Source: Patescibacteria group bacterium (lineage in GTDB: Bacteria; Patescibacteriota; Patescibacteriia; Patescibacteriales; UBA12465). Taken from it: 64,000 nt of DNA. This document shows, one piece after another, positions 1 to 64,000 of the stretch (position 1 is the stretch's first letter; each line of letters opens with the position of its first letter). The stretch covers positions 117,995 to 181,994 of the forward strand of contig JBMOHE010000001.1 in NCBI GenBank assembly GCA_049318005.1, written 5' to 3'. The notes under the pieces are model-generated. The model was not told the DNA's origin, did not search any database, and saw nothing but the letters and a program-made list of their open reading frames with translations. Made by a program: the position numbers and the translations under genes.

Positions 1-1227
1 GACCGGTTAAAGCTGAGTGAACAGCGATATCAGCGGTTTCGTTATCTCGAATCTCGCCAATCATTATAATATCTGGATTTTGACGAAGCAAGGCTCTTAA
101 ACCATTAGCGAAAGTGACTCCTGCTTTTGCGTTTACCTGGGTTTGATTGATACTCGCCACCTCATATTCAATTGGATCCTCAATAGTAGTTATATTAACT
201 TTAGGGGTATTTAGAATATGTAAAATAGAATAAAGGGTTGTTGTTTTACCGTGACCAGTCGGCCCAGTAACCAGAATCATACCGTGAGGTTTTTTTATTT
301 CCTCATTAATAATTAATTCCAACTCTTCGTTAATTCCTAAATCAAATAAGGATAAAGGCTTAGCTGAACTTTTTAATAAGCGCATTTCCGCTTTTTCTCC
401 GTTTAAAACTGGCATTACATTTACACGAATATCAACGCGTGTTCCCGCCTCTAAATTAAAATGAAAACGCCCGTCCTGAGGAATGCGATGCTCATCGATT
501 TGCATGCCGGCCAAAATTTTAACTCGAGCCACTAATATCTGACTAATATCACTAGGGAGAGATAAAATTTCTTGCATTACGCCGTCAACACGATACCTAA
601 CCATTAATTTTTTTGGCAATGGTTCAAAATGGATATCAGAAGCGTTCATCATGATAGCGTTTTCGAGAATACTATCTAAAATACTGACAATCGGCACTGC
701 CTCAGCAATTCTTGCCAAATCCGTTTCTCCACTTAAAGACACCGACTGCTTAATACTCTCTTCAATGATTTGATTAAAATTGGTCCCAATAGTTTTTCGG
801 TATTGTTTAAAAACAAAGTTTAAGCTCGTTGATGAGGTTAAATAAACATCAAGCCACAAATCATATTTAGCTCTAATAAAATTAATTATTTCTAAATCGA
901 GCGGATTGAGCATGGCTATCTTAGCAGTTTTAGCCGCTTGATTATATTCAAAAATAACCGCGCTATTACTCTTAACAAAAGCTTCTGGAAGTAGGCCTAG
1001 CGCTTCAGCGGGAATAATAACTTTCTTTAAGTTAATAATTGGTACGTTAAAATAAGGCGCTAAAAGTTCTAGCAAGAAATCCTCAGATATTTCTTCTCTC
1101 CCCACTAAAACATCGGCTATTTTTTGACCAGAGCGAAAAGCCTCAGCCTTAGCGTCCTCAAAGACTTTTTCAGTTATTAAATCTGAATTTAATAAAAGCT
1201 CCTTTAATTTTTCTTCTTTAATATACA
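1..1227 (-). CDS. pilB: Type IV pilus assembly / T2SS-family ATPase PilB/GspE; the C-terminus runs off the window edge at position 1.
   Basis: My own translation of the minus strand from the ATG at 1227 gives MYIKEEKLKELLLNSDLITEKVF... (GspE N-terminal domain) and ...KPHGMILVTGPTGHGKTTTLYSILHILNTPKVNITTIEDPIEYEV...NPDIIMIGEIRDNETADIAV..., i.e. Walker A and Asp/His boxes of a secretion ATPase. It is absent from the ORF track because the stop codon lies outside the window. Confidence 0.85.
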
Positions 1228-1299
1228 TGTAAAAAAATAAAATTTATAAGTATTTTATAAAAATATTATAACATATTTTAGGTCAAAAATACATAAAAA

Positions 1300-1917
1300 T
1301 TAAATCCATAAAACGTTTAAATTAAAAACTTGAAGCAAATAACTAGCCCCCAATAAACTTAGAATAAGAGCCAATAATATTAAGCTAATCCAGTTAATCC
1401 CCGGCCTCTTTAAAATAATATTATTAAACAATACATATATGATACCAAGGCCTAAAAATAGACCAACGAAAATGATAATTTTTGGCCAAGAAATCAATAA
1501 ACTGGCTAAAAATAATAAAAATAATTCGTTATTATTAATGAATCCTGGTCTATATTTTTGATAAATTTTAAAAACAAAAAAGATAAGTGAACTAATAAAC
1601 AGAGTGATAATATTAGCCAAGAAAAAATGGAAAAAACAATAAGAAATGAAATATGACCAAGGCTGATAAGGAGGCAGAAAAAAAACACTGAAACCATTGC
1701 CACTCCAAACGAAGTACTGAATGAGCACTAAGGAAAAATCAAAAACGGCGCTTGTTCCTAGTACAAAATAAACTAATTTTTTAAAGGATAATTTTCTAAA
1801 AATATTAAAATATTTTTGCCTAGCCGATAAAGAATGAAATATAGCTAAAATTAAAATTAAAAAAATAAAAATACTAGGGGCCCAAGCAAGAAATTGACTA
1901 AGAAAAATATTTGTCAT
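1300..1917 (-). CDS. Polytopic integral membrane protein of unknown function.
   Basis: 205-aa ORF, extremely hydrophobic with about six predicted TM helices. It has no prepilin-peptidase GDVKL or Asp motifs, so I do not call it PilD. Confidence 0.5.
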   Translation of the reverse strand: MTNIFLSQFLAWAPSIFIFLILILAIFHSLSARQKYFNIFRKLSFKKLVYFVLGTSAVFDFSLVLIQYFVWSGNGFSVFFLPPYQPWSYFISYCFFHFFLANIITLFISSLIFFVFKIYQKYRPGFINNNELFLLFLASLLISWPKIIIFVGLFLGLGIIYVLFNNIILKRPGINWISLILLALILSLLGASYLLQVFNLNVLWI

Positions 1918-1973
1918 ATATAATGCGTAAAAAAAATATAGAGTTAAAACATATTCCTATTAACAATTATAAC

Positions 1974-2010
1974 AAAAAAATAGCCCCTTAAAAAGGGGCT
2001 ATTTAAAAAT
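1974..2010. terminator. Rho-independent terminator (bidirectional hairpin) downstream of the pilin gene.
   Basis: TAGCCCC-ttaaaaa-GGGGCTA is a perfect 7-bp stem, flanked by an A-run on one side and a T-run on the other. Confidence 0.6.
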
Positions 2011-2024
2011 ATAAATTTTTTAAT

Positions 2025-2723
2025 TTAGAAATCTGTACCAGTACCAAGAATAGTTAAATCAGTACCAACTTCATAATAATTTGCATTATTACCACCGTCC
2101 TTAGACATCTTATTGTCATCTGAGGTATAAGCAGTACTTTCTAAACGTGCATCGATTTCATATTTACCAGTTGATTCCATGCAAGCATAGCGATAAACAA
2201 GGTCAGTATTAACAACTCCGCCGACTGTCATAGTATTAACTGGATCGATAGGTAAATTAGAGATTGGAGAGCCACCAGGTAAACCGCTTAGGTTAACTGG
2301 CAACCAGCCGCTAGCATTAGTTAAAGCTAAGTTAGCATTAGTTGCTTGTTTGCCTCCAAAAGTAGATGTAAAGGTGGTTGCGTCTAAAACTTTATCAGTA
2401 ATAGCTGCACCTGGAGCATCGCTTGGGTAGCTATAATAAATTTGATCTTCGCCAGTCTGCCAAGTAGCAAGAGAAGCTGTTCCCTTACAGGCGACATTAG
2501 AAGCGCCAGCCATCAAAGGAGTCGTGGTGCTAGTTGAGTAAAGGCCTAACGCAGTTTTAATAGTTGCTAAATCCGACATTCTTTGTGAGTCACGTGACTT
2601 CTTTAAAGTTTCAGATGGATCTAGTACTAAGATTAAAATAACCGATAAAACAGCGATAATCGCTATTACAATTAAAAGTTCCAATAATGTAAAACCTTGA
2701 TTTTTTGTTGTTTTTTTATTCAT
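2025..2723 (-). CDS. Type IV pilin / pseudopilin with a class III (prepilin) signal peptide.
   Basis: N-terminus MNKKTTKNQGFTLLELLIVIAIIAVLSVILIL carries the canonical G^FTLxE prepilin cleavage/methylation motif followed by a hydrophobic helix. The ORF-track start at 2753 adds 10 residues; the MNKK start at 2723 is more likely. Confidence 0.8.
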   Translation of the reverse strand: MNKKTTKNQGFTLLELLIVIAIIAVLSVILILVLDPSETLKKSRDSQRMSDLATIKTALGLYSTSTTTPLMAGASNVACKGTASLATWQTGEDQIYYSYPSDAPGAAITDKVLDATTFTSTFGGKQATNANLALTNASGWLPVNLSGLPGGSPISNLPIDPVNTMTVGGVVNTDLVYRYACMESTGKYEIDARLESTAYTSDDNKMSKDGGNNANYYEVGTDLTILGTGTDF

Positions 2724-2897
2724 AAATTTTATAAAGTGAATCAATAAATACACTTTATTTTAACGTTAAACCCTTATTATCTTACACTAATAATTTTAGC
2801 AAATTAAATAAAAACGTGCAATAATAAAACTGAAAAATATGAATATATAGGCAATTTTAGAAATATATGTTAAAATACCCCTATAATTACAAGCTAT

Positions 2898-3263
2898 ATG
2901 GGGAAAAATAATGTAAAAAAAATACTTCTTGTCGAAGATGATAAGGCGATAGCAAAGGCCCTAGGAATAAAACTCTCTCATTTTGAGGTTGACTTAGCTC
3001 ATGACGGCGAAGAAGCAATCGAGGCAATTGCTAAAAAGAATTATGATTTAATTCTTTTAGACATTATGATGCCAAAATTAGACGGCTTTGGCGTTATGGA
3101 GGCAATGAAAAAGAAAAAAAATACAACCCCAATCTTTATTCTTACTAATTTGAATCAGGATGACGATGTAAAACGAGCCAAGGATTTAGGGGCAAAAGAC
3201 TTTTTAGTAAAATCAAATATTAGTCTCCTGGAAATAGTCAATAAAATAAACAACTTTTTTTAA
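2898..3263 (+). CDS. Single-domain response regulator (CheY-like REC only).
   Basis: ILLVEDD...LILLDIMMPKLDGF...TNLNQDDDVKRAKDLGAKDFLVKS contains the acidic pocket, phospho-acceptor Asp, conserved Thr and Lys. It is a paralog of 26323..26703 at roughly 55% identity. Confidence 0.85.
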   Translation: MGKNNVKKILLVEDDKAIAKALGIKLSHFEVDLAHDGEEAIEAIAKKNYDLILLDIMMPKLDGFGVMEAMKKKKNTTPIFILTNLNQDDDVKRAKDLGAKDFLVKSNISLLEIVNKINNFF

Positions 3264-3294
3264 AAAAATCCGGAATTTACTCCGGATTTTTTTA
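3262..3294. terminator. Bidirectional rho-independent terminator between convergent genes.
   Basis: ATCCGGA-atttac-TCCGGAT is a 7-bp stem flanked by an A-run (3262-3268) and a T-run (3287-3293). Confidence 0.7.
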
Positions 3295-3318
3295 TAATTA
3301 AAAAGAAAAATTTGAGAA

Positions 3319-4008
3319 TTATTGTCCAAATAGATGACCAATATAATAACCCGCTAAAGCAGCTCCCATTCCGATCAAGACCATCTGAATCCCTGTTTTC
3401 CAAGGACTGCCAACTGTTGCCTTAGCTTTATAAATTCCCACAAACAGTAAAACAATTGCAGAAACTATCAAAGAACAGATAATCGCTGATCCAATTGGTA
3501 AAAGAAAAAATGGGGTTAAGGGAACAAAAGATCCAACTAACGCCGCAAAGCCAACCACAAAACTTCCCTGATAAATATCTTTATTCTTTATTTCAGTTAA
3601 CTCTAGCTCTTCCTTCATCATTATCTTCAACCACTGTTCATCGTTACTCGTGATTTTAGCCACGATTTCTTCTAGTAAAGCTCCGTCAAATCCCTTATCT
3701 CGATAGATTTCTCTTATTTCCTCTCTCTCTAATTCTGGCAATTCCTTAATTTCTCTTTTCTCTCTTTCTAGCTCTGAAAAATAGTGATCTCGTTCAGCCA
3801 TTTTAGAAGTTAGGGCTACCGCCGCCATCGAGATACTTTCGGCAAAAGTCGCCGCCATGCCAGCCGCAATAATTACCTTATAGCTACTAGTAGCCGCAGC
3901 GACACCTAAGATAACCCCGAGAACATTAACTAGACCATCTTGACCGCCGAGTATGATGTCAGATAGAGTTGAATTCTTCCCGACTTTAGATAATTCTTGT
4001 TTATGCAT
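3319..4008 (-). CDS. VIT1/CCC1-family (DUF125) iron/manganese transporter-like membrane protein.
   Basis: The N-terminal LGGQDGLVNVLGVILGVAAA region, a central Glu/Arg-rich cytoplasmic helix (EREKREIKELPELEREEIREIY) and C-terminal TM helices are typical of the VIT family. Confidence 0.7.
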   Translation of the reverse strand: MHKQELSKVGKNSTLSDIILGGQDGLVNVLGVILGVAAATSSYKVIIAAGMAATFAESISMAAVALTSKMAERDHYFSELEREKREIKELPELEREEIREIYRDKGFDGALLEEIVAKITSNDEQWLKIMMKEELELTEIKNKDIYQGSFVVGFAALVGSFVPLTPFFLLPIGSAIICSLIVSAIVLLFVGIYKAKATVGSPWKTGIQMVLIGMGAALAGYYIGHLFGQ

Positions 4009-4112
4009 ATATTTTATTTATTATTTTAATAATATCATAATATTTAATTTTAATGTAGTTCAAATATTGACCTCCCTCTTATTTAAATGATATACTAATT
4101 TTACAATTGAAT

Positions 4113-4222
4113 AATGTTTATTAAGAGTGCAGCGAGGAATCTAGTCCTATGACCTGCCGGCAACCCCGAAATAATCCCTTCGGTAGGTGCTTCTAGCCCA
4201 ATTCGGGAAAGATAAAGGTCAA
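4113..4222 (+). promoter_or_regulatory. SAM-I (S-box) riboswitch in the metK leader.
   Basis: UUAUUAAGAG...GAGGAAUCUAGUCCUAUGACCUGCCGGCAACC...CCGAAAUAAUCCCUUCGG...GGUGC...AAAGAUAAAGG matches the S-box P1, the kink-turn GAUGA-like UAUGACC, the GGCAACC junction, P3 and the GGUGC element. It sits immediately upstream of metK. Confidence 0.7.
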
Positions 4223-4235
4223 TTATTATTGCATC

Positions 4236-4270
4236 GGCTCTTTCCTGAACGGGATAAGAGTTTTTTATTT
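4236..4270 (+). terminator. Riboswitch expression-platform terminator.
   Basis: CUCUUUCC-ugaacg-GGAUAAGAG hairpin with one bulge, followed by UUUUUUAUUUU. Confidence 0.6.
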
Positions 4271-4298
4271 TAAAAATTAATTATCTAAATCTAAATTT

Positions 4299-5288
4299 AT
4301 GTTAAAAACAGCCGAAAGCGTTTCTCCGAGTCATCCTGATAAATTATGTGATCGAATTAGCGATGCTATTTTAGATTATTGTCTAAATAATGATAAAGAT
4401 AGCCGCGTAGCAATTGAAACAATGGGTGGACACGGACTTATAACTATAACTGGCGAGCTAACTACTAATGGTCAAATTGATTTAGGAGAAATTATTAAAA
4501 TCGCTAAACGTATTGGCGGAGAAAATAATGAAATTAAAATTAATATAATAGCACAGAGCCCAGAAATTTCACGCGGCGTTGATACGGGCGGCGCTGGAGA
4601 TCAAGGTATTATGGTTGGTTATGCTTGTAACGATAACGACTCATTAATTCCACAAGAAACATATTTAACACGTAGCCTTTGTAACTACATATACGAACGT
4701 CATCCTTATGACGGCAAAACCCAGGTTACTTTAAACAATGGTAAAATAAAAACAATCGTTGTTAGTTTTTGCAAATTGCCAAAAGAAGATATTTTAAAAT
4801 TTACTAAAGAGTGGTGGCAAAAATTATCAAATAAAGAAATTGATTTTGAAATACTGGCTAATCCAGCCGGTGACTGGAGTCAAGGCGGATTCGAAGCTGA
4901 TACTGGTCTAACAGGACGAAAATTAGCGATCGACAATTACGGTCCACAAATTCCAATCGGTGGCGGCGCCTTTAGTGGAAAAGATTCAAGCAAGGTTGAT
5001 AGATCGGGTGCCTATATGGCGAGAAGGATTGCGGTTGATTTATTAAAAGAAAATGATTTTAAAGAAGTTATAGTAAAAATAGCTTATGCAATTGGAAAAA
5101 AGGAACCAGTCATGACTAGCTTTGAGGCGACTAATAATAAAGATGAAAAAATCTCCGGCGAAATAGATAGCCAAAAATACGACTTAACCCCCTTGGGAAT
5201 TATTAATTTTCTAGAGTTAAAAAATCCTCAATTTGAAAAGACGGCTGAATGGGGATCATTCGGACATGGCTTTACTTGGGATAAATAA
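4299..5288 (+). CDS. metK: S-adenosylmethionine synthetase (compact, 329 aa).
   Basis: AESVSPSHPDKLCDRISDAILD (the GHPDK motif), GAGDQGIMVGYA, and GGGAFSGKDSSKVDRSGAYMAR (the P-loop-like GGGAFSGKD signature). Confidence 0.9.
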   Translation: MLKTAESVSPSHPDKLCDRISDAILDYCLNNDKDSRVAIETMGGHGLITITGELTTNGQIDLGEIIKIAKRIGGENNEIKINIIAQSPEISRGVDTGGAGDQGIMVGYACNDNDSLIPQETYLTRSLCNYIYERHPYDGKTQVTLNNGKIKTIVVSFCKLPKEDILKFTKEWWQKLSNKEIDFEILANPAGDWSQGGFEADTGLTGRKLAIDNYGPQIPIGGGAFSGKDSSKVDRSGAYMARRIAVDLLKENDFKEVIVKIAYAIGKKEPVMTSFEATNNKDEKISGEIDSQKYDLTPLGIINFLELKNPQFEKTAEWGSFGHGFTWDK

Positions 5289-5364
5289 ATATATTTCCTC
5301 CGAGCTAAAAGTAAACTTAAATAAATCTTCAGAAAATTCTCTATTTTTGCTATACTAAATATCT

Positions 5365-6162
5365 ATGAAAAATACTAAGAAAATTGGCCTAGCTTTAAGT
5401 AGTGGCGGAATTCGCGGTTTTGCTTTAATTGGCGTTCTCAAAGCCCTTGAAGAAAATAATATATCAATTGATATAATTAGCGGCGCTTCAAGTGGTTCTA
5501 TCGTAGCCGCACATTACGCGCTTTATAAAAACTCCGACTTACTAAAAGAGGCAATTATAAAAAATTCTATAAAACTTCCCTCTATTTGGGATCTTGGTTT
5601 TAGGGGCGGATTAGTTAAGGGAAACAAACTTAAAAAACTAACCACAGAAATGTTTGGAAAAAATAAATTTTCAAATACAAAGATACCCCTTGAAATAGTC
5701 GCGACTAATTTACGAGATGGCGGAGAATATATTTTTTCTAAAGGTGAAATTGCTTTTAGTGTTCAGGCTAGTTGCGCTGTTCCAGTATTATTTGAACCAG
5801 TAAAAACCAAAAATCAATCTTTCGTTGATGGCGGATTAAGCGATCCTGTTCCCGTCAAAGCTCTAAAAAATATGGGAGCCGATATAACTATTGCGGTCAA
5901 CCTTTATCATAAAAATGAATTTATCAATAGAAAGTTTACGGTTATTAAAGTTGCTTTACGGAGCTCAAGAATTGCAATATATAATCTCGCCCAACATTCT
6001 ATTAGAGAGGCTAATATCGTTATCGCACCAGATTTATCTGAGTTCACACTTGATAATAAATTAAAAAAACATACGAGCACACTTGGAATTGAAAAAATTA
6101 TAAAAGTTGGCTACGAGGAAACCTTAAAGCATATTAAAGATATTAAAAAATTAATAAAATAA
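5365..6162 (+). CDS. Patatin-like phospholipase.
   Basis: The oxyanion GGIRG, the nucleophile elbow GASSGS (GxSxG) and the catalytic DGG in SFVDGGLSD. Confidence 0.85.
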   Translation: MKNTKKIGLALSSGGIRGFALIGVLKALEENNISIDIISGASSGSIVAAHYALYKNSDLLKEAIIKNSIKLPSIWDLGFRGGLVKGNKLKKLTTEMFGKNKFSNTKIPLEIVATNLRDGGEYIFSKGEIAFSVQASCAVPVLFEPVKTKNQSFVDGGLSDPVPVKALKNMGADITIAVNLYHKNEFINRKFTVIKVALRSSRIAIYNLAQHSIREANIVIAPDLSEFTLDNKLKKHTSTLGIEKIIKVGYEETLKHIKDIKKLIK

Positions 6163-6174
6163 AAACTCCTTAAT

Positions 6175-6210
6175 TAAAAAAAGAGAACTTATTTAAAGTT
6201 CTCTTTTTTA
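6175..6210. terminator. Bidirectional rho-independent terminator.
   Basis: AAGAGAACTT-attta-AAGTTCTCTT is a perfect 10-bp stem (6181-6205) with flanking A and T runs, between convergent genes. Confidence 0.75.
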
Positions 6211-6224
6211 TTTATAAATTTTGT

Positions 6225-8339
6225 TTATCTATTAATGCCCTCTGGCGAAGCAGTATTAACTCCCGTTTTCGTGCCAGGGCCACTATATGCATTCCCTAAA
6301 CAAAAAGTCAGAGTATAAGCAGTTGAAGTCGCCCCCTTACTATCTGTTTTATATGTATAACGATTAGAACCATTTTTATCAAGACATTTTCCGTCAACTG
6401 GTAGCGGGGCGATCGGAATAGTTGCCATATAAACGGACGAGGTAGTTTTAATAGATTTTGAATTAAATTCTTTAACCGATGGATAATAATTCATCTCATT
6501 ATAATACATTTCCAGAGCAGTCTGGATTGTTTTTATATCAGATATGCGACGAGCGTCCCTCGCTTTAATTCTAGCTGACTCAAGGGCATCGATAATGCTT
6601 GTAGAACTAGCTGAACTAGAGCCGGAATTAGAAACCGTACCAGGAGGAGTTAATGAGTCGTTACTATTTATAGTATTTATATCCTTTGGACCATAATCTT
6701 TCTTATCCGCCTCACTAAGTGGCATTAATTTTCCATCTCCTAATGGATTATACCCACCCTTAACTTCTTGTCCATCAACAAAACTATCATCATCAGTATC
6801 TGAATTATTAGGGTCTGTTCCGTAATCTAATTCATCACTATCTGACAAACCATCACCATCAGTATCTGAGTTAAGCGGATTTATTTTAAACTTTAATTCC
6901 CAAGAGTCGCTTACGCCGTCATAATCAGAATCAATATAATCAGAAGTAATTTCTGAGCCGCTTGCTAATAAAGAAGAATCATCAAGCATTTCACTATCAG
7001 AGCCAAAGCTCATTCCGCCCATTAAGCCGCTTATTACTTCCATGAATGGCTTAGCGTCTTGAGGGGCTTCGACTTTAGCTGGAACATTAAAGTTTTTAAA
7101 TAATAAAGTTAAATTACTCTGATTAGCTACAGGCTCCTCGGCAGTAGCTTTCATTTTTATGTTTAAACTAACTTTATATGGGCGATAATCTTTTTTACCG
7201 ATAGAAATTTCACCATCTATAGTTTCCAGCTTATCAATTTGCTCACTACTACTAGCTATTTCTTGAGCAGTATATGGTTTCCCAGTCATTAAAGGATTGG
7301 CCTCAGAAATAAATTTTTTAAGTGCTTCTTTATCAACTACATATTTATAATGATAGGTATCCCGTCCTTCAATTACTTCGCTCTTTAAAGTTTCAGTAAT
7401 TTTAATTACTTTAGATTGCTTAAACAAATCATTCAATTTACTAACTTTATCAGCTGATACTTTATCTTCTACTGGCGTACTTGAGCTTGTGCCTAATTTA
7501 TCATTTAGAGTTTCATTGTTTTTAATTCCCTCATCAATAACTGACTGCTCAAATTTCATCCATTTATTAGCTAAGGGGTCTAAACTAATAAAACCGATAT
7601 TGGGTAAAGCGGTAAATTTAAAATACAAAAATTTAGCAAGCGATCTCATTTCTAGACCAATTGAAGTTTCGTCCTTCCCAAGTAAATCACTTTTTAAATT
7701 TAATATTAATGAATTTTTAGAATCATCTTTTACTAAATTATCGGTTAAGCCGCTGAAGCTAAGCAAAAAATTACTTACTTTTTTTTCAGTCATTGGAGTC
7801 GCGGGGATATTGGCAACTACTTTTAATTCTCCAGAATACTCAATCGCCTTAATATCCTTCAGGCCAATCATCATTTTTTGAATATTTTTTTCAGGAGAAT
7901 AAAAATATGCATTATAAGCCAAAACGCCACCGCCAATCAAAGCTAGGCCAGCTAAAACTATACCGAAAATTATTAAAATCTTCTTTATATTTTTTGGGGC
8001 TGAAAATAGCATTTTTTTTGGTTTAGCACTAGCCAAAACTGGTTCCTCAATAACCTGCTTTTCTTTTGGCGCCGACTCTATAGCGGGCTCACTTGCAACT
8101 ACTTCTTTTGTTTGAGACTCTTTTATGGCCACCTCTTTTATAAGTGCTGATTTTTCTATTTGCTTAATCGTCTCTTTATCAAGCGGTTCTTTTACAACTG
8201 GTTTGGTTAAAGAATTAAAAGCATCAGCAATATCAGGTACTTGCCAGCCGATAGCCAAAAGATCACTCTCAATTTTTTCCCGCTTATCTCCGAGTTTTAT
8301 TTCTTGATTAATATAATCAATTAATTGTTGGCTAGCCAT
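6225..8339 (-). CDS. Membrane-anchored 704-aa protein with Asp-rich thrombospondin-type-3-like Ca-binding repeats and a C-terminal pilin-head-like domain.
   Basis: One TM segment (ILIIFGIVLAGLALIGGGVLAY); DSDYDGVSDSWE...NSDTDGDGLSDSDELDYGTDPNNSDTDDD (DxDxDG repeats); the C-terminus ARDARRISDIKTIQTALEMYYNEMNYYP...CLDKNG...FCLG resembles the post-helix globular part of type IV pilins, including the Cys pair. Confidence 0.6.
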   Translation of the reverse strand: MASQQLIDYINQEIKLGDKREKIESDLLAIGWQVPDIADAFNSLTKPVVKEPLDKETIKQIEKSALIKEVAIKESQTKEVVASEPAIESAPKEKQVIEEPVLASAKPKKMLFSAPKNIKKILIIFGIVLAGLALIGGGVLAYNAYFYSPEKNIQKMMIGLKDIKAIEYSGELKVVANIPATPMTEKKVSNFLLSFSGLTDNLVKDDSKNSLILNLKSDLLGKDETSIGLEMRSLAKFLYFKFTALPNIGFISLDPLANKWMKFEQSVIDEGIKNNETLNDKLGTSSSTPVEDKVSADKVSKLNDLFKQSKVIKITETLKSEVIEGRDTYHYKYVVDKEALKKFISEANPLMTGKPYTAQEIASSSEQIDKLETIDGEISIGKKDYRPYKVSLNIKMKATAEEPVANQSNLTLLFKNFNVPAKVEAPQDAKPFMEVISGLMGGMSFGSDSEMLDDSSLLASGSEITSDYIDSDYDGVSDSWELKFKINPLNSDTDGDGLSDSDELDYGTDPNNSDTDDDSFVDGQEVKGGYNPLGDGKLMPLSEADKKDYGPKDINTINSNDSLTPPGTVSNSGSSSASSTSIIDALESARIKARDARRISDIKTIQTALEMYYNEMNYYPSVKEFNSKSIKTTSSVYMATIPIAPLPVDGKCLDKNGSNRYTYKTDSKGATSTAYTLTFCLGNAYSGPGTKTGVNTASPEGINR

Positions 8340-8357
8340 AATAATATAATGAGTTAA

Positions 8358-8822
8358 TTAAATTTTTTCTCTAATTCTTAAATCGTAAAAATGTAAATTA
8401 ATTCTAAAAAGAATTTCATTAAAGGCCTGTTTAGATTTATCTGGCATTCCAGAGGATTCTATTTCGCTATTTGCAAGTTCAAGATTAATTATATTTTTGT
8501 CTATCATTTCTGAAATATTCTCTAAACCAGAACCTAATTCGGAAGAAATTAAAAACAAACAAGATGTAAATAATTTATCATTACTTGAAATAACGCCGCT
8601 AGATTCTAAATAAGCCAATATATCTAATAATTCTTTTTTATTCTCATTTAATTCTTTATAAATATCATTTAAAACCTCTCTATTTAAAAGCTCCTCCCTG
8701 CTTAATTCCTCGATATTTTTATGCTTACATTTAGAAAAATCGTCTAAAGTTTCAAAGGCATTTTTATTTAAAACAGGAATAGCATCAACTCTATACTTAG
8801 GAATAAATTTTATTTCTTTCAT
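8358..8822 (-). CDS. Hypothetical protein (154 aa, acidic, no TM).
   Basis: Clean ORF in the same orientation as its neighbours; no recognisable motif. Confidence 0.45.
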   Translation of the reverse strand: MKEIKFIPKYRVDAIPVLNKNAFETLDDFSKCKHKNIEELSREELLNREVLNDIYKELNENKKELLDILAYLESSGVISSNDKLFTSCLFLISSELGSGLENISEMIDKNIINLELANSEIESSGMPDKSKQAFNEILFRINLHFYDLRIREKI

Positions 8823-8832
8823 ATTATTATAA

Positions 8833-11800
8833 TTAAGCCGCCATTACTTCGTCGGAACTATTAACTGACGAAGTCTTTTTTAAAGTTTTCTGCATTTCTT
8901 CGACAAAATTTAAAAGTAACTCTTGAGCCTGATTAATTAAAAACTTATCGCTGGCTCCCTGTATATAATATTTACCCTTTCTTGTCTTACCATCAAGATC
9001 AAAAATTGACTGTTCAGAATCATGAATGCCATTAGAATCCGGAAAGCCATTTTCCATGGTTGTGTTAAGCATGTTTTTAATATTTACTTGATCACCCTTG
9101 AGATAAAGATTATTTAGACGTGTTAATTTATTAGCTATATCAACACTAATCTCGCCAAAGAAATCTTCAACCTTATTTATTTTTAATTTTTTTTCATAAT
9201 ATGTTTCTAGGTAATCTCCAGGAGAAGATGCGTCAATTATTTCTTGAAAGGCTGTTTTATTATCACGACCACGTGAGGATTCAATAGCGTCAACCCAAAC
9301 TCCTTGCTCATCCAAATAGCCATAAGTTTCATTATCGATAAAATTTTCATTATGATCTTTAATCGCCTGCGTCATTTTTATTTGTACTTTTAGCCAATGA
9401 TAAATTATTTCTTTAATTTTTTCATCTTTTATATCTTCTTGAAGTATGTCATTCTCTTTTAAAAAGATATAAAAATTATTACTATTATCAAGAGAACTCT
9501 GAGAAATATTTTCAAATTTTTCTAAATTATTTATTCTTGTATATTTATCGACTGCTTGAATCGCAATTGCCGCATTATAATTAATTAAAGAAGCTCTTTC
9601 AAATTGTTCCCATTTATCTACTGATATCGCTCTTAGTTCAACCGCACTTGTTAAATTATCAAAAACCTTAATAGTATTTGTTGACGTGCCTCTATTACGA
9701 ATACTGCAGCCGCATCTGGCCTTACCAATTTGACTGACTTCCGTCCCGGAATATACTCCGCCTAAATTAGCTGCTAAAATCATGTTTTGCAAAAAATTAG
9801 TTTGACGATTCAAACCTAATCCATATTCGCCGCCAATCGTTAAATGATAAGTTGAACTAGCTCTATCATAACCGCCCTCTTTATCTCCAGACTTAAAATT
9901 AAAATCAATAAAATCAAGATCTTGGAGTAACTTCATTTCGAGAAGCATTAGATATGGATTATCGGTTGGCTTAGTGGCGAATTCATGAACAGCGTCATTA
10001 CCCTTGCCAATATTAGCATTAGCACTCAATTTATTAGCGTCACCGGAGTATGAGTTGCCGGTCTTTTCTTTATACGAGCCAGCAATCGAGCTGGTCACCT
10101 CATATTCCATTCCAATCGAAGCCTGCAAGCCAGCTGGTATTTCTTTAGGGTCGTGCAGAGACAATATTCTATCATATCTTTCTAGGGCACTCTCAATATT
10201 TATCAAAACTAAATCAATCGTCGTTTTATCATCTTTCTCAAAAGCTTTTTTATATTCATTAGCGGCAACTAAATTTAAAATAGTCTCCCCCTTGCCGCTA
10301 ATATTATATTTTTTTCTAAACTCAATAAACTTTTCTGACAATTTCTCTCCTGATACCTCATCAATAACCTCAATGTTTTTATTTTTAATTATTGAACTAA
10401 AAATTGATGAGAAATCAAGAATACTTTTTCTAGAATTATCATTTGAAGCTAAAATTTCATCAAGATCTTTAAAATGCTCTGCTTTATAAAGGCCAAGTTT
10501 ATTTAATGTGCTGTAAAATGATATTAGAGAGCCATTATCCCTCTTATCACTATCCATCAACTTAACTTCATTTTTTAATTTTTGGATAATTAAATCTTGC
10601 TTTCTTTCAACAATGCCAATAATAGAAGCCGATCCGCTCTCAATAATCTGCAAAAGCGGACGCGTATTCTCTTTTAAGATTATTTCCTGAATAAATTTTT
10701 CTTCAAAAATTTCAGGATAGGCCGCATAGATTTCTTCCGCTCTAGAACTATCACTAAAATTTCCGTCGCTAATATATACAGACATCAACGTATCTATCTG
10801 ACTATCTGATAAAGTAAAAATGTCTATATTATTTTTACCAGCAATTTTTTCTCTATTTTCATTTAATTCAAGATATTCAACTAAAAATTTTCCGCTTGCA
10901 TTTCTTTCTTTGCTAATTTTATCGACAATCAAATTAATTTGATCATTATTTAGAATATTTACCAATTCTTCGCTTTTATGATTAATATTCCTAAATGAAT
11001 CAACATACATCGTAAAAAACTCTGGGGCCATTTCTCCATGTTTAGAAACAAAATCATCAACAATTATCTCCATCTTTTCTTTGCCTATCTTAAAATATGG
11101 CGCATAAATATTGTCTTCAATGGCGGCAATGAACTGATCTTGATTATTATTACTTAAATTTTCCAGAATCGATTCAATTTTTTCCTCGCTCAAATTAAAT
11201 TCCTTATTAATTTTTAATAAATTAAATAAACTTCTACTTCTTAGGCTGGCCCGGCTAATCAAAATATCTGCTAACTTATCTTTTTCATTATCATTTAGAC
11301 TTAATCTGTCTCTATCATAAAAATAAATGTTAAATAAAGCATCAAGCGCTTCCGGATCACCGGAATCAAAAATTTTATTTTTAACAATCAAACTTTTTTC
11401 GGGAGACAATTTTTCTAAATTTCTATCAGTTTTACTTGGATAACCATATTTTAACAAGGTAACTAATTCAAGCGGCGAGCCTTTATCTATCATTACCTCA
11501 ACTAATTCGTCTATTTTTTCGAGGCCCACTGAACTAGAATAATTCCCATTTATGTAACGAATATAATTAGGGAAAGATTTTAAGAGTTCTAAGCGGGAGT
11601 TACTATCGCCGAAGCTTATAATTTTATCAACTACAATCTTTAAATTTTTTTCACTAATATTTCTTTCCAAAAAATCGCTTAAAACAGAGATATTATTAAC
11701 TTCCAAAAAAAGACTAACTAAGTTATTGCTCTCATCGAGTTTAAAATGTTTTATAAATGGACCTTTATAAGTCGAACTATAAAGTAAATTTAAATTTTTT

Positions 11801-13911
11801 AAATCAACTATTTTTAAAAAATTATAGCAGAATTTTAGCTCATCTTGATCGACAAGAACTAATTCTTTATTATTAATTAATTCAAGTATTTTTTTTAAAT
11901 CCTCTATATCATTTGATTCAATAAACTTACTGAAAATATCTGCTTTCATTTCCGGCTTGTTCTCTGCTATTTTTGATCCAAGGATCTTGGTTATTGACCA
12001 AGAAGCGCAGGTTTCATTAATTATTTCATCATAACGCTCCAAACTTATTTTTCCTGAATTAAGCGAAACGTTTAAATAATCACCAAAAGCCTTATAATCA
12101 TCAATTTTACCCACCAATTCTCCAAAATATTTAATCGGTAAGCCTGGTGTTCCATCCTGACAGTTAATAAACAGATCGAAAAAATCACTACAATAAATAT
12201 TTTTAACCAGTTTAATCGCGGCCTCTAAATTATCAGAGGAAAATTCATTAAGAACCTTGGCGTCTCTCAAACTTAGATTATTAATATAAGATATTTTCTC
12301 AACGACGATTTTTTCAATCTGGCCTCTATCTTTAGGACTTAGATACTGGTGATTATAATTTAAAAAATCTAAAGCTACAGACGGCCAGGGGTCAGTAAAA
12401 CAGGTTTTAATAAATTCTTCTTTTTGATTATCACTAATTTTAATATCATTATAAAATATTTTGCTCAGCGTCTCTGAATTATTATTCTTCTCTAAAAAAT
12501 TACTAAAACTTTTATTAATAACTTCTAATCCTAGACCGGGATATTTTTCTGGATAAGCTAATAATTGAGCATATTCGAAGACCTTTGAGCTACCGCAATT
12601 TTCTAAGTTCTCTAGTATTTCTTTTTGTGCCGCTTCATCTAAGCCAAAATTGTCAGCGTTTGTTAAAAGTGGAAGAGAATCATTATTTCCTTTTACATTA
12701 AGAATTAAATTATCCAAACTACTTTTATCGTCGTTACTATAGCCAATAGAACCAAGGGCGTAGTTAAACTCATCTTGGTTTAATTTAATACACGAACTAT
12801 ATCTTAATAATTCAGATGAATATTTAACATTATTATCAAAATATTTTTTTCTCTCGCCTCCCTCCAATTTATCTATCTCTTCTTGAAATACAGCTGCATT
12901 ATTATTAATCAATCCTGGATTATTTTTTAAATATTCTTTAAAGACAACTTCCTTAATCTCGGGAGTCAAATCTTTTCTAAAAATATCATCACTTAAATTA
13001 ATTTGACTTAAAGAATAATGCTTGTCCGGGTCAGAGATTACTTTCTTTAGTGGTTCTAAAAATTCATTATCTTTTCTATTATCAGTTTTTTCATAACAGC
13101 CCCCTTCGCCAAGAACCAAAAGAATAATTTCTGGGTAAGCTTCCAAGCGTTTTTTAATAATCTCCGCCTCCTTTTTATGGTCAGCGCTATCATATGAAGA
13201 TTTTATACCCGCTTCATCTAAAATATATTTCCTTATTTTTTTTCCAAGAGACGGGGCCGCATCGCGATTAATAATTTTATTTGGGCAATCACTCCAAATC
13301 TCAAGCGCTTCCTCTATTTTACCATTATCTATTTTATGGGAAATCAAAGTATCAAATTGCGATTCTAGTTTAAGATCAAGTGATTCGGCGTTACGACCAT
13401 GAAGATACTTTTTATCTATCTCGTGATATTTATTCAAATAGTTTAGTAAACGTTTCTCAAAATTAAGATAATAATCATTTAATTTCTTAGCATTACCGCC
13501 ATCTCTCTCTTTTTTATATTTATCAATTTTTTCTCCATAAAGCTCGTGACCCATGTCAGCCAAATCACTATATAGTTTTTTATAAGATCTATTATTTTTA
13601 ATTTCATTCCATTTATAATCCGCTTTGTCGATTATGCTATCAAATAGCTTCATCAATTTACTTTCACTTTTTTCCTCAATCGCCTTAATTTCAACTTCTG
13701 CCTGATCACAAATTTTAACAATATCTTCATCATCATTTTTTTCTAAAATTTCTTTATTTTCTTTAAGCGACTCATCTAAAGCACTGTCTAAATCAGAAAA
13801 AGACTCCCCGGCTATATCAGAGATCTTCCCTTCATTCTCCGGATTATTTTCAAAATTAGAAAAAGACTCCTTTTTTGATATTTTTTTAGATACCTCAACT
13901 TTATTTTTCAT
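8833..13911 (-). CDS. Giant hypothetical cytoplasmic protein (1692 aa) with no recognisable domains.
   Basis: Uninterrupted 5.1-kb ORF, Lys/Glu/Asp/Asn-rich, with no TM or signal peptide. Only a weak CGCSIRNRG-containing region near the C-terminus and no catalytic motifs I can identify. Confidence 0.7.
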   Translation of the reverse strand: MKNKVEVSKKISKKESFSNFENNPENEGKISDIAGESFSDLDSALDESLKENKEILEKNDDEDIVKICDQAEVEIKAIEEKSESKLMKLFDSIIDKADYKWNEIKNNRSYKKLYSDLADMGHELYGEKIDKYKKERDGGNAKKLNDYYLNFEKRLLNYLNKYHEIDKKYLHGRNAESLDLKLESQFDTLISHKIDNGKIEEALEIWSDCPNKIINRDAAPSLGKKIRKYILDEAGIKSSYDSADHKKEAEIIKKRLEAYPEIILLVLGEGGCYEKTDNRKDNEFLEPLKKVISDPDKHYSLSQINLSDDIFRKDLTPEIKEVVFKEYLKNNPGLINNNAAVFQEEIDKLEGGERKKYFDNNVKYSSELLRYSSCIKLNQDEFNYALGSIGYSNDDKSSLDNLILNVKGNNDSLPLLTNADNFGLDEAAQKEILENLENCGSSKVFEYAQLLAYPEKYPGLGLEVINKSFSNFLEKNNNSETLSKIFYNDIKISDNQKEEFIKTCFTDPWPSVALDFLNYNHQYLSPKDRGQIEKIVVEKISYINNLSLRDAKVLNEFSSDNLEAAIKLVKNIYCSDFFDLFINCQDGTPGLPIKYFGELVGKIDDYKAFGDYLNVSLNSGKISLERYDEIINETCASWSITKILGSKIAENKPEMKADIFSKFIESNDIEDLKKILELINNKELVLVDQDELKFCYNFLKIVDLKNLNLLYSSTYKGPFIKHFKLDESNNLVSLFLEVNNISVLSDFLERNISEKNLKIVVDKIISFGDSNSRLELLKSFPNYIRYINGNYSSSVGLEKIDELVEVMIDKGSPLELVTLLKYGYPSKTDRNLEKLSPEKSLIVKNKIFDSGDPEALDALFNIYFYDRDRLSLNDNEKDKLADILISRASLRSRSLFNLLKINKEFNLSEEKIESILENLSNNNQDQFIAAIEDNIYAPYFKIGKEKMEIIVDDFVSKHGEMAPEFFTMYVDSFRNINHKSEELVNILNNDQINLIVDKISKERNASGKFLVEYLELNENREKIAGKNNIDIFTLSDSQIDTLMSVYISDGNFSDSSRAEEIYAAYPEIFEEKFIQEIILKENTRPLLQIIESGSASIIGIVERKQDLIIQKLKNEVKLMDSDKRDNGSLISFYSTLNKLGLYKAEHFKDLDEILASNDNSRKSILDFSSIFSSIIKNKNIEVIDEVSGEKLSEKFIEFRKKYNISGKGETILNLVAANEYKKAFEKDDKTTIDLVLINIESALERYDRILSLHDPKEIPAGLQASIGMEYEVTSSIAGSYKEKTGNSYSGDANKLSANANIGKGNDAVHEFATKPTDNPYLMLLEMKLLQDLDFIDFNFKSGDKEGGYDRASSTYHLTIGGEYGLGLNRQTNFLQNMILAANLGGVYSGTEVSQIGKARCGCSIRNRGTSTNTIKVFDNLTSAVELRAISVDKWEQFERASLINYNAAIAIQAVDKYTRINNLEKFENISQSSLDNSNNFYIFLKENDILQEDIKDEKIKEIIYHWLKVQIKMTQAIKDHNENFIDNETYGYLDEQGVWVDAIESSRGRDNKTAFQEIIDASSPGDYLETYYEKKLKINKVEDFFGEISVDIANKLTRLNNLYLKGDQVNIKNMLNTTMENGFPDSNGIHDSEQSIFDLDGKTRKGKYYIQGASDKFLINQAQELLLNFVEEMQKTLKKTSSVNSSDEVMAA

Positions 13912-13915
13912 ATAT

Positions 13916-14096
13916 TTAAATACTTTTTCTGGCTTTAGCTAAACTTTCTTTATCTTTTTTTTCTAAAAGAGATTTGATCTTTAAATCTCTCTTTCCTTCG
14001 ATATTCTTTAATTCTAATAAAAAACTAGCCTGAATTTCTTCAATTTGAGAAAGAATGTTTTTAATATTTTTTTCACCTAGTTTATTCTTTAACATT
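13916..14096 (-). CDS. Possible small protein (59 aa) translationally coupled to the giant gene.
   Basis: My translation gives MLKNKLGEKNIKNILSQIEEIQASFLLELKNIEGKRDLKIKSLLEKKDKESLAKARKSI. Its stop lies 4 nt before the start of the 1692-aa ORF. It is below the length threshold of the ORF track. Confidence 0.25.
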
Positions 14097-14149
14097 ATAA
14101 AATATAAATTTATTCAAATCTTACTTATATTATATCAGTATTTTTGGCT

Positions 14150-14195
14150 AAAAAAAAGACCCTAGCCCTTAATTAAGGACTAGGGTCAATTTTAT
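14150..14195. terminator. Rho-independent terminator downstream of the ABC-F gene.
   Basis: GACCCTAGCCC-ttaattaa-GGACTAGGGTC hairpin with flanking A8 and T runs. Confidence 0.7.
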
Positions 14196-14208
14196 ATTTT
14201 ACCTAATA

Positions 14209-15663
14209 TTACTTAATCTTACCTAGATCTAACTCCTCAGTAATCTTAATAGTCGAAACAAACTCAGGCATATGGCTAACCATTATAATTCCACCCTCAA
14301 AGTTATTAATCGCTTCGGCGATAACAGGAATATGACGGAAATTAATATGATTAGTTGGCTCATCTAAAATAAGTAGTCCCGGCTCCATCAAAACTAAACG
14401 AGCGAAAGATAATAATCCCTTCTGCCCTTCAGATAGATCGCCAATTTTATGACCCATTAAATCACCTGTGATTAAAAAACCAGCCGCAACCGAACGAAGG
14501 CTCTGCTCATCGTGACCATCGGCCATAACATTTTTCAACGAATCAAAAACTTTTTCTTCAAAATCTAAAGTTGAGAAATCCTGACTATAATAACCAACTT
14601 TAACGCCCTTGAGTATTGTTTGGCCTTCTTGTTTTCCAGAAACCAAAGAGCGAAGCAAGGTACTCTTCCCAATTCCGTTAGGACCAACCACGAGTAATCT
14701 ATCTTTCTTTCTTAAAGTTTTATTAATATCTTTTAAAATCGGCTCATGGTTAATTACTACCTTAACCTTTTTCAAATTAACTAATTCCCCAGTGATATCT
14801 TGGACCGGAATATCAAAATCACGAATAGTTCTATCTTCCTGACGAACATCAACCTTATTAGCCTCTAAGTCTTCTGTTTCATCTTTTAATTTCTTAGCAA
14901 GCTTACGCATCTTACCGCCCTTATGAGCAAAAAAATTAACTTTTTCTTTACGGTCTAAAATCTGTTTCTCAAGTTGAGCATTTTCACGTCTTTCTCTTTC
15001 AACTCTTTTTTCAATTTCCTCAACTACGGAATAATAATCGCCCACATACATTTCTGTTTTATGGGTAAAATTGTTTAAATATACGACGCCCTCAGTAAAG
15101 CAGTTTAAAAAGTCAGCGTCATGAGAAATAACTAAAACTGTTTTATCATACATGACTAAAAAAGTAATTAAATGATCAATCCCGTCTTTATCTAAATTAT
15201 TAGTCGGCTCATCAAGGAGCAAAATATCTGGATTCTGAATCAAAGAAAAGGCTAACAAAAGACGCGCCTGTTGACCACCAGATAAATCACCAACGATTCT
15301 ATCAAGTGGAATATTAAAATTAACCGCCTCAAGCGCCTTACTAATACGACTTTTAATATTACCAGGCACTTCATGAAAAGCACTTGAAAAATACTCCTCG
15401 ACGGTCATTGGCGCATATTCTCTAGCCATAGTCTGACTAGCCGTTCCAATCGTAGCGCCACTGGCAATCGAAATTAGACCAGTTTTAGGAGTTAACTCCT
15501 TTTTAATAAGACCAAAAATTGTACTTTTCCCAGCCCCATTCTGGCCCATAAGCGTTATTTTCGCTCCTCGGCGCACACTAAAGCAGGCCTCGTCGAGTAT
15601 TGGTCTTTTATTAATATATTCAAATTTGACCTCGTCAAATCTTAAAACTACTTCTTCTGCCAT
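14209..15663 (-). CDS. ABC-F family ATPase (two tandem ABC domains, no TMD).
   Basis: Two Walker A motifs (GQNGAGKST, GPNGIGKST), two signature/Walker B pairs (LSGGQQARLLLA...LLLDEPTNNLD; LSEGQKGLLSFA...LILDEPTNHIN) and a charged inter-domain linker. Confidence 0.85.
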   Translation of the reverse strand: MAEEVVLRFDEVKFEYINKRPILDEACFSVRRGAKITLMGQNGAGKSTIFGLIKKELTPKTGLISIASGATIGTASQTMAREYAPMTVEEYFSSAFHEVPGNIKSRISKALEAVNFNIPLDRIVGDLSGGQQARLLLAFSLIQNPDILLLDEPTNNLDKDGIDHLITFLVMYDKTVLVISHDADFLNCFTEGVVYLNNFTHKTEMYVGDYYSVVEEIEKRVERERRENAQLEKQILDRKEKVNFFAHKGGKMRKLAKKLKDETEDLEANKVDVRQEDRTIRDFDIPVQDITGELVNLKKVKVVINHEPILKDINKTLRKKDRLLVVGPNGIGKSTLLRSLVSGKQEGQTILKGVKVGYYSQDFSTLDFEEKVFDSLKNVMADGHDEQSLRSVAAGFLITGDLMGHKIGDLSEGQKGLLSFARLVLMEPGLLILDEPTNHINFRHIPVIAEAINNFEGGIIMVSHMPEFVSTIKITEELDLGKIK

Positions 15664-15752
15664 ATTTATGATTTTAATTACTAATAACCCAAATAGAATA
15701 ACAAATTTATTAAAAAAAAGCTAGATTAAGCTGAAATATGTCTAAAGTAAAT

Positions 15753-15790
15753 AAAAACTCGGGATGATAATATCTCGAGTTTTTAATAAT
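15753..15790. terminator. Hairpin plus U-tract terminator candidate downstream of the REC gene.
   Basis: ACTCGGGA-tgataata-TCTCGAGT has 7 of 8 bp, with a G•U when read on the plus strand, followed by TTTTT. The minus-strand reading is also followed by a U-run. Confidence 0.45.
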
Positions 15791-15804
15791 TTTAATTTTA
15801 TGTT

Positions 15805-16218
15805 TTATTTCTTTTCTGAACCTAAACTAGCATGAATATCATTAATAATTTGATCAAGTCTATAGTTTGATTTGGTATAATAATTATTAACGCCGAGGGC
15901 TAAATAACTTTTTACTTTATCATCGCTAGCTGTGTTAGAAACGACAAAGATTGGGATATTCTTAAAGCGTTCATCATTTTTTATTTTTACAACCAAATCA
16001 AGGCCATTCTCTTTCCCTAATAAATAGTGATCAAGCCAGATAACTTTGATTGTTTCTAGGTCCTCAAGTAAGCCAACTGCCTGTTCAACAGTCCTAGCAG
16101 TCACAACCGAAAAGCCACCTTTTTCTAATTTTATTTTAATGGCTTCAAGTAGTGGTTTTTCATCTTCGACCACTAAAATGTTTACATCTTCTACTTTTAA
16201 ATTTTTTACGTCTGTCAT
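15805..16218 (-). CDS. Single-domain response regulator (REC only).
   Basis: VNILVVEDEKPLLEAI...VIWLDHYL...IFVVSNTASDDKVKSYLALGVNNYYTK is a REC fold with no output domain. Confidence 0.8.
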   Translation of the reverse strand: MTDVKNLKVEDVNILVVEDEKPLLEAIKIKLEKGGFSVVTARTVEQAVGLLEDLETIKVIWLDHYLLGKENGLDLVVKIKNDERFKNIPIFVVSNTASDDKVKSYLALGVNNYYTKSNYRLDQIINDIHASLGSEKK

Positions 16219-16233
16219 ATTTTTATTATTTAA

Positions 16234-18603
16234 TTATTCAAGACCGCGATTACCAACCTTCTTTTTCATGCCCGTCAAAGGTAATGATAAATAAAAGGTA
16301 GTGCCTTTATCTTCTTCTGACTCAAACCTTATTGTCCCGCCAAAATGATCAACAATCGATTTAATAATATATAAACCAAGCCCAGTCCCTTCGGTATCCT
16401 TAGCCCTAACATTATCGGCTCTAAATAATTTTGAGAAAATCTTGTCATGCTGACTTTTAGGAATACCATAGCCATTATCGGCAACAGTTACAAGAAGATT
16501 CTTTTTATCTTGGTTCAATATTAATTTTACAGTTCCCTTTTCCGGAGTATACTTAACAGAATTTGATAAAAGATTTTGGAAAACAATACGAAGCAACTTA
16601 GGGTCGGCAGAGATTATCGGGATTGTCTTGTCGTAATCAAAACTTAATTTTAATTTTTTTTCTGCTATACCTGGTTTTAATTCCGATAAAACTTCTTGCG
16701 CGGTTTTAATTACATCAGTTGGTTGAGGTCCAACCGCAAAAGTCCCAAGCTCTAAACGCGAAACATTCAATAATGAATTTACAAGCTCAACCATTCTTTG
16801 ATTACCAGTATATATTTCTTTAACAAATCCAGACTGCTCTTCATTAAGCTTACCACCATCACCAGCCAAAAGCATCTCCGCATACCAATTAATACTTGAT
16901 AGTGGCGTTCTTAGTTGGTGTGAGGCCAGTGACACGAATTCAGTTTTAGTCCTATCGACGTTTTTTTCATGAGTTACATCACGCTCAATGCCAACAAAAA
17001 ACTCAACCTCATTTTTACTGCTTACAACAGGAGAGATACTAATATGAGCATCGTATTCTTCCCCGTTTTTTCTTCTATTTCTAATATCGCCTTCAAAATA
17101 TTTTTTATCAGTCTTAATGGTTTTCCAAAGATTTTTATAAAAGTTTTTTTGCATTGGCAGACTCCAAAGACTGCCAACTTTTTTACCAATAACTTCCTTA
17201 AGATCATAACCAGTAATTCTTTCCAGGCCCTTATTACCATACAAAGTAATTCCCTCTGAATCGGTTATTACAATATGGTCAGACGCATTATCAAGAGCTA
17301 ATTTAAATTTTTCTAAATCGTCAGCTAATTTTATAGTTTTATCCTTTTCCTCTTGAACATCTTCTAAAATATTGATAGTTGCCTTTTTAGCATCTTCCAG
17401 GAATTTGTTTTTTATTTCTAGCTCTGACGTTCTGTCTTTAACTCTTGTCTCCAAATCTCCATAAGAATTTTCTAACTGTTTCGACATTTTCGTAAATACT
17501 GCACCGAGCTCCTCAAGATCATCACCGCTATTAATCGGGTTTATTTTAACATATTTACCTCTACCTAAATTTTCCGACATTTCTCTTAAGACCAAGAGTG
17601 GCTTAAGATTTTTAGACGCCATGACCGAAATCCAAAAAATCGCAATGATTGTAGAAAGCAAAACTAAAAGCCCAAGCAAAATCGCTAAATTGATTGCATC
17701 TGTAATTAAAGTATCAAATTCGGTTTCTATGACTAGAAAAAATTTTGTGTCCCCAATAGGCGCAACCGTTAAAAGCTCCTCCTCTTTTTCAACTTTATCT
17801 GACACTATTTTAACAACAACGTCCTCAACTCCATTATTTATAATGGCAGAAATTTCATCATACTGTAATGCTTTAATTTCAATATTGCTAAATTTTTTTT
17901 GTTCTTTAATCTTAGCTAAAGTTTTTTCGTCCAGATGACCCAAGCTTTGATAAATCCTTTCGGGCAGATTTGAATAAAGTATAATACCGTCCTCATCGCT
18001 AAACATTAACTTACTATCGACATTCAAACTCATCTCACTGAGAATTTTATTTAAAGAATCGGGTTCCATTTTCAAAACTGCCGCCCCGATAATAAGACCA
18101 TCTTTATTTTTAATTGGGCTAGAGAAATAATAACCCGGTTTTCCGGTACTTGCGCCGATTGCCATCTCTAGTCCTTGCTTTCCATTAATTGCACTTAAAT
18201 AGTAACTACGAAAACTATAATTTTTTCCATCTAATAAATGATCAGTCGAAACAAGCGTGGTTCCACTGGCGCTAAGTAAATAAAGAGCTGAATAACTATT
18301 ATTTATATTAAATTGGTCTAAAAGATTAAGAATACTCTGTCTAGCTTCTTCATTAGGACTTTCAACCCAAGAAGTTATTTCTTCAAGCTCAGCTATATAT
18401 TGAGAAAGATTACGTGATTCTTTCAAAAAAACATCAATTTTACTTGCCTGCTCGTGAACAACCGAAGAAAGACTTGCTTGTTTATCTTTTATGTTTCTAT
18501 CATAAGAAAGATAGGCCACTAGCGACAAAGAAATCAAACCTGACAAAGAAACAATCACCAGGGTAATATAGACTATTTTTCCTTTAATAGTTTTAATGGT
18601 CAT
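16234..18603 (-). CDS. Sensor histidine kinase: TM, double-Cache-like extracytoplasmic domain, TM, PAS, HisKA, HATPase_c.
   Basis: H-box SLASHQLRTPLSSI, a PAS domain (LDNASDHIVITDSEGITLYGN...), the N-box NLLSNSVKYTPEKG, and G-boxes DNGYGIP / GTGLGLYIIK. Confidence 0.85.
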   Translation of the reverse strand: MTIKTIKGKIVYITLVIVSLSGLISLSLVAYLSYDRNIKDKQASLSSVVHEQASKIDVFLKESRNLSQYIAELEEITSWVESPNEEARQSILNLLDQFNINNSYSALYLLSASGTTLVSTDHLLDGKNYSFRSYYLSAINGKQGLEMAIGASTGKPGYYFSSPIKNKDGLIIGAAVLKMEPDSLNKILSEMSLNVDSKLMFSDEDGIILYSNLPERIYQSLGHLDEKTLAKIKEQKKFSNIEIKALQYDEISAIINNGVEDVVVKIVSDKVEKEEELLTVAPIGDTKFFLVIETEFDTLITDAINLAILLGLLVLLSTIIAIFWISVMASKNLKPLLVLREMSENLGRGKYVKINPINSGDDLEELGAVFTKMSKQLENSYGDLETRVKDRTSELEIKNKFLEDAKKATINILEDVQEEKDKTIKLADDLEKFKLALDNASDHIVITDSEGITLYGNKGLERITGYDLKEVIGKKVGSLWSLPMQKNFYKNLWKTIKTDKKYFEGDIRNRRKNGEEYDAHISISPVVSSKNEVEFFVGIERDVTHEKNVDRTKTEFVSLASHQLRTPLSSINWYAEMLLAGDGGKLNEEQSGFVKEIYTGNQRMVELVNSLLNVSRLELGTFAVGPQPTDVIKTAQEVLSELKPGIAEKKLKLSFDYDKTIPIISADPKLLRIVFQNLLSNSVKYTPEKGTVKLILNQDKKNLLVTVADNGYGIPKSQHDKIFSKLFRADNVRAKDTEGTGLGLYIIKSIVDHFGGTIRFESEEDKGTTFYLSLPLTGMKKKVGNRGLE

Positions 18604-18609
18604 AAATTT

Positions 18610-20145
18610 TTATTTTGAAGCAATATCAACTCTCTTAATAACTTTCTTAAGCTCGGTCATTTTTAGCTCTCTACCTACCATTAATTCGTTTAATTTTTCA
18701 AGCCCACTATTTCTTTCCATAAGAGTAGATTCAATCTTTTTTATTTCCGTAATATCAGTTATAACCCCTACTAAACCAATAACCTTACCGTTAATATCTT
18801 TATAGGCCGCTTTGTGAAAAATAACATCATGAAGAGTGTTGTCTGAAGCGGGAAATTTCCCCTCATAAGAGCGCGTCCCATAACTTTCTAAGGCATTAAT
18901 ATCATCTTGATGATATTTCTCGGCCAGACTTTTATCTCGATAAATATCATGAATATAACGACCAACCACTTCATTCTTTTTTTTGCCGATTAAATTAAGA
19001 TAAGCCGAATTACAGCCCAAATAAACACCTTTGGAATTCTTATAAAATAATGGGCTAGGGATAGATTCAATCAGGGTCTCCATAAAATATAAGTTATTTT
19101 CATGACGACGTGAAACAGAAAGAGAAAAAAATAGAGAAGCAATAATTAGTAAGATCAGTATTAATCCTATAATAATCGGCCAAAAATATTGAGAGACTAA
19201 TTCACCTAAATCCATTTCTCCATAATTTTCATAGGGGTTGAGTTTAAGGGCCATTAAAAGGTCGTGAACTGACTGATAGTTTAAGGGTGTTGTAAAGCCA
19301 GCAATCTTAGCGCTATTCGCCGGAGCTGAGTTTTGTTCAATTTTAAATAAGGCACCCGCGATCTTACGTGACAAATTATCATCGACGTTACTTAATTTAG
19401 ATAAGGCCCACTCTGGATACAGTTTTGTGCTCCTAAAAAAATTAAAATACTCAGGATCATTAATAATCTTTTTTGAATAATCATTAATAATATAAAAATC
19501 TGTATTTTTAATTTTCTTATCAGCAATTAATTGTTCCAGGACTCCCGTTCTAGCTACTCCCGCATCATATTTTCCAGCTAAAACTTCCTCAACAACTTTA
19601 TTTTGCGCACCTAAAAATTTTAATTCTTTAAAGTCAGCAAAAGGATCAATGCCATAATCAATAAATTCTTTATAGGCTGCCTGCCAACCGCCAAAAGAAG
19701 TTGTTTCAACAGCAGCCACTGTTTTACCCCTTAGGTCTTTTAATTCCTTAATATCTTTTCTATCACTACGAGTCACAATAACACTACCGAATTGGGATGA
19801 TTCAACTCCGGCATTTAAAGCTCGTAAAGTTGCGATTCGGCTAGCGCCAAGTAAAAGTTCAAGCTGAACATAAATAGATGAGTTTGTTAAAACAAAACTC
19901 ACACCCTGACTACGAGAAACTGGTAGAACGTCCTGGAACGTAAGCGGAACAATTTGAAAAGTATAATCCTTAATTTCAGAATTTAAATAATCAGCCGTCG
20001 CCTGCCACATTTCTGCTGTTTTTTTCAAATCATTTTGGTTATCAAGAACGCCAATTTTTACAACTGGCAAGGCCTCTCCACGAGCAATCACTGGAAATAA
20101 TACTAACAGTGAGAAAAATAAAAATAATATTTTATTTTTAAACAT
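18610..20145 (-). CDS. Sensor protein made of a signal peptide, a PhnD/SsuA-like periplasmic solute-binding domain, a TM helix and a cytoplasmic PAS domain, with no output domain.
   Basis: The N-terminus MFKNKILFLFFSLLVLFPVIARG is followed by an SBP-like region (KIGVLDNQ...SFGGWQAAYKEF...), one TM helix (YFWPIIIGLILILLIIASLFF) and a PAS-like C-terminus. It ends 6 nt before the histidine kinase start. Confidence 0.7.
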   Translation of the reverse strand: MFKNKILFLFFSLLVLFPVIARGEALPVVKIGVLDNQNDLKKTAEMWQATADYLNSEIKDYTFQIVPLTFQDVLPVSRSQGVSFVLTNSSIYVQLELLLGASRIATLRALNAGVESSQFGSVIVTRSDRKDIKELKDLRGKTVAAVETTSFGGWQAAYKEFIDYGIDPFADFKELKFLGAQNKVVEEVLAGKYDAGVARTGVLEQLIADKKIKNTDFYIINDYSKKIINDPEYFNFFRSTKLYPEWALSKLSNVDDNLSRKIAGALFKIEQNSAPANSAKIAGFTTPLNYQSVHDLLMALKLNPYENYGEMDLGELVSQYFWPIIIGLILILLIIASLFFSLSVSRRHENNLYFMETLIESIPSPLFYKNSKGVYLGCNSAYLNLIGKKKNEVVGRYIHDIYRDKSLAEKYHQDDINALESYGTRSYEGKFPASDNTLHDVIFHKAAYKDINGKVIGLVGVITDITEIKKIESTLMERNSGLEKLNELMVGRELKMTELKKVIKRVDIASK

Positions 20146-20160
20146 ATTTTTCTTAAATAA

Positions 20161-20203
20161 ATCGGCTCCTCAAAATTAAAAGAGGGGCCGATTTAAAAGG
20201 AAT
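20161..20203 (-). terminator. Terminator after the pilin gene.
   Basis: ATCGGCTCCTC-aaaattaaaa-GAGGGGCCGAT hairpin; the minus strand is followed by a U-rich run. Confidence 0.55.
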
Positions 20204-20215
20204 TATAAACAAAAA

Positions 20216-20656
20216 TTAACGTGTTGCGGTAATCGTTGCGCCCTGCTCGGCGTTAGGAGCGGAAACAGTAACTCGACCGTTAACAGATTTAGAAATAGTA
20301 TATCTAATACCATTAGTCGAAGCGCCAATTGGATCAATAGGCATAGAGATCAAGTATTTTTCACTGGCAGTTAAAACGCCAAGGTCAATTAATCCAGTAC
20401 AAGTTCCACCCGTTTTACAAATTTCTGTAGTAGTAGAGGTAATAGAAGCGGGAATAGTTCCGGTATTATTAACTGAATATTGATAAACAGCATTTAAAAT
20501 AGTATTAACATCAACGCGTCTTTGAGCGTTTTTTGTATCGCCTAATTGCTTGCCCGGGTTAATGGCAAGAATAACAATGCTAGCTAAAATGGCGATAGCG
20601 GCAACTACTAAGAGGATTTCTAATAAGGTAAAACCTTTAAAATTAGTTTTTTTCAT
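20216..20656 (-). CDS. Type IV pilin (candidate major pilin, 146 aa).
   Basis: MKKTNFKGFTLLEILLVVAAIAILASIVILAI is a prepilin leader with G^FTLLE; the size is typical of PilA/ComGC-like pilins, and the gene has its own terminator. Confidence 0.85.
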   Translation of the reverse strand: MKKTNFKGFTLLEILLVVAAIAILASIVILAINPGKQLGDTKNAQRRVDVNTILNAVYQYSVNNTGTIPASITSTTTEICKTGGTCTGLIDLGVLTASEKYLISMPIDPIGASTNGIRYTISKSVNGRVTVSAPNAEQGATITATR

Positions 20657-20755
20657 AATGTCTTAAGTTAAATTTTTATATGAGAAGTATTTAATTATTA
20701 ATATTATATCATGTTTTTCTTACAGCGCCAAGCTTTAAGGCTAAGAAATTTTGTC

Positions 20756-21178
20756 CTAATCGGCCACGTCTGACCAAGAAGAAATGATGATTTTCGGGCT
20801 TATTGCACTAATAAAAATTCTTACTTTTTTTGTATCGCTTAAAATAGTACTGGTCGCGTCAATTGTTCGCGTTGACGCGCCTGTATTAGTAACCGAATAG
20901 AAACAAGTTCCCCCACTAAGAGTAATCGTGTTTGACCCAGTGAAACTAGTATTATCACGAACTTGCTGGAGCGCCTCCTCGGCGCAAGCGTCAGCTAAAA
21001 ATTTAGCTCTAAATGAGTTTGTGTAAATCAAACTGCTTTTAGTGGCGTCTATCCCACTGGTTAACATAAAGAGAACAATACTAAAAATAACAGCGCCAAT
21101 AATAATAACGCTAATTAAAGTTATATAGCCCTTTTCCTCCCTACTTTTAAATAGTAATTTTATTGTGTTTCTTATCAT
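20756..21178 (-). CDS. PilX-like minor pilus assembly protein.
   Basis: The N-terminal TM GYITLISVIIIGAVIF is followed by AKFLADACAEEALQQV, resembling the PilX_N AEAGLE region. A paralog lies at 63267..63671. Confidence 0.55.
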   Translation of the reverse strand: MIRNTIKLLFKSREEKGYITLISVIIIGAVIFSIVLFMLTSGIDATKSSLIYTNSFRAKFLADACAEEALQQVRDNTSFTGSNTITLSGGTCFYSVTNTGASTRTIDATSTILSDTKKVRIFISAISPKIIISSWSDVAD

Positions 21179-21180
21179 AC

Positions 21181-21702
21181 TTAGTAACGATGACTAACGC
21201 TCATGTTAAAATTTTTAGTATATGAATATTCTGAACGCCCAAAAGAATCCACTGCACTTAAAGTAAAACGACAATTAATACTATCAGGGGCTCCGGTTTT
21301 CCCATAATTAGCACAAAGAAAATTTGTAACTGTTACTTTAGAATTTGTTAAAGCTATGTCTGAGCCGCCTGCTAAATTTATCATTAAACCACTACCGACA
21401 AGTTTAAAAACGGTTGGATTACGACTAGCGTCAGAGAAACTTAGAGTTAAACTTGAACCACTCACTCCCGGTAAGGGCGCAGTAATATTCGCAGCCGCTT
21501 TGATATTTTGATTAAGTAATTGAGTTATATTTATCCCCTGTTGTTCTATTTCAGAAATTATTTGATTTTTCTCTTTGGCCTGAGAAACGGCATTCATAAA
21601 AGATGAAATCGTTAAAACTAATGTTCCCATAATCGAAACATATAAAAGCAGCTCTACTAAAGTAAATCCCTGTTTATTTTTTTGTTTTTTCAAAATTATC
21701 AT
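21181..21702 (-). CDS. Minor pilin / pseudopilin (prepilin-type N-terminus).
   Basis: NKQGFTLVELLLYVSIMGTLVLTI carries the G^FTLVE motif. Confidence 0.75.
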   Translation of the reverse strand: MIILKKQKNKQGFTLVELLLYVSIMGTLVLTISSFMNAVSQAKEKNQIISEIEQQGINITQLLNQNIKAAANITAPLPGVSGSSLTLSFSDASRNPTVFKLVGSGLMINLAGGSDIALTNSKVTVTNFLCANYGKTGAPDSINCRFTLSAVDSFGRSEYSYTKNFNMSVSHRY

Positions 21703-21704
21703 TA

Positions 21705-23183
21705 TTATTGCGGTTTAGTAATAACTAGCTGCCTATTGCTACTACCGACAAAACGAGCGCCAGCTAAATAAAGTCTATCGTAAGTAGGACTATAATCTAT
21801 TCCGTTTGTATTAAAATTAGAAGTCGTGCCAGAAATATCCATTACGCTTAACTGGGTAGGGGTTGTCGGGTTAGTCACGTCAAATATTCTCAACTCCCCG
21901 CTAGTAAGAGTATTGGCAAGGGCCAAGTAGGTATCATTATTAAATAAAACCATGCCCTGAGCTGAGCCGCCAGTTGACCAACCATTAGCTGCTAAAAGTA
22001 CTGGCACGGTTTTACTGGTAATATTAATAGGATAAACAATAGCATCCATACGACTAAGAAAAGCGACTGTACTAGCTGAATTAACCATAATCGCGCGACC
22101 ATTAGTCGCGGTCGCGGCACCAATAATATTAATAACCGCTGTCCTAACCGGCAGAGCTGGATTAGTTATATCAATTATTTGAAATTCACGGATATCATCT
22201 TGAGAAGCTATATAAGCATAATTTCCAACTACACGTATGTCTTGAGCAGTTGCTTCGAGATTTAAAACGCCGGCCGACGTTGGTAAAGCGGGGTTGCTAA
22301 CGTTTACTACCTCAAATTCATTTTGACCATTAGTAGCACTAAGCGCACGAACAAAATAAACATAATTTCCCGATATAGCTGAACCATAAGCATCGCTATT
22401 ACCAGCCGCATTAAAAGTCCCAACTAAAGCCGGGGCGGCCTTATTAGTAATATTAACAATCTGAAGCTCGTTCGCATTCCCCGTTCCAGTTACATAAGCA
22501 TAATTACCCGATACGATAACGTTACTCAAATTGGCTACCAAAGTTGCGCTACCAGTTAAGACTGGGTTAGTAGTTGATGAAATGTTTACTACTAAAAAAT
22601 TAGGGGTACCTGATACTAAAACAACATAGGCATAATCGCCGAAAACAGTTACATCAACTCCGGAGGTAGTCGGCACGGCGGCATAACCAGTTTCTATAGA
22701 CGGTAATGACCAATTTCCAATTCCCGATTTTGCCCAATTTGTTAAATAGGTTACTAAACTAAAACTACCACTGCGCTGAGCATTCTGATTCCAGGTAACG
22801 GTTGAAGTTGCAACTAATCTATCTGTTCCATTTGAACCAATTAAAATTTGTCTAATAAATTCTCCATCTGTATTACTGGTTCCAGAGATAGACCAACTTC
22901 CAGTTGAAGTTGAAACTCCGTATGGTCCTCCAATACTTAAATTAGTAAAAGCAGCATCGCTAATATTTCTTAAAGCCTCAAGACCTTCTTCGGCATATAA
23001 AGCCGCTCTCTGCCTTTCGCCACTAAGCACTGCTGCTTCTTCGCCATAAAGAAAAGCCTGCACAGCGAATGAAGTGATAATTAAAAAAAGAGCCGCCGAA
23101 AGCATTACTTCAAGTAAAGCAAAGCCACTTTTTTTAGTAACTAATTGTTCCTTGAGAGTTAATAGAAACATTTTTAGATTCAT
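21705..23183 (-). CDS. Large pilin-like protein with a prepilin-type N-terminal helix fused to LVIVD-repeat (β-propeller) modules.
   Basis: KKSGFALLEVMLSAALFLIITSF (G^FALLE), then repeated GNYAYV...N(I/V)(S/T)NPxxP units (PF08309-like LVIVD repeats). It overlaps the upstream ORF by about 40-50 nt. Confidence 0.7.
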   Translation of the reverse strand: MNLKMFLLTLKEQLVTKKSGFALLEVMLSAALFLIITSFAVQAFLYGEEAAVLSGERQRAALYAEEGLEALRNISDAAFTNLSIGGPYGVSTSTGSWSISGTSNTDGEFIRQILIGSNGTDRLVATSTVTWNQNAQRSGSFSLVTYLTNWAKSGIGNWSLPSIETGYAAVPTTSGVDVTVFGDYAYVVLVSGTPNFLVVNISSTTNPVLTGSATLVANLSNVIVSGNYAYVTGTGNANELQIVNITNKAAPALVGTFNAAGNSDAYGSAISGNYVYFVRALSATNGQNEFEVVNVSNPALPTSAGVLNLEATAQDIRVVGNYAYIASQDDIREFQIIDITNPALPVRTAVINIIGAATATNGRAIMVNSASTVAFLSRMDAIVYPINITSKTVPVLLAANGWSTGGSAQGMVLFNNDTYLALANTLTSGELRIFDVTNPTTPTQLSVMDISGTTSNFNTNGIDYSPTYDRLYLAGARFVGSSNRQLVITKPQ

Positions 23184-23577
23184 TATTAATTGAATTTAAA
23201 ATAATTGTACCGTTTGTAATTGGCGTCCCCGTAGCTTTATAAAAAACTACTTCCGTTAAACCACTAACAGAGCCTAAACTATTTAAATTTTCGCTTTCAT
23301 CATAAGCGCTATCGCGAGAGATATATGAAGATCCTTTAAACGTTACTGAGCTCGTGCTTGTTATATAAACTCCCCAATTAGAATCAGCTTCTGCTCCGCG
23401 CGCCAAGCTTTGAGCTCGACGCCAATCAGAAACTACTTGCTTAACAGCTAAATCAAGGTTATTGCGATTATAAAAAAAACCGGAGACCGGAATAATAATT
23501 GCCGCTAGGACTCCAATCGTAGTAAGCACTAAAAGTATTTCAATTAAAGTAAAGCCCGAAGACTTTTTTTTGAGCAT
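23134..23577 (-). CDS. Minor pilin / pseudopilin.
   Basis: MLKKKSSGFTLIEILLVLTTIGVLAAIIIP (G^FTLIE). Confidence 0.75.
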   Translation of the reverse strand: MLKKKSSGFTLIEILLVLTTIGVLAAIIIPVSGFFYNRNNLDLAVKQVVSDWRRAQSLARGAEADSNWGVYITSTSSVTFKGSSYISRDSAYDESENLNSLGSVSGLTEVVFYKATGTPITNGTIILNSINNESKNVSINSQGTISY

Positions 23578-23591
23578 ACGTTAAATGAACC

Positions 23592-24674
23592 TTAATTAAG
23601 AGAATTATAGCCGCCAATCAAACTATAAATAGGTAAAATAATAGATAAGGCAACGCCGACAACGCCCAACCAAACAACAATTAGTAAAATCGGCTCTAGA
23701 ATAACTACTAGATTCTTAGTCGTCATTTCAGTTTTATCATTATAGCTTTCGCCAATTTTGACAAGAATATCAGCTAAATTACCCGACTGTTCCCCGGCAA
23801 TAATCATTTGCTGAATTGAGTATGGCATTATTTTGTTTACCTTTTTATAAGAAGCAAAACTTTTTTGAAAAGAATTCCCTTCTTCAACATAATCTTTTAA
23901 AAAAGTATAAAATTTTTGATAGCGAAAAAATGTACTTGAACTTTTTATTGACTCTAGCGCCTGCTCGACTGGCAAACCAGCTCCAAGCAAAGTTCCTAGT
24001 AAGTAACCAAAGCGCGCTAATTCAACTTCTTGAACTAATTTACTTATTCCCGGAGTTGCTAAAACGATAGACTGACCAATAAATTTTGTTTTCGAGAAAA
24101 TAAAAATAAAATAAATTAAAGCCGAGAGAAATAATAAGAAAGATGGAACTACTATATATCCATAGGCCCCTAAAAATTTTCCAAAATCAATCATTAATCT
24201 TGTAATAAGTGGCAACTTTACATTCATTTGCGAAAAAACAGTCGCTAAATTAGGCAAGATAAACCAAGAAATACCAATTGAGATTACGAGAGCTAAAAAA
24301 ATAACAAAAACCGGATACATCATGGCCGACTTAAGTTTAGATTTAAACTCTTTATTTTTTTCAGTTTGACTGGCAACAATTTTTAAATTTTCTGATAATC
24401 GTCCTGTTTCTTCTCCAATTTTAATTAAAGAAATTGTTGATTCCGGGAAAAGATTAGAGGAGGCGGCGGCCCGCCAAAAAGAAGAACCATTTTCTACCTC
24501 TTGGCTCATGTGGTTTAATATCTCACTCAAATACTTTGATTTGATCTCTTTTTGAACAGCCAAAAGAGCCATAGAAACATTTAAACCAGAGGATAATAAA
24601 AGGGTTAAATTTTCAATTAAAATTCCCCTTTCAGCACCCGTCCCCAAAGATGAAAAAAAATTATTTTTTTGCAT
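23592..24674 (-). CDS. pilC: Type IV pilus / T2SS inner-membrane platform protein PilC/GspF.
   Basis: Duplicated GspF domains; IKIGEETGRLSENL and a second IAGEQSGNLADIL motif; three TM helices. Confidence 0.85.
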   Translation of the reverse strand: MQKNNFFSSLGTGAERGILIENLTLLLSSGLNVSMALLAVQKEIKSKYLSEILNHMSQEVENGSSFWRAAASSNLFPESTISLIKIGEETGRLSENLKIVASQTEKNKEFKSKLKSAMMYPVFVIFLALVISIGISWFILPNLATVFSQMNVKLPLITRLMIDFGKFLGAYGYIVVPSFLLFLSALIYFIFIFSKTKFIGQSIVLATPGISKLVQEVELARFGYLLGTLLGAGLPVEQALESIKSSSTFFRYQKFYTFLKDYVEEGNSFQKSFASYKKVNKIMPYSIQQMIIAGEQSGNLADILVKIGESYNDKTEMTTKNLVVILEPILLIVVWLGVVGVALSIILPIYSLIGGYNSLN

Positions 24675-26316
24675 ACGGCGGGTTGGCTACGCGAAGTAAT
24701 TCGTCTAAAGTTGTTAAGCCATTCTTTACTTTCTCAAGCCCATCTTCAAATAAAGATATGGCTCCATTTCTTTTAGCGACTTCCCAAATTTGCTGACTAG
24801 AAGGATTTTTTAAAATTAATTCTTGCAGTTCGGGGTTTATACTTATGAATTCAAAAATTCCAATTCTTCCCTTATACCCAGTTCCAGAACAATTGGGACA
24901 ACCCTTACCTTTGTACAAAGTAACATTCTCTTTGCCAAAATATTTTTTTGCTTGCGGCAATGTTTTTTCTAAACTTGATGTTTTAACATTAATAGAATAG
25001 CGGCAAGACTCGCAAATACGACGCGCTAAACGCTGGGCAACAATTAATTCAAGCGTTGAGGATAAAAGAAAAGGCTCTATGCCCATATCTATTAAACGCG
25101 GAATAGAGGTTGAAGCGTCGTTAGCATGAAAAGTTGAAAGCAAAAGATGGCCAGTCAAAGCAGCGTTAACAGCAATTTCCGCCGTTTCCTGATCGCGAAT
25201 TTCGCCAACTAAAATAATATCCGGATCCTGCCTAACAATAGAACGCAATCCCTTAGCAAAAGTTAAATTAGTTTGTTGATTAACTTGAATCTGATTAATG
25301 CCGGAAATTTTAAACTCAACTGGATCTTCGATAGTTGTAATATTTACTTCGGGATCATTAAGTGTTCTAAGGACAGCATATAAAGTCGTCGTTTTTCCGC
25401 TACCAGTTGGGCCGGTAACTAAAATCATGCCAAAAGGTTTTTTTGCCGATATTTCTAATAATTTCTGACTATCACCAAGCAAGCCCAAGTCACTCAAAGC
25501 AAAGCTACGCATATAATCAGCGAGCAGACGAAGAACAATTTTCTCACCATCTAAAGTCGGGATTAAAGAAAAACGAGCATCAATTAAACGACCGTCACGA
25601 ACAAAGCGAATCGCACCGTCCTGAGCGGCATAATGTTCATCGATTCTTAAACGAGCTTGAACCTTCAAGCGGTTAACAATATTCTCATAATATTCTTTAG
25701 GAATTCTTCCAGCCTCATGCAAAACGCCATCAACACGAAATCTAACAACCACTTCTTTTTCTTGAGGCTCAAAATGGATATCAGAAGTTCTAAAACTAAC
25801 CGCATCAGTTAAAATTTCTTCGATGATTTCCGGGGCGACGCTTTTCTGGTCTTTAATAATCTGACTAAATCTAGTTGCTAAGGTTTTTCTATATTTACCC
25901 AGAGCGGCTTCAATATCTTCTTCAAGCGAGTAAGCTAAAGAAACCTTTTTCTTAGGAAATAAAATTTTTATCTTATCAATTAAATGAATATTATCCGGAG
26001 TATCGGTCGCAATCACTACTTCTTTAGCCCCTTCTTCAAATAATATCAAACGAAATTTTTGAGCTATTTCTTCAGGTATTTTAGCAATTTGCTCCTTACT
26101 CGGCTGATTTGAATTTAAATCTGCATAAGCTAATTTATAAAATTCAGCAATCGCCTGCCCTAATAAATCAGAGGTTAATATTTCTTCGGCAATTAAATAA
26201 TCAGCTAAACTTGTATGTCTAGCTTCACTATTCTTTAATGCTAAGACTAAATCTTTTTCTTCAACATAATTACCGCTAAGTAAAACTTGCTGTAATTGCT
26301 TGTCTGATAATTTTAT
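24661..26316 (-). CDS. pilB: PilB/GspE-family pilus assembly ATPase, second copy. There is no canonical start codon: the GspE N-domain coding sequence begins immediately after the stop of the upstream response regulator gene.
   Basis: GPTGSGKTTTLY (Walker A), DPDIILVGEIRD, LTGHLLLSTFHAND (His box) and a tetracysteine motif C..C...C..C. My translation upstream of the ORF-track TTG start continues without a stop as FPIKLSDKQLQQVLLSGNYVEEKDL...LGQAIAEFYKLAYADLNS...IPEEIAQKFRLILFEE (GspE_N domain). The codon aligned with Met1 of the first pilB is ATA. Confidence 0.8.
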   Translation of the reverse strand: MKLSDKQLQQVLLSGNYVEEKDLVLALKNSEARHTSLADYLIAEEILTSDLLGQAIAEFYKLAYADLNSNQPSKEQIAKIPEEIAQKFRLILFEEGAKEVVIATDTPDNIHLIDKIKILFPKKKVSLAYSLEEDIEAALGKYRKTLATRFSQIIKDQKSVAPEIIEEILTDAVSFRTSDIHFEPQEKEVVVRFRVDGVLHEAGRIPKEYYENIVNRLKVQARLRIDEHYAAQDGAIRFVRDGRLIDARFSLIPTLDGEKIVLRLLADYMRSFALSDLGLLGDSQKLLEISAKKPFGMILVTGPTGSGKTTTLYAVLRTLNDPEVNITTIEDPVEFKISGINQIQVNQQTNLTFAKGLRSIVRQDPDIILVGEIRDQETAEIAVNAALTGHLLLSTFHANDASTSIPRLIDMGIEPFLLSSTLELIVAQRLARRICESCRYSINVKTSSLEKTLPQAKKYFGKENVTLYKGKGCPNCSGTGYKGRIGIFEFISINPELQELILKNPSSQQIWEVAKRNGAISLFEDGLEKVKNGLTTLDELLRVANPPYAKK

Positions 26317-26322
26317 GGGAAA

Positions 26323-26703
26323 TTATTTAACTTTTAGAATTTTTTTGATGTTTTCGATAATATCGAGAAGCGGAGTATTTGATTTAATAAAAAAAGCCAC
26401 GGCGCCAAGGTCCTTAGCTTTTTTAGCGTCATCTTCCTGGCTCAAATTAGACAAAACGACAATCGGCGTTTTAATTTTTTTAGCATTCATTTCTATCATA
26501 ATACTAAAACCATCTCGTTTTGGCATCATTATATCAAGGAGAATAATATCAAATTTCTCTTTAAGAATAAGGTCCATTGCCTCTTCGCCGTTACTCGCTA
26601 TGGTCGGCAAAAAACCTGAATGACTCAGTTTTAGTTGAAGCGCATTGGCCATTAGTCTTTCATCCTCGGCTATCAACACTTTTTTCAATTTAATTTCAGG
26701 CAT
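26323..26703 (-). CDS. Single-domain response regulator (REC only), in the same reading frame as the downstream pilB.
   Basis: KVLIAEDERL...DIILLDIMMPKRDGF...LSNLSQEDDAKKAKDLGAVAFFIKS; paralog of 2898..3263. Its stop TAA (26323-26325) is followed in-frame by the GspE_N coding sequence. Confidence 0.85.
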   Translation of the reverse strand: MPEIKLKKVLIAEDERLMANALQLKLSHSGFLPTIASNGEEAMDLILKEKFDIILLDIMMPKRDGFSIMIEMNAKKIKTPIVVLSNLSQEDDAKKAKDLGAVAFFIKSNTPLLDIIENIKKILKVK

Positions 26704-26777
26704 AAATTACAAAAAGACAATATTTATCGATATTTAAATAATATCATAATTAGACTAATTCGACAATATTTTAAATA

Positions 26778-26806
26778 AAAAGCTATCTCGAGAGATAGCT
26801 TTGGGA
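26778..26806 (-). terminator. Palindromic hairpin / terminator candidate.
   Basis: AGCTATCTC-ga-GAGATAGCT palindrome flanked by A/T runs, downstream of 26836..27204. Confidence 0.45.
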
Positions 26807-26835
26807 AGGGCTTAATTTTTAAATTTGATGATTTT

Positions 26836-27204
26836 TTAAGTTGGAATAACCACTGGGGAATGTCCAAATAATTCTTTGTCTAAAACTGGTAAGGCAAGTT
26901 TACCGGGAACCTCGCCATCGTTAACTAAAACAAGAAGATAGATTATCATTTCTTTGGCGGCATAGGTTGGGCGGCCACCGGCTTTTTTGTATTCCTCGTT
27001 ATCGAGAAAAACTGACTCTTCTTCGAAAGACAAAATAAAATTGATTTCCTTGACGCCCGATATGCCGAGCTCAATTTGATCATCTTTATAGTAAAACTTG
27101 GTTAATGAAAAATCTAAATCATCTTTCTTTAATTGACAAATTTTCTCACTAACCGCAATGAAAAAATTACTTTTAATCATTTTTTTTGCTTCTCCGGTTT
27201 CCAT
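26836..27204 (-). CDS. Hypothetical protein (122 aa).
   Basis: Clean ORF; no motif recognised. Confidence 0.45.
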   Translation of the reverse strand: METGEAKKMIKSNFFIAVSEKICQLKKDDLDFSLTKFYYKDDQIELGISGVKEINFILSFEEESVFLDNEEYKKAGGRPTYAAKEMIIYLLVLVNDGEVPGKLALPVLDKELFGHSPVVIPT

Positions 27205-27289
27205 CCTTTTTGGTTTTTAAAATGTACGTAATTCAAAATTTAACACTATATAAACATATATCTTCTGATACTATATTTTCAAAAAAAAC

Positions 27290-27892
27290 CTATCTTCCCG
27301 AACTAAAGTCATCTGTTTTCAAATCTAATTTTCTTAGGAAACCATTCGCTGCTGCGATATCCCCATCAGACGCGGCTGTATAGGCATTAACATAGTCCGC
27401 AAAATTCTCAGCATTAACCGAAGCCATTGTGCTTGCTCCAACAAGACTCCTCCATGCCTTATAGTCGTTAGACTGTATAGCATTTTTTATTGTTTGGCTT
27501 TTAGAAGATGATTGAAAAAAACTTTTCTTTAGACCTAAAGATATTTTTATTGGATTTGCATCTTCAACATTACCCTGCTTAAGAAGCCTATAGGCGTTAG
27601 TAAAACTCGAAAAATTTTGTTCCGTCACCTTACTTTTTATATTTTCATCACTCACTAAGACACTCCAGGTTTCATAATCATTGTTCATGATAGCCGAATC
27701 TATTTGCGCATTTTTAGCTTGAGTAAGAGCGATGCTAATTCTTACTCCGGCAAAAGCGGCTACTGGAAGCAAAAAAACCGCTAACAAAAATATTCCAACT
27801 ACCAAAGACTTCTTGTATTTTTTTGTAAAGTTTTTAACATTAGCAAAAAAATCATTTTTTACATTTTTTTGATCCTTAATTTCATTCTTCAT
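27290..27892 (-). CDS. Membrane-anchored protein with two tandem ~45-aa repeats.
   Basis: N-terminal TM (LVVGIFLLAVFLLPVAAFA); internal repeat NDYETWSVLVSDEN...FSSFTNAYRLL versus NDYKAWRSLVGAST...FADYVNAYTAA. Confidence 0.55.
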   Translation of the reverse strand: MKNEIKDQKNVKNDFFANVKNFTKKYKKSLVVGIFLLAVFLLPVAAFAGVRISIALTQAKNAQIDSAIMNNDYETWSVLVSDENIKSKVTEQNFSSFTNAYRLLKQGNVEDANPIKISLGLKKSFFQSSSKSQTIKNAIQSNDYKAWRSLVGASTMASVNAENFADYVNAYTAASDGDIAAANGFLRKLDLKTDDFSSGR

Positions 27893-27959
27893 ATTTTTTA
27901 AAATATACTTATAAATATATACTTACATTTATTATATCATTAATCTAAATAATATTCAA

Positions 27960-29195
27960 TTATACGCCCTGATTAAAGACCAGAGTGCTATTTTTATAGT
28001 TATAATCAAAAGCTGATTTAAATTTCTCTATTATCATGACATCATCAGTTAAAATAGCTGATTCATCATTGTAATAAGAGCCCGCCTTACTCCAGTTATT
28101 CGTTCCAAACAATATTTTACTATCGTCAACCATTAACATGTGGTAATGAAGAAATGGGTCAACTACGTTAATTATGTTGTTCGGCTGATTATTATTTATG
28201 CTGAGTGGGGTGCTAGAAGCATCCATTAAAATTTCTAGATTATCTAATTTTAATCTCTTCTTTTCATCGTTTAAATAAGAAAAAGCTGAACTTTTATTTA
28301 TAATATTAAATGAATCGCCAATAACAATGACTCTAACGCCAGCACTAGCTCGATTTATCAATTCAGCTGCTAAATTTCTATCTGTTAAGTCCCAAATCAT
28401 AATTTTTATGCTGTTTTTAGCCTCCTTAATCAACTTATAAAGACTATCGTTTATTCCCTCGTTATGACGGCCTGGACCAAATAAAACTGTATATTTAAAT
28501 TTTCCAGCTATAAGCTCTAGGTCCTTGGGATTATATGATTTATTATCCAGCTTCTTTATACCTGATTCTCCAAAGCTTAATCGATCAAATTCATGGCCAA
28601 AACTATTAACTAGCCAATGACTACCAGTTAAAAAAAGAAAACTCTGATCATACTCGTCCTGAATTTCGGTCCAATTATTAGAACCAAATATTAAGCGTTC
28701 ATTATTTTCTCCTCTATCTATCAGGGCAAATTTATGATGCATTAAAACAGAATAAGTAGTACTGGAGCTTCCCAGATCTAAGCGTTTTATGGCTAGAGGT
28801 AAATCAAGCCACAGAACATCATTGATCTCTTTTTTATGTAAATCGAAAATTAAAGTTACCTTTACTCCACGATCTACCGCCCTATACACAGCCTCTTTTA
28901 TGCTTTGCGATTTAAAAGAATAAACAGCGATTTCTAAACTCTTACTAGCCTTATCAATTTCCTTAATTATTAAAGGCGAGAATGAATTAGTGCTGGAGGC
29001 GTAATTAAAATATATGTTGCTTTCTACTGGCTCACTAGTTTTTACAATTTCCCCTAAATCATGACTCATAAATATACTACCCAATAGGTTATATGACTCC
29101 TTGGCCAGCCAAGCTAATAACAAGATACTAAAAACGATTACTATTAATATAATAGCTTTATTATGAACTATTTTTTTTAATTTTCTAAATTTCAT
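27960..29195 (-). CDS. PLD-superfamily protein (two HKD-type motifs, the second degenerate) with an N-terminal signal-anchor.
   Basis: Motif 1 HHKFALID...GSNNWT (HxKxxxxD...GSxN); motif 2 HYHMLMVDD...GTNNWS (K replaced by H); N-terminal TM IILIVIVFSILLLAWLA. Overlaps the upstream gene by 11 nt. Confidence 0.75.
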   Translation of the reverse strand: MKFRKLKKIVHNKAIILIVIVFSILLLAWLAKESYNLLGSIFMSHDLGEIVKTSEPVESNIYFNYASSTNSFSPLIIKEIDKASKSLEIAVYSFKSQSIKEAVYRAVDRGVKVTLIFDLHKKEINDVLWLDLPLAIKRLDLGSSSTTYSVLMHHKFALIDRGENNERLIFGSNNWTEIQDEYDQSFLFLTGSHWLVNSFGHEFDRLSFGESGIKKLDNKSYNPKDLELIAGKFKYTVLFGPGRHNEGINDSLYKLIKEAKNSIKIMIWDLTDRNLAAELINRASAGVRVIVIGDSFNIINKSSAFSYLNDEKKRLKLDNLEILMDASSTPLSINNNQPNNIINVVDPFLHYHMLMVDDSKILFGTNNWSKAGSYYNDESAILTDDVMIIEKFKSAFDYNYKNSTLVFNQGV

Positions 29196-30894
29196 AATAA
29201 TTATTATAATTTAGCAGATCGCGGCGCCCCTTAGAAAAAAAAACGAGTGAACTATCTTTGAGCTCCTTCTCCAAAAGAAGAAGCAAGGCGTCGATTGCGG
29301 GATCATTTAAATCGAGCCAATAATTATCAATAGTTATAAACTTCGGTTTTGTCTGAAGACAATGAGCAACTTGTAATAGTAAGCAACTTTTTGAATTAGT
29401 AATAAACTTATCAGCCCTTAAGCGCCAATCAGCTCTTTCAAAAAATATATCTTTCAATTCTTTATGGCTGTTAACTAAGTTTGAAATGCTTAGCAAGTCA
29501 TCGGTCTTAACTCTATCCTTTTCTTTCCCGGCCACTATTTCCAAAATACTGCGTCCACTTTTAAAGGCCGGGTCTATATAATATGAACCAGAATACGCTC
29601 TAAAAAAATCATTATAGTAAAAACGTTGCTTATCCGCTTTAATTATCCAAGCATGACGATTAAAATCACTTCGCCCGGCAAATAATTTTGCCAGTTTCGT
29701 CTTTCCGCTTAATCTATCGCCACTTATTAAATATCGAAATCCAACAATAAACTCAAATGATAAATTCTTATAATATTTAGACTTTTTATAAAGTTTTGTT
29801 TTTGAGCTTTGAAAAATTAAACTTTTAAACTTATGTTTTATTAACTTATTAAGGGGCCGTATGCCTTTAGGCGGTATGGACAAAATTAATCCGAATAGCA
29901 GCGGGACCGAATAGAGTCCAACTCGTAAACTTTCAAACAGTAAACGTGAGCAATAGATTATTAAAATTATCAATAAAAAGTTATTATCGGGACTAACGGA
30001 AAGAATTGCGCTTATCTCCTGTCTATAATAACTAATTAGCCAGCTAAAGAAAATAAATATAATAAACAAGATGCTTGATCCAAACTTCAACCATAGGTCA
30101 CGGCGAACTCTAAAATAAGAATCCAATTTTACCAAATTATTAAAATCGGACAGAGCCTGATTCTCTCGACGAAAAAATTTTGTAAACTGCCAATCTGATA
30201 ATGAAAAATCTACTAATTTAATAACTTGGGAATAAAAAGTAGTTTCTTTAATAACATATTTTTTTGCAATAAAAAAAGCGCTAATCATTACTAGAGCGCT
30301 CAATATTAAAGATAATATTAACCACCAAAGAAGCTTCGGTCCAAAAATAAAACACAGAATAATAAATATAAAAACTAGAAGAAGCCAACGGACGGAGCCG
30401 AGCAGGCAGTTTGTTAAGCCAGAAGAAAGCATCGGCAAATGGTATGATATTTTAGCAAGCAGTCTCCCCTTTTTTTCTAAATTATATTCGTCATTGGTTT
30501 GAGATAATAATGATTTAAACCAATTTTCGCGTAAATTATTAATTAAGCGAATAACGGCCGTTTTTTCTAACTTAATTGCCAGATAAGACACAACTAAATA
30601 TAAACTTGCCGCCCCTGCAATAACCAACAAGGTTACAATCAGACTTACTTTAGTAGTCGATATTGCTCCTGATTTAATATACTGATGGCTGATCAATATT
30701 AAAATTATTTCTAAAATTCCCTGCCCAAAAATAAGAGCTAAAGTAAAAAGAATTATTTTTTTTTCTTTTTTAAAAAATTTCAAAAGATAATTAATATGCT
30801 CCCGTAAAGGACGCAGGGATTGACGACTCCAGCGCTCGTCTCTCAATTCACGTAAAAATTTAATTTGTTCATCGGCCATATCCATAAATAACAT
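29185..30894 (-). CDS. ABC exporter-like fused TMD-NBD protein with a degenerate nucleotide-binding domain.
   Basis: Six TM helices with long cytoplasmic loops (type I exporter fold); Walker A ISGDRLSGKTKL is present, but the ABC signature is replaced by ITNSKSCLL and Walker B by FITIDNYW (no catalytic Glu). Overlaps the RT gene by 26 nt. Confidence 0.7.
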   Translation of the reverse strand: MLFMDMADEQIKFLRELRDERWSRQSLRPLREHINYLLKFFKKEKKIILFTLALIFGQGILEIILILISHQYIKSGAISTTKVSLIVTLLVIAGAASLYLVVSYLAIKLEKTAVIRLINNLRENWFKSLLSQTNDEYNLEKKGRLLAKISYHLPMLSSGLTNCLLGSVRWLLLVFIFIILCFIFGPKLLWWLILSLILSALVMISAFFIAKKYVIKETTFYSQVIKLVDFSLSDWQFTKFFRRENQALSDFNNLVKLDSYFRVRRDLWLKFGSSILFIIFIFFSWLISYYRQEISAILSVSPDNNFLLIILIIYCSRLLFESLRVGLYSVPLLFGLILSIPPKGIRPLNKLIKHKFKSLIFQSSKTKLYKKSKYYKNLSFEFIVGFRYLISGDRLSGKTKLAKLFAGRSDFNRHAWIIKADKQRFYYNDFFRAYSGSYYIDPAFKSGRSILEIVAGKEKDRVKTDDLLSISNLVNSHKELKDIFFERADWRLRADKFITNSKSCLLLQVAHCLQTKPKFITIDNYWLDLNDPAIDALLLLLEKELKDSSLVFFSKGRRDLLNYNNYYEI

Positions 30895-32080
30895 TTAAAA
30901 AATATTTATAAACTGAAGAGAGATGCATGTTTTTAAGCTCTGTTTCTAAAAGTCTTCTATTTTTAGGCGTATAGGTTTTAAAAAAATATCGTGTTAATAT
31001 ATGAAAAAAATTTTCCGACAAAGCTCTTATTTGCTCCCCGTCATTTACTAATTTTTTTTGTTTAGCTATTTCACGAAAATCGACTAATAGATTATTATTA
31101 CTTTGAGATAATACTGACCGCAAATAGTTCTTTTTTCTCGCTAAACTTTTAAAATTATAATAATTAAACTGAGAACTCCAACGAAGTAAAGTGTGTTTTA
31201 AAAATCCCTTGTTTAAACTTACTAGCCCCGAGTCGAAACTATAACCGAGGTAATCAAATTTTTCTGCAGCGGTAATGTATTTCGTTTTACTAGAACTAAC
31301 CATGAGCCCTAATTTTTTTGTTTCAGAAATCAAGTAGTCATAAAGAATTTTTAAACGATCCTTATTCTTATCCATAATAATTAAATCATCACCAACGCGA
31401 CGATAAAAATCAGAATTTTTTCCACAATATTTATCAAATTCGTCTAAATAAAGATTGTTAAATAAGCCGATTAGGGGGGTGCCAGTAATTAGACCAAACT
31501 TCGGATTAATAATTTCTCCATCGCGAATAGCCTTTGGAGAAACGAATAATGACAAAAGCTTTACCATGGGCTCGCTAAAACCCATGTTTTTAATTTTATT
31601 TATTAATATATCAAACTGAATATAGGAGCTATAGTCGGCCATGTCAGAGACAATTAAAGAATCTCTTTTATAATATCTTTGATAATGGCGAACCGTACTT
31701 CGACCGGCAAAATAGCTCGGGTGAGATTTTCTATAAGAAAAAAGCCAAGGCGAAAAATAATTATCAAAATATGGTTCAACTATTTGATAAACTGCTTGCG
31801 CCTTGACTCTGTCTTTAAGATTATAAATATAAATTTCCCGCATCTTCCCGGGCTTATTCTTTTTGGGAATTCTAACTAAAATAGCCGGAGAAAGCGAAGT
31901 AAAATTTATAATTTCGCTCTGAACTTCTTTTATTAATTTAGCTGAACTGATCTCTAAATCACTAAATTTTAAATTATCCCAACCAGCATATCTTCCCAGG
32001 CGATTATCGCTTTCCATCTGCTCAATCAGATTTAAATAAGCTTTCTCTATATTTTTTTTATCAATTATTTCATTAAACAT
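30869..32080 (-). CDS. Reverse transcriptase (prokaryotic retron / group-II-like / unknown-group clade), 403 aa with all seven RT motifs and a thumb-like C-terminus.
   Basis: Motif 1 ILVRIPKKNKPGKMREI; motif 2 LKDRVKAQAVYQI; A LIVSDMADYSSYIQFD; B GLITGTPLIGLFNNLYL; C YRRVGDDLIIM (YxDD-type GDD); D LKILYDYLISETKKLGL; E FDYLGYSF. Confidence 0.85.
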   Translation of the reverse strand: MFNEIIDKKNIEKAYLNLIEQMESDNRLGRYAGWDNLKFSDLEISSAKLIKEVQSEIINFTSLSPAILVRIPKKNKPGKMREIYIYNLKDRVKAQAVYQIVEPYFDNYFSPWLFSYRKSHPSYFAGRSTVRHYQRYYKRDSLIVSDMADYSSYIQFDILINKIKNMGFSEPMVKLLSLFVSPKAIRDGEIINPKFGLITGTPLIGLFNNLYLDEFDKYCGKNSDFYRRVGDDLIIMDKNKDRLKILYDYLISETKKLGLMVSSSKTKYITAAEKFDYLGYSFDSGLVSLNKGFLKHTLLRWSSQFNYYNFKSLARKKNYLRSVLSQSNNNLLVDFREIAKQKKLVNDGEQIRALSENFFHILTRYFFKTYTPKNRRLLETELKNMHLSSVYKYFLNVIYGYGR

Positions 32081-32091
32081 AAATCGAGTTC

Positions 32092-32352
32092 CCTAGCTGC
32101 TACTTCTAGTCTGGCCGGACCTTAGCGGACGACCATTATTTATACAAAGAGTACGATTTAATCGCATGGCTCCGTAGAAATACGGAGCTGTGCAGCGCAT
32201 GGCTCTGTAGAAATACGGAGCTGTGCAGTAGAATTGTACATAATCAACCCATCAATTACTACCGACATTAGCGGCTTTTTTAGTAACAACCAATTGATTT
32301 TTAATGTCTCAAGGAGAATTAACTCTTTTGATTTTTAGAAGTAGCAACTAGG
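32092..32352 (-). ncRNA. Candidate structured non-coding RNA associated with the RT (retron msr/msd-like). A domain of about 225 nt is closed by 18-nt inverted repeats, and the proximal repeat ends 12 nt upstream of the RT start codon.
   Basis: Inverted repeats CCTAGCTGCTACTTCTAG (32092-32109) and rc of TTAGAAGTAGCAACTAGG (32335-32352) match 16 of 18 positions, with tandem palindromic 33-nt units inside. The strand is uncertain: a G•U wobble in one hairpin favours the plus strand, but the repeat's position next to the RT start favours the minus strand. Confidence 0.35.
32163..32228. repeat. Tandem direct repeat, 2 × 33 nt, each unit an imperfect palindrome (hairpin).
   Basis: CGCATGGCTCCGTAGAAATACGGAGCTGTGCAG (32163-32195) and CGCATGGCTCTGTAGAAATACGGAGCTGTGCAG (32196-32228) differ at one position. 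Each folds as GCa..GCTCCGTA-gaaa-TACGGAGC..TGC. Confidence 0.85.
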
Positions 32353-32560
32353 AAATTAGAAGTCTTACTTAACAAAATTACCCCATAAATACATTATATA
32401 TGTTTATTAGTAATTAGTAAACCAAGCTATTTCGTCAAGAAAGAAGTGAAAAATTAAGAATATAATAATTAGACGACAAAGGCAAAGTGTGCTGGAATAA
32501 AAAAAGTATACTGAAATAAATAATGCCACAGTCCGCCGGCGATGAGACTACTGCGAGACG

Positions 32561-32596
32561 AAAAAAAATCTTACTTTTTAGTAAGATTATAAATTA
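32561..32596 (-). terminator. Rho-independent terminator of the NUDIX / tRNA-Ser transcription unit.
   Basis: AATCTTAC-ttttta-GTAAGATT is a perfect 8-bp stem; read on the minus strand it is followed by U8. Confidence 0.75.
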
Positions 32597-32598
32597 AA

Positions 32599-33057
32599 TT
32601 ATAGCGGTTTATAATTAAACTCTTTGACAGTCAAACCATCGGCGCTAAGTTTAATTTCAGCTTCAATTTTTTCTCCTGCGAGTATAAGCGGCATCCACAT
32701 AGCATCATCTATCCACATTTCGTCAAATGGAAGATTGGCTATGGAGCGCCATTGAGGGCTCATCTCTTCGGTTTCAATAGGGTTCCCCTTCCAAACATAA
32801 AGTAAAAACACATAACAATCAAAAACATGATTTTCATCAAAGTAAAAATGAATTAAAGCAACTTGTTTAAGATTGTCTTCGCTAGTAATAAGGCCGGACT
32901 CCTCTTTAAGTTCACGGATAGTAGCCATCAAAGGGCTTTCATTCTCTTCGATTTTTCCCCCGTAACCATTTAATTTATCACAGCCGAAGCCACGCTTCTT
33001 TAATCCTAAAAGAATTTGTTCCTCGTTAATACAATAACAAAGAGTTGATTTTTCCAT
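32599..33057 (-). CDS. NUDIX hydrolase.
   Basis: Nudix box [24 protein letters not shown] (GX5EX7REUXEEXGU). I place the start at MEKS (33057), because the ORF-track extension to 33135 would overlap the tRNA. Confidence 0.8.
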
Positions 33058-33089
33058 ACTATTGCCTTTTATAATGTACAAAACAAGTG

Positions 33090-33174
33090 CGGAGAGACAG
33101 GGATTCGAACCCTGGGTACCTTTCGGTACACACACTTTCCAGGCGTGCGCACTAGACCGCTATGCGACCTCTCC
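33090..33174 (-). tRNA. tRNA-Ser (anticodon GGA), class II with a long variable arm; CCA not encoded.
   Basis: The reverse complement is GGAGAGG-TC-GCA-TAGCGGTCTAG-TGC-G-CACGC-CU[GGA]AA-GUGUG-UGUACCGAAAGGUACC-CAGGG-UUCGAAU-CCCUG-UCUCUCC-G. It has a 7-bp acceptor stem, U33, A37, a 16-nt variable arm, a T-loop TTCGAAT and discriminator G. Confidence 0.85.
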
Positions 33175-33200
33175 AAAAGCGATTTATGGTCGCTTTGTTT

Positions 33201-33932
33201 TTATTTTTTTAATAACTCGGTAACAATAGTTTTCAAGCCCAAAATTTTGTCACCATTTGAATCTGTATAATCCTCATATGGACGAGCGCCCAAAATCATT
33301 TCTTTACCAATAAATATAGTTGGCGCACCAAGCACGCTATAAGTTTCTGCTTCAGAACTGAGCCCCTCTATTTTTGCGGATTTTTCATTATTAGTCAAGC
33401 AAGCATTAAGACTACTTTGGTCTAAATTAATCTGAGAAGCATATGAATTTAACTCCTCCAAATTTAAACCTTCATTCTTTGTTTTAGCAAGTAACAGTGC
33501 ACGCATTTCAATCCATTTGTTTTGATCACCGGCACATTCGATTGCTAAAGCAGCTTCTCTGCTAGCCGTTTCGTTTTTAGAAATATAGGGCCTGATAATA
33601 ACCGAAACGTCATTTTTATTTTCTGAATATATCCTATCTATGGTTTCGGCTAATTCGGCGCTATATAAGTTAGCGGCGTCTTCGTAAACAAATATTTTTA
33701 GTTTTGCATCTTTATCGCCAAATATTTTATCCCCCTCTTTAAAACTTGGGTATTTAACCGATGAATAAACCTGCGCCATCGCGCTTCCAATAGTAATTTT
33801 TTGAAACTTATTATTTTCTTCAATGTCAGAATTATTACTTCTGACTTTAAAAATAACCAATGCCAAAAATATCATCGATAGGACAAATACGATGATAATT
33901 AGAATGCTTTTTAAATTTTTAATGCTTTTCAT
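33201..33932 (-). CDS. Membrane-anchored DsbA-like thioredoxin-fold protein lacking the CxxC active site.
   Basis: N-terminal TM; the fold resembles BdbD/DsbA (cis-Pro loop region GAPTIFIG), but the position of the CxxC reads EDAANLYS. Confidence 0.45.
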
Positions 33933-33961
33933 AATCTTTTGATTATTTTATAAATAATTTA

Positions 33962-35425
33962 TTATTTCTCTAAAACCCCGGCGACTTTAAATATTGTTCC
34001 CTCTTCTAAGCGCGGGGCTATTAACTGTGCGCCAACTGGCATATCATTTCCTTCTCTTGTTTTAACTAGACCAATGGGAACAGACAGCGCCGGTAAACCA
34101 GCTAAAGATGCACCAGTCACGAAAATATCCTCCATGTACATAGCTAGCGGATCATTAATCTGCTCACCTATTTTAAAAGCTGAGTGAGGCGAGGTAGGAG
34201 TTAGTAATATATCAACTTTCTCAAATACTTTATTAAAATCATTAACAATTAAAGTTCTAACTGATTGAGCCTTTTTATAATAGGCGTCATAATAACCAGC
34301 ACTAAGAGCATAAGTTCCTAACATTATACGGCGCTTAACTTCTTGACCAAAACCAAGTCCACGATTTGTTTTATAAAAATCCTGAAGATCCTTCGCTTCA
34401 TTTTTTGCTAAGCCCCAACCTATACCATCAAAACGCGCTAAGTTAGAACTAATTTCAGAGGGCGTAATTATATAATAAACCGGTACTCCGTATTCAGTAT
34501 TAGGCAAAGATACTTTAACCATTTCGGCACCAAAATATTCTAATTTTTTAATAGTTTCTTCTAGGCGTAAGGATATTTCTTTATTCATTTCTTTCAAGAA
34601 ATATTCTTTTGGCAAGCCAACTTTAATCCCTTTTAAAGGATGCGGTCCGGCTACTTTTAGATTAACTGAGTTAATCTTTTCTTCATAAACTTCAACCGCT
34701 TCCGGCGAACTAGTCGCATCTAAATCATCACGACCAGCGATTACTTTTAAAACTAGGGCCGAATCATAAGCGTTTTTAGTTAAAGAGCCGATTACGTCGG
34801 TTGAGGAGGTCATAGAAAGTAAACCGAAACGCGACACGCGTCCATAGCCTGGTTTGAGGCCATAGATACCACAGAAGCTAGCTGGTTGGCGAATTGAACC
34901 ACCCGTATCAGAACCAATCGCAAAAATACACATATTAGAAACTAGCGCCGCGGCTGAACCGCCCGAAGACCCACCAGGAACTCGAGTTAAATCAAGCGGA
35001 TTCTTAGTCGCGCCATAGGCAGAATTTTCAGTTGAAGCACCATGGGCGAATTCATCCATATTAGTCTTGCCTAGTAATACTGCTCCCGCTTCTTTTAATT
35101 TTTTTATAATAGTCGCGTCATATGGTGCAATATAGTTTTCTAAAATTTTTGAAGCGGCCGTTGTTTTTATTCCTTTCGTCATTATATTGTCTTTGCAAAG
35201 ATAAGGAATACCAAGCAGGTCGCCGGTCTCTCCTGACTTGATTCTTTTATCCGCCTCTTTAGCATCAGAAACGGCCGAATCTTCACAAGCAGTTAGCACG
35301 GCGTTAATTTCTGGATTTAATTTTTTTATTTGCAAAAGACAGGCCTTAGCCAATTCTAAAGATGAGATTTCACCACTATCTAATTTTATACGCGCTTCTT
35401 TAATTGTAAGTTCATTTAAATTCAT
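33962..35425 (-). CDS. gatA: Glutamyl/aspartyl-tRNA amidotransferase subunit A.
   Basis: Amidase signature GGSSGGSAAALV and the catalytic Ser-cisSer-Lys context (KDNIMTKGIKTTAAS). Confidence 0.9.
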   Translation of the reverse strand: MNLNELTIKEARIKLDSGEISSLELAKACLLQIKKLNPEINAVLTACEDSAVSDAKEADKRIKSGETGDLLGIPYLCKDNIMTKGIKTTAASKILENYIAPYDATIIKKLKEAGAVLLGKTNMDEFAHGASTENSAYGATKNPLDLTRVPGGSSGGSAAALVSNMCIFAIGSDTGGSIRQPASFCGIYGLKPGYGRVSRFGLLSMTSSTDVIGSLTKNAYDSALVLKVIAGRDDLDATSSPEAVEVYEEKINSVNLKVAGPHPLKGIKVGLPKEYFLKEMNKEISLRLEETIKKLEYFGAEMVKVSLPNTEYGVPVYYIITPSEISSNLARFDGIGWGLAKNEAKDLQDFYKTNRGLGFGQEVKRRIMLGTYALSAGYYDAYYKKAQSVRTLIVNDFNKVFEKVDILLTPTSPHSAFKIGEQINDPLAMYMEDIFVTGASLAGLPALSVPIGLVKTREGNDMPVGAQLIAPRLEEGTIFKVAGVLEK

Positions 35426-35510
35426 ATTCTATGGTCCCCTAATTTCATTAAATATTTATTTTTTATTTAAATTATTTTTATTGCTCTTAAGTTATAATAT
35501 TTTTTGCGTG

Positions 35511-35578
35511 GGCCCAGGAGCGGTCTCCAGACCAAAATTAGCACTTGGTTCCCGGGGTTCAACTCCCCGTGGGTCCAC
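35511..35578 (+). ncRNA. tRNA-like structured RNA element E1: a miniature cloverleaf with a tRNA-Ala-type acceptor (G3•U70, A73) and a canonical T-arm.
   Basis: GGGCCCA pairs with TGGGTCC (7 bp, with G•U at pair 3-70), followed by discriminator A; T-arm CGGGG-UUCAACU-CCCCG; mini D-like hairpin GGAG-CGGU-CUCC; central hairpin CCAA-AAUUAGCAC-UUGG. It lies in the gatC-gatA spacer on the strand opposite those genes. Confidence 0.4.
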
Positions 35579-35695
35579 TAGCTTTTAAATCTTGACGATA
35601 AAAAAATATTTGTTATAATTAATGTACAAGTGCTAATTTTGGATCAGAGCCGTAACGGAACCAGAAGAATCTCCCTAATGGGGAGATTTTTTGTT

Positions 35696-35980
35696 TTACA
35701 AAACTCGCTTAACTTTTATCTGACCATTTTCAATGTCACTCTGACCTAAGGCCGCTTCAATTTCTTCTCTATTCCAATTAATAACTTCATCACTTCTTAG
35801 AACATCCGATAGCCCGCTAACTGAAGCTGTGATTTCAATATTCTTAGTATTAACTTCTTTGAGTTTTTCTACATAAGCTAAAATAGACCCAAGCTGATCG
35901 CCGAATTTTACTTCTTCTTGGGAACTTAAATCTAAACGGGCTAGTTCAGCAATATGTTTTATATCTTCTTGGCTTATCAT
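35696..35980 (-). CDS. gatC: Glutamyl/aspartyl-tRNA amidotransferase subunit C.
   Basis: 94 aa; MISQEDIKHIAELARLDLSSQEEVKFGDQLGSILAYVEKL is typical of GatC. Confidence 0.85.
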   Translation of the reverse strand: MISQEDIKHIAELARLDLSSQEEVKFGDQLGSILAYVEKLKEVNTKNIEITASVSGLSDVLRSDEVINWNREEIEAALGQSDIENGQIKVKRVL

Positions 35981-36058
35981 ACTTTTCTAATATTTATGCG
36001 GGGTTTATTTTTTATTTAAATTTTCTTTATTAGCGACCTGTTATAATAACTTTACTGT

Positions 36059-36146
36059 GGGCCCGGCTAGGTAGCGGAATCGGACTTAACAATCGATTCT
36101 CCGGAGTTCAACTCCCTGCCTGCCGGCAGGCAGGTCCGCGGGTCCA
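36059..36146 (+). ncRNA. tRNA-like structured RNA element E2, a paralog of E1 with an extra GC-rich hairpin.
   Basis: GGGCCCG pairs with CGGGTCC (G•U at pair 3-70; the A-U to G-C change at pair 7-66 is a compensatory change relative to E1), discriminator A; GGAG-UUCAACU-CUCC T-arm-like hairpin; central hairpin GAATCG-(11 nt)-CGATTC; inserted palindrome CTGCCTGCCGGCAGGCAG. Confidence 0.35.
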
Positions 36147-36257
36147 CAGGGGCTAGTTTATAATTAATATATGCTTCAATTGACTCAGGGAAAATATTTT
36201 GCTATAATTATTTTATTGTTAAGTTCGATCTCAACGCTGTCTGGTGTAGAAAATAAA

Positions 36258-36290
36258 TTCCTCCGCAAAAACGGGGGTTTTTATTTTACT
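36258..36290. terminator. Bidirectional rho-independent terminator downstream of ligA.
   Basis: CCTCCG-caaaaa-CGGGGG hairpin followed by TTTTTATTTT, with an AAAATAAATT run on the other side. Confidence 0.55.
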
Positions 36291-38433
36291 GTTTTACTAT
36301 TTTCAAAAACTCCTCTTCATCTAATATTTCAATACCCAATTTCTTAGCCTTTTCATACTTAGAACCAGGTGCTTCACCGACAACCAAGTAATCTAGATCC
36401 TTAACAACGCTATCTTTCATTTTTCCACCCAATAACTTAATTCTATCTTTAGCTTCATCGCGTGTCAAACTACTTAAACTACCGGTTAAAACAAAGGTTT
36501 TACCGGCTAATTTTAAATTTTTAGCCTCGCTAGAATTAACTTTTTTATAAGTTAAGCTTACGCCGCTTTCTATAAACTTATTTAAAAATTCAAGATTGTG
36601 CTCACTATTCCAAAATTCATAAATACTTTTTGAAACGACCGGGCCAATATCTTCTAGTTTCTCAAGTTCCTCTAAATCTAATTTTTTAAAAACAGTTATT
36701 AAATCACTAATTGAAATTGACTTAGATTTTTTTAGTAATTCAGGGCTTATTTTTTCTGCCAATAATTCAGCACTCTCTTCGCCGACATGTCTTATGCCTA
36801 ATCCATAAATAAATCTGGCTAGATCTAAAACCTTGCGCGAAGCTATCATCGCAATAACATTATCCGCTTTTTTTTCGGCAAATCTTTCTAAACTTAATAA
36901 ATCTTCTTTTTTTATTTTATATAAATCAGCTGCGTCTTTTATTAAACCCTCAGTTAAAAACTGCTCAATTAACTTAGGTCCCAAGCCTTCTAAATCAGCG
37001 GCTCCTTTAGAAACGAAATGGATTATCTGGCGTAGATTTACGGCATAACATTTTTTATTTCGGCAACGATAAGCGACTTCGTCACCGCTACGTTCAACTT
37101 TTCCGCTGCACATAGGACATTCACTAGGAGGAGAGATCTTTTTTTCTTTTCCGTTTCTTAAATTTTTTAAAACCGAAATTACTTTAGGAATAACGTCGCC
37201 TGATCTTTCAATAATTACTGTATCGCCAAGACGTAAATCAAGGCGTTCTATCTCGTCAAAGTTATGAAGAGTTGAACGACCAATAATCGCCCCGCCAACT
37301 TTTATCGGTTCTAAAATGGCAGTTGGTGTTAAGGCGCCAGTTCGCCCTACTTGCCAAACAATATCGTTAATTTTCGTTGTTGCCTGTTCCGCCGAAAACT
37401 TATACGCCATCATGTATCTCGGCGCTTTGCCAACAATCCCTAAAACATTCCACATTCTTAAATCATTTATTTTTACAACCGTCCCATCAATATCAAATGG
37501 CAAAGATTCACGTTTTTTTTCAATTTCACCATAAAAAGAAAATACTTCATCTAAATTTTTACAAATTTTATTATGGTGTAAAGTTTTTAGACCAAGTAAG
37601 CCAGCAAGTTTATCGGCTTGATCTCGTCTTGCTATAATTTCTCCGCGTTCATAAGGTTTATTTTCAACGGAATCAAATAATAATAGATCATAGGCATAAA
37701 AATCTAGCTTTCTCTCGGCAGTAATTTTTGCGTCTAGCTGACGAATAGAACCGGCAACGCCATTACGAGTATTAGCGAGTTCCGACTTTCCCAAGGATAA
37801 ATATTTTTTATTGAGCTCCGTAAAAACTTTTTTAGTCATTATTGCTTCGCCACGGATTTCAATTATTCCCTTCTTAATTAAACTAAGAATAGTTTTTATT
37901 TCAGACGCTGAAAATCCGACCGAACTTAATTCTTTTTCACTTGGAATCCTTAACTTCAAAGGAATACTATTTATCGTTCTAATATTACCAGTCACATTTT
38001 CACCAGTTTTTCCATCACCACGCGTTGCCCCCTCAACAAGTAAGCCGTCCTCATATTTTAAATTAATTGCGAGACCATCAAGTTTTAATTCGCAATAATA
38101 TTCTTCTCTTAATTTTCGCTTTAAATAATTATTATTTTTTTCTTCCCAATCAAGCATGTCGCGCTCGATAAAAGCATCGAACAAGGAAATCATCGGCTGA
38201 GAATGAATTGTTTTTTTAAATTTAGATAAAGGTTCGCCCGAGACGCGCTGAGTCGGAGAGTCTGGAGTTATTAATTCCGGAAACTCATTTTCAATTCTAA
38301 ACAATTCCATTTTTAAACTATCGAGCGCTGCGGGCGACATTGACTCCTTATCAAGTACGCTAAAATTATAGCGGTGAATATCAATTTCCGCCTTTAATTT
38401 ATCTAAACGAATTTTAGCTTCAGCTTTTTCCAT
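36286..38433 (-). CDS. ligA: NAD-dependent DNA ligase.
   Basis: Adenylation motif ELKLDG (KxDG), OB fold, Zn finger CPMCSGKVERSGDEVAYRCRNKKC, HhH and a C-terminal BRCT domain. The start is probably MEKAEAK (38433) rather than 38451. Confidence 0.9.
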   Translation of the reverse strand: MEKAEAKIRLDKLKAEIDIHRYNFSVLDKESMSPAALDSLKMELFRIENEFPELITPDSPTQRVSGEPLSKFKKTIHSQPMISLFDAFIERDMLDWEEKNNNYLKRKLREEYYCELKLDGLAINLKYEDGLLVEGATRGDGKTGENVTGNIRTINSIPLKLRIPSEKELSSVGFSASEIKTILSLIKKGIIEIRGEAIMTKKVFTELNKKYLSLGKSELANTRNGVAGSIRQLDAKITAERKLDFYAYDLLLFDSVENKPYERGEIIARRDQADKLAGLLGLKTLHHNKICKNLDEVFSFYGEIEKKRESLPFDIDGTVVKINDLRMWNVLGIVGKAPRYMMAYKFSAEQATTKINDIVWQVGRTGALTPTAILEPIKVGGAIIGRSTLHNFDEIERLDLRLGDTVIIERSGDVIPKVISVLKNLRNGKEKKISPPSECPMCSGKVERSGDEVAYRCRNKKCYAVNLRQIIHFVSKGAADLEGLGPKLIEQFLTEGLIKDAADLYKIKKEDLLSLERFAEKKADNVIAMIASRKVLDLARFIYGLGIRHVGEESAELLAEKISPELLKKSKSISISDLITVFKKLDLEELEKLEDIGPVVSKSIYEFWNSEHNLEFLNKFIESGVSLTYKKVNSSEAKNLKLAGKTFVLTGSLSSLTRDEAKDRIKLLGGKMKDSVVKDLDYLVVGEAPGSKYEKAKKLGIEILDEEEFLKIVKQ

Positions 38434-38493
38434 AAGCATATTATAACACAAAAGCCCTGCTTTTGGCAGGGCTTTTTACGTATTTTTTAAATT

Positions 38494-38730
38494 TTATTGA
38501 GCAGGAGTGGCCTCAGCGCCATTAGTAGCACCAGTTTTATTAGCACCAGTAGCCTGGTTTATAAAAGCGACAATTTCGTTAACTGCTTTTGTGTTTTGAG
38601 CAGTTGCCTGTTGAAGTTGAACTAAGGCGGCGCTAGCGTTATTTAAACGTGCGCTAAACTGCCAAAAAATCATTATTAAAACGCCAGCAACAATACCAGC
38701 AATTAAAGGAAGCATTATTTCTCTTTTCAT
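38494..38730 (-). CDS. Small single-TM protein (about 78 aa).
   Basis: MKREIMLPLIAGIVAGVLIMIFW...LVQLQQATAQNTKAVNEIVAFINQATGAN; paralog of the next gene. Confidence 0.5.
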   Translation of the reverse strand: MKREIMLPLIAGIVAGVLIMIFWQFSARLNNASAALVQLQQATAQNTKAVNEIVAFINQATGANKTGATNGAEATPAQ

Positions 38731-38755
38731 AGATTTTTGATTATTTATTATTTTA

Positions 38756-38956
38756 TTATTTAGTCTGGGCATTTGAGGCGGAATTAATGAAATTAACGAT
38801 TGAGCTAATTTTAGCTGCGTCATCAACAGTTGTTTGTTGAACGGCAATTATTCCTTTATCCATACGGTTTAAAGAAATAAAAACATAAACGAACATAGCC
38901 GCTACTAGAAGAACAGCGATGCCGCCGATGATTGGACCGACAAGTGATTTTTTCAT
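38756..38956 (-). CDS. Small single-TM protein (about 66 aa), tandem paralog.
   Basis: MKKSLVGPIIGGIAVLLVAAMFVYVF...IAVQQTTVDDAAKISSIVNFINSASNAQ. Confidence 0.5.
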   Translation of the reverse strand: MKKSLVGPIIGGIAVLLVAAMFVYVFISLNRMDKGIIAVQQTTVDDAAKISSIVNFINSASNAQTK

Positions 38957-39051
38957 AATAGATATGGTTATTTTATTAATTAATTTTATTATAGCAATTT
39001 TAAAAAAGAGGGTCAAATTTGAGATATTTAAACCGCTCTTCTTCAATTTTA

Positions 39052-42000
39052 TTATTTTCTACGTTCTAAAATTTTAATTCTGGCTTCAAGATTATTTATT
39101 TCTTTCTGCTGAGCCTTAACTGCCTCAACTAAAGGAGCAACTAAGTTTCCGTATTGAACAGATTTTATCCCATTAGCCTCAGTTACTAATTCAGGGAAAA
39201 CAGTTTCAACTTCTTGAGCGATTAAACCAACGCTCGCCTTATTATCCGCTTTCCAGTTAAAGGTAACGCCACGTAAATTTAAAATTTTATTAAGCGGATT
39301 TTTAATTGTTTCAATATTTTTCTTTAAGCTACGATCAGAAGTATAAGTAAACGCAGTTGCGCCAACCTCTCCAGCGACCGTTAATTTATATCCTGGAGTA
39401 GTGGTTCCGATTCCGACGTCACCGCCATTAGGATTAATTAATGTATTCTTCCACGCTATTCCATCGTCAATTGATTGAATCATTCCGGCATCAGCCGTAG
39501 TCAAATACCCCAGAGAGATTGATTTAGTATTATCGGCCGAATCGGCGACCGATAAGATCTTTGACATTGCTGGCGTCTCAACATTATTAGAACCAACAAC
39601 TGTCAATGGTTTATCGGGGTTCGTTGTCCCAATTCCAATTCTACCAGAGGAGTTAATTCTCAAACGTTCAAGACCATTCGTATATAAAGCGGTTATACCA
39701 TGAGTAAATGTCCCGGCATTTTTATTTATTTGTCCGATAGCAAGGACGCCAGCAGCGGCACCGGCCATCCCTGGCGTGTAGCCAATCGCAACCTGTTTAT
39801 CCCAGTCATAAGAAGTTCCTAAAAATATCTGACTAGTCCCTGTTGGATTAAATAACCATAAACCAGCCGTTCCACTATCTGAATATATTTTTGAGGCATT
39901 AGCGCCAGCAAATTTCAATCCACCACTACTGTTAACTGGAGTTATATTAACGTCGCCATTAATATCTAACTTCGATGTTGGGTTAGTAACACCAACTCCT
40001 AAATTCTTATTTATGATTACTTTACCGCTGTTTAAATCCGAATAAAAATATCCTCCGCCATAATAAGCTCTATTATTTTGACGGTCCATAACGGCTATAG
40101 TGTAGCCATTATTATCATCATAAATACCAACCTCATCATCACTGTAATTGTTATTATTACCAATAAATAATCCAGCGCCCGTTGAATTAGTATTAGCTCC
40201 GATTACTGAACTACCATATATATAGGTATTTCCCCAGGCGTCAATTCTCATTCTATTTGTTATAGTTCCGCCAGTGCTTGTCGTCCTAAAGTTAAGAGAT
40301 GCATTATTATCAGCTCCTGAATCAAAATATACTTGACCCTGATAATCAGTCGCTGAATTGTTATACAGTTGAAAACCAGCTCCGGAAGGAGTGCCTGTTA
40401 GGGCGGCCGTAGAAGCATAAATTCTTATTGCCTTAGCATTAACGCTACCTAAATTAATATCAACTGGTTGAGCAGCTCCTGTGCCACTTGTATCTAGTTT
40501 AATCCCATCATATGTACCTGCATTATTTTTAATATGTAAAGGTGCTAAAGGATTCGTCGTTCCAATGCCGACTTTACCAGCAGCCGATATTCTCATTTTT
40601 TCCGTACTGCCATCAGCAACTCCGTATCCATAAGAATTTCTTGTCCAAAATGATAAATCGCCATCAGGATACCCAGTGCTAGGATTCCAGGTTGACGATC
40701 TAGAGGAGACTATTTTTCCTGCTGTTGAGTTTGCTGTGTCAATAAAGTTTATTTGACCTATTGTATTATTACTTAAAGCTGTATGAGCGGTGTTGGTGTC
40801 CTGCATTTTAAATACAGGGGAAGCCCCCGATGAAGATCCGCTTACATGTAGTGCTGAACCAGGATTAGTCGTCCCAATGCCGACATTGCCCGTGAATCTA
40901 TCGGCATAAAACATTGGATCACCTCCAACTGATGCATATGGCAACATCTGAATTTTATTTTCATCAACTGTGAAAAATTCCATCGGATTATTATCAAAGA
41001 CACTCAAGCTTCCGGAGCCATCACCTCCACCCAGAGTGAGCATAGAGCTCGGTTCATTTCCAGCTCCTAATCCAAGCCCGAGGTATCCTAACGATGAAAT
41101 TTTAACCTTTTCTTGATTATTAATATTCCAAGAGTAATGAGCGCCACTAGGAATCATGAAATCAAATTGAGTAGGCGAGACTCCTAGGCCATAAACATCA
41201 ACACCAGATTCATATAATTTTAACTTAGCATTTCCGCTAGCTACATTACTATAAGTTCCACCTAATGACATATTTTTAGGGGTTGTGGTTGCGCTAGATG
41301 TTAAAGTTCCTATCTGTAAGTTTGACAAAGGATTAGTCGTTCCAATTCCAACGTTTCCTCCGCCAGAAGTTCCATTCCAAATATTTCCATTTGGAGTTCC
41401 TCCCCAAAGAGAATTACTAGCTACGGTGCTTGTTGAAGTATAATTATTTTTTAGATAAGCAAGTGAGACTGCTTGATCATCATTAACTTGAGTATAATCA
41501 AGTCCACCAATTTGACCGCCACCAACATTAATCGCGTCGCCAGAAGATGGCTTAGAAACACTTAATTTAATACTAGGATTTGTTATCCCGATTCCGACAT
41601 TTCCATCACCTTTAACAATAAAAGCGCTTCCACTGTTAGAATTTTGAACGTTTAAAATATTTGACGAAGGAGTTACTGCTCCGCCTTTTATTAACATGCC
41701 CCATGCTTGAGCGCCGGAATAACTTTGGTTGTCAAACGTAAAAGCATATTGATTGCTAGGATTAGAGACGTTTTGAGCTAATACAACGTGCAATTTTCCA
41801 ACGGGCGCGACTGTTCCAATTCCAACGGATCCCGATGATTGCAAAATCATATTATCCGAACTGGACTTATAAATATAGTTAGTACTATTATCTCCTAAAT
41901 CAATCGCTCCACCTAAAGCCAAAACCTTGGTTATACCAGAAATTGGAGTATTTAGAGTACTACCGATAAATACCAGCCCATTGCCATTTCCAGCGAATCC

Positions 42001-42744
42001 AACATAGCCACTACTACCTCTGAATATCCCAGTACCCGTTTCCCCAGAAAATGTATAAGATGGAGCTGCCGCAGAACCAACAGGAACAGCGACTTGCCCA
42101 CTTCCTAATACTAATTTACTGCCTGGATTAGTTGTACCAATTCCGATGTTACCACCTCTTAAAATAGTTAACCAATCGCCAGCACCCCAAAAGCGAAGAC
42201 TATTGTCAGCGCTGTTATTATACATGCCCCAGTGATTGTTAGTTCCAGCAACACCTTGAATATCCAATTCAGCATTACCACTAGTTTTATATAAGTGTAG
42301 TAATGAGTTTGGATTAGTTATCCCGACGCCGACGTTACCACCACTAATAATTCTCATCCATTCCGTCGTGCCATTATTACTGCTGAAAATAGTTGCGTCG
42401 CCCGTTCCACTCTGAAGGACTAATTGGTTAGAAGCGTTTAATAGTATTTCTCCATCTTCAACTAAATTATTAGAATTTCTCCAAGTTAAGCTACTGCTAT
42501 TACTTAGACCAATACTTCCACCTAACACTTGAAATTTAGTTGAAGGCGTCGTTGTTCCAATTCCAACTGGATTATTATAATAAATTGAGCTGCCGTTGGT
42601 CGTCCATTGACTCCACTGGCTGTTCTCCCCTGTTGGCGAAGTAATATAAGCCGCCTTCGTAAAAGGGACCTTACTTGTCGCCGCAAAGACAAAGAGAAGA
42701 AGTAGAAATATAATTCCCCTCAAATTTATTATTTTTGATTTCAT
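39052..42744 (-). CDS. Secreted giant fibre-like protein (about 1230 aa) with tail-fibre-type 'GNVGIGTTNP' repeats and a C-terminal peptidase-S74 intramolecular chaperone (auto-cleaving) domain.
   Basis: Signal peptide MKSKIINLRGIIFLLLLFVFAA; more than 10 repeats of ..GN(V/I)GIGTTNP..KL.V; C-terminus TSDRSLKKNIETIKNPLNKILNLRGVTFNWKADNKASVGLIAQEVETVFPELV...VQYGNLVAPLVEAVKAQQKEINNLEARIKILE matches the endosialidase/tail-fibre chaperone domain, including the S-D-x-R-x-K cleavage motif. Confidence 0.8.
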   Translation of the reverse strand: MKSKIINLRGIIFLLLLFVFAATSKVPFTKAAYITSPTGENSQWSQWTTNGSSIYYNNPVGIGTTTPSTKFQVLGGSIGLSNSSSLTWRNSNNLVEDGEILLNASNQLVLQSGTGDATIFSSNNGTTEWMRIISGGNVGVGITNPNSLLHLYKTSGNAELDIQGVAGTNNHWGMYNNSADNSLRFWGAGDWLTILRGGNIGIGTTNPGSKLVLGSGQVAVPVGSAAAPSYTFSGETGTGIFRGSSGYVGFAGNGNGLVFIGSTLNTPISGITKVLALGGAIDLGDNSTNYIYKSSSDNMILQSSGSVGIGTVAPVGKLHVVLAQNVSNPSNQYAFTFDNQSYSGAQAWGMLIKGGAVTPSSNILNVQNSNSGSAFIVKGDGNVGIGITNPSIKLSVSKPSSGDAINVGGGQIGGLDYTQVNDDQAVSLAYLKNNYTSTSTVASNSLWGGTPNGNIWNGTSGGGNVGIGTTNPLSNLQIGTLTSSATTTPKNMSLGGTYSNVASGNAKLKLYESGVDVYGLGVSPTQFDFMIPSGAHYSWNINNQEKVKISSLGYLGLGLGAGNEPSSMLTLGGGDGSGSLSVFDNNPMEFFTVDENKIQMLPYASVGGDPMFYADRFTGNVGIGTTNPGSALHVSGSSSGASPVFKMQDTNTAHTALSNNTIGQINFIDTANSTAGKIVSSRSSTWNPSTGYPDGDLSFWTRNSYGYGVADGSTEKMRISAAGKVGIGTTNPLAPLHIKNNAGTYDGIKLDTSGTGAAQPVDINLGSVNAKAIRIYASTAALTGTPSGAGFQLYNNSATDYQGQVYFDSGADNNASLNFRTTSTGGTITNRMRIDAWGNTYIYGSSVIGANTNSTGAGLFIGNNNNYSDDEVGIYDDNNGYTIAVMDRQNNRAYYGGGYFYSDLNSGKVIINKNLGVGVTNPTSKLDINGDVNITPVNSSGGLKFAGANASKIYSDSGTAGLWLFNPTGTSQIFLGTSYDWDKQVAIGYTPGMAGAAAGVLAIGQINKNAGTFTHGITALYTNGLERLRINSSGRIGIGTTNPDKPLTVVGSNNVETPAMSKILSVADSADNTKSISLGYLTTADAGMIQSIDDGIAWKNTLINPNGGDVGIGTTTPGYKLTVAGEVGATAFTYTSDRSLKKNIETIKNPLNKILNLRGVTFNWKADNKASVGLIAQEVETVFPELVTEANGIKSVQYGNLVAPLVEAVKAQQKEINNLEARIKILERRK

Positions 42745-42807
42745 AATATTAACTCTACGAATTATTTCGCAAAAATTACCCAAGCACTAAACTAAATTTA
42801 TCAAAAT

Positions 42808-43542
42808 TTATTTAACAATCATTTTGCCAACTGCGCCTTGAGCTCGGTGATCAAACATTGAAGAATAGAAAGCATATTCACCAGCCTTAGCAGGGGCATT
42901 GAAAGTAATTGACTTTGTTTCACCCTTAGCTAGACCAATAACTACACCACCTAAAGATGGGTCATCGAAACGAAATATTTCTGAAAAAGTAGTTTCATTA
43001 ACATTAGTAACTACTAAAGAAACAACTTGACCACGATTAACTGTAAATGAGTTAGGAGCAAAGCTGCTGCTAGTAACATTTAATTTGATAGCTGATGCTG
43101 GAGCTTCTTTAATATCCATTGGGAAAGATTCTGAAGGAGCTTGTGGGCTTGATGGTTTAGCTGAGTTATTAGCTGTTTGACCGAGCTCAGTTAAAACTTT
43201 ACCACTAGTCATATCGACTGGACTTGTTCCAGGGTTAATAGTCATAACTTTAACTTCTCTAACAGTAGTTGTAGTTGCTCCGTTTGTTGGAGGAACCATA
43301 ACACTAATAGTTTTAGTTGTACTTGTTCCCTTGTCACCAATTACTTCATTAAGTAATTTTTCAGTTTCCTTAGCAGCTTCTGGAGTTTGGTTAGCTAACA
43401 TGTCTTCAGTAACTTTAGCTTTTTCACCAGGAGTTACGCCAACTAAATTACTTGATTTTGGTTTAGTGATTAAAAAGATTAACGCGCCAACGACAACTAC
43501 TGCCAAAACAATAGCGCCGATGATTTTAGAATTTTTGTTCAT
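42808..43542 (-). CDS. Membrane-anchored protein with a C-terminal cupredoxin-like domain lacking the Cys ligand.
   Basis: N-terminal TM; C-terminus FTVNRGQVVSLVVTNVNETTFSEIFRFDD...GEYAFYSSMFDHRAQGAVGKMIVK resembles the plastocyanin/amicyanin (Y-x-C-x-x-H...M) region with C replaced by S. Confidence 0.5.
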   Translation of the reverse strand: MNKNSKIIGAIVLAVVVVGALIFLITKPKSSNLVGVTPGEKAKVTEDMLANQTPEAAKETEKLLNEVIGDKGTSTTKTISVMVPPTNGATTTTVREVKVMTINPGTSPVDMTSGKVLTELGQTANNSAKPSSPQAPSESFPMDIKEAPASAIKLNVTSSSFAPNSFTVNRGQVVSLVVTNVNETTFSEIFRFDDPSLGGVVIGLAKGETKSITFNAPAKAGEYAFYSSMFDHRAQGAVGKMIVK

Positions 43543-43609
43543 ATTTTTTTAATTATTTAATAAAGTTTTATCTTTAACTTTATTTTTAATTTATTATTAT
43601 CTATTAAAA

Positions 43610-46600
43610 TTATAACACGAACCAAGAAACTACTCCAGCCTCTGTTCTATTACAGAATATATAAACTGAGTTATGCGCACTCTTAAGTTCAAATGTAGCT
43701 ACTCCAAGTATTTTTGAATCGCCCACTGGATCAATAATTATTTTATTAATTGATGAAGCACTACCACTTTCATCAACAACGATGTAGAACTTCCCCGCAG
43801 CAGTACAATTAGGAATATTCAAAGTATTAGCACCGCTTAGAGAGGTATAACCAATAATTGAGTCCGTCGAAGAAGCAGTAATCGTCCCGCCAGCACCAAC
43901 TACAGAACGATGACTTAAAGTTAACTCTGAATATTTTGGATTAAAATTACTATCAAGATAGCTCTTTGAAACTGCTTCATCGTTTGTTATTGGAGTTAAA
44001 TTAAGTCCAGTTAATCTCCCGCCATTAACTCTCAAAATTTCACCTGTCCAACCGCCGCTAATAGCATCCCAAGCTCCACCAGAAAGACTAAGTCTAACTC
44101 CTGGAGTAGTTGTTCCAATTCCGACGTAACCAGAGCTATCAATAAGTAACTTACTAGTCCCATTAGTAGAAAAATCTAAACTTGAATTATATTCAAAAGC
44201 TCTATCGCTGATTTCAAAACCACCAACTTGCATTACGCCGGCCGCATTAAAATTAACAATAATTAATGGTTTAATATAACGCGTTCCGACTGGAAATTGA
44301 TTTGAATTAGTACCCTCACCTTTTATTTTATTATAATACCAAGCTCCAGTTGAAGCCGGGTTAGCGGCACTAGCAATAAAATAACCTCTAGTTCCACCAT
44401 TACCAGCGATAGCAACCCCATCTTTATCATAGGCAGTATATCCAGCATAAAAAACACCCGTGCCCGAAACTTTCGCTGCCCAAATTTTTCCGTAATAAGT
44501 TACATTTGGGTCAATAGGAATAAGTTGATCAATCACATATCCGCCCCCACTAGTTGTATCGAATTGATGAACTTTACCGGTTGGAACAACTGCTCCAGCT
44601 GGAGCGTCAACTATAGTTATGCTTGCCGTCGTAGACCAAACTTCTGGAAGCCAAAAATTTGTTCTTGTTTTCCAGGCGTCAGCTGAGATGGCAATTAAAT
44701 TTGAGCCTGAAGATCCACCAACGCTAGTTCTTAAATAACCGCCAACTAATCTAAAATCTCCATTCGAATCTATTCTAACTTTTTCGATGCCATTAATATT
44801 CCAAGAATATCCGGCATTAGCTGGCGCCATAAAATCAAACTGATTAGCCGACACGCCCATGCCATAAAAATTTACTCCATTATCAAATAATTTTAATTTT
44901 GGGTTAGCGCCGGCGACACTACTATAAGTTCCACCTAAAGATAAAGCTAATGGAGTTATGGTCGCCGCTGTTGTAGTAGCGCCAATTTGTAATTTTGAGA
45001 GAGGGTTCGTTACCCCAATACCGATATTGCCTGAATTAGCGCTCCACATGTCGCCAGTAAGAGAGCCTGCCCAAAATTTTGTCGTAGTTGAGTTGTAGTT
45101 ATTTTTTAAATAATAGAGAGAAACAGCTTGATCATCATTAATTTGAGTTAGAGAGAGCCCGCCAATCTGACCGCCACCAACGTTTATCGTGTCGCCAGAA
45201 GAAGCTTGAGAAATGCTCAGCTTAGTATTTGGGGTAGTCGAGCCAATGCCGACATAGCCATTATCCTGAATAGTAAATAAATCTGCTATGACTCCTGCCG
45301 TATCCTTAGCTATTCTGTATTGCCAACCAGTCCCATCGGTCCCAAATGTTTGACGCACACTAACCGGACTCAAGGATACACTTCCGAGTAACTGTCCGGA
45401 ATGAATAGAACCCACAGTTAAAGCTCCGAAAGTTATATCACCACTTGTGTGTAATTTTGTTTTTGGATCAGTTACTCCAATTCCGACACTACCTTCAACA
45501 ATTAGTCCAGAAGTCGGAGCCGCTATTGCTCCATAAGTCGCACCTATAGAAGCGTTACCTAAAACACCTAATTGAGATAGTGGTTTAATAGCACCTATCC
45601 CAACCTTACCACCCAAGAAAACAGCGTTTCCTTCAGCTGACAAAGAAAAAGGACCCTTGCCAGATCTCTGACCGTTAAAAATTTGAACGTTAGCTAATTT
45701 AGCAGTTGTTTCTCCTGATTGCGGGGCTGTAGCAGTTATTCTAACCCACTTCCCTGAACCACTGATGACACTACTCTTATAATATAAAGCCGAGGTATAG
45801 CCAGTAACATCATCAACAGTTGTCCAAGTAACGCCATCCGAACTGGCCTCAACTAAAAAACTGGCTGGTAACTTCGCTCCTCCTCCATCCGGATAATTAT
45901 GAACATTGGCCGCCGTAAATGACATGCCAGCATAAGTCCACCAACCGCGAGTATTAAAAGTAATGGTTGCAGGAAAGCTAGGAATATTCCAATAGCCTGA
46001 TCCATTTTTAGCAGTTGGACCACCATTTACTAAAGTTCCAGCAGTAATAGTTATGTCAGCCGCTTGAGCAACTTCACTTAAACCAGCAATTTCAATAATA
46101 TTACCAGCCACGATACTAGCATTAACGCCGTCATTAGTCCCAACCTCTAATTTTACTCTCGGGTTCGTTGTCCCAATTCCAACATTACCAGCAAGCGGAT
46201 TTAGAAGAAGGTTTGTTCCATTGCCTACTAAATAACTATAGTTAGTTCCCTCGCCCAATCTTATTCCGCCAGTCGCCGCTACTCCATTAGAGCCAAATGC
46301 GCTTAAGGCATTAGGAGAAAGTAAAACGCGAGAGCTAGCTTGATATAAAATATTTAGAACATCATTATTGGCTCCACTTTTTATAATAGTATTATTAGAT
46401 GTGCTTGTGCCGATTATAACGCTGCCAGTGTTAGCGTTCCACATATCACCAGCAAGTGAGCCTTTCCAGAAACTAGTTGTTGTGGCATTATAATTATCCT
46501 GAAGATAGGCAAGAGAAACTGCTTGATCGCGAGAAACCTGAACACTATTAAGTCCGCCCACTTGACCACCAGCCACATTAATAACTTGGTTAGAAGTTGT

Positions 46601-47350
46601 GGCAAATTTAAATTTAAAATCAGGGTTAGTTATTCCGATACCAATATAATTATCAGAATTTATAGTAAATGCGGAAACACTTTGGCTACTTTGTTTAACA
46701 GAAGAACCCGCCGCTACGCCTGAATCATAATCTAATTTAAGAATAGAAGCTGACCCGACGCAGCTATTAGAACAAGCATCAAAATAAGTACCACTTACAG
46801 GACACGACTTAACTGAGACACAAGCCGCTTCAGAGACAGTACTGGTGTTTCTTGATGAACAAATTAAATAACCTAAGCCATTAGCGCCACCAGTAGTAGC
46901 ACAGGAAGAACAGGTGTCGTAAGTGCCGCAAGCTGCAACATAATTAGAACAGTTAGGGATAGCCGTTCCGGGATGAGTTGCTTGGCAAGTTACATTTACT
47001 GGCGAGCTTGAATAACCACTGTCACATTTAACGTAAGTGCCCGCCGTACAAGACGTACAAGTTCCACAATTATCCCAAGCCGAACAACCAGGTAAGGCTT
47101 GCAACTGAGGGGCAGTTTGACCCTCCGAAGTACAGCGATTACTTATAGCAGCTTGAGTATTACAATGCTCAGACAAAGAACCAGTATCTCCAGTACAATA
47201 ATAACTTCCTGAGTCACAAGAATATCCAGATCCATTTCCAGAGCTACAAACTAAAGCCAAGGCTGATATCGGATTATATGCAAAAACAAAAAAACCAAAT
47301 AAAAAAATGGAAAAAGATATTCTTATGTAATTTCGAAACATGTCTTTCAT
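43610..47350 (-). CDS. Secreted giant fibre-like protein (1246 aa): Cys-rich N-terminal region plus GIGTTNP-type repeats, with a unique C-terminus.
   Basis: Signal peptide; a roughly 200-aa N-terminal region with more than 30 Cys; repeated ..GNVGIGTTNP/..GIGVTNP..KL.. modules; the shared junction motif SGDTINVGGGQIGGL..TQINDDQAVSL.YL. Confidence 0.75.
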   Translation of the reverse strand: MKDMFRNYIRISFSIFLFGFFVFAYNPISALALVCSSGNGSGYSCDSGSYYCTGDTGSLSEHCNTQAAISNRCTSEGQTAPQLQALPGCSAWDNCGTCTSCTAGTYVKCDSGYSSSPVNVTCQATHPGTAIPNCSNYVAACGTYDTCSSCATTGGANGLGYLICSSRNTSTVSEAACVSVKSCPVSGTYFDACSNSCVGSASILKLDYDSGVAAGSSVKQSSQSVSAFTINSDNYIGIGITNPDFKFKFATTSNQVINVAGGQVGGLNSVQVSRDQAVSLAYLQDNYNATTTSFWKGSLAGDMWNANTGSVIIGTSTSNNTIIKSGANNDVLNILYQASSRVLLSPNALSAFGSNGVAATGGIRLGEGTNYSYLVGNGTNLLLNPLAGNVGIGTTNPRVKLEVGTNDGVNASIVAGNIIEIAGLSEVAQAADITITAGTLVNGGPTAKNGSGYWNIPSFPATITFNTRGWWTYAGMSFTAANVHNYPDGGGAKLPASFLVEASSDGVTWTTVDDVTGYTSALYYKSSVISGSGKWVRITATAPQSGETTAKLANVQIFNGQRSGKGPFSLSAEGNAVFLGGKVGIGAIKPLSQLGVLGNASIGATYGAIAAPTSGLIVEGSVGIGVTDPKTKLHTSGDITFGALTVGSIHSGQLLGSVSLSPVSVRQTFGTDGTGWQYRIAKDTAGVIADLFTIQDNGYVGIGSTTPNTKLSISQASSGDTINVGGGQIGGLSLTQINDDQAVSLYYLKNNYNSTTTKFWAGSLTGDMWSANSGNIGIGVTNPLSKLQIGATTTAATITPLALSLGGTYSSVAGANPKLKLFDNGVNFYGMGVSANQFDFMAPANAGYSWNINGIEKVRIDSNGDFRLVGGYLRTSVGGSSGSNLIAISADAWKTRTNFWLPEVWSTTASITIVDAPAGAVVPTGKVHQFDTTSGGGYVIDQLIPIDPNVTYYGKIWAAKVSGTGVFYAGYTAYDKDGVAIAGNGGTRGYFIASAANPASTGAWYYNKIKGEGTNSNQFPVGTRYIKPLIIVNFNAAGVMQVGGFEISDRAFEYNSSLDFSTNGTSKLLIDSSGYVGIGTTTPGVRLSLSGGAWDAISGGWTGEILRVNGGRLTGLNLTPITNDEAVSKSYLDSNFNPKYSELTLSHRSVVGAGGTITASSTDSIIGYTSLSGANTLNIPNCTAAGKFYIVVDESGSASSINKIIIDPVGDSKILGVATFELKSAHNSVYIFCNRTEAGVVSWFVL

Positions 47351-47385
47351 GTCTTTATTATATAATAAAAAATAAAAAAATAATA

Positions 47386-50300
47386 TTACTTACAGCAGGC
47401 AAAAGCACGATTAATATCGCAACTTCCTAGCTGACCACTTCCCTTGTTCAAATCCTTCTTCCAAAAAGTTCCAAGCTTCTCAGACCCAGTTGATCCGGCA
47501 ATCCTAATCGTTCTCGCCTCGCAATCATTTGCACTCGCTAAATATCCTGGAGGGCCATTGAATATCCAAACATCCGCATCTGGCATGGTGACGCTTTTGG
47601 CAATTGAATTAAGCATTTCATAAGAGAAACAAACATGTGAGCCAGAGAATTTTGTTGAACAAATAGTATTAGCCTCAACATATCCAGGTGTTCCATCGGC
47701 TGCGCCAAGACCATTCATACCGTTATAAGTTGAGGTGCTCTTACCGACATAAACAGCACTACTTGATAAAGCATAGTTGGCTTGCAAATAACCGAGTGGG
47801 ACCGCTTGATCATTATTTACTGGTGTTAAATCAAGCCCGCCAATTTTACCACCACCAACATTTATAACCTCGCTACTACTTGAACTAATACTTAATCTTA
47901 CCGAAGGACTTGAAGAAGAAATGCCAACGAAACCATTTTGATTTATTCTTAAAAAGTCTAAAGTATCACTATTATTTCTGATTATAAATGGGGAGTAATC
48001 AATACTACTAATAATTCTTAGACCCTCGGTGCTTACAGGGGGATTAATTTGAAGTTTAGCGGCTGGGCTAGTTGTGCCGATGCCGACGTTACCAGTACTT
48101 AAAATACGTAGTCGCTCGGTATTACTCGTTCCTAAAATTAAATCACCGGCATTAAAAGTTCCTATTGCTAATTTTTTTGACGCATCTGCAACACCTTGAC
48201 CGAATATGGCGTGCGTATTTGTTCTACTTATTCCAAATATAGTTCCAGGAGCCGTTGAACCGAAAGAGTTAACAACAAGATAATCATCTTGATTATTTCT
48301 TGCCATTAATCTAACTTGTCCGGAAGCATTAAAATTTTTGAAATCCATTCCTGATATTTTATCAGTATTTGCGGCCACCCCTAAAGCTATGTCCCAAGTT
48401 GCCGCATCACCAGGCTGAGCATAAGCCTGATCTGACTGCTGTAATGTAAATTTAACCGCTGGATTGGTCGTTCCAATTCCGACGTTGCCGCCATCATTTT
48501 TAATTGCAAGAGAACTGCCATATAGTAGCAAGGAGTTAGCCTCATCATAAACTGCTAAACGGGCGTCATTTAAAGCATAGTATAAACCGAATTCTTCGGC
48601 CGAAGATGTTTGCCCATTTCCTAAATAAGCAGAATAATCCCCATCATTAACACTACTCTTAAAGAAAGCTACTGTTCCGGCGCTACTTTCAACTTGAAGC
48701 TTCGTGTTTGGATTAGTTGTCCCAATCCCAACGTTTCCAGTATTTGCACTATAAATATTTCCAGATAAGCTGCCAGCCCAAAGTTTTGTTGAAGTTGCAT
48801 TATAGTTAGCTTGAAGATAGCCGAGTGGAACGGCGTGATCAGGATTAATAGGCGTCAAATCAAGCCCCCCAATTCTACCGCCACTAACGGTAATTGTGTC
48901 TCCGGAAAGTGCCTGCGCGACCGTTAATTTAATCAAGGGGCTAGTCGAGCCAATACCAACGTTACCAGCTGAAGTAATTCTCATTCTCTCAAAAGTATAT
49001 GGATCAACTGAATTATTAGACGTTTCAAAGGCCAAGAAACCAGCATTATTATTGCTCGTTGCTACTTCTTTTTTACCATGAATAGTTGCAAATGGAATTA
49101 AATTTGCAGCGCCAGTAATATACCGGCCACCTAAAACAATAGAACCGCCAACATTAATATTAGGCTCGTCTGTCGTTGAAATAAATAAGTTCCCTCTTTG
49201 ACTAACTCCAACTCCGATCAACTTATTAGTTCCTCTAATATCTAAATTAGTAGATGGACTTAATATACCAATACCAACGTTACCAGCCACATATAAATTT
49301 CTTCCCAAATCTAAATCTTGTGAAAAACTAACACCGCGAAGTCCAGTATTATTTAAATCAACTAATTGATAATAAGTTGAGGTCGCAGCGTTATACGTAG
49401 GAGTTGCGGCTAACTGAGCACCGTTAGTTCCATAAACCGTAATCGGAGTTGGGGTTGTGGCAGTATTAACATAAACATCTACATAGGCATTATAATTTCC
49501 AGGCGTGCTATCAGCGGTAATTCTGATTTTAGTAATTGGACCAGTATTATAACTAAAAGATCTAAGAACATTAATAGATCCAACGCTATCATTTGAGCCA
49601 ATATAAGAACGTATATTATAGTTAAATTCTAATTTCTGCTGAGTATTATCCATTCCAGCGCCAATATATATAGTTCCTCCGTTTGATCCAGTTGGGCCAA
49701 CAATTCTATACCAACCGACCCCAGAAGTCGGGTTAATAGTGGTTTTGCTAGAATAAGCCTGACCATTTAATTTTATATTTCCATTAACTTCTAATTTTTC
49801 TTGCGGATCAGTTGTTCCAATTCCTAAATTTCCACTACCGCCCTTAATAGTTAAGAAATCTAACCCAGCGGTAACATCACGTATATTTAAATAACCATTA
49901 TTCGCATAAAAATTCCAAGTTCTATTGCCAGCTTCAGCAAAACTCAAAAAATTATTAACTCCAGCCGAACCATAAATTTGAAGTTTCGCGCCCGGAGTAG
50001 TTGTTCCTATCCCAATATTTCCAGTATTCATGCTATACATATGACTCGCGAGCGAACCTGCCCAGAATTTTGTTGAAGTTGCGTTATAGTTAGCTTGAAG
50101 ATATCCAAGCGGAACAGCTTGATCAGGATTAAAAGGAGTAGAGGCAAGACCACCGATTTGGCCACCGCCAACATTAATCGTGTCTCCAGAGACAGCTTGA
50201 GAAATGCTTAATTTATAGCTCGGAGTAGTTGAGCCAATTCCAACAAAACCAGCCGCTGATATTCTCATTTTTTCATCACTCGCAGAAACAACGCTCGTAT

Positions 50301-52263
50301 CAAAAACATTACGATTTAAAAATACTATATCACCAACACCGCTACCAGCAGTCCTAACACTACCGATAAATTGTTTAGGATAAAGTCCGCCGTCACCGGT
50401 CGCATAAGTTGAAAGTCTTATACCAGCAAAAATACCAGCTAACCCAGCGCCATTAGTAATAGTTAGGCCGTTGGTTGTCGTCCCCGTACTAGCGTCCGCA
50501 TAATACATATCAAGCGCGGAAGCTGGACTAGTAACCGACAAGCCAACAGTGCCGCCAACATATAGTTTTGCACTTCCCGGGTCAGCGCCGATACCAAAAT
50601 TACCAGAATCTCTCTGAATTGTAACTTTGGTGCTTAAAGCGCCACCATTTTTTGATTGGATTAAAAAATTATTTGTCGCCGCTCCATCATAAAATAAACT
50701 AAAACCATATGGAACACCTGTAACATTTTCATACATTTGGAAACCGGAGGCCTGATTAATATCTGATTCCAACCTAACAAAGGCATTTGTCGCTGAATAT
50801 ACATGAAGTTTTTCGAGTGGATTAGTCGTTCCAATTCCCACATTACCAATATTATCGATACGCATTTTCTCAGCCAAAGTTCCAGTACTTATTGTATTAA
50901 ATAAAATAGCACCATTTTCACTGCCACTAGTTATCCCAGTTGTTTGACCAATAATTGAAGCATAAGTTTTTGCTCCAGAAACACTATTTAATGCATTAAA
51001 TCTGAACCCAATAGTATTGGCTGTATTAGCGGTGGCGTTATTAAAAAACTCCACTATTGGGTTACCGGCACTTGGTAAAAACACCAACCCGCCAACCCAA
51101 TTTGAATAAATTTTAGCTTGATAATCAATACCACTATTTCTACCTTTGAGAATGATGCCGCTATTTGAGCTAGTTGCTAGTGATCTGATTGTTAAATATT
51201 CATCGCCAGTGTTTCCAACGATGTCTAGTTTTGTACTAGGATTAGCAGTTCCAATACCAATATTCCCTCCCTTAAGAATTCTCATTCTCTCGGTATTATT
51301 TGTTTTAAACAAAACATCATAATTATTAGTTGAACCCATCCAGGAAGTATCGTTAGACAAATCATTTCCCGACAATAGCCAACCTAAAGATGTGCTTGCA
51401 CCTTTATATAAGAAGTTACTATCAACATAATATTTTGATACCGCCTGATCGTTATTTAAAGGTGTTAAAGATAAGCCGCCGATTTTGCCAGTTCCAACAT
51501 TTAAAACTTCATCCGAACTAGAACTAAGATGTAATTTATAAGCAGGCTCAGAAGTTCCAATACCTATATATCCAGATAGAGGAATGTATAAGGAAGGTGT
51601 GCCGCTCTGTAGAACAGCAGTTCCAACGGCAGCTTTATTTACCGAGCTGTTTCCAAGTTGAAGCATAGGCAAGGAGCCATCGCAAGCACAAGTATTTTCG
51701 TTCCAGGTTTGATATGAAGTACAAGTATTAGCCGAGCAGACGCCCGTTCCAATACATAAATTACCGCTTGAACAACTTGAACATTTATTCGTAGCGCAGT
51801 TCATAGTTGCGCAATTAGCGGTTTTAGCTAATGTACAATTAAAATTAGGAGATGTTCCGCAAATCTGATGACCAGCATCGCAAGTAGCGCAGCTAATAGC
51901 CGGGCACGTCGTACAGGTTGCACAATTTGCGCCAGGTGTGCAAGTATTGCTCAAACAAGCTCCGCTACAATTAGCATATCCCGAATTACAATTAAGAGTC
52001 CAGGTATTACTAGAACAAGATAAAGTATAATAAGAAGAAGTCGTCGTGGCTGGTTTGTCAGTCCTTTCTGTGGCGCAACGAGCGCCTTCTATAGCCGCGC
52101 TTGTATTACAAAAACTTTCCGGAAAATTACATCTAATACCATCTATCATTGTATTGGTTTGGCAATTATTAATAGTAGTATCAGCCAAAACAGGCAATGC
52201 GAAAAATAAAGAATAAATTCCTATGATGAGCAGTATCGAAAATAATGATCTATATTTTTTCAT
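47386..52263 (-). CDS. Secreted giant fibre-like protein (1625 aa) with a Cys-rich N-terminus, tail-fibre-type repeats and the family C-terminal Cys domain.
   Basis: Signal peptide; N-terminal region with more than 35 Cys; about 12 GN(I/V)GIGT modules; C-terminus ANTICSTKFSGSHVCFSYEMLNSI...WIFNGPPGY..ANDCEARTI...CDINRAFACCK. Confidence 0.75.
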   Translation of the reverse strand: MKKYRSLFSILLIIGIYSLFFALPVLADTTINNCQTNTMIDGIRCNFPESFCNTSAAIEGARCATERTDKPATTTSSYYTLSCSSNTWTLNCNSGYANCSGACLSNTCTPGANCATCTTCPAISCATCDAGHQICGTSPNFNCTLAKTANCATMNCATNKCSSCSSGNLCIGTGVCSANTCTSYQTWNENTCACDGSLPMLQLGNSSVNKAAVGTAVLQSGTPSLYIPLSGYIGIGTSEPAYKLHLSSSSDEVLNVGTGKIGGLSLTPLNNDQAVSKYYVDSNFLYKGASTSLGWLLSGNDLSNDTSWMGSTNNYDVLFKTNNTERMRILKGGNIGIGTANPSTKLDIVGNTGDEYLTIRSLATSSNSGIILKGRNSGIDYQAKIYSNWVGGLVFLPSAGNPIVEFFNNATANTANTIGFRFNALNSVSGAKTYASIIGQTTGITSGSENGAILFNTISTGTLAEKMRIDNIGNVGIGTTNPLEKLHVYSATNAFVRLESDINQASGFQMYENVTGVPYGFSLFYDGAATNNFLIQSKNGGALSTKVTIQRDSGNFGIGADPGSAKLYVGGTVGLSVTSPASALDMYYADASTGTTTNGLTITNGAGLAGIFAGIRLSTYATGDGGLYPKQFIGSVRTAGSGVGDIVFLNRNVFDTSVVSASDEKMRISAAGFVGIGSTTPSYKLSISQAVSGDTINVGGGQIGGLASTPFNPDQAVPLGYLQANYNATSTKFWAGSLASHMYSMNTGNIGIGTTTPGAKLQIYGSAGVNNFLSFAEAGNRTWNFYANNGYLNIRDVTAGLDFLTIKGGSGNLGIGTTDPQEKLEVNGNIKLNGQAYSSKTTINPTSGVGWYRIVGPTGSNGGTIYIGAGMDNTQQKLEFNYNIRSYIGSNDSVGSINVLRSFSYNTGPITKIRITADSTPGNYNAYVDVYVNTATTPTPITVYGTNGAQLAATPTYNAATSTYYQLVDLNNTGLRGVSFSQDLDLGRNLYVAGNVGIGILSPSTNLDIRGTNKLIGVGVSQRGNLFISTTDEPNINVGGSIVLGGRYITGAANLIPFATIHGKKEVATSNNNAGFLAFETSNNSVDPYTFERMRITSAGNVGIGSTSPLIKLTVAQALSGDTITVSGGRIGGLDLTPINPDHAVPLGYLQANYNATSTKLWAGSLSGNIYSANTGNVGIGTTNPNTKLQVESSAGTVAFFKSSVNDGDYSAYLGNGQTSSAEEFGLYYALNDARLAVYDEANSLLLYGSSLAIKNDGGNVGIGTTNPAVKFTLQQSDQAYAQPGDAATWDIALGVAANTDKISGMDFKNFNASGQVRLMARNNQDDYLVVNSFGSTAPGTIFGISRTNTHAIFGQGVADASKKLAIGTFNAGDLILGTSNTERLRILSTGNVGIGTTSPAAKLQINPPVSTEGLRIISSIDYSPFIIRNNSDTLDFLRINQNGFVGISSSSPSVRLSISSSSSEVINVGGGKIGGLDLTPVNNDQAVPLGYLQANYALSSSAVYVGKSTSTYNGMNGLGAADGTPGYVEANTICSTKFSGSHVCFSYEMLNSIAKSVTMPDADVWIFNGPPGYLASANDCEARTIRIAGSTGSEKLGTFWKKDLNKGSGQLGSCDINRAFACCK
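47795..48095. repeat. Near-identical ~300-nt block shared with 59115-59415 (about 88% nucleotide identity) inside two different fibre genes.
   Basis: The segment encoding ...NPAAKLQINPPLSTEGLRI(I/V)SSIDYSPF(I/V)IRNNSDTLDF(L/F)RINQNGFVGISSSSPSVRLSISSSS... is almost identical in the 47386 and 58703 genes, while the flanking sequence diverges. Confidence 0.75.
51255..51535. repeat. Block of about 270 nt shared among three fibre genes (copies near 57480-57760 and 59725-59990).
   Basis: Encodes ...LTP(L/T)NND(Q/H)A(A/V)SKYYVD(N/S)NFL(S/Y)K(E/G)AS(S/T)SLGWLLSGN.L(T/S).D..W(L/M)GS(I/T)N.(Y/W)D..F(K/R)TNN(I/T)ERMRILKGGNIGIG in all three genes. Confidence 0.7.
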
Positions 52264-52292
52264 ATTAAAACTTTATCTTTATTTTATTATTT

Positions 52293-55200
52293 TTATTTAC
52301 AACAAGCAATATTTCTAGAATTATAACAACCAGTTAAAGACCCATAGCCTTGACCGTTAGTTGCATCTTTATGCCAGATAGCTCCGTAATCACTAGCGCC
52401 AGTACTAGTCCAGCCCATACAATCATTACTATTAGAAGTAAACCCTGGAGGTCCGTTACTAATCCACATGCTGCTAGTTGCAATAGTTAAAGTATCTGAA
52501 TTGATTGTGTTTAAAATTTCATAAGAAGTACAAACGTGGCTACTAGAAGCAACTGTATTGCTACAAATAGTATTGGCCGCTAAATATCCTCCCATGTTAC
52601 CTGTATATAGTTGAGTGGTTACACCTCTAAATTTAGGGACACTACTTATAGTACTAGTCGCCTCTGAAACATAAGATTCAAGGAATGATCTAGATACGGC
52701 CTCGTCAGGATATATAGTCGTTAAATTTAAGCCTCTTATTCTTCCTCCGTTAACTGTTAAAATATCGCCAGTCGTTCCGTCGAAACCAGTTATGCTAAGT
52801 CTGCGATCAGGAGTCGTTGTGCCTATTCCAATATAACCATTATAATCAATAGTCATGGCGGTATTGGTAATACCTGATGCCCAAGAATTGCTAGTTCCAA
52901 ACTGCAAAAGAGACCCGACCGGAGTTAACTTCATGGCAACTCTTGCAGCTGGATTTCTAAAACTAGTCTGAGCATAAGAAGTTTGGAAATCTATTGCTGA
53001 ATAATGATTAATAGTATTTTCTGTATATTCTAAATTTTGAAGACCTTTTGTAGTTCCAGTAAACGAAGCTAAACCAACACCCGAAACTTGAAGTTGCGAC
53101 AAAGGATTAGTTGTTCCAATTCCAACATTAGTTCCATTAACAGTTAAGACATCTGTCCAGCTAGGCAAATTTGGCGAAGCCTGTGAATCAGTTTGAATAG
53201 AGAAATAATTTCCATTACCAATTTGTAAATTAACTAAACCGGCTACTGCGCCACCGTAACTACGACGCCAAGTTGCCCCATCATTATAAGCTCCCCAAGT
53301 AATATAATTCATACCGCTTGAAGATTGTGATAATTTAGAATAATTTCCCCAAGCCATCTGATATCCGGAGCCATAAGTTCCACCGCCCAATAAACTAAGA
53401 GCCGGGGTTGAAGTTGATAATAAATTTCTAACATCTAATTTAGCGGCGATGTCGGTTGTTCCGATTCCAACGTTGCCGCTTGACAATATTCTCATCGCTT
53501 CAGTTCCTTGATTAACAAAGAATCCTAATCCTCCATTTGGGCCAGATTGGAACTCCATTAAATTAGAAGACATACCAATACCATATCGGCTACCAGAAGA
53601 TGCGCTAGTAAATAAATCCCACTTTAAATTATTAACGCTACCAGGCGTGCTATTGCCGTATGTCGAACCGAACGAAACATTTACGGGAGTTGCCAAGGCA
53701 GTAGAAGCACCAACACTTCCAAATGTAGCAATTCTACCTGTCGTGCCATAAACTTGAAATTTAACATCAGGCGTCGTTGTCCCAATACCGACGTTATTCG
53801 CTCCATTATTACTATAAATATTTCCACTCTGGCTTCCTCCCCAAAGAGAAGTAGTTACCGCCGTGCTAGTCGAAGTATAGTTAGCCTCTAAATAACCAAG
53901 CGGAACGGCCATATCTTTTCTAGTCGGAGTTGAAGCTAGTCCGCCAATTTGACCACCACCAACGTTTATAACTTCAATAGTAGTAGTCGCAAAACTTAAT
54001 TTTATCGAAGGCGTGCTTGAACCGATACCAACACTTCCGTTATCAGAAACAGATAAAACTGGCGTTAAATATGTTGATGGATTAGCGGTATAGCCCAAAT
54101 TAATAATACTGTTTATATTACCAGCCGCACTACCGCCGCTTATACCCATGTAACTAGGCCCTGAATTATTAAAGACAAATCTATTTACATTAGAAGATCC
54201 TGTGCCATATAAATAGCTAGCCATACTTACCTGGCCCGCACTACTAACGGTAAATTGGTTATTATTTCCAACTGTTAATAACTGCGATGGTGTTGTTGTT
54301 CCAATTCCTACATTACCATTCATTAAGGCTGACAAAACATCTAAATTACTGGATTCATGTCTAAGGCGGAATGTTGTGTCATTAACAGAAGGAATTCCAA
54401 CAGCGAATCCCCACTTCCCGTTCGTAGTGTAAGAATCATCTATAATTAATTTTGTGCCAGTCGTTGGAACCGCGATATGAAGTCTTGCCCCAGGTGTAGT
54501 CGTGCCAATTCCAACATTAGAAGTATTTGCACTATAAATATTTCCGGACAAATTACCTGCCCAGAAACTAGTTGAGGTGGGATTATAGTTAGCCTGAAGA
54601 TAACCAAGAGAAACAGCTTGATCACTGTTTAAAGGAACAGACGCAAGGCCGCCAATCTGACCACCGCCAACATTTATCACTTCAATAGTAGTGGTCGCAA
54701 AACTTAATTTATAATTCGGAGTACTTGAACCGATGCCAAAACGACCATCATTTTTAAATACAAAGTTAGTTGGAACGGCATTGCCGCCAGTGCCAACATA
54801 AAAGCTACCAGGCGTAATCAAAGACATGTCGTTTGAATTACCAGGAGTAGTCACCCAGTAGCCAGCGCCAATTTTACCAGCATATGTGCCATTATTATAG
54901 TATTCAGAATAATAATTAGAAATTCTCATAATGCCATTAACATCAAGCAGCCTGCTTGGCGTTGTAGTTCCAATTCCGACGTTGCCCTGGCCATTAGGCA
55001 TTAATACTAAATTTGACCAAGTACTGGGATTTTTTGTAGCGGAAATCCAGCCATATCCCGGCGTAGTAGCAGTACTATAACCAATTTGCACTTTGGATGT
55101 TCCAGCACCAATAAAGGCTACCCCCGAGTATGAATCGGATAATGGCTCATCGTCGCCCGATACATGAAATTTAGCCTGAGGAGTTGTCGTCCCTATCCCG

Positions 55201-58200
55201 ACGTTGCCATTAGCTAAAATTCGTAACGCCTCAGTTGTCCCCGGAGATAAAATAAGATTAGTGCTTGAATATAAAGTCGTTCCGCTAGAATCAACATTTA
55301 AAGCACCCGCTCTTGTGCCATCTCCGAAGGCCAAGCCATTACTAACGCTATAACCAGTTGAACCTACTGAACCAATTTGTAATCTACTTGCTGGAGTAGT
55401 CGTCCCAATTCCAACATTCAAAGTGTTTGCACTATAAATATTTCCGCCCAAAGACCCGCCCCAAAAGCTAGACGACGTTGCATTATAATTAGCCTGAAGA
55501 TAACCAAGAGGAACAGCCATATCGCTTCTAGTTGGAGTTGAAGCAAGGCCTCCAATCTGACCGCCGCCAACATTTATTACTTCCACAGTACTTGTACCAA
55601 AACTTAATTTAACCGAAGGAGTAGTCGAGCCAATACCTATATTTGTACCATTATCATATAGAACGCTATTAGCCAAAGATGACCCGTTCCATTTCACAAC
55701 CGAACTAGTCGATAAATTATTAGTTAAATTTCCTGAATGCCACAATTTAAAAGTTGTTCCCCAAGAACCATCTGGGCCAGTTCTAAAATATAATTCTGGT
55801 CGGCTCCAAGGAGTATTGTTACCAATAATTTGCCAACTATAATATGAAGAATTCCAACCTCTAATAGTGATCGCTCCTGATTCTGCTCCAAATTCTGGCA
55901 AAACTATAATTCCCGCTGTCAACTTTGCGAAAGGAGAACTACTCGGAGCAGAGCCGACAGAACCAAATCCCAAATAATTAGCAGTTAAATTAGTAACCGT
56001 TGTAGAAGAAATAACTGAAAATGGGGCGGTGCCAGCTGCAACAGTAGAAATCAACTGGTTACTAGTTCTAATTGAGCCAGTTACATCCAATTTAACACCT
56101 GGGTTAGTTGTTCCGATTCCGACGTTGCCATCATTTTTTATAAATAATCTTGTATTTATAGCCCCGAGTAATGGTGCTTTTTGTTGAATAGCAAATGAAT
56201 TATCTGACTTAGATGATACCAATCGATAACCTTCCGCATAATACCAGCTAGCATCATCAAAGTAATAGCCTGGCGCATTACTTAAATCTAATGATGCGGT
56301 TGTACTTGCAATACCAATATTTGATTTTTGAACTTCTAACCCGTATTTTGGATTAGTCGTCCCAACTCCAACATTGGAAGTATTAGCACTATAAATATTT
56401 CCGCCTAAAGATCCTCCCCAAAAACTAGACGACGTTGCGCTATAATTATCTTTAAGATATCCAAGTGGAACGGCCATATCGTTTCTAGTCGGAGTTGAAG
56501 CCAGTCCGCCAATCTGACCACCGCCAAGATTCATAACTTCGCTAGTAGTAGTTGCAAAACTTAATTTATAATTCGGAGTACTTGAACCGATACCAACATA
56601 ACCAGTGCTTTGAACGCTAAATAAATTAGTATTATTATAATCTATTTGGAAAAAGTTAGTTGGAGGGGTTATGCTGCCAGAGTTATTTGTTACTTGAAAT
56701 TTATTTGTAATAAAAGCCAAACGATTAAAAGTAGATCCCGAATAAGCAGAAAAGGCCGTATTACCGCCACTTCTACCTACCTGGAAATAAGACGCGACCA
56801 CAGAATCTGACCAAGTTTGATTCCAATTATCTAAACCTCTAAAAATATTTTGGCCGTTGGCTTGTAAATTAATTTCAGTTGAGTTTGGAGCAGAAATAGA
56901 TGGGCCGCTAGGATCAAATAAAAGTTTGGCAGTGCTACTAGCGACTTCGAACTTTGCGCCTGGCGCCGTTGTTCCAATTCCTAATCTTCCGGTCTCAGTT
57001 AATCTCATTCTCTCGCCAGAACTAACTCCGGAATCATTAGTATTAAAGGTCATGTAATTACTATTTGCATTGTTTCCGCCTTGCCAAAATTGAATATTAG
57101 CTCCACCGCCAGTCCAGTTCGTATTATTGTAAGGAATTCCAATTGCTCTATAATTACCGCTGCCAAGAGTGCCTGATCCAGCGGCAAGCATAATATTCCC
57201 TTCTACCTGAAGTTTTGCCAAAGGATTGGTTGTGCCTATTCCAACATTACCAGTAACTGGATTTAAAAGAAGGTTTGTTCCGTTGCCAACTAAGTAACTA
57301 AAATTAGTTCCATCACCTAATCTAATACCAGCAGACCCATTAGAACCATAAGCCGTTCCAAAGGCGCTATAAGCATTAGGAGAAAGCAAAACACGAGAAC
57401 TAGATTGGTATAAAATATTTAAAACATCATTATCGTTCCCACTTTTTATAATTGTATTATTAGAAGTACTCGTTCCAATTCCGATGTTCCCTCCCTTAAG
57501 AATTCTCATTCTCTCGATATTATTTGTTCTAAACGACACATCCCAATCATTAATTGACCCTAACCAATTATTATCGCTAGTTAAAGTATTGCCCGATAAT
57601 AACCAACCTAGAGATGAGCTTGCTTCTTTCGATAAGAAGTTATTATCAACATAGTATTTAGAAGCAGCTTGATCATTATTTAAAGGTGTTAAATCAAGTC
57701 CACCAATTTTACCGCCACCAATATTTATAACTTCGTCTGAACTTGAACTAATATGTAATTTAAAATTTGGATTAGTAATTCCAACGCCAATATAACCAGA
57801 TGAAGGAATAGTTAAGGATGGTAGAGCTAAACTAGAATTAAATAAAAAGTTATCTGTGCGTAAAGAATCATAACCAATCTTTAATGAGTTAGCTGTTCCC
57901 GTACAATAGTTAGAAGCTGGGGCGCAAGGATCAAAAGTTTGACCGCTTGGACAGGTTTTATTGGCGATACAAATATTTGAGCTAGAGCATTTTGTATAAT
58001 TTGAGTTCTTACAAGTTGAACAAAGATTAGTTGAACATGATCCGCCGCTAGAGAGTAAAATTGCGCAATTATTAACATCCGTTTTACAAGAATCATTTTC
58101 TGCACAAAGAGCGTTTCCGGCCGTACAGCTTGTACAAGGTTGATTAGCTGCGCACTGATTATAGCTTGCACAATTTGTAACTGCACCTGCGGCGCGATTA

Positions 58201-58664
58201 GCAAGACAACTGGCTCCACTATTACAAAGAGTAAAATTACTATTCGTACAAGTCTGACAAGTATTTGTAGTTGAACAATCAGCTACGTAGGTTAAACAAT
58301 TAGCGATCGGAGATGTTCCGCTATAGGCCGGGACACAACTTGGCGGAGTACTATAGGTTCCGCAAAGTGTGTCCGCGCCATCACTCCTAGTTATACAAGA
58401 CGAGCAAACGCCGCAAGTATCAACCGACGCGCAACCATTTATATTAATTGTTGCTGGAACTAATCCAGTACAAAGACTAGTCGCTAAACATTTAGCAGCA
58501 CCAGATCCAGGAGCGTTGGTACAATACCAATCGTTTCCGCAACCGATACCAGTTCCACTATCATGCTTACATGTATACTCCAAAGCAGCCGCCTGATTAG
58601 AAGCAGCTAAAAAAATACCGAATATCAGCGAGAAAAGAAATAGAGTTGTGCGCTTTGATAACAT
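52293..58664 (-). CDS. Secreted giant fibre-like protein (2123 aa), the largest member; Cys-rich N-terminus, more than 15 repeat modules, and the family C-terminal Cys domain.
   Basis: Signal peptide MLSKRTTLFLFSLIFGIFLAASNQAAA; repeats of INVGGGQIGGLASTPTR(S/K)DMAVPLGYL(Q/E)ANY; C-terminus ANTICSNTVASSSHVCTSYEILNTI...WISNGPPGF..NDCMGWT...CYNSRNIACCK. Confidence 0.75.
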   Translation of the reverse strand: MLSKRTTLFLFSLIFGIFLAASNQAAALEYTCKHDSGTGIGCGNDWYCTNAPGSGAAKCLATSLCTGLVPATININGCASVDTCGVCSSCITRSDGADTLCGTYSTPPSCVPAYSGTSPIANCLTYVADCSTTNTCQTCTNSNFTLCNSGASCLANRAAGAVTNCASYNQCAANQPCTSCTAGNALCAENDSCKTDVNNCAILLSSGGSCSTNLCSTCKNSNYTKCSSSNICIANKTCPSGQTFDPCAPASNYCTGTANSLKIGYDSLRTDNFLFNSSLALPSLTIPSSGYIGVGITNPNFKLHISSSSDEVINIGGGKIGGLDLTPLNNDQAASKYYVDNNFLSKEASSSLGWLLSGNTLTSDNNWLGSINDWDVSFRTNNIERMRILKGGNIGIGTSTSNNTIIKSGNDNDVLNILYQSSSRVLLSPNAYSAFGTAYGSNGSAGIRLGDGTNFSYLVGNGTNLLLNPVTGNVGIGTTNPLAKLQVEGNIMLAAGSGTLGSGNYRAIGIPYNNTNWTGGGANIQFWQGGNNANSNYMTFNTNDSGVSSGERMRLTETGRLGIGTTAPGAKFEVASSTAKLLFDPSGPSISAPNSTEINLQANGQNIFRGLDNWNQTWSDSVVASYFQVGRSGGNTAFSAYSGSTFNRLAFITNKFQVTNNSGSITPPTNFFQIDYNNTNLFSVQSTGYVGIGSSTPNYKLSFATTTSEVMNLGGGQIGGLASTPTRNDMAVPLGYLKDNYSATSSSFWGGSLGGNIYSANTSNVGVGTTNPKYGLEVQKSNIGIASTTASLDLSNAPGYYFDDASWYYAEGYRLVSSKSDNSFAIQQKAPLLGAINTRLFIKNDGNVGIGTTNPGVKLDVTGSIRTSNQLISTVAAGTAPFSVISSTTVTNLTANYLGFGSVGSAPSSSPFAKLTAGIIVLPEFGAESGAITIRGWNSSYYSWQIIGNNTPWSRPELYFRTGPDGSWGTTFKLWHSGNLTNNLSTSSVVKWNGSSLANSVLYDNGTNIGIGSTTPSVKLSFGTSTVEVINVGGGQIGGLASTPTRSDMAVPLGYLQANYNATSSSFWGGSLGGNIYSANTLNVGIGTTTPASRLQIGSVGSTGYSVSNGLAFGDGTRAGALNVDSSGTTLYSSTNLILSPGTTEALRILANGNVGIGTTTPQAKFHVSGDDEPLSDSYSGVAFIGAGTSKVQIGYSTATTPGYGWISATKNPSTWSNLVLMPNGQGNVGIGTTTPSRLLDVNGIMRISNYYSEYYNNGTYAGKIGAGYWVTTPGNSNDMSLITPGSFYVGTGGNAVPTNFVFKNDGRFGIGSSTPNYKLSFATTTIEVINVGGGQIGGLASVPLNSDQAVSLGYLQANYNPTSTSFWAGNLSGNIYSANTSNVGIGTTTPGARLHIAVPTTGTKLIIDDSYTTNGKWGFAVGIPSVNDTTFRLRHESSNLDVLSALMNGNVGIGTTTPSQLLTVGNNNQFTVSSAGQVSMASYLYGTGSSNVNRFVFNNSGPSYMGISGGSAAGNINSIINLGYTANPSTYLTPVLSVSDNGSVGIGSSTPSIKLSFATTTIEVINVGGGQIGGLASTPTRKDMAVPLGYLEANYTSTSTAVTTSLWGGSQSGNIYSNNGANNVGIGTTTPDVKFQVYGTTGRIATFGSVGASTALATPVNVSFGSTYGNSTPGSVNNLKWDLFTSASSGSRYGIGMSSNLMEFQSGPNGGLGFFVNQGTEAMRILSSGNVGIGTTDIAAKLDVRNLLSTSTPALSLLGGGTYGSGYQMAWGNYSKLSQSSSGMNYITWGAYNDGATWRRSYGGAVAGLVNLQIGNGNYFSIQTDSQASPNLPSWTDVLTVNGTNVGIGTTNPLSQLQVSGVGLASFTGTTKGLQNLEYTENTINHYSAIDFQTSYAQTSFRNPAARVAMKLTPVGSLLQFGTSNSWASGITNTAMTIDYNGYIGIGTTTPDRRLSITGFDGTTGDILTVNGGRIRGLNLTTIYPDEAVSRSFLESYVSEATSTISSVPKFRGVTTQLYTGNMGGYLAANTICSNTVASSSHVCTSYEILNTINSDTLTIATSSMWISNGPPGFTSNSNDCMGWTSTGASDYGAIWHKDATNGQGYGSLTGCYNSRNIACCK
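57480..57760. repeat. Copy 2 of the ~270-nt shared block.
   Basis: See 51255-51535. Confidence 0.7.
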
Positions 58665-58702
58665 GTATTTATTTTATAATAAAATATATAAAAACTAATA
58701 TA

Positions 58703-60673
58703 TTAATTACAACAAGCGAGCCCCATAAGCTTATCACAAGTTCGAAGTAGCCCTCTCCCCTTAGTGTATCCTAAATCCGTACCTTCCCAGTATGTTCCAT
58801 AATTAGGAAAGGCTTCAGTTGTTGTATCCAATGTTCTTGCGTCGCAATCATTAGCACTAGTTGTGTATCCCGGAGGACCATTAACTATCCAGGCATTTCC
58901 TTTTGGCATAGTTAATCCAGCCGCAATAGAATTTAACATTTCAAAAGACGTACAAACATGAGCCCCGCTACCATACTGAGTACTGCAAATTGTATTAGCT
59001 CCATCATACCCTCCCTGATTTCCATCATAAGCTAAGGTTGTCGTACCAACATATTTTGAGACACTTGAACTTGAAACGACTGCTTTAGTTGCAAAATTAG
59101 AATCAACGTAATATTTAGAGGTTGCCTGATCATTGTTTAAAGGAGTTAAACTTAGCCCGCCGATTGAGCCCCCTCCAACGTTTATTACTTCCGCGCTGCT
59201 TGAACTAATACTTAATCTAACCGAAGGGCTTGAAGAAGAAATACCAACAAAACCATTTTGATTTATTCTAAAGAAATCTAAAGTGTCGCTATTATTTCTA
59301 ATTACAAATGGGGAGTAATCAATACTACTTACAATTCTTAAACCCTCAGTACTTAATGGAGGGTTGATTTGAAGTTTAGCGGCTGGGGTTGTTGTACCGA
59401 TACCAACGTTGCCGCCGTTAAGATAGCTCCAACCATTGGCGTTTATATACACGTTTGTTAAATTTGAAGCATTTTGTAAAGCTAAAATATCGGCACTTAA
59501 AGCCGAATAATTAGTTCGACTATTAGAAAAATCATAAGTATAAAGATAATTTTTCACTCCACCACCAAACAAATAAGTTGAGCCACTAACTGGGGATATA
59601 CGTAGTTGCCCAGAGGCGTTAGAAATAAAATCTACCGAAGTAGAAGCATTGCCATCGTAAGTTAACCTAATTTTATTATCCGTGCCAGAAATTGTTAATT
59701 TAGCAGCTGGATTAGTCGCTCCAATCCCAATATTTCCGCCCTTAAGAATTCTCATTCTTTCTATGTTGTTTGTTTTAAATAAAAAATCATAATTATTAAT
59801 TGAACCTAACCAGGAAGTATCACTAGTTAAAGTATTCCCCGATAATAACCATCCCAAAGACGAGCTCGCTTCTTTTGATAAAAAGTTATTATCAACATAA
59901 TATTTTGAAGCCGCATGGTCGTTATTAGTCGGCGTTAAAGCTAGTCCTCCAATATAACCCCCTCGAACATCAATAAGCTGATTACTCGAAGAAGCAAATT
60001 GAAATTTATAAGACGGGCTAGTTGTGCCGATTCCAATATAATTATCTGGACTAATATTAAAAGTTGGGATAAAAAATAAACTTTGCTTAACGGTCGCGCC
60101 TGACGTTAATGAACCTGAATCATAATCTAATTTAAGACTTGGAGCCGAGCCTACACATTCACAAGTTGATTCGTTCCATGTTTGATAACTAGCGCAAGTA
60201 ACATTCTGACATTCATAAGCATTAGTATTTGATTTACATAACTTCAAGCTGCCACTACAAGTTTTACATTTTTGATCACCGCAATAATTATAATCCGTAC
60301 AATTAGCAACCGTAATCTGATGAGTAGCTTTTTCCGTACAAGCAGTAGCTGGAGTATTTGGATATGTCGCTGAGCAAAAAGCATAAGTGCTAATACAGGC
60401 AGTACAGGAACCGCAAGCATCAATCGTAGAACAAGGAGAAACAACGCTAATACTATTAGACGGACAAAAAGCTGAAGTCATCACCGCTCCAGTCCTACAA
60501 GTCCCACCGCAATAATATTGCTGAGACGGCTCACTCGCACAAGCAACCGCTGAAGGACTGGCCGTTGGACAATAAGTTAAAGCCTGCGCCGAAGAAGCGG
60601 AGATTACTCCGATGAAAATAAAGATTAAAGATAGGGGAAGTAAAAACTTCTTCATAATAATTATCGACAACAC
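58703..60673 (-). CDS. Secreted fibre-like protein (656 aa) of the same family, with the C-terminal Cys domain.
   Basis: Signal peptide; Cys-rich N-terminus; blocks almost identical to parts of the 47386 and 52293 genes; C-terminus ANTICSTQYGSGAHVCTSFEMLNSI...WIVNGPPGY..ANDCDARTL...CDKLMGLACCN. Confidence 0.75.
   Translation of the reverse strand: MLSIIIMKKFLLPLSLIFIFIGVISASSAQALTYCPTASPSAVACASEPSQQYYCGGTCRTGAVMTSAFCPSNSISVVSPCSTIDACGSCTACISTYAFCSATYPNTPATACTEKATHQITVANCTDYNYCGDQKCKTCSGSLKLCKSNTNAYECQNVTCASYQTWNESTCECVGSAPSLKLDYDSGSLTSGATVKQSLFFIPTFNISPDNYIGIGTTSPSYKFQFASSSNQLIDVRGGYIGGLALTPTNNDHAASKYYVDNNFLSKEASSSLGWLLSGNTLTSDTSWLGSINNYDFLFKTNNIERMRILKGGNIGIGATNPAAKLTISGTDNKIRLTYDGNASTSVDFISNASGQLRISPVSGSTYLFGGGVKNYLYTYDFSNSRTNYSALSADILALQNASNLTNVYINANGWSYLNGGNVGIGTTTPAAKLQINPPLSTEGLRIVSSIDYSPFVIRNNSDTLDFFRINQNGFVGISSSSPSVRLSISSSSAEVINVGGGSIGGLSLTPLNNDQATSKYYVDSNFATKAVVSSSSVSKYVGTTTLAYDGNQGGYDGANTICSTQYGSGAHVCTSFEMLNSIAAGLTMPKGNAWIVNGPPGYTTSANDCDARTLDTTTEAFPNYGTYWEGTDLGYTKGRGLLRTCDKLMGLACCN
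59115..59415. repeat. Second copy of the ~300-nt near-identical block (partner 47795-48095).
   Basis: See partner; the alignment runs without gaps (constant offset 11320). Confidence 0.75.
59725..59990. repeat. Copy 3 of the ~270-nt shared block.
   Basis: See 51255-51535. Confidence 0.7.
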
Positions 60674-63117
60674 GCTAACTTAGCGGCTTCATTACAATGT
60701 TTAACTAATCCACGTCCTTCTGGGTATTGGCCGGTAGGTCCCTGCCAAATAGCCCCATAGGTAATGGTTGATTCGTTACTCGTTCTACCATCACAATCAT
60801 TAGCAATTGCTAAATACCCCGGAGGGCCAGTAAATATCCAAACGTCACTAGTAGGAATAGTACTACTCGCAACTAAAACCGTATTTAACATTTCAACTGA
60901 CGAACAAACATGATAGCTTGAAGAAATTGCTTTGCAGAGACCATGAGCAACCGTGTAACCAGTTCCTGCGGCGCCATTGTTACCAGCATAAGACACGGCC
61001 GTTGAAGTTACATATTTTCCTATTCCCGCCCCACTCACACCGCTATTTAAATACGACTCAAGATAAGCTTTATTAACAACATCTTCATCGCTAATAATAG
61101 AGCTTGTCGCAACCCGCATTTTTATTAAACCAAGTACATCAAGTTTTGAAACCGGAGTAGTTGTTCCTATGCCGACATTACCAGCGCCAACCACACCGTT
61201 ATAAATATTTCCGTTAATGGTTCCGTTCCAAAGTGAGGAGCTAGCCAAAGTAACTGTGTTTGAATAATTGCTCTTAAGATAATAAAGTGAAACCGCCTGA
61301 TCATCGTTGACCTGAGTAAGAGAAAGTCCACCAATCTGACCGCCGCCAACGTTAATAACGTCTGCCGTAGTTGAAGAAAGACTTAATTTATAATTTGGGG
61401 TACTTGAGCCGATTCCGACGTTACCGCCACCGCCTAAAATTAACTTTTGGCTAGCTGGAGTTACACTAGTTACGCCATATATTAAAGCCGAGCTTCTCCC
61501 AAGAGCCTCAGTTGTTCTATCTAAACTGTCAATTATTAATGAGTTCGAACCAGTTTCATATCTTCCTGCAGTATGCCCAATAAAAATATTATTAGTTCCG
61601 GTTGTTAAACTTGCGCCAGTAAATGCACCTAATAAAGTATTATAGCCCCCAGTTAATCCGGCAACAGAATTGTAACCAGCTCTATAACCAATTGCTGTGT
61701 TATAAGCTGAATTTGTATTTATTAACTGCAAGGCGTTCGTGCCTAAAGCCGTATTATTCATAACGCCTGTTTTTGCGGATGAATTATAACCAGAAAGATA
61801 ACCAATAAAAATATTGCTACCGCCAGAACTATTTGTTGAGGCATGATAACCAATATTAACAGAAGCTACGCTGACGCCGGTAAATTGTCCGCCATATGTT
61901 CCAATAATTACATTTGCGCCACCGGTAGTCCCGTTGGCAGCTTGATAACCAATAACGGTATTATCATTCGCCACGGTAAAACTTTGACCAGCCGAGGAAC
62001 CGATTAGAGTGCTTCTTCCGCCTGTCGTTACCGCACCACCAGCGCCAATACCAAAATATGTAGCATTAGCATCTAAAGTCATCGCTTTAATACCCCCGAC
62101 CGTAATATTATTTGAGGTGGTATTCGGCTTAAAATATACAATGCCCGATGAACCGCTTAAAGATGAATCGGCAGCCGTATCAACATAAGTTGTATTGATA
62201 TTGTTGGCAATAGTCGTTAATAAATATTCCTCCCATCTTCCCCCGCCTGCTTTTACGCGATATATTTTTCGGCCCGTAACCCGAGAATCACTAGAAACGG
62301 GAATAGTTAAAGTAACAGTATTATTTCCAGCCGTGGTAGTAATTTGTGTCGCCGAATAAACTATGTGTGTCTCACCAAGAGCGGTTATAAAAGTAACTCC
62401 ATACCAATGAGCGCCAGTATCAACTGATCCGCCAGCACTTACTACGCCAGTCGGAGCAATTGGGTCAGGTACGGGATAAATATCAAAACCCATCCCAGAA
62501 CGTACTGCGCTAACAGTAGTAGTTCCTATAACATCTAATTTGTAGACTGGCGCTGTTGTTCCAATTCCAACATTCCCTAGCCCATTACTTCCATTCCAAA
62601 TATTTCCATTTAAAATTCCTCCCCAAAGAGTAGTCGAACTAGCACTATAGTTTGACTGAAGGTAGCCAAGTGAAACTGCTTGATCAATATCAACCGGAAC
62701 AGAAGCAAGCCCACCAAGCTGTCCGCCATTAAGATTAAGAACTTCGCCCGTTCCGCCGTCAATATTTAATCTTATTCCGCCGGTCGTGGTTGTTCCTATT
62801 CCGACATATCCAGAAAAGTTACCAATGAAGTTTGTCGCCCTAATTGTTCCATTAACATCAAGCCTAGTTCCGTCAACCGGAGCAGTCGTATTAATACCGA
62901 CCGGCCCAACTAAACTAACCGGCAACCAGGTATTAACAAAGTCAACGAGTAAGCCATTCCATTCGACCGCTTCTAAAGTTCCGCTATGAGGCTTATCATA
63001 AGTCGAAGTTGAGTTTACCGCTGAGGCATTTTTAGCAGTAAATATAAATAAAAAAGACGCGCAAATAACAAAAGCGCTTAAAATATTTTTTATTTTTTGT
63101 CCTCGTTTAAGGAACAT
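60661..63117 (-). CDS. Secreted fibre-like protein (818 aa) of the same family; first gene of the array.
   Basis: Signal peptide; GNVGIGTT modules; C-terminus HGLCKAISSSYHVCSSVEMLNTV...WIFTGPPGY..ANDCDGRTS...CNEAAKLACCR. Overlaps the next gene by 13 nt. Confidence 0.75.
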   Translation of the reverse strand: MFLKRGQKIKNILSAFVICASFLFIFTAKNASAVNSTSTYDKPHSGTLEAVEWNGLLVDFVNTWLPVSLVGPVGINTTAPVDGTRLDVNGTIRATNFIGNFSGYVGIGTTTTGGIRLNIDGGTGEVLNLNGGQLGGLASVPVDIDQAVSLGYLQSNYSASSTTLWGGILNGNIWNGSNGLGNVGIGTTAPVYKLDVIGTTTVSAVRSGMGFDIYPVPDPIAPTGVVSAGGSVDTGAHWYGVTFITALGETHIVYSATQITTTAGNNTVTLTIPVSSDSRVTGRKIYRVKAGGGRWEEYLLTTIANNINTTYVDTAADSSLSGSSGIVYFKPNTTSNNITVGGIKAMTLDANATYFGIGAGGAVTTGGRSTLIGSSAGQSFTVANDNTVIGYQAANGTTGGANVIIGTYGGQFTGVSVASVNIGYHASTNSSGGSNIFIGYLSGYNSSAKTGVMNNTALGTNALQLINTNSAYNTAIGYRAGYNSVAGLTGGYNTLLGAFTGASLTTGTNNIFIGHTAGRYETGSNSLIIDSLDRTTEALGRSSALIYGVTSVTPASQKLILGGGGNVGIGSSTPNYKLSLSSTTADVINVGGGQIGGLSLTQVNDDQAVSLYYLKSNYSNTVTLASSSLWNGTINGNIYNGVVGAGNVGIGTTTPVSKLDVLGLIKMRVATSSIISDEDVVNKAYLESYLNSGVSGAGIGKYVTSTAVSYAGNNGAAGTGYTVAHGLCKAISSSYHVCSSVEMLNTVLVASSTIPTSDVWIFTGPPGYLAIANDCDGRTSNESTITYGAIWQGPTGQYPEGRGLVKHCNEAAKLACCR

Positions 63118-63164
63118 TAAATTATATATTTTTCTCGAATTTTTGATTATATTCGGATAAATAA

Positions 63165-63193
63165 ATTATATCATTTTTTTGAATTTGTGCCAA
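63165..63193 (-). promoter_or_regulatory. Candidate sigma-70-type promoter for the fibre-gene array.
   Basis: On the minus strand, TTGGCA is followed by a 17-nt spacer and then TATAAT (-35 at 63188-63193, -10 at 63165-63170), about 45 nt upstream of the start at 63117. Confidence 0.45.
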
Positions 63194-63266
63194 GAAAAAA
63201 ACCGCCTTTTTTAGCGATTTTTTTACTTCCTATTTTAGGCTTATTTTAAGCTTATTATAAGCCTAT

Positions 63267-63671
63267 TTACATCGATAATTGAATGCTTCTTTTTGTCTTA
63301 TTATAAGCTCCGACCGAGTTAAAAAGTATCGGCTTTACTTTGTGCGTATAATATATTTTATAGCTCGCTCCAAAATTTAAAGTTTTATCAAATTCCGTGA
63401 TTGAATTTTCTAGAGAAACCGGCTGATCAGAGTAAGCCCAAGAGTTTTTTCGCATCTCCCAAAGAACTTTTTCCGCTCCTGATTCCGCTGCAAAATAAGC
63501 TCTAGTTGACTGAGACTGAACGCCTGCCGATTTAATTCCTAAAACAACGATATAAGAACCGCTGATAGCCACTATCATCATCCCAGCTAAAATAAACATC
63601 GTTAAAGCTAAGGCGCTTCCCCTTTTATTAACTTTTATTTTATTTAATAATTGTTTAATTATTTTAGTCAT
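63267..63671 (-). CDS. PilX-like minor pilus assembly protein.
   Basis: N-terminal TM RGSALALTMFILAGMMIVAISG followed by TRAYFAAESGAEKVLWEM (PilX_N-like AEAG motif); paralog of 20756..21178. Confidence 0.55.
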   Translation of the reverse strand: MTKIIKQLLNKIKVNKRGSALALTMFILAGMMIVAISGSYIVVLGIKSAGVQSQSTRAYFAAESGAEKVLWEMRKNSWAYSDQPVSLENSITEFDKTLNFGASYKIYYTHKVKPILFNSVGAYNKTKRSIQLSM

Positions 63672-63672
63672 T

Positions 63673-64000
63673 TTATTTATAATATCTCGACGTCACGCTA
63701 GTCTGCAAAGTCATATCTGACTCAAACTGAGTATTGCCAATAGAGCTAGCGTTCAAATTAATCGTTATCATTGGCTGAGTAGTCGAAGAATTACTACTAG
63801 GAATAAAATGGAGGTCATTAATTTTAATTTTTTCTGGGGAAATAAAGTCAACTCGCAGTGCGCTCGCTGGTGCTTGGCGAGAAATCTGAAAACGTTTAAT
63901 CCCATTATCATCGGCTAAATAATATTTAACACATTCCCCATAATAGTTTTTAAAAGATAGAATATCGCCCTCATCTTCTTCGGTAATAAAAAATATTGAA
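63673..64000 (-). CDS. Partial ORF (C-terminal ~109 aa in the window; N-terminus beyond the right edge), possibly another minor pilus component.
   Basis: My translation ends ...YYGECVKYYLADDNGIKRFQISRQAPASALRVDFISPEKIKINDLHFIPSSNSSTTQPMITINLNASSIGNTQFESDMTLQTSVTSRYYK* with the stop at 63673-63675, 2 nt before the pilX-like start. Confidence 0.35.
   Translation of the reverse strand, partial: SIFFITEEDEGDILSFKNYYGECVKYYLADDNGIKRFQISRQAPASALRVDFISPEKIKINDLHFIPSSNSSTTQPMITINLNASSIGNTQFESDMTLQTSVTSRYYK

Follow-up and report, generated by a model that had tools for sequence, protein, structure and literature searches.

The closest described counterparts of the locus analysed here are antisense RNAs of phages, toxin-antitoxin systems with RNA components and tRNA-like non-coding RNAs. 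The C4 RNA of phages P1 and P7 (Rfam RF01695) and the CI RNA of satellite phage P4 are structured, phage-encoded RNAs of ~70-77 nt that use one or more loops to pair with a complementary target, which lies on the same strand a short way downstream. Loop and target change in step as specificity evolves, and specificity covaries between the heteroimmune phages P1 and P7. The targets are mRNA leaders of antirepressor or replication genes. C4 and CI RNAs are substrates of RNase P (PMC5499578, references 49 and 50 therein), of the hairpin type that has no equivalent of the T loop (PMC5499578). Toxin-antitoxin systems of types I-VIII are catalogued in TADB 3.0 (PMC10767807), and CreT is a toxic small RNA (PMC10097628). 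In type VIII and type I systems (SdsR/RyeA, CreTA, hok/sok) two RNA genes are adjacent, the presumed antagonist has the stronger promoter, a single-stranded 5' tail recognises an exposed loop, and several orthogonal copies occur in a patchy distribution, also on mobile elements; SdsR and RyeA overlap in cis, and CreTA involves CRISPR repeats and depends on Cascade. The tRNA-like domain of tmRNA, the YrlA Y RNA, mascRNA and viral tRNA-like structures mimic the acceptor/T-arm stack and the D/T-loop elbow and are missed by tRNA scanners, and the tmRNA domain carries the alanine identity pair G3•U70; none is known to have a dedicated antisense partner gene. A large part of bacterial diversity belongs to the Patescibacteria (CPR), and to our knowledge almost nothing is known of their non-coding RNAs.

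The window, which is the whole 64-kb stretch of Patescibacteria DNA analysed, contains gatA (33962-35425), gatC (35696-35980) and ligA (36286-38451) on the minus strand, and the gatA-gatC and gatC-ligA spacers are filled by two modules on the opposite strand, each beginning with one of two homologous elements, E1 and E2. E1 (35508-35578, plus strand; 67.5 bits with the family covariance model) is a tRNA-Ala-derived cloverleaf of the form GU-GGGCCCA...UGGGUCC-A-C, with G1 at 35510 and A73 at 35577. Its closing stem (35508-35516/35570-35578) holds G3•U70 at 35512/35574, and RNAfold places within it hairpin 1 (35517-35528, loop CGGU), hairpin 2 (35530-35550, loop 35536-35544, AAUUAGCAC) and a T arm (35553-35569, loop UUCAACU). 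E2 (36057-36147, plus strand; 53.7 bits) has the same architecture, with G1 at 36059, A73 at 36146, G3•U70 at 36061/36143 and the hairpin-2 loop at 36083-36093 (GACUUAACAAU). Both share the 5' end GUGGGCCC, the T-arm motif GGRGUUCAACUCC, the 3' end GGGUCCAC, a GG in the mini D hairpin and a hairpin-2 loop of 9-11 nt; they also have G3•U70 in common, and at 7-66 E1 has an A-U pair where E2 has G-C. The folds were of the cloverleaf type, at -32.1 kcal/mol (z -2.55) for E1 and -43.9 kcal/mol (z -3.71; equalled by 0/200 shuffles) for E2, and in both the minus strand folded less stably than the plus strand. An earlier note on this DNA, made from the sequence alone, had described the shared termini, G3•U70, A73, the T arm and the change at 7-66 and had taken the two elements for homologous, structured plus-strand RNAs; these points hold, with the start of E1 shifted by one nucleotide.

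The perfect palindrome that had been noticed in E2 was located at 36115-36134 (plus strand, 20 nt, CCTGCCTGCCGGCAGGCAGG), where it separates the T arm from the 3' acceptor strand. It is missing from the E2 orthologues of two relatives (L150 and L152) and is thus a lineage-specific insertion. A 20-mer identical to it was found inside a 16S rRNA insertion in another sequence (L052). In tRNA register the E2 T stem has one A•C mismatch, and this mismatch together with the 20-nt insertion makes E2 the lowest-scoring copy. Within the window the T-arm motif occurred at E1 and E2 only, and neither motif scans nor the covariance model run without filters found further copies; since the motif is unique to the two elements and they are the only family-model members in 64 kb, they are not chance resemblances.

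As the earlier note had expected, tRNA scanners miss both elements: ARAGORN reported no tRNA at E1 or E2 and only a tRNA-Ser in the window, and an Rfam search at E<=10 over 35300-36400 returned neither RF00005 nor C4, only sub-threshold noise (mascRNA at 20 bits; tmRNA at 11.1 bits, the gathering threshold being 47, from the T arm only). The matches in the window at the gathering threshold were a SAM riboswitch and the tRNA-Ser, both elsewhere. The family is absent from Rfam 15, and a full-text literature search on tRNA-like RNAs and tmRNA in Patescibacteria and on small RNAs in Saccharibacteria gave nothing relevant. The elements have the 7-bp acceptor stem, the 5-bp T stem and the 7-nt T loop UUCRANY of a tRNA, and lack its 5-bp/7-nt anticodon arm, standard D arm and variable loop. 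Genuine Patescibacteria tRNA-Ala genes have the same acceptor, GGGCCC(R)/(Y)GGGUCC-A, and the consensus T loop, which upholds the proposed origin in tRNA-Ala, and some CPR tRNA-Ala genes also share the GU...AC flanks and a leader-trailer helix. In contrast to the genuine tRNAs (74-78 nt), the elements are 67-69 nt long, with a 3-4-bp D stem closed by a 4-nt loop, no linkers at 8-9, at 26 or in the variable loop, and an arm of 6-8 bp with a 9-11-nt loop in which there is no Ala anticodon. Unlike other tRNA-like non-coding RNAs, they have no mRNA-like domain and no Ro-binding stem and, unlike some of these, are not the 3'-end processing module of a longer RNA.

Each element is followed downstream by what is, as read from the sequence, a gene for its own cognate antisense RNA, with a predicted promoter, a complementary RNA and an intrinsic terminator. 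This adjoining gene, found beside every copy, is the decisive feature, and the earlier note had missed it. The partner units begin 48-67 nt 3' of E1 and E2 (45-75 nt across the family). The promoter of partner 1 (35592-35619, plus strand) consists of TTGACG, a 16-nt spacer and a TG-extended TATAAT (11/12 consensus match), and the predicted sRNA of ~70 nt (35626-35696, plus strand; inverted repeat and terminator scan) ends in an intrinsic terminator (35665-35691) followed by a U tract. Its 5' seed (35627-35642) is complementary at 16/16 positions to E1 35532-35547 and is unpaired in the partner's own fold, and the E1-partner duplex has an energy of -36.5 kcal/mol. The promoter of partner 2 (36180-36208, plus strand; TTGACT, 17-nt spacer, TG-extended TATAAT) likewise matches the consensus at 11/12 positions, and its predicted sRNA (36214-36287, plus strand; inverted repeats and terminator scan) has a symmetric terminator (36260-36277) with a U tract after it. 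The partner-2 seed (36215-36229) is complementary at 14/15 positions to E2 36079-36093, the single difference being a G•U pair on the plus strand. No other target for either seed was found in the 64-kb window or in the phage locus. Upstream of E1 lies an AT-rich block (35440-35498, plus strand) with a -10 box TATAAT (35493-35498) 9 nt before GUGGG; the block is a direct repeat that is also present at E2, where an extended -10 box TGtTATAAT (36039-36047, plus strand) again stands 9 nt before GUGGG, and it is kept in L150 and L152.

The family collected here comprises 28 such modules, which stem from two phage contigs and from no fewer than five lineages of CPR, the sources being Falkow-, Magasanik-, Davies- and Saccharibacteria, Paceibacterota and the two phages; the family is apparently widespread in Patescibacteria and some phages and seemingly undescribed. 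Across the 28 modules the -10 box of E lies a median of 9 nt before the element and matches the consensus at 5/6 positions. A partner promoter of like position and quality was found in 26 of the 28 modules (median match 11/12, 85% TG-extended); in these, the partner is ~70 nt long and the seed starts a median of 7 nt past the -10 box, which puts the seed at the 5' end of the partner RNA. Hairpin 1 of E is often complementary to a second block of the partner. The E fold shows compensatory changes in 12/23 pairs, and 92.8% of alignment cells were paired against 81.7% in shuffles (0/500 reached the observed value) and 34-57% in slid-alignment controls. In 22/22 family members the minus strand folded worse than the plus strand (p 5e-7). 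The AlaRS identity set (G1-C72, G2-C71, G3•U70 and A73) was present in 28/28 copies and the G•U at 3-70 in 27/27 aligned copies (28/28 by motif check), most members having been found by a pattern that forces the Ala acceptor sequence and only 6 copies through the covariance model. Pairs 4-69, 6-67 and 7-66 vary across copies while G3•U70 stays, and no members lacking the G•U were seen in viral contigs, a tiny sample. The scaffold of E is nearly invariant; hairpins 1 and 2 of E (46% identity) and the partner body (41%) are much less conserved. A U-[UAA/UAG/UGA]-CA motif occurs in 16/28 hairpin-2 loops; reading the loop as an anticodon in three registers gave no consistent identity. CCA is not encoded at the 3' end of most copies, and in the primary sequence nucleotides -1/-2 pair with 73/74, extended by 2-6 bp, so that a free, aminoacylatable 3' end would need processing.

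The loop of E and the seed of its partner covary. Mean duplex energies were -39.5 kcal/mol for cognate and -21.5 kcal/mol for non-cognate combinations, and the module's own partner was the best match in 19/20 modules. The imperfections of the duplexes comprised 63 G•U pairs versus 8 A/C mismatches, and the E-partner duplex was stabler on the plus than on the minus strand (p 0.0014); this bias and this asymmetry favour pairing at the RNA level, on the plus strand.

Among close relatives the ligA|gatC|gatA|dsbA-like spacers gain and lose modules, with filled and empty spacers both seen and with a module of another subfamily in the same slot. Loci hold 2-3 mutually orthogonal modules; in the lineage of the window up to three stand in adjacent spacers of the ligA-gatC-gatA operon, always antisense to it. 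In the complete genome CP066698.1 two modules lie >280 kb apart, and a genuine phage carries one. All-against-all BLAST of flanking ORFs found no conserved neighbour protein, only local synteny, and the search for homologues in cultured phages gave tRNA noise only. A link to the reverse transcriptase ORF at 30869-32080 was considered and dropped, as no reverse transcriptase lies near other modules. Insertion polymorphism between related genomes, as for a MITE-like element, was seen; terminal inverted repeats or target-site duplications were not evident in the alignment of filled sites, the relatives with empty sites being too diverged for the junctions to be defined.

We consider that E is probably one half of a self-contained, plus-strand two-RNA module in which the partner antagonises a tRNA-Ala mimic, likely of an addiction or immunity type. 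The first gene would produce E from the extended -10 promoter 9 nt upstream, as a ~70-nt RNA of tRNA-Ala descent that keeps the acceptor stem, the T arm and a mini D hairpin and has the anticodon arm swapped for a longer hairpin. The second, from its near-consensus promoter, would produce a terminated sRNA of ~70 nt with a free 5' end complementary to the hairpin-2 loop and 5' strand of E. The exposed loop would serve as the docking site for this 5' end, and the helix may then extend across nucleotides ~10-40 of E, over 25-30 bp, so that the L-shaped mimic is unfolded and at most its acceptor/T minihelix remains; RNase III could plausibly act on the duplex, such cleavage being conjectural, like toxicity. 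Docking and unfolding would make the partner a dedicated antagonist of E, which in turn would be the conserved effector, presumably meeting the tRNA machinery (processing enzymes, the CCA-adding enzyme, AlaRS and possibly the ribosome). From the sequences we infer that both RNAs are transcribed and that the partner is the inhibitor.

The biological role is most likely that of an RNA toxin-antitoxin-like pair, for addiction or immunity. Adjacent RNA genes with specific complementarity are found here as in type VIII systems, and the module shares with type VIII and type I systems the traits listed above, from the stronger promoter of the presumed antagonist to the orthogonal, patchy copies on mobile elements. 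Neither E nor the partner showed a conserved ORF, and without a toxin ORF the module is not of type I; its two genes do not overlap, in contrast to SdsR/RyeA, and it has neither the CRISPR repeats nor the Cascade dependence of CreTA. Patchy presence, orthogonal copies, occurrence in phages and the absence of a conserved neighbour suggest a selfish or immunity-like element; deep conservation in small CPR genomes could equally mean a housekeeping role. In a more specific version, which we hold tentatively and think doubtful, E would be matured like a tRNA, given CCA and charged with alanine by AlaRS through G3•U70, and would then be the active component of a toxin-antitoxin or immunity module made of RNA alone, whose antitoxin, the partner, would mask and unfold the anticodon-like and D-like arms. 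Such an alanyl-tRNA mimic would disturb translation at the ribosome, at EF-Tu or at AlaRS.

Of the alternatives, the one that survives best, if still unlikely, is immunity of the P1 C4/P4 CI type, with the roles reversed: E would be the regulator and the partner a strongly transcribed leader, and what matters would be the fate of this leader and hence read-through past it, into late genes in phages or, on chromosomes, into the convergent gene in antisense. The two systems share their layout, with a structured small RNA followed on its own strand by a complementary target, and specificity covaries as in P1/P7. In phage L147 the module lies between a methyltransferase gene and the HNH-terminase late genes, on their strand, and at another locus (L061) a lipoprotein gene starts 24 nt past the partner terminator, so the partner may double as a leader at some loci. 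Against this, partner seeds are free, the terminators look constitutive and the partner folds contain no alternative antiterminator; most chromosomal modules face convergent genes from which the terminator insulates them, and some downstream genes (as at L027) have a promoter of their own. There was no match to the Rfam C4 family, and E differs from C4 and CI in its tRNA-Ala-derived cloverleaf, T loop, GG in the D-like loop and G3•U70, and in having as its target a separate, predicted non-coding RNA of 70 nt.

It is improbable that the modules are cis regulators that punctuate the ligA-gatC-gatA operon through bidirectional terminators, outward promoters or antisense transcription, as would suit the adjacent, always antisense copies, the conserved AT-rich block between E and the start of the upstream gene and the symmetric terminator of the E2 type. 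Family members are found in phages and in unrelated contexts that have no neighbour in common, the gat locus of relatives with 59-61% GatC identity lacks the module, relatives run the operon with spacers of 1-53 nt and no module, and both the tRNA fold and the covarying complementarity are left unexplained. The suggestion in the earlier note that the elements are antisense regulators of the amidotransferase genes is likewise not supported, given the unrelated contexts, the phages and the absence from the gat locus of those relatives.

Because E has no terminator of its own, transcripts from its promoter must run into the partner unit, and a single long RNA (E, spacer and partner) with a cis hairpin is possible. 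Such an RNA might serve as a processing element or a kind of riboswitch, with the complementarity working in cis and the tRNA-like fold alternating with a long hairpin. We rate this as quite improbable, since the 11/12 TG-extended promoter 7 nt before the seed in 26/28 modules would be hard to explain if the partner were not made as a separate RNA.

An inverton, in which the inverted repeats are recombination sites and the promoter flips towards gatA or gatC, would formally produce the observed order of inverted repeat, promoter and inverted repeat. This is very improbable and largely refuted by the 63:8 bias of mismatches towards plus-strand G•U with its strand asymmetry, by the covarying E fold that spans the left repeat and by the single orientation in three contigs of the same strain. 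A flipped pattern gave 15 metagenome hits, every one of them to tandem tRNA genes and not one to a flipped module, in a search run without a positive control from the same collection; moreover, repeat sequences differ inside one genome, and no recombinase gene is linked.

Equally remote is a two-piece rescue RNA resembling tmRNA, with E as the alanine-accepting domain and the partner as a message paired to its loop. G3•U70 and the T arm do resemble the tmRNA tRNA-like domain, and the polarity of the partner relative to the loop is mRNA-like; by-eye inspection of the partners revealed no conserved frame or stop codon, the duplex of 13-30 bp is not codon-sized, the Rfam tmRNA match reached 11 bits in the T arm only, and one would not expect a genome to hold several orthogonal copies. 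Least probable of all are decaying tRNA-Ala pseudogenes or tRNA ends left by integrases, both raised in the earlier note: genuine tRNA-Ala has an identical acceptor and T arm, but covariation refutes this reading, as all variable helices carry compensatory changes and do not decay, both halves are present, promoter and dedicated partner are conserved in each copy, the family spans CPR classes, and its members score >=59 bits with the family model, apart from true tRNA-Ala at 36-50 bits. Genuine tRNA-Ala genes also have no antisense partner downstream, their longest complement there being 6-8 nt, the chance level.

The two-RNA module described here is conserved and easily recognised, with two genes, and occurs in several CPR classes and in phages. 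Two usually separate fields meet in it: mimicry of a tRNA of alanine identity, and antisense recognition that is orthogonal and evolves fast. The modules are a ready set of orthogonal RNA-RNA pairs and a marker for intergenic turnover in CPR genomes. Should E act as a regulator, it would be a rare candidate regulatory RNA in minimal genomes; should it prove to be charged or to be toxic, it would be the first case of an RNA toxin that derives from a tRNA and has an antitoxin of RNA, a tRNA turned toxin that is kept in check by an antisense RNA of its own and has spread among CPR genomes and phages.

E1 (35508-35578, +; G1 at 35510, G3•U70 at 35512/35574, A73 at 35577) and E2 (36057-36147, +; G1 at 36059, A73 at 36146), the tRNA-Ala-like elements on either side of gatC (35696-35980), lie on the strand opposite to gatA (33962-35425), gatC and ligA (36286-38451). 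RNAfold gave both a closed multi-branch fold, in which a 9-bp closing stem, GUGGGCCC(A/G)...(U/C)GGGUCCAC, encloses a first hairpin of 3-4 bp with a 4-nt NGGU loop, a second of 6-7 bp with a loop of 9 or 11 nt, and a T-arm-like hairpin; sequence and folds bore out the positions and features described for the two elements in an earlier note. Upstream of E, GTTATAAT was found at a constant distance of 9 nt (direct repeat D3). E1 and E2 were not called by ARAGORN or Rfam, as the earlier note had expected of tRNA scanners. The Rfam run, among the covariance-model searches it had proposed, matched no family. A covariance model built from the family, like a T-arm motif search, recovered exactly E1 and E2 in the 64 kb. 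A 20-nt perfect palindrome, CCTGCCTGCCGGCAGGCAGG (36115-36134), is inserted in E2. It is exactly repeated in L052 (4733-4752), within a stretch inserted into the 16S rRNA gene of a Saccharibacteria member, and L073 has a near-copy around the T loop of an outer tRNA-Ala half; the palindrome may represent a short, GC-rich hairpin element invading structured RNA genes of CPR.

A second small putative transcription unit, overlooked in the earlier note, follows each E on the same strand. This partner comprises, for E1, a promoter (35592-35619, +; TTGACG-16-TG-TATAAT), a seed, CAAGTGCTAATTTTGG (35627-35642, +), beginning seven nt past the promoter and forming the perfect reverse complement of E1 35532-35547 (the 5' strand and loop of hairpin 2 plus the start of its 3' strand), and an intrinsic terminator (35665-35691, +). 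The partner of E2 has its promoter at 36180-36208 (+; TTGACT-17-TG-TATAAT), its seed, ATTGTTAAGTTCGAT, at 36215-36229 (+), complementary to E2 36079-36093 bar one G•U, and its terminator at 36260-36277 (+). E1 and E2 differ in loop sequence, and matching changes are seen in each partner. Across 26 modules of E plus partner, the partner promoter had a median match of 11/12 and was TG-extended in 85%, the seed started at a median of 7 nt past the -10 box, the predicted 5' end of the RNA, and partner length was ~70 nt. The hairpin-2 loops (35536-35544 and 36083-36093 in the window) read U-[UAA, UAG or UGA]-CA in 16 of 28 modules, the central triplet being UAA in 6, UAG in 5, UGA in 5 and UGG in 0; this motif with its stop-codon-like triplet also resembles a -35 hexamer (TTGACA), and common descent may explain it.

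In almost all modules, the interior of E had its longest complement 43-75 nt downstream. Past an internal loop of small size the duplex usually runs on into hairpin 1, making the partner antisense to E nucleotides ~10-40 over 25-30 bp. Mean duplex energy was -39.5 kcal/mol for cognate pairs versus -21.5 for non-cognate pairs, and the module's own partner was the best among all partners in 19/20 modules, and reciprocally. The duplexes held 63 G•U pairs and just 8 A/C mismatches, and the plus-strand form was more stable than the minus-strand form (p 0.0014), as was the E fold in 22/22; this wobble bias and strand asymmetry show that it is between plus-strand RNAs that complementarity is maintained. 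The sequences show that the module is two adjacent plus-strand units, one for a tRNA-Ala-derived structured RNA and one for a second RNA with a specifically complementary 5' end.

A search with the pattern GTGGGCCC..GTTCRANTCC..GGGTCCAC, in which each species was represented by one genome, returned at least 120 loci. Among the matches listed, ~100 were ordinary tRNA-Ala genes of 74-78 nt, so the ends of E are those of tRNA-Ala, and 18 were E-like (70-73 nt), all from Patescibacteria-type MAGs (Falkow-, Magasanik-, Davies-, Saccharibacteria, Paceibacterota), including L048 and L063, whose record titles say 'uncultured Gammaproteobacteria'. One complete 977-kb chromosome holds two E-like matches >280 kb apart. 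Six further copies, not forced by the scan pattern, were recovered by covariance model in relatives' gat loci. Family members scored at least 59 bits, versus 36-50 bits for true tRNA-Ala genes. Viral scans contributed modules from two types of phage, L142 and L147/L148; genes for terminase, HNH, integrase and a methyltransferase are present in L147. Just past the L147 module is a second short promoter-to-terminator unit (3715-3830, -; TTGCAA-17-TATTAT, hairpin CCAACCA...TGGTTGG, U tract), possibly a further small RNA or leader, followed by the first late-region ORF. Other phage contigs, mostly GC-rich (L001 11346-11398, -; L003 1217-1293, +; L143, L145, L149), carry truncated tRNA-Ala-like RNAs with the same acceptor, GGGCCCG/CGGGUCCA, and no downstream complement: one is 53 nt with a single hairpin, one is tmRNA-TLD-like (GGGGUCGAC...GGACG-T arm-CCA) without message domain, and others are 67-69 nt with a normal D arm and short anticodon arm.

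The E cloverleaf was strongly supported by covariation across 20 sequences: 12/23 pairs showed double changes, and 92.8% of cells were paired versus 81.7% in column shuffles (observed value reached in 0/500) and 34-57% in slid controls. G3•U70 was present in 28/28 collected copies, and was kept where 4-69 is G-C (L152 5700-5778), 6-67 is U•G (L151) or 7-66 is A-U. The acceptor, T arm and both promoters form the conserved scaffold; E hairpins 1-2 (46% identity) and the partner body (41%) vary. The junction is essentially without linkers, hairpins 1 and 2 stack to ~11 bp, matching the D/anticodon stack of tRNA, and a GG in the hairpin-1 loop is always available to the UUCRA T loop, which makes an L-shaped tRNA mimic plausible. 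GU...AC flanks and helix also surround some genuine CPR tRNA-Ala genes, not other tRNAs, which suggests that the two share an origin and perhaps also their processing. In L041 (~800-1060, +), L042, L077, L102 and probably L060 and L073, a genuine CPR tRNA-Ala(UGC) is apparently nested within another: the outer 5' half (...CCTCATTTG) and 3' half (CAATGAGG...GGTCCACCA, CCA encoded) are parted in the anticodon loop by a ~170-200-nt insertion, in which a complete inner tRNA-Ala tips a 13-bp leader-trailer helix (TCCCGA...TCGATA-N-GT[tRNA]AC-N-TATCGGGA). This insertion matched no Rfam intron family, the helix is absent from other tRNAs of those loci, and the arrangement could represent a tRNA intron or insertion of a type not yet described.

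The partner RNA might instead be an attenuator leader controlling transcription of flanking DNA, as a gene beginning 24 nt past the partner terminator in L061 would suit; its seeds are free and its terminators constitutive, which speaks against this. At that locus (~2380-2400, +) the gene is a lipoprotein-signal ORF (MKKNVLLTTLVISSLIFAGC...), a promoter would not fit, and the partner RNA may double as leader or attenuator. The conserved internal promoter makes a single long RNA spanning E and partner unlikely. Since E lacks its own terminator, however, some transcripts must read through from E into the partner. An inverton, prompted by the repeat-promoter-repeat layout, was opposed by the RNA-level wobble bias, by the covarying E fold spanning the left repeat and by the same orientation in three same-strain contigs, which are identical to the window; a metagenome scan for flipped states, which had no positive control from that collection, gave tandem tRNA genes only. 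Regulation of the gat genes, suggested in the earlier note, is contradicted by the family's distribution, and its degenerate tRNA genes or integrase-site remnants are ruled out by the fold covariation. A tmRNA-like RNA was dismissed (no conserved frame; Rfam score 11 bits).

No conserved neighbouring protein was found among the genes flanking modules. In the window's lineage, modules are variably present in the ligA|gatC|gatA|dsbA-like operon and, where present, always lie antisense to its genes: in ligA-gatC and gatC-gatA in the window and L150 (the latter slot being of a different subfamily in L150), in three places in L152, the third after gatA, in this third slot only in L151, in ligA-gatC only in L098, and in none of L153-L155, where spacers are 4-53 nt. 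Because presence varies among relatives, the modules are dispensable for gat expression, and they turn over. Giant ORFs of 1243-2123 aa follow one another upstream of ligA (39052-42783, -, and neighbours to 58664), with a C-terminal Peptidase_S74 (endosialidase chaperone) domain as sole family match; their position is conserved in L150, L152, L153 and L155. The window also has a 403-aa ORF for a stand-alone reverse transcriptase (30869-32080, -; RVT_1 1e-15; group-II-intron-RT-like 8e-31, under family cutoff; Drt2 weak) between an ABC-transporter-like gene and tRNA-Ser/NUDIX genes, with no RT near other E modules, and a SAM-I riboswitch (4115-4218, +; 52 bits, over gathering threshold) upstream of ORF 4299-5288.

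Under the two-unit reading, E would be the effector and the partner its private antagonist, because the E core is invariant and the partner body free to vary. With the partner 5' end complementary to the exposed loop and 5' half of E, its free 5' tail would nucleate on the loop, the classical antisense geometry, and the helix would spread through hairpin 2 and then hairpin 1, destroying the elbow together with the 'anticodon' arm. Since eight nucleotides are too few to bridge a 30-bp helix to the T arm, E must be distorted once pairing is complete. The duplex would be a suitable RNase III substrate. Maturation of E would be required, because CCA is unencoded and positions 73/74 are base-paired to -1/-2. 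That the alanine identity set is conserved in full gives about an even chance that E meets AlaRS. An addiction or immunity-type RNA pair is tentatively favoured as the role, because of the orthogonal paralogues, patchy insertion, phage carriage, lack of another target and stronger antagonist promoter; a housekeeping role is possible.

No Rfam family or paper describing the module was found in Rfam and the literature, and tests of membership failed for every named family. We know of no tRNA mimic with a dedicated antisense gene. The targets of C4 and CI lie downstream on the same strand, and these RNAs act on mRNA leaders. P1/P7 C4 and P4 CI offer the closest known logic. Both are small antisense RNAs processed by RNase P and lack a T loop (PMC5499578), whereas E has one; they share the E-like layout with a downstream same-strand target. 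RNA-only toxin-antitoxin pairs (type VIII) are also near (PMC10767807, PMC10097628). The module would join antisense control with tRNA mimicry.

Follow-up and report, generated by a model that had tools for sequence, protein, structure and literature searches.

Cellular relatives of phage fibres are known in the mosaic adhesive trimer (MAT) proteins of Bdellovibrio bacteriovorus, a superfamily of phage-fibre-like trimeric adhesins that serve this predator as prey-recognition fibres (Caulton et al. 2024, Nat Microbiol, PMC10769870). MATs combine a conserved N-terminus and a beta-helical shaft with tips that form a mosaic, among them S74, C-type lectin and TNF-like ones, and the capping loops of the shaft follow the consensus V-G-G/N-pi-x-x-P-x-x-x-L. 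The same paper raises a possible interplay with type IV pili and cites T5 pb1 and the K1F endosialidase as S74-type phage examples. Such phage tail fibres and tailspikes (PF13884; e.g., 6F45) end in an intramolecular chaperone with a Ser-Lys motif and have a variable receptor-binding distal end. A looser parallel is Giant1-5 of Apilactobacillus kunkeei (PMC12863079), very large secreted surface proteins of a small-genome symbiont whose genes likewise follow one another and occupy much of the genome; this likeness is one of gene arrangement, and no evidence of homology was obtained.

The locus described here comes from an NCBI metagenome-assembled genome (MAG) of a Patescibacteria bacterium with a tiny genome. 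Within the 64,000-nt stretch analysed (the window), six large open reading frames (ORFs), all on the minus strand, which the preliminary description had left unspecified, and here named fibres A to F (818, 656, 2123, 1625, 1246 and 1243/1230 aa), form an array of 24,066 nt, or 37.6% of the window, as the preliminary description had proposed (about 38%). The array lies between a minor-pilin cluster and ligA (Table 1). A tiny-genome bacterium spends 24 kb on six secreted fibre proteins with interchangeable tips. Since the organism is a Patescibacterium, the earlier guess of an episymbiont-type lifestyle is reasonable.

Table 1. Features of the fibre array and its surroundings, numbered from the first letter of the window
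Feature	Position	Strand	Remarks
PilX_N-like minor pilin	63267..63671	-	last gene of pilin cluster, directly before array
Promoter-like site P1	63193-63165	-	TTGGCA-17-TG-TATAAT; 11/12 positions, extended -10 TG; consensus match only
Fibre A, 818 aa	60661..63117	-	signal peptide; 4 GIG modules; 2 junctions; central Gly/Asn-rich repeat region, aa ~330-530; 6-Cys head 60664-61038
Fibre B, 656 aa (650 from ATG)	58703..60673	-	probable ATG 60655; signal peptide; Cys-rich N-domain about 60149-60577 (20 Cys); 4 GIG modules; 2 junctions; 6-Cys head 58706-59080
Fibre C, 2123 aa	52293..58664	-	signal peptide; Cys-rich N-domain about 57879-58583 (32 Cys); 14 GIG modules; 6 junctions, giving ~300-aa super-repeats; 6-Cys head 52296-52670
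Fibre D, 1625 aa	47386..52263	-	signal peptide; Cys-rich N-domain about 51664-52182 (25 Cys); 14 GIG modules; 4 junctions; 6-Cys head 47389-47766
Fibre E, 1246 aa	43610..47350	-	signal peptide; Cys-rich N-domain about 46751-47254 (20 Cys); 7 GIG modules; 3 junctions; two globular insertions, aa 477-548 (weak F5/8 type C match) and aa ~880-1060
Fibre E, distinct 2-Cys C-terminal tip	43613-43942	-	
Cupredoxin-fold protein, 244 aa	42808..43542	-	membrane-anchored; PF13473, E 4e-9
Fibre F, 1243 aa from TTG (1230 aa from ATG)	39052..42783	-	probable ATG 42744; signal peptide; 13 GIG modules; 1 junction; no Cys-rich domain
Fibre F, C-terminal Peptidase_S74 intramolecular chaperone domain	39055-39339	-	PF13884, E 4e-17; SDRSLK at aa 1149
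Promoter-like site P2	39016-38988	-	precedes small TM genes
Two small paralogous single-TM proteins	38494-38847 and 38756-39046	-	downstream of F; probable ATGs 38956 and 38730
12-bp palindromic hairpin	38450-38476		after small TM genes

The shafts are built from the module "GNVGIGTT.P..KL" (GIG), which occurs 56 times across the six proteins compared with 1.9 (maximum 8) in 300 residue shuffles; ORF segments elsewhere in the window, 12,845 aa in total, contain only three regex matches to it. A second motif, INVGGGQIGGL..P...DQAV..YL, always stands between one shaft segment and the next shaft segment or the tip; this junction is found 18 times and never in the shuffles. Both elements had been noticed beforehand, and the "dozens" of modules then ascribed to each protein are correct for the sum but not for single fibres, which hold 4-14. 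Direct matches to MAT crystal chains were obtained with fibre D (Bd2133, 8OND, E 3e-7; Bd3182, 8OJN, 1.7e-6; Bd1334, 8OML, 1.2e-3), fibre F (Bd2133, 2e-5) and fibre E (Bd3182, 1.1e-3), and the GIG part of profile A3 matches Bd2133, Bd3182, Bd1334 and Bd2439. In the alignment, 'GNVGIGATAPTAKLEV' of Bd2133 stands opposite the array's 'GNVGIGTT.P..KL', and by this sequence evidence the GIG module corresponds to the MAT capping-loop motif.

The array therefore represents a cellular phage-fibre-like adhesin type already known from Bdellovibrio MATs and not a new kind of protein; the earlier suggestion of an undescribed domain architecture fails, since the MAT superfamily was described in 2024 (PMC10769870) and four of its crystal chains are matched by sequence. 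Like MATs, the array proteins are cellular, bear signal peptides, measure about 0.6-2 kaa, come as many paralogues per genome and have a beta-helical shaft with one conserved and one variable end; a conserved Cys-rich end with a variable tip end follows the logic of MATs. There are also differences. Patescibacteria is not among the MAT-bearing lineages of that paper (Supplementary Table S3, PMC10769870), and the array proteins lack the conserved N-terminal domain (~130 aa) found in Bdellovibrionota MATs; in its place, fibres B-E have a rare Cys-rich domain and fibre A an 'EWN' motif. A junction motif not seen in MAT structures divides the shaft into segments, and the genes form one tight 24-kb block that adjoins a pilin cluster and encloses a conserved cupredoxin-fold gene.

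Resemblance to phage proteins is strong, as had been stated for these cellular proteins at the outset. The tail-fibre families phrog_9942 and phrog_18345 match the fibres at 1e-38 to 1e-46 (fibre C against phrog_9942, E 1.7e-41), indicating shaft kinship with S74-type phage fibres; fibre A matches the tail spike phrog_4636 (7e-4), and fibre F matches 21 tail-fibre PHROGs and the phage long tail fibre distal subunit 6F45 (8e-8). Together with the S74 domain and a match of Thermus phage distal tail fibres to one shaft segment, this could suggest that the array is the tail-fibre operon of a prophage or tailocin, or what is left of one, and that its products belong to a virus-like particle rather than to the cell. 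We regard such an origin as extremely improbable. Neither the window nor loci L001-L005 showed a capsid, terminase, portal, tail tube, sheath, baseplate or integrase gene (Pfam on neighbours and precomputed Pfam), in agreement with the preliminary description, and in five diverged genomes the array sits amid the same succession of housekeeping genes (YbeY, FemAB, LigA). Each of the six proteins carries a Sec-type signal peptide, a feature not normally present on phage fibres; five of the six are without S74, and the N-termini are not baseplate- or tail-attachment domains. Furthermore, the shaft is matched by only 2 of 50,697 phage records, and no relative of the junction unit was found in IMG/VR. 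The locus is cellular, not prophage; it is flanked by a minor-pilin cluster and ligA in a Patescibacteria MAG and its gene order is common to four diverged relatives.

That order (FemAB, YbeY, minor pilins, fibres, cupredoxin, fibres, S74 fibre, small ORFs, LigA) is kept in four other metagenomic contigs (L002-L005), whose proteins are only 40-56% identical and whose number of fibre genes varies. The pilin cluster comprises a 487-aa secreted protein, three N_methyl pseudopilins and the PilX_N-like gene, and runs past the window end. The array starts 149 nt past this last gene, which closes four pilin-like genes; the adjacency recurs in five of five syntenic relatives, and the first fibre after the pilins always has the N-terminal 'EWN' motif (in fibre A, 'YDK..GTLEAVEWN.L..DFVNTW'). 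Given also the possible interplay raised for MATs, the fibres might be accessory adhesins of a type IV pilus, PilY1-like, encoded after fimU/pilVWX-type minor pilins and presented by or cooperating with the pilus tip complex. This is very unlikely in our view: housekeeping genes of unrelated function also belong to the conserved block, so that synteny alone may explain the adjacency; just 2 of 10 other loci from Patescibacteria, and none of 70 from other phyla, have prepilin ORFs close to their MAT-like genes; a search for a PilY1/PilC domain gave no match; and the fibre signal peptides are ordinary Sec, not class III. In addition, a separate promoter-like site, P1, heads the array 48 nt upstream of the gene A ATG. 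The sigma-70-like candidate reported there is indeed the top match within 58-64 kb, where the total number of matches is not above chance.

A signal peptide in every member, as first described, was recovered by our own heuristic on the N-termini (2-4 K/R, a 12-residue hydrophobic core, AXA-like sites). By the same heuristic, none of the six has a second hydrophobic or TM segment, and no sortase signal, lipobox or C-terminal anchor was found in the fibres. The 30-40 N-terminal Cys once attributed to all members proved to be 20, 32, 25 and 20 in B, C, D and E, respectively, while A and F have none there. In the domain of B-E, 18 aligned Cys are invariant. The domain is rare (34 representatives among 1.84 billion); in all 34 it follows the signal peptide immediately (aa ~25-240), and nearly all of them continue with a GIG shaft and one of three non-S74 tips. 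A DsbA-like thioredoxin gene near the array (33201-33932) speaks for the reading proposed below.

At the distal end, at least three tip types occur within the one array: a 6-Cys head (A-D), a 2-Cys tip (E) and S74 (F), and further types (Fib_succ_major and others) are carried by the fibres of relatives. The earlier expectation of a chaperone or lectin-like tip agrees with S74, with its SDxxxK motif, in F and with the 6-Cys head, for which a C-type-lectin/endostatin-like fold is predicted (fibre D head model, pLDDT 86.7). This head has no Pfam match and no PDB sequence match. It resembles the trimeric stalk proteins with C-type-lectin-like heads (collagen XV/XVIII endostatin, collectins, tetranectin, the Legionella Lcl C-terminal domain) without detectable sequence similarity (Pfam, PDB sequence), and differs from them in its 6-Cys pattern with a vicinal 'ACC(K)' C-terminus and in lacking EPN/QPD or WND calcium/sugar motifs. 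The same head is found on P0197, a collagen-repeat protein, and on small membrane-anchored proteins, which fits a distal head carried by trimeric stalks. The tip of fibre E is common to P0004, P0006, P0011 and one L002 protein. As far as these tools show, the 6-Cys head family, the Cys-rich N-terminal domain and the junction motif are undescribed; modelled as a monomer, the junction region scores poorly (pLDDT 67, pTM 0.37), and the model says nothing on junction structure.

Homologues of the fibres are numerous (at least 923, some already named 'tail fiber domain-containing protein' at NCBI), and MAT-like shafts were found at 168 loci in many phyla, including many non-predatory, non-symbiotic ones, so the fold alone does not imply host attachment. 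This breadth in free-living phyla, the high gene dosage and a composition in which Gly/Ser/Thr/Asn make up 43% of residues would suit general envelope or matrix components, such as a fibrous coat, an S-layer-like lattice or a biofilm scaffold. We consider this unlikely, as the predicted head fold is lectin-like and diversified tips with conserved N-termini form a pattern usually seen in receptor-binding proteins rather than in structural lattices. The array is probably a repertoire of secreted, phage-tail-fibre-like trimeric host-binding adhesin fibres on the MAT plan. By homology we infer trimerisation, surface display and binding; surface retention and disulfide bonding are presumed, and a role in host attachment can reasonably be inferred.

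In the proposed mechanism, each fibre would be exported via its Sec-type signal peptide, with a cell-proximal N-terminal domain, disulfide-rich in B-E and replaced by a different conserved motif in A. This would be followed by a long shaft of beta-helical segments with the recurring capping-loop equivalent, cut into cassettes by the junction in this lineage. An exchangeable tip would close the shaft: the lectin/endostatin-like head on A-D or, in E, a different small domain supplemented by two lateral beta-sandwich-like insertions. By analogy with other S74 proteins, the chaperone of F would drive trimer formation before releasing itself by cleavage at Ser1149. The various tips would recognise distinct glycans or proteins on the surface of the host cell(s), resulting in a multi-specificity attachment set for a small-genome episymbiont.

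The mosaic character of the array is visible at the DNA level, where different paralogues have cassettes of 74-84% identity in common (B/D pre-tip, B/C/D post-Cys, C/E). The cupredoxin-like gene noticed earlier is confirmed by its Pfam match and is kept at the same position in all syntenic loci; the window protein has no Cys and thus misses the type-1 copper thiolate ligand, and some orthologues keep C..H..M. The two tiny TM-protein genes first counted with the array are present, but lie just outside it with a promoter-like site of their own. By position they may be part of the fibre system, and small ORFs occupy the equivalent place in L004.

Six large open reading frames on the minus strand, referred to here as fibre genes A to F, are arranged head to tail between positions 39052 and 63117, in agreement with the preliminary description of this DNA. 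The intergenic gaps within the array are about 5-70 nt. The promoter candidate that had been proposed for the head of the array was also recovered, as a TTGGCA-17-TG-TATAAT site (11/12) located 48 nt 5' of the first ATG. It is the top sigma-70-like match within 58-64 kb; since the number of such matches in this interval does not exceed the shuffled expectation, only the position and quality of the site are notable.

Fibre genes and other features mentioned in the text, in window coordinates
Feature	Coordinates	Strand	Product or remark
Fibre A	60661-63117	minus	818 aa
Fibre B	58703-60673	minus	656 aa; 650 from likely ATG
Fibre C	52293-58664	minus	2123 aa
Fibre D	47386-52263	minus	1625 aa
Fibre E	43610-47350	minus	1246 aa
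Fibre F	39052-42783	minus	1243 aa from TTG; 1230 from likely ATG
Promoter-like site, array head	63193-63165	minus	
PilX_N-like gene	63267-63671		
Cupredoxin-like gene	42808-43542		244 aa
Promoter-like site, small TM genes	39016-38988		
Two small TM-protein genes	38494-39046		
Palindromic hairpin	38450-38476		
DsbA-like thioredoxin gene	33201-33932	minus	
tRNA-Ser	33089-33174		
Tandem 33-nt units	32163-32228		
Reverse transcriptase (RT) gene	30869-32080	minus	403 aa
Four-gene RT operon	27290-32080	minus	
Inverted repeat, arm 1	2995-3253	plus	
Inverted repeat, arm 2	26342-26600	minus	
Type IV pilus cluster (PilB/PilC)	20216-26049	minus	
Gene for Lys/Glu/Asp-rich protein	8833-13911	minus	1692 aa
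SAM riboswitch	4115-4218	plus	RF00162
Gene downstream of riboswitch	4299-5288		329 aa

A signal peptide had been claimed for every member, and all six N-termini are indeed Sec-like, with 2-4 K/R, a hydrophobic core (mean Kyte-Doolittle 2.5-3.4) and AXA-like sites; the assignment is heuristic and not made with SignalP, and a heuristic scan found no further hydrophobic segments beyond the N-terminus. The shafts contain a short repeat, the GIG module (of the type 'GNVGIGTT.P..KL'), and a longer junction motif. Explicit regular expressions counted 56 GIG modules ('G.VGIG...P..KL') and 18 junction motifs across the six proteins, whereas 300 residue shuffles gave a mean of 1.9 and a maximum of 8 for the former and a mean of 0 for the latter. 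The rest of the window contains three GIG matches in 12,845 aa of ORF segments. The expression "dozens of modules" is thus correct for the six-protein total but not for the single proteins, which carry 4-14 each.

The shafts are related to those of the mosaic adhesive trimer (MAT) fibres of Bdellovibrio bacteriovorus, which has 21 such fibres with signal peptides (PMC10769870). MATs combine a conserved N-terminal domain of ~130 aa with an intertwined trimeric beta-helix shaft, in which a capping loop with the consensus V-G-G/N-pi-x-x-P-x-x-x-L recurs (PMC10769870). Their tips are variable: 13 have an S74 domain with SDxxxK, and 8 do not, including tips with TNF-like, beta-sandwich and C-type-lectin folds (PMC10769870). 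MATs are displayed on the predator surface, and glycan binding has been demonstrated for one member (PMC10769870). Among PDB sequences, fibre D matched Bd2133 (8OND, E 3e-7), Bd3182 (8OJN, 1.7e-6) and Bd1334 (8OML, 1.2e-3), all three entries being crystal structures of MAT fibres; the Bd3182 fibre is ~55 nm long. The MAT entry 8OL4 was also among the matches of the array's sequences. Fibre F matched the distal subunit of a phage long tail fibre (6F45, 8e-8, in the S74 region) and Bd2133 (2e-5), and fibre E matched Bd3182 (1.1e-3), the match to its C-terminal part being confined to the GIG module there. The central repeat region of A had no PDB sequence match. The matches centre on 'G.VG(I/V)G...P...L', and HMMER alignments place the GIG module exactly on the MAT loop (e.g., 'ERMRI...GN(L/V)G(L/I)G(T/A).AP(T/S)..L.V'), so that the module can be identified as the capping-loop unit of MAT/S74 beta-helices. 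The phage tail-fibre-like character described earlier is borne out by C, D and F, which match the PHROGs families phrog_9942 and phrog_18345 at 1e-38 to 1e-46. Pfam and NCBIfam searches of the six fibres gave only Peptidase_S74, in F, and a weak discoidin hit, in E. Like MATs, A-F have signal peptides (heuristically assigned), the capping-loop motif of beta-helical shafts and variable C-terminal tips. Their homology to MATs, together with the S74 domain of F, suggests that they would assemble as trimers.

The surroundings of the array are cellular. The rest of the window consists of ordinary genes, including a PilB/PilC/pseudopilin type IV pilus cluster, a two-component system, GatA and a DsbA-like thioredoxin, and it also holds a tRNA-Ser and a SAM riboswitch; an NAD-dependent DNA ligase (LigA) lies directly 3' of the array. 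Upstream, the contig L001, which overlaps the window end, carries FemAB and YbeY, followed by the gene for a secreted protein of 487 aa, three N_methyl pseudopilin genes and, already within the window, a PilX_N-like gene. The same order recurs in four metagenomic contigs (L002-L005): FemAB, YbeY, a 451-487-aa protein, pilin-like genes, one or more fibre genes, cupredoxin, more fibres, an S74 fibre, two small ORFs and LigA. Orthologous proteins of these loci share just 40-56% identity, and the loci differ in how many fibre genes they have and in how long these are. No capsid, terminase, tail, baseplate or integration genes were seen among the neighbours in the window or in L001-L005. Given the housekeeping order shared across five genomes and the lack of virion genes, the array is a chromosomal locus kept within the lineage and not a prophage; the preliminary description, which took the proteins to be cellular, had likewise seen no adjacent baseplate or tail genes. 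A prophage or tailocin origin of the fibres, contradicted by this context, by the synteny and by the Sec-type signal peptides, is extremely improbable, and the prophage reading was rejected on the grounds of context and synteny.

It is important to note that the N-terminal domains are not uniform. A Cys-rich N-terminus with 30-40 Cys had been attributed to every member; four members possess such a region (B with 20 Cys, C with 32, D with 25 and E with 20), and it is missing from A and F. In B-E these Cys-rich stretches are homologous to one another and align collinearly, 18 Cys columns being invariant; they are composed of units such as 'NC..Y..C....C..C......LC', whose cysteines may form disulfides. 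HMMER, run exhaustively against 1.84 billion representative proteins, found only 34 carriers of this domain at E <= 1e-3. In all 34, the domain lies at residues ~25-240, right behind the signal peptide, and nearly all of these proteins combine it with GIG shafts and a non-S74 tip of one of three types. Fibre A begins instead with 'YDK..GTLEAVEWN.L..DFVNTW', which also marks the first fibre gene after the pilins in L002-L005. Unlike Bdellovibrionota MATs, A-F lack the N-terminal domain of that group: a profile built from three Bdellovibrio/Bacteriovoracaceae fibre genes (loci L015, L011 and L059) of relatives of strain HD100, not from HD100 itself, reached a best score of 0.8 bits in A-F, compared with E 9e-23 for the fibre of an independent Bdellovibrio locus (L052). 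The two groups therefore have in common the logic of a conserved proximal and a variable distal part, while the proximal domain itself is different.

The junction motif has a regular structure. In 18/18 cases it is preceded by a GIG module of the form 'G(Y/F)VGIGS(S/T)TP.YKLS', and ~23 residues later 'INVGGGQIGGL..(T/V)P....D(Q/M)AV(S/P)L.YL..NY' follows, after which either the shaft restarts ('W.G...GNIY.AN..NVGIGTT') or the tip domain begins. Outside its GIG part, the region had no PDB or Pfam match in profile searches, and a single-unit scan of IMG/VR, which requires exact peptide words and is of low sensitivity, found no relatives. Among the best 120 homologues, the GIG module is universal (median 17 per protein), and the junction motif is confined to the closest relatives (5-10 proteins). 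The monomer model of the region (pLDDT 67, pTM 0.37) is unreliable, so the structural claim is limited to a short predicted helix at 'LGYLQAN'. DNA cassettes with 74-84% identity are common to different paralogues, namely to B and D before the tip, to B, C and D after the Cys domain, and to C and E. The position of the junction at cassette borders fits a module boundary of a mosaic family.

At least three types of tips are found at the distal ends. Fibres A-D end in a domain of ~120 aa that has six invariant Cys. Its signature is '..SHVC...E.LN......WI..GPPG....NDC.G.T.....G..W.....G.G.L..C......ACC(K)', and the columns that do not vary comprise Y, 6 C, H, E, W, GPP, DC, G and W. This 6-Cys head had no Pfam or PDB sequence match. 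A profile search returned 78 homologues, most of which are stand-alone proteins of 145-220 aa with an N-terminal membrane anchor; fragments of fibres and one protein with a collagen triple-helix repeat also occur among them. The AlphaFold2 model of the head, based on an 80-sequence alignment, is confident (pLDDT 86.7, pTM 0.84) and has a C-type lectin-like fold; in Foldseek comparisons with viral models, only weak C-type-lectin and DUF1566 matches were obtained. Sequence inspection found neither of the canonical Ca2+/carbohydrate motifs (EPN/QPD and WND). As judged from the predicted model, the head is a new sequence family inside the C-type-lectin-like fold class, and it forms the terminus of a stalk, an arrangement also seen in collectins, endostatin and Bd2740. 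The tip of E is a separate small domain, which is common to three homologous proteins (P0004, P0006 and P0011) and one L002 protein; E also carries two inserted globular regions. Fibre F alone contains Peptidase_S74 (PF13884; E 4e-17, 62.7 bits against a gathering cut-off of 22), with the catalytic Ser-Lys motif SDRSLK at aa 1149, and its alignment with 6F45 covers the S74 region. By its sequence, F is an S74 intramolecular chaperone protein and a candidate autoprotease. Further tips occur in relatives, including a 'RLIGRRFDW..WPTKA.DQ' domain, a 'G.DFAEEF...VLVNLQ' domain and Fib_succ_major.

The fibres belong to a large group of proteins. A full-length search found at least 923 homologues at E <= 1e-5, many of them 1.5-2.8 kaa long and many with S74, from Patescibacteria (Pace-, Roizman- and Campbellbacteria), Margulisiibacteriota and Flavobacteriales; those with a name in the source are annotated either as "tail fiber domain-containing protein" or as "beta strand repeat-containing protein". 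With a Bd2133 shaft fragment as the query and one genome per species, 168 loci were confirmed across many phyla, including several Patescibacteria classes; the fragment was reconstructed from HMMER alignments, the best identity was 32-46%, and the HD100 locus was not among the matches. Only two cultured-phage records, both of Thermus phages, matched a 455-aa shaft segment. MATs have been listed in other predators (Oligoflexia, PVC, Micavibrio, FCB and Omnitrophica) but not in Patescibacteria (PMC10769870), and a literature search of incomplete coverage found no report linking MAT or tail-fibre-like proteins to Patescibacteria. The domain composition had been considered undescribed. This does not apply to the class, which is already described, widespread and partly annotated, so that the surprise is limited; as far as the present searches show, it holds for the rare Cys-rich N-domain, the head without a Pfam family and the lineage-specific junction.

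The locus is real and coherent and is best viewed as encoding MAT-like, phage-fibre-derived adhesin fibres in a Patescibacterium. It is distinguished by a different and rare Cys-rich N-domain, a Pfam-less C-type-lectin/endostatin-like head, a lineage-specific junction and a conserved array layout. From homology, domain order, the predicted fold of the head and the context, we consider it likely that A-F are a repertoire of secreted MAT-like trimeric fibres that bind partner-cell surfaces. The conserved N-terminal domains would be directed towards the cell, on which the fibres would be retained, and the diversified tips would bind surface structures of the partner cell as their ligands. Diversified lectin-like tips are hard to reconcile with a non-specific fibrous coat or matrix, which we regard as improbable. 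Still less probable are PilY1-like fibres coupled to a pilus. This reading is attractive in that the adjacency to a minor-pilin cluster is invariable in this lineage, and the gene position after minor pilins is comparable to that of PilY1; however, the conserved block also holds unrelated housekeeping genes, the array has a separate promoter-like site, and Pfam detected the C-terminal beta-propeller domain of PilY1/PilC in none of the fibres. In addition, prepilin ORFs occur near MAT-like genes in only 2/10 other Patescibacteria loci and 0/70 loci of other phyla.

Host recognition by ultrasmall Patescibacteria is little understood, with type IV pili as the main factor implicated so far (PMC12206443; PMC11880426; PMC9894109). 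The array offers testable candidates for host recognition by CPR bacteria, namely six fibres that carry three or more types of tip; it occupies a sizeable share of a presumably small genome and follows the plan of Bdellovibrio prey recognition. If the tips bind host surfaces, host range could be predicted from metagenomic tip sequences, the Pfam-less head and the Cys-rich domains would become defined families, and the MAT concept would reach from predators with an outer membrane to episymbionts without one. A more far-reaching proposal, which we consider rather doubtful, is that such arrays are host-range determinants of the lineage. The MAT-like repertoire would have acquired a disulfide-rich anchoring domain suiting an envelope without an outer membrane, and its assembly or presentation would involve functional coupling to the adjacent minor-pilin module and a Cys-less cupredoxin-fold protein; swaps of tips and cassettes at the junctions would retarget the symbiont to new hosts.

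The cupredoxin-like gene reported within the array lies between E and F (PF13473/Cupredoxin_1, E 4e-9). Its product has no Cys at all, so the type-1 copper ligand of the Cys/His/His/Met set is missing (FYSSMFDH...GKM), and it is unlikely to be a blue-copper redox protein in this genome; C..H..M is retained in some of the L004 and L005 orthologues. Retention of the fold seems to serve a non-redox function, which may be assembly or anchoring. The DsbA-like thioredoxin (Thioredoxin_4, E 8e-14), ~5 kb from the array, is a plausible candidate oxidase for the extracytoplasmic cysteines of the fibres. The two small TM-protein genes exist but lie outside the interval assigned to the array in the preliminary description, and they have their own strong promoter-like site (TTGACC-17-TG-TATAAT) just past the stop codon of F. 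Between them and ligA, a perfect 12-bp palindromic hairpin (AAAAGCCCTGC...GCAGGGCTTTT) could be a bidirectional terminator.

Several other features of the window were observed. The four-gene operon on the minus strand encodes an RT, an ABC_membrane-domain protein (569 aa; 26-nt overlap with the RT gene), a PLDc_2 protein (411 aa) and a 200-aa protein. It is conserved in L002 (16994-21768, 40-53% identity), where it lies between fibre genes with a second RT upstream. The RT is similar to defence RTs of the group II/UG26 type (PADLOC RT_UG26, E 9e-28) and the PLD protein to DrmC (E 8e-17), and the operon may represent a defence system of an undescribed, RT-based type. The 500-nt non-coding stretch immediately 5' of the RT gene, beside the tRNA-Ser, holds two tandem 33-nt units (97% identical) that might belong to a non-coding RNA of this system. 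With an RT 7 kb from the array and C-type-lectin-like heads in the fibres, the heads were considered as targets of a diversity-generating retroelement (DGR); this was rejected, as blastn (word size 8) of 26000-33300 against the whole window found no TR/VR-like pair. The PilB/PilC type IV pilus cluster of the window, which is separate from the pilin genes beside the array, encodes a PilB-like ATPase, a PilC-like platform, a GspH-like pseudopilin and two more N_methyl pilins. It also encodes a 492-aa protein in which a prepilin-type N-terminus (KKSGFALLEV) is fused to LVIVD beta-propeller repeats, a large "pilin-propeller" and possible tip adhesin. A 259-nt inverted repeat (67% identity) lies inside ORFs of 121 aa and 126 aa, which are probably diverged paralogues. 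The 1692-aa Lys/Glu/Asp-rich protein has no signal peptide, Pfam hit or similarity to the fibres, and the SAM riboswitch (52 bits) lies upstream of a 329-aa gene.

Follow-up and report, generated by a model that had tools for sequence, protein, structure and literature searches.

Comparison with described fibre systems

The closest known family to the fibre proteins studied here is the mosaic adhesive trimer (MAT) fibre superfamily of Bdellovibrio bacteriovorus (Caulton et al. 2024; PMC10769870). MAT fibres provide the only solved structures that match our fibres by sequence, beside 6F45 for the C terminus of gene A. The matches of gene D (8OND, i.e., Bd2133, E = 3e-7; 8OJN, 1.7e-6; 8OML, 1.2e-3) run along a shared repeat, ...ERMRI..GN.G.GT..P...L.V. 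The fibres of both groups are secreted and carry a signal peptide, both groups form multiparalog repertoires in which some members end in an S74 domain (here gene A) and others do not (here D–G), and in both the carrier bacterium must recognise other bacteria. The tip of the MAT fibre Bd2740 has a C-type lectin fold, with the snake-venom lectins 3UBU and 1V4L as closest homologues (PMC10769870); these two lectins are also among the Foldseek matches of the gene F tip, and Bd2740 itself is absent among the matches listed. MAT fibres occur in predatory Bdellovibrio, whereas ours belong to a Patescibacteria genome and form one tight tandem array beside pilin-like genes. Unlike MAT fibres, ours have a Cys-rich N-terminal domain (about 200 aa) in which no resemblance to the MAT N-domain was detected, and a tip with six conserved cysteines that ends in ACCK; their trimerization, surface display, and binding are putative.

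Phage tail fibres offer another precedent for mosaicism. As discussed in PMC3157838, which cites work from 1998, exchange in that case takes place between phage genomes and alters host range, as experiments have shown. The phage fibres described there share with our locus an alternation of short conserved glycine-rich motifs with variable segments, blocks of homology that end at conserved motifs, and mosaic fibre genes resulting from segment swaps. In contrast to what that source describes, exchange here would be among tandem paralogs of a cellular chromosome and old in this genome, and the motif DNA gives only short exact matches.

As in the concerted evolution of bacterial surface-protein repeats and tandem paralogs, modules repeated within our gene E, and modules within a single genome in two relatives (L001 and L004), are more alike than those compared across genes or genomes. 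Homogenization here is nevertheless weak and old, with modules 73%–84% identical rather than near-identical, and most modules of the array are of different types. Programmed antigenic-variation cassette systems include Neisseria pilE/pilS, Borrelia vlsE, and the Mycoplasma MgPa repeats. They resemble our locus in that related surface-protein sequences cluster in one place and share segments, but our array is made up entirely of full genes and has no silent donor cassettes, single expression site, or near-identical tracts.

A tandem array of modular fibre genes

We analysed a window of 64,000 nt, in which six neighbouring genes (A and C–G) encode long secreted fibre proteins on the chromosome of an ultra-small bacterium of the Patescibacteria. 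The array runs in the order G-F-E-D-C-B-A, with G as first gene, all on the minus strand and with intergenic gaps of −13 to 67 nt. All fibre proteins carry Sec-type signal peptides according to sequence prediction, and the locus is probably a tandem, operon-like array of six genes for putatively trimeric, secreted fibre adhesins. Cellular features of the window include type IV pilus genes, a riboswitch, a tRNA, GatA, and LigA, the last of which matches a Patescibacteria MAG protein at 100% identity. Directly upstream of the array lies a PilX_N-like, minor-pilin-like gene (63267–63671, minus strand; Pfam PilX_N, E = 6e-5) with tblastx identity of 62%–71% (aa) to L001 and L004, where syntenic pilin-like genes also precede fibre arrays.

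The fibres are built from modules delimited by a GNVGIGTTxP motif (in fuller form, at module starts, G-N-V-G-I-G-T-T-x-P-x-x-K-L), and 57 GIGT motifs cut A and C–G into such modules. Gene G (60661–63117; 818 aa) has five GIGT motifs and a tip of the D/E/F type. Gene F (58703–60673, probable start at the ATG at 60655) is a short fibre of 656 aa with only three motifs, laid out as N-domain, block 2 module, one variable module, block 1 neck, and lectin-like tip. Gene E (52293–58664; 2123 aa) contains 18 motifs, internal repeats of a 75-aa module, and a D-type tip. Gene D (47386–52263; 1625 aa) has a signal peptide and a Cys-rich N-domain, followed by 12 GIGT-bounded modules and a C-type-lectin-like tip with 6 Cys. 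Gene C (43610–47350; 1246 aa) has a Cys-rich N-domain, seven motifs, and a C terminus of another type, without the lectin-like tip. Gene B (42808–43542; 244 aa), within the array, combines a membrane anchor at the N terminus with a cupredoxin-like domain at the C terminus (Pfam Cupredoxin_1, E = 4e-9), and a relative, L027, has a 224-aa B-like gene at the equivalent place. Gene A (39052–42783; 1243 aa, true start probably an ATG 13 codons in) has a signal-peptide-like N terminus, 12 GIGT-bounded modules, and a C-terminal Peptidase_S74 intramolecular chaperone domain (Pfam PF13884, E = 4e-17, aa 1149–1201), with matches to PHROG tail-fibre families and to the PDB structures 6F45 (E = 8e-8) and Bd2133 (E = 2e-5).

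The C termini of D–G are predicted to be C-type-lectin-like tips. The 6-Cys tip of F (58706–59065, minus strand; about aa 537–656) aligns with its paralogs (~47389–47763 in D, 52296–52646 in E, and 60664–61026 in G, all minus strand) at 20 invariant positions, six Cys among them. It was modeled by AlphaFold2 with a pLDDT of 75–92, and nearly all top Foldseek matches in the PDB were C-type lectin-like domains (probability up to 0.99, E of 2e-3 to 0.1, TM about 0.35–0.47); a sequence search of this ACCK-ending tip against PDB chains gave no match.

Shared blocks correspond to whole modules

The original prediction was that two near-identical blocks had recently been exchanged among the fibre paralogs. 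Self-BLAST of the array recovered discrete blocks and not uniform divergence, so the blocks exist, if less alike than claimed. Their boundaries are as sharp as proposed: at constant offset, 30-nt identity falls from 0.75–0.9 to the random level (mean 0.26) within about 30 nt. The highest identity among 200,000 random gap-free comparisons of 280 nt within the array was 0.62.

Block 1 is the neck module preceding the lectin-like tips of D (47803–48102, minus strand; aa 1388–1487) and F (59123–59422, minus strand; aa 418–517). It begins exactly at the last GNVGIGTT motif and ends in ...GGLDLTPVNNDQA, before the tip. The best BLASTN segment (47804–48093 vs. 59124–59413; 83.1% over 290 nt, E = 4e-82) is gapless at a constant offset, as had been described. 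The identity, put at about 88%, is 80.7% in a gap-free comparison at the coordinates first given (47795–48095 vs. 59115–59415), and 88% is attained only in single 30-nt windows (0.87–0.90). A flank similarity of 65%–70% holds only beside block 1 toward the tip domain (68%, with indels), but the other flanks have no detectable DNA similarity. Between D and F, block 1 has an amino acid identity of 0.89, dN of 0.06–0.07, and dS of 1.0–1.1, and the first about 65 aa of the F copy are 50%–61% identical to necks from other genomes that lead into the same tip domain.

Block 2 was indeed found in three genes, with the E copy displaced by 1 nt (57479, not 57480), and coincides exactly with the first shaft module of D, E, and F, which is 102 aa long and free of indels. 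The D copy (51250–51600; aa 222–338) spans the module (D233–334) and two flanking GIGT motifs; the E copy (57474–57824; aa 281–397) contains module E292–393, and the F copy (59709–60037; module F213–314) has its high-identity part at 59709–59976, all on the minus strand. Over the span first proposed, with offsets corrected, identities were 79.4% (D–E), 74.8% (D–F), and 75.6% (E–F), and gap-free BLASTN segments reached 78.3% over 351 nt, 80.4% over 235 nt, and 79.2% over 264 nt, respectively. Here dN was 0.17–0.24 and dS 0.69–1.2 (D–E 0.69, D–F 1.0).

The two blocks are not special within the array. A pair inside gene E (55392–55637 vs. 56349–56594) is equally strong at 82%, and a C–E pair reaches 79.5% by BLASTN. 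The 75-aa module of E at 55416–55640 (E1009–1083) has sister copies at 56373–56597 (E690–764), 53793–54032 (E1545–1624), and about 54497–54747, and more distant copies in gene D at 50017–50244 and 48733–48960 (all minus strand); E copies have nucleotide identities of 82% and 80% to each other, with dS of 0.58–0.62. An independent Logan contig (L003, run SRR30676215) is 100% identical to window positions 57283–61592 (4310 nt), so the three block copies that it covers (block 1 in F, block 2 in E and in F) are not assembly artefacts.

Purifying selection and residual synonymous identity

Synonymous sites in the blocks have diverged strongly (dS 0.57–1.2) and dN/dS is low (0.06–0.25), which indicates that most of the DNA identity is due to purifying selection at the protein level. 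Even the best-matching pair in the window, at 83% identity, has a pS of 0.55–0.59, and the shortest, most similar piece of 30 codons still has a dS of 0.37. These values do not fit the terms "recent" and "near-identical."

The number of identical synonymous codons in the blocks nevertheless exceeds the prediction from codon usage (z 2.5–4.2, residual fraction f 0.26–0.38): block 1 has 52 of 89 where 36.9 were expected (z 3.4), and the D–E pair of block 2 has 57 of 86 where 39.3 were expected (z 4.2). Flanks were at codon expectation (26/59 vs. 26.1 and 36/69 vs. 32.4; f 0–0.10), as were homologous N-domain flanks (f = 0.00–0.02, n about 100; block-vs.-flank p 0.002–0.07); a poor alignment (33% aa identity) biases such flank estimates toward expectation. 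Likelihood-ratio tests that compared block with flank gave p of 0.002–0.1; the contrast between block 1 and the tip domain alone was not significant (p = 0.099). The expectation proved well calibrated across the 615 of 856 compared module pairs that fall below 30% aa identity (observed/expected 1.06), and control pairs at 66%–73% aa identity had no synonymous excess. The E–E pairs of the 75-aa module keep a synonymous signal, and the D–E pair D674/E1009 is at expectation though 73% identical in amino acids. An excess in blocks that is missing from flanks and control modules points to old module-level exchange or duplication, although translational selection, instead of common descent, could also raise codon identity at conserved residues. 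Of 119 distant homologues, 102 and 116 contain the block motifs of F, and none matches the variable module between them.

Module exchange in related genomes

Relatives clearly show module exchange between paralogs at other stages. At MAG locus L007, blocks of about 300 and about 270 nt are 100% identical among three adjacent paralogs, with dS of 0.02–0.06, random flanks, and junctions inside GIGT motifs; in this short-read MAG such identical blocks could in principle be assembly chimeras. In other genomes, eight out of 10 pairs of high identity have motifs at their boundaries. A module of the syntenic L001 and L004 has undergone concerted evolution, its copies being 73%–81% alike within a genome and 53%–60% between genomes. 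For the module before block 1 in D, a homologue with 68% aa identity exists in another organism but not in F, and no non-self homologue of F exceeded 38% identity. We found no close relative with an orthologous array. The nearest syntenic genome has its fibre array replaced, the locus being completely remodelled between related genomes, and housekeeping synteny with L027 extends up to gene A.

Evolution of the array

That the array is a phage or prophage cluster, with viral receptor-binding proteins made mosaic by phage–phage recombination, has the smallest chance of being correct. In its favour are matches to PHROG tail-fibre families (E down to 1e-45), the Peptidase_S74 domain of gene A, and the match between the C terminus of A and 6F45, a tail fibre structure from phage S16. 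Against this, there was no DNA match among 50,697 phage records or in viral contigs, and no capsid, terminase, or tail-tube match among the scanned proteins; the flanking genes are housekeeping and pilus genes, the fibre proteins all have Sec-type signal peptides, minor-pilin-like genes precede the array in three genomes, and the L027 housekeeping synteny reaches gene A. We consider it very improbable that recent gene conversion or segmental recombination is actively producing surface-fibre variants, in the manner of antigenic variation. The sharp gap-free edges, the near-identical blocks of equal size between paralogs in other MAGs, and the wholesale remodelling of the locus between related genomes would fit such a process. 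The large dS speaks against it, as does the 100% identity of the independent SRR30676215 contig over 4310 nt. The analogy to antigenic variation also fails on gene content: all copies lie in intact ORFs with signal peptides on one strand, with no recombinase gene in the array. Silent or promoterless cassettes and silent partial copies were not found in the array, in agreement with the original prediction, nor were homopolymer or phase-variation tracts there, or inverted repeats or invertible segments between fibre genes. A reverse transcriptase gene at 30869–32080 belongs to a cluster conserved in a relative, and no template/variable repeat pair of a diversity-generating retroelement was found for it.

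Purifying selection could in principle account for everything, with D, E, and F descending from ancient whole-gene duplications, the blocks constrained, the flanks drifted or diversified, and no exchange at any time; we regard this as rather unlikely. The block dS of 0.6–1.2 with low dN/dS, the conservation of block motifs in distant genomes, and the nonsignificant contrast of block 1 with the tip are all compatible with it. Moreover, synonymous sites are fully saturated in other module pairs that keep 66%–73% aa identity, so high protein identity can be maintained here by selection alone. It does not account for a synonymous excess in the blocks (z 2.5–4.4) that is missing from the homologous N-domain flanks, or for the direct evidence of paralog exchange in L007 and concerted evolution in L001/L004. 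The module after block 2 also varies in type and length (140 aa in D, 80 in E, 108 in F); given this, and the module before block 1 in D that lacks an F homologue, the three genes are not colinear descendants.

The blocks are thus probably whole modules common to the paralogs, maintained by old copying or homogenization together with purifying selection, with no active variation system. What endures of the earlier interpretation is that the blocks, as motif-bounded modules with a synonymous excess and, on one side, a non-homologous neighbouring module, have a history different from that of their flanks. Strong purifying selection holds the block module proteins in place, as the low dN/dS indicates, while neighbouring modules are of other types or fast-evolving. 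Residual synonymous identity and the relatives suggest that modules were copied or homogenized between paralogs, by module duplication or module-confined gene conversion, after the flanks had diverged; the copying would date back about one substitution per synonymous site. Exact matches at the motifs are short in the window (median run 5 nt, 90th percentile 11, maximum 22), so motif-guided homologous recombination is not demonstrated, and the motif-bounded edges could mark where homology ends or reflect selection for intact modules. Constraint combined with old module copying would mean that the array evolves by slow module-level exchange and turnover, the shared blocks being real yet old and held by selection rather than signs of recent gene swapping.

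A fibre-gene array in a cellular genome

Seven tightly spaced minus-strand ORFs occupy 39–63 kb of the window in the order G-F-E-D-C-B-A (gaps of −13 to 67 nt), and six of the seven encode large proteins matching PHROG tail-fibre families. Pfam and NCBIfam searches assigned no family to C–G. Gene A carries a C-terminal Peptidase_S74 chaperone domain (PF13884, E = 4e-17, aa 1149–1201), for which Pfam found no match in C–G. Read by eye, the N-termini of A and C–G are basic, hydrophobic, AxA-type signal peptides of the Sec type; that of D is MKKYRSLFSILLIIGIYSLFFALPVLA, followed by DTT after the putative cleavage point.

The tail-fibre matches suggested a phage origin, which was rejected for the lack of any phage or viral match and for the cellular character of the neighboring genes. 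Megablast against the INPHARED phage records found no phage DNA match to the window, a viral-contig scan with the window found no match, and the window encodes LigA, GatA, tRNA-Ser, PilB, PilC, several N-methyl pilins, and histidine kinases. The window is therefore cellular. Its LigA has a 100%-identical counterpart in a MAG labelled "Patescibacteria group bacterium" at NCBI, and the next relatives, Falkowbacteria among them, are at 78%–81% identity. A PilX_N-like gene lies directly upstream of G; the pilin-like genes found ahead of homologous fibre arrays in two loci from other genomes (L001 and L004) are in synteny with this region.

Several other features of the window were recorded. Gene B (42808–43542, minus strand), which sits mid-array between C and A, encodes a membrane-anchored protein of 244 aa that has a cupredoxin-like domain; in L027, a related genome, the equivalent place holds a B-like gene of 224 aa. 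A 1692-aa ORF at 8833–13911 (minus strand), which had no PHROG or Pfam match and adjoins a TSP3-repeat protein (6225–8339), may be another giant surface protein. Between this ORF and an ABC-ATPase gene (14209–15663) lies a 48-nt imperfect palindrome (14149–14196, 83% self-complementary), probably a terminator. A SAM riboswitch (RF00162, 52 bits) was found at 4115–4218 on the plus strand, upstream of an ORF at 4299–5288.

Fibre proteins are built of motif-bounded modules

The fibre proteins share a motif, [VILM]G[IVL][GN] with consensus GNVGIGTTxPxxKL (hereafter GIGT), which occurs 12 times in A, seven in C, 12 in D, 18 in E, three in F, and five in G, and divides each protein into modules of ∼60–200 aa. 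C, D, E, and F have in common a Cys-rich N-domain of ∼200 aa, with Patescibacteria homologues at 33%–47% identity. D–G end in a common ∼120-aa tip domain with 20 invariant positions, six cysteines among them, and the ending ACC[KNR]. An AlphaFold2 model of the tip (pLDDT 75–92) had almost exclusively C-type lectin-like folds as its top Foldseek matches in the PDB, with probability up to 0.99 and weak scores (E of 2e-3 to 0.1, TM about 0.35–0.47); a tip-domain profile had no match among PDB sequences. The monomer AlphaFold2 model of the shaft was of low confidence.

Discrete blocks shared between paralogs coincide with modules

The original prediction described two mosaic blocks exchanged among these genes, and self-BLASTN of the whole window recovered both as discrete high-identity segments. 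Block 1 aligns 47804–48093 in D with 59124–59413 in F (83.1% identity, 290 nt, gap-free, E = 4e-82). The predicted ∼88% was too high, with 83.1% in this best BLASTN segment and 80.7% at the exact coordinates first proposed (47795–48095 and 59115–59415). Block 2 aligns 51248–51598 with 57472–57822 for D–E (78.3% over 351 nt), 57467–57730 with 59713–59976 for E–F (79.2%), and 51239–51473 with 59709–59943 for D–F (80.4%). Its presence in three genes was as predicted; the E copy had been placed 1 nt out of register, and with its start at 57479 the identities are 79.4% (D–E), 74.8% (D–F), and 75.6% (E–F). Blocks called "near-identical" are thus ∼80% identical. The sharp boundaries were borne out: identity over 30 nt at constant offset dropped from 0.75–0.9 to random (mean 0.26) within one such interval, and 200,000 random 280-nt comparisons made within the array all stayed at or below 0.62. 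The two blocks are not unique, as self-BLASTN returned equally strong matches within gene E (82%) and from C to E (79.5%). An assembly artefact was ruled out for the copies within 57283–61592, because a Logan contig (L003, run SRR30676215) is 100% identical to that interval over 4310 nt.

Both blocks follow the modular architecture. Block 2 coincides exactly with the first shaft module (D 233–334, E 292–393, F 213–314), 102 aa in all three genes without indels, and takes in the motif on both sides; the module that follows it is of another type and length in each gene (140 aa in D, 80 in E, and 108 in F). Block 1 starts exactly at the last motif (D 1393, F 423) and forms a neck ending in GGLxLTPxNNDQA, after which the tip begins; the modules preceding it in D and F differ. 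For the preceding module of D (1261–1392), an unrelated metagenome contig contains a motif-bounded homologue at 68% identity.

Block copies are old and under purifying selection

From codon alignments we estimated nonsynonymous and synonymous divergence, and compared how many identical amino acids shared the same codon with the number expected from array codon usage. In block 1, D and F have an amino acid identity of 0.89, dN of 0.07, pS of 0.585, and dS of 1.1, with 52 of 89 synonymous codons identical against 36.9 expected (z = 3.4); in the block core dS is 0.79 and the count is 43/64 against 26.5 (z = 4.4). Synonymous divergence is saturated in both flanks (pS of 0.69–0.71, where codon shuffling of block 1 gave a saturation reference of 0.756 ± 0.072). 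The upstream flank has an amino acid identity of 0.33, dN of 0.85, and 26/59 identical codons against 26.1 expected; the tip-side flank has 0.53, 0.40, and 36/69 against 32.4. For block 2, amino acid identity, dN, pS, and dS are 0.74, 0.175, 0.45, and 0.69 for D–E (57/86 codons against 39.3, z = 4.2); 0.68, 0.24, 0.56, and 1.0 for D–F (47/79 against 37.0, z = 2.5); and 0.71, 0.20, 0.60, and 1.2 for E–F (48/83 against 37.3, z = 2.6).

Every block of at least 70 codons has a pS of 0.40–0.60 and a dS of 0.57–1.2. Copies thus differ by about one substitution per synonymous site, so nothing about them is recent or near-identical, and the recent exchange originally proposed did not survive this analysis. 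The contrast in DNA identity between blocks and flanks is mainly one of protein constraint, with dN/dS of 0.06–0.25 in the blocks. Recurrence elsewhere supports this conclusion: block sequences were found in 102 and 116 of 119 distant F homologues and the variable module between them in none, a comparison that is partly circular because the homologues were retrieved by similarity to F, and in several other genomes a neck 50%–61% identical to that of block 1 immediately precedes the same tip domain.

A modest synonymous-codon excess in the blocks has statistical support. Under a two-class likelihood model, the residual "unchanged" fraction was 0.26–0.38 in blocks and 0–0.10 in flanks (block versus flank, P = 0.002 for D–E, 0.006 for D–F, and 0.07 for E–F; for block 1, P = 0.015 against both flanks and 0.099 against the tip domain alone). 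The codon expectation was well calibrated, with an observed/expected ratio of 1.06 across those module pairs, 615 of the 856 compared, whose amino acid identity is below 30%, and pairs at 66%–73% amino acid identity can sit exactly at expectation (D 674–749 and E 1009–1083, 18/41 against 18.0). This excess indicates that copying or homogenization of the blocks between paralogs probably postdates the divergence of the flanking domains. Mosaicism within block 2 was rejected, as three-way site patterns showed no heterogeneity along its length (chi-square P = 0.29). The blocks are therefore real, discrete, module-sized units with their own history, which are old and kept chiefly by purifying selection.

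Candidate mechanisms of variation

The blocks would have arisen by old module duplication or by gene conversion confined to homologous modules. The predicted gene conversion or segmental recombination stands insofar as the blocks have a history separate from their flanks; the claim that recent conversion serves as a mechanism of variation is not upheld in this genome. The proposed analogy with antigenic-variation cassettes fails on the synonymous divergence of the copies and on their location: there are no silent or partial donor cassettes or extra block copies elsewhere in the 64-kb window, and all block copies lie in intact, same-strand ORFs with signal peptides. We found no recombinase gene within the array. 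An invertible shufflon or phase variation was rejected, with no inverted repeats between fibre genes by self-BLASTN and no homopolymer tracts of at least 9 nt. Nothing thus points to an active variation system of the cassette type. Motif-guided RecA recombination was also set aside. Motif copies in the window average 59% identity over 36 nt, with exact runs between DNA copies of median 5 nt, 90th percentile 11 nt, and maximum 22 nt; exact matches are mostly 5–11 nt, and such a step is inferred. The motif-bounded edges may mark where homology ends, or only whole-module products may survive selection.

Lectin-like tips and a nearby reverse transcriptase were suggestive of a diversity-generating retroelement. 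The reverse transcriptase gene (30869–32080, minus strand, 403 aa; RVT_1, E = 1e-15), which also has weak matches to group II intron and Drt2 models, lies directly upstream of genes for an ABC-membrane protein (29185–30894) and a two-domain PLD-like nuclease (27960–29195), and the same three-gene cluster is present in L027. BLASTN (word size 7) of 27–34 kb against the entire window returned no repeat that matched a fibre gene, which left no template/variable pair and ruled the retroelement out; the cluster may represent a defence-type retron or a DRT-like module. A 69%-identical inverted pair of 216 nt (3004–3219 and 26376–26591) was also discarded as a retroelement repeat, its mismatch types being unbiased and its copies falling in response-regulator paralogs. 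These single-domain genes (2898–3263, plus strand, and 26323–26703, minus strand), 23 kb apart, are ordinary paralogs.

Module exchange and remodelling in relatives

Scanning for a degenerate pattern built from the tip-domain alignment returned 20 genome loci, about half of them labelled as Patescibacteria-type MAGs (Falkowbacteria, Parcubacteria, Peregrinibacteria, or "Patescibacteria group"). Self-comparison of these loci gave blocks matching those of the window in size (∼250–370 nt), mostly gap-free, at 78%–98% identity, and eight of the 10 high-identity pairs examined across genomes were motif-bounded. Exchange between paralogs is evident in these relatives. In L007 (10382–19162 of JBAXTU010000001.1, MAG "bacterium isolate ELA643"), three adjacent paralogs share adjoining modules of ∼300 and ∼270 nt that are 100% identical, with dS of 0.02–0.06 and random flanks, and that both start and end in GxVGIGTT motifs; these identical modules were either exchanged very recently or produced by chimeric assembly of the MAG. 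Synteny between L001 and L004 holds at 72%–77% DNA identity, and copies of one module type are 73%–81% alike within each genome and 53%–60% between genomes, with module order not conserved between orthologous fibre genes. This pattern is concerted evolution with module turnover.

One orthologous pair in these Falkowbacteria-like loci (L001 10010–13648 and L004 10413–13799) retains N-domains and lectin-like tips at ∼77% DNA identity. The intervening shaft modules have been reordered or replaced; here it is the shaft that changes fastest, and not the tip.

The nearest syntenic genome, L027 (LigA 81% identical), matches the housekeeping genes of the window over 27381–39417 at 69%–76% DNA identity. 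Synteny breaks at window position 39417 (L027 position 8978), inside the S74 domain of gene A, and past that point the two sets of fibre genes are not related in DNA sequence, which marks the fibre locus as a remodelling hotspot on a genus-level timescale of divergence. No close relative of F was found among 5.8 billion proteins (next best 38% identity), and a metagenome scan returned only single-module homologues.

Resemblance to Bdellovibrio adhesive fibres

The only solved structures with sequence similarity to the array are mosaic adhesive trimer (MAT) fibres of Bdellovibrio bacteriovorus, matched through an ERMRI...GNxGxGT repeat. Shaft modules of D hit the fragments 8OND (Bd2133, E = 3e-7), 8OJN (1.7e-6), and 8OML (1.2e-3), and F hit 8OND (E = 1e-4). 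MAT fibres are secreted trimers with a signal peptide, a conserved ∼130-aa beta-rich N-domain, and a repetitive beta-prism shaft, ending in an autoproteolytic Peptidase_S74 chaperone domain or a non-S74 tip (PMC10769870). Tips are diversified (TNF-like, C-type lectin, and others); Bd2740 has a C-type lectin fold, with the snake-venom lectin entries 3UBU and 1V4L as closest homologues (PMC10769870).

As judged from sequence, the array appears to fit most of these features, with putative signal peptides in A and C–G, GIGT modules that resemble the solved shaft fragments, and an S74 ending in gene A set against non-S74 endings in C–G. 3UBU and 1V4L also appear among the Foldseek matches of the modelled tip. 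For the Cys-rich N-domain, no similarity to any Bdellovibrio chain was detected; the solved fragments may lack that region.

Modular fibre genes with conserved motif-bounded blocks are well known from the evolution of fibres and adhesins. The nearest mechanistic precedent is the T-even phage gp37/gp38 locus, with its motif-mediated swapping of segments (PMC3157838). Host recognition and attachment in Patescibacteria are largely unknown beyond type IV pili (PMC12206443), and no paper linking MAT-type fibres with Patescibacteria was found within the literature collection searched.

We tentatively suggest, as a reading that we ourselves find rather doubtful, that Patescibacteria carry MAT-like fibre arrays, linked to minor-pilin genes of the type IV pilus, as a host-recognition repertoire in which the invariant GNVGIGTT motif serves both as structural joint and as junction for swapping whole shaft or neck modules between tandem paralogs. 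If true, this would be a form of built-in evolvability, in action in the 100%-identical modules of L007 and leaving only old traces in the window.

Patescibacteria are ultra-small, host-dependent bacteria, and one of their genomes carries a six-gene secreted, phage-tail-fibre-like repertoire with predicted lectin-like tips, whose closest solved relatives are the MAT fibres that Bdellovibrio uses in prey recognition. The complete remodelling of the locus between related genomes makes it a candidate that may determine host range. The main value of the analysis lies in flagging a MAT-like, pilin-linked, fast-remodelled fibre-adhesin locus in a Patescibacteria genome.
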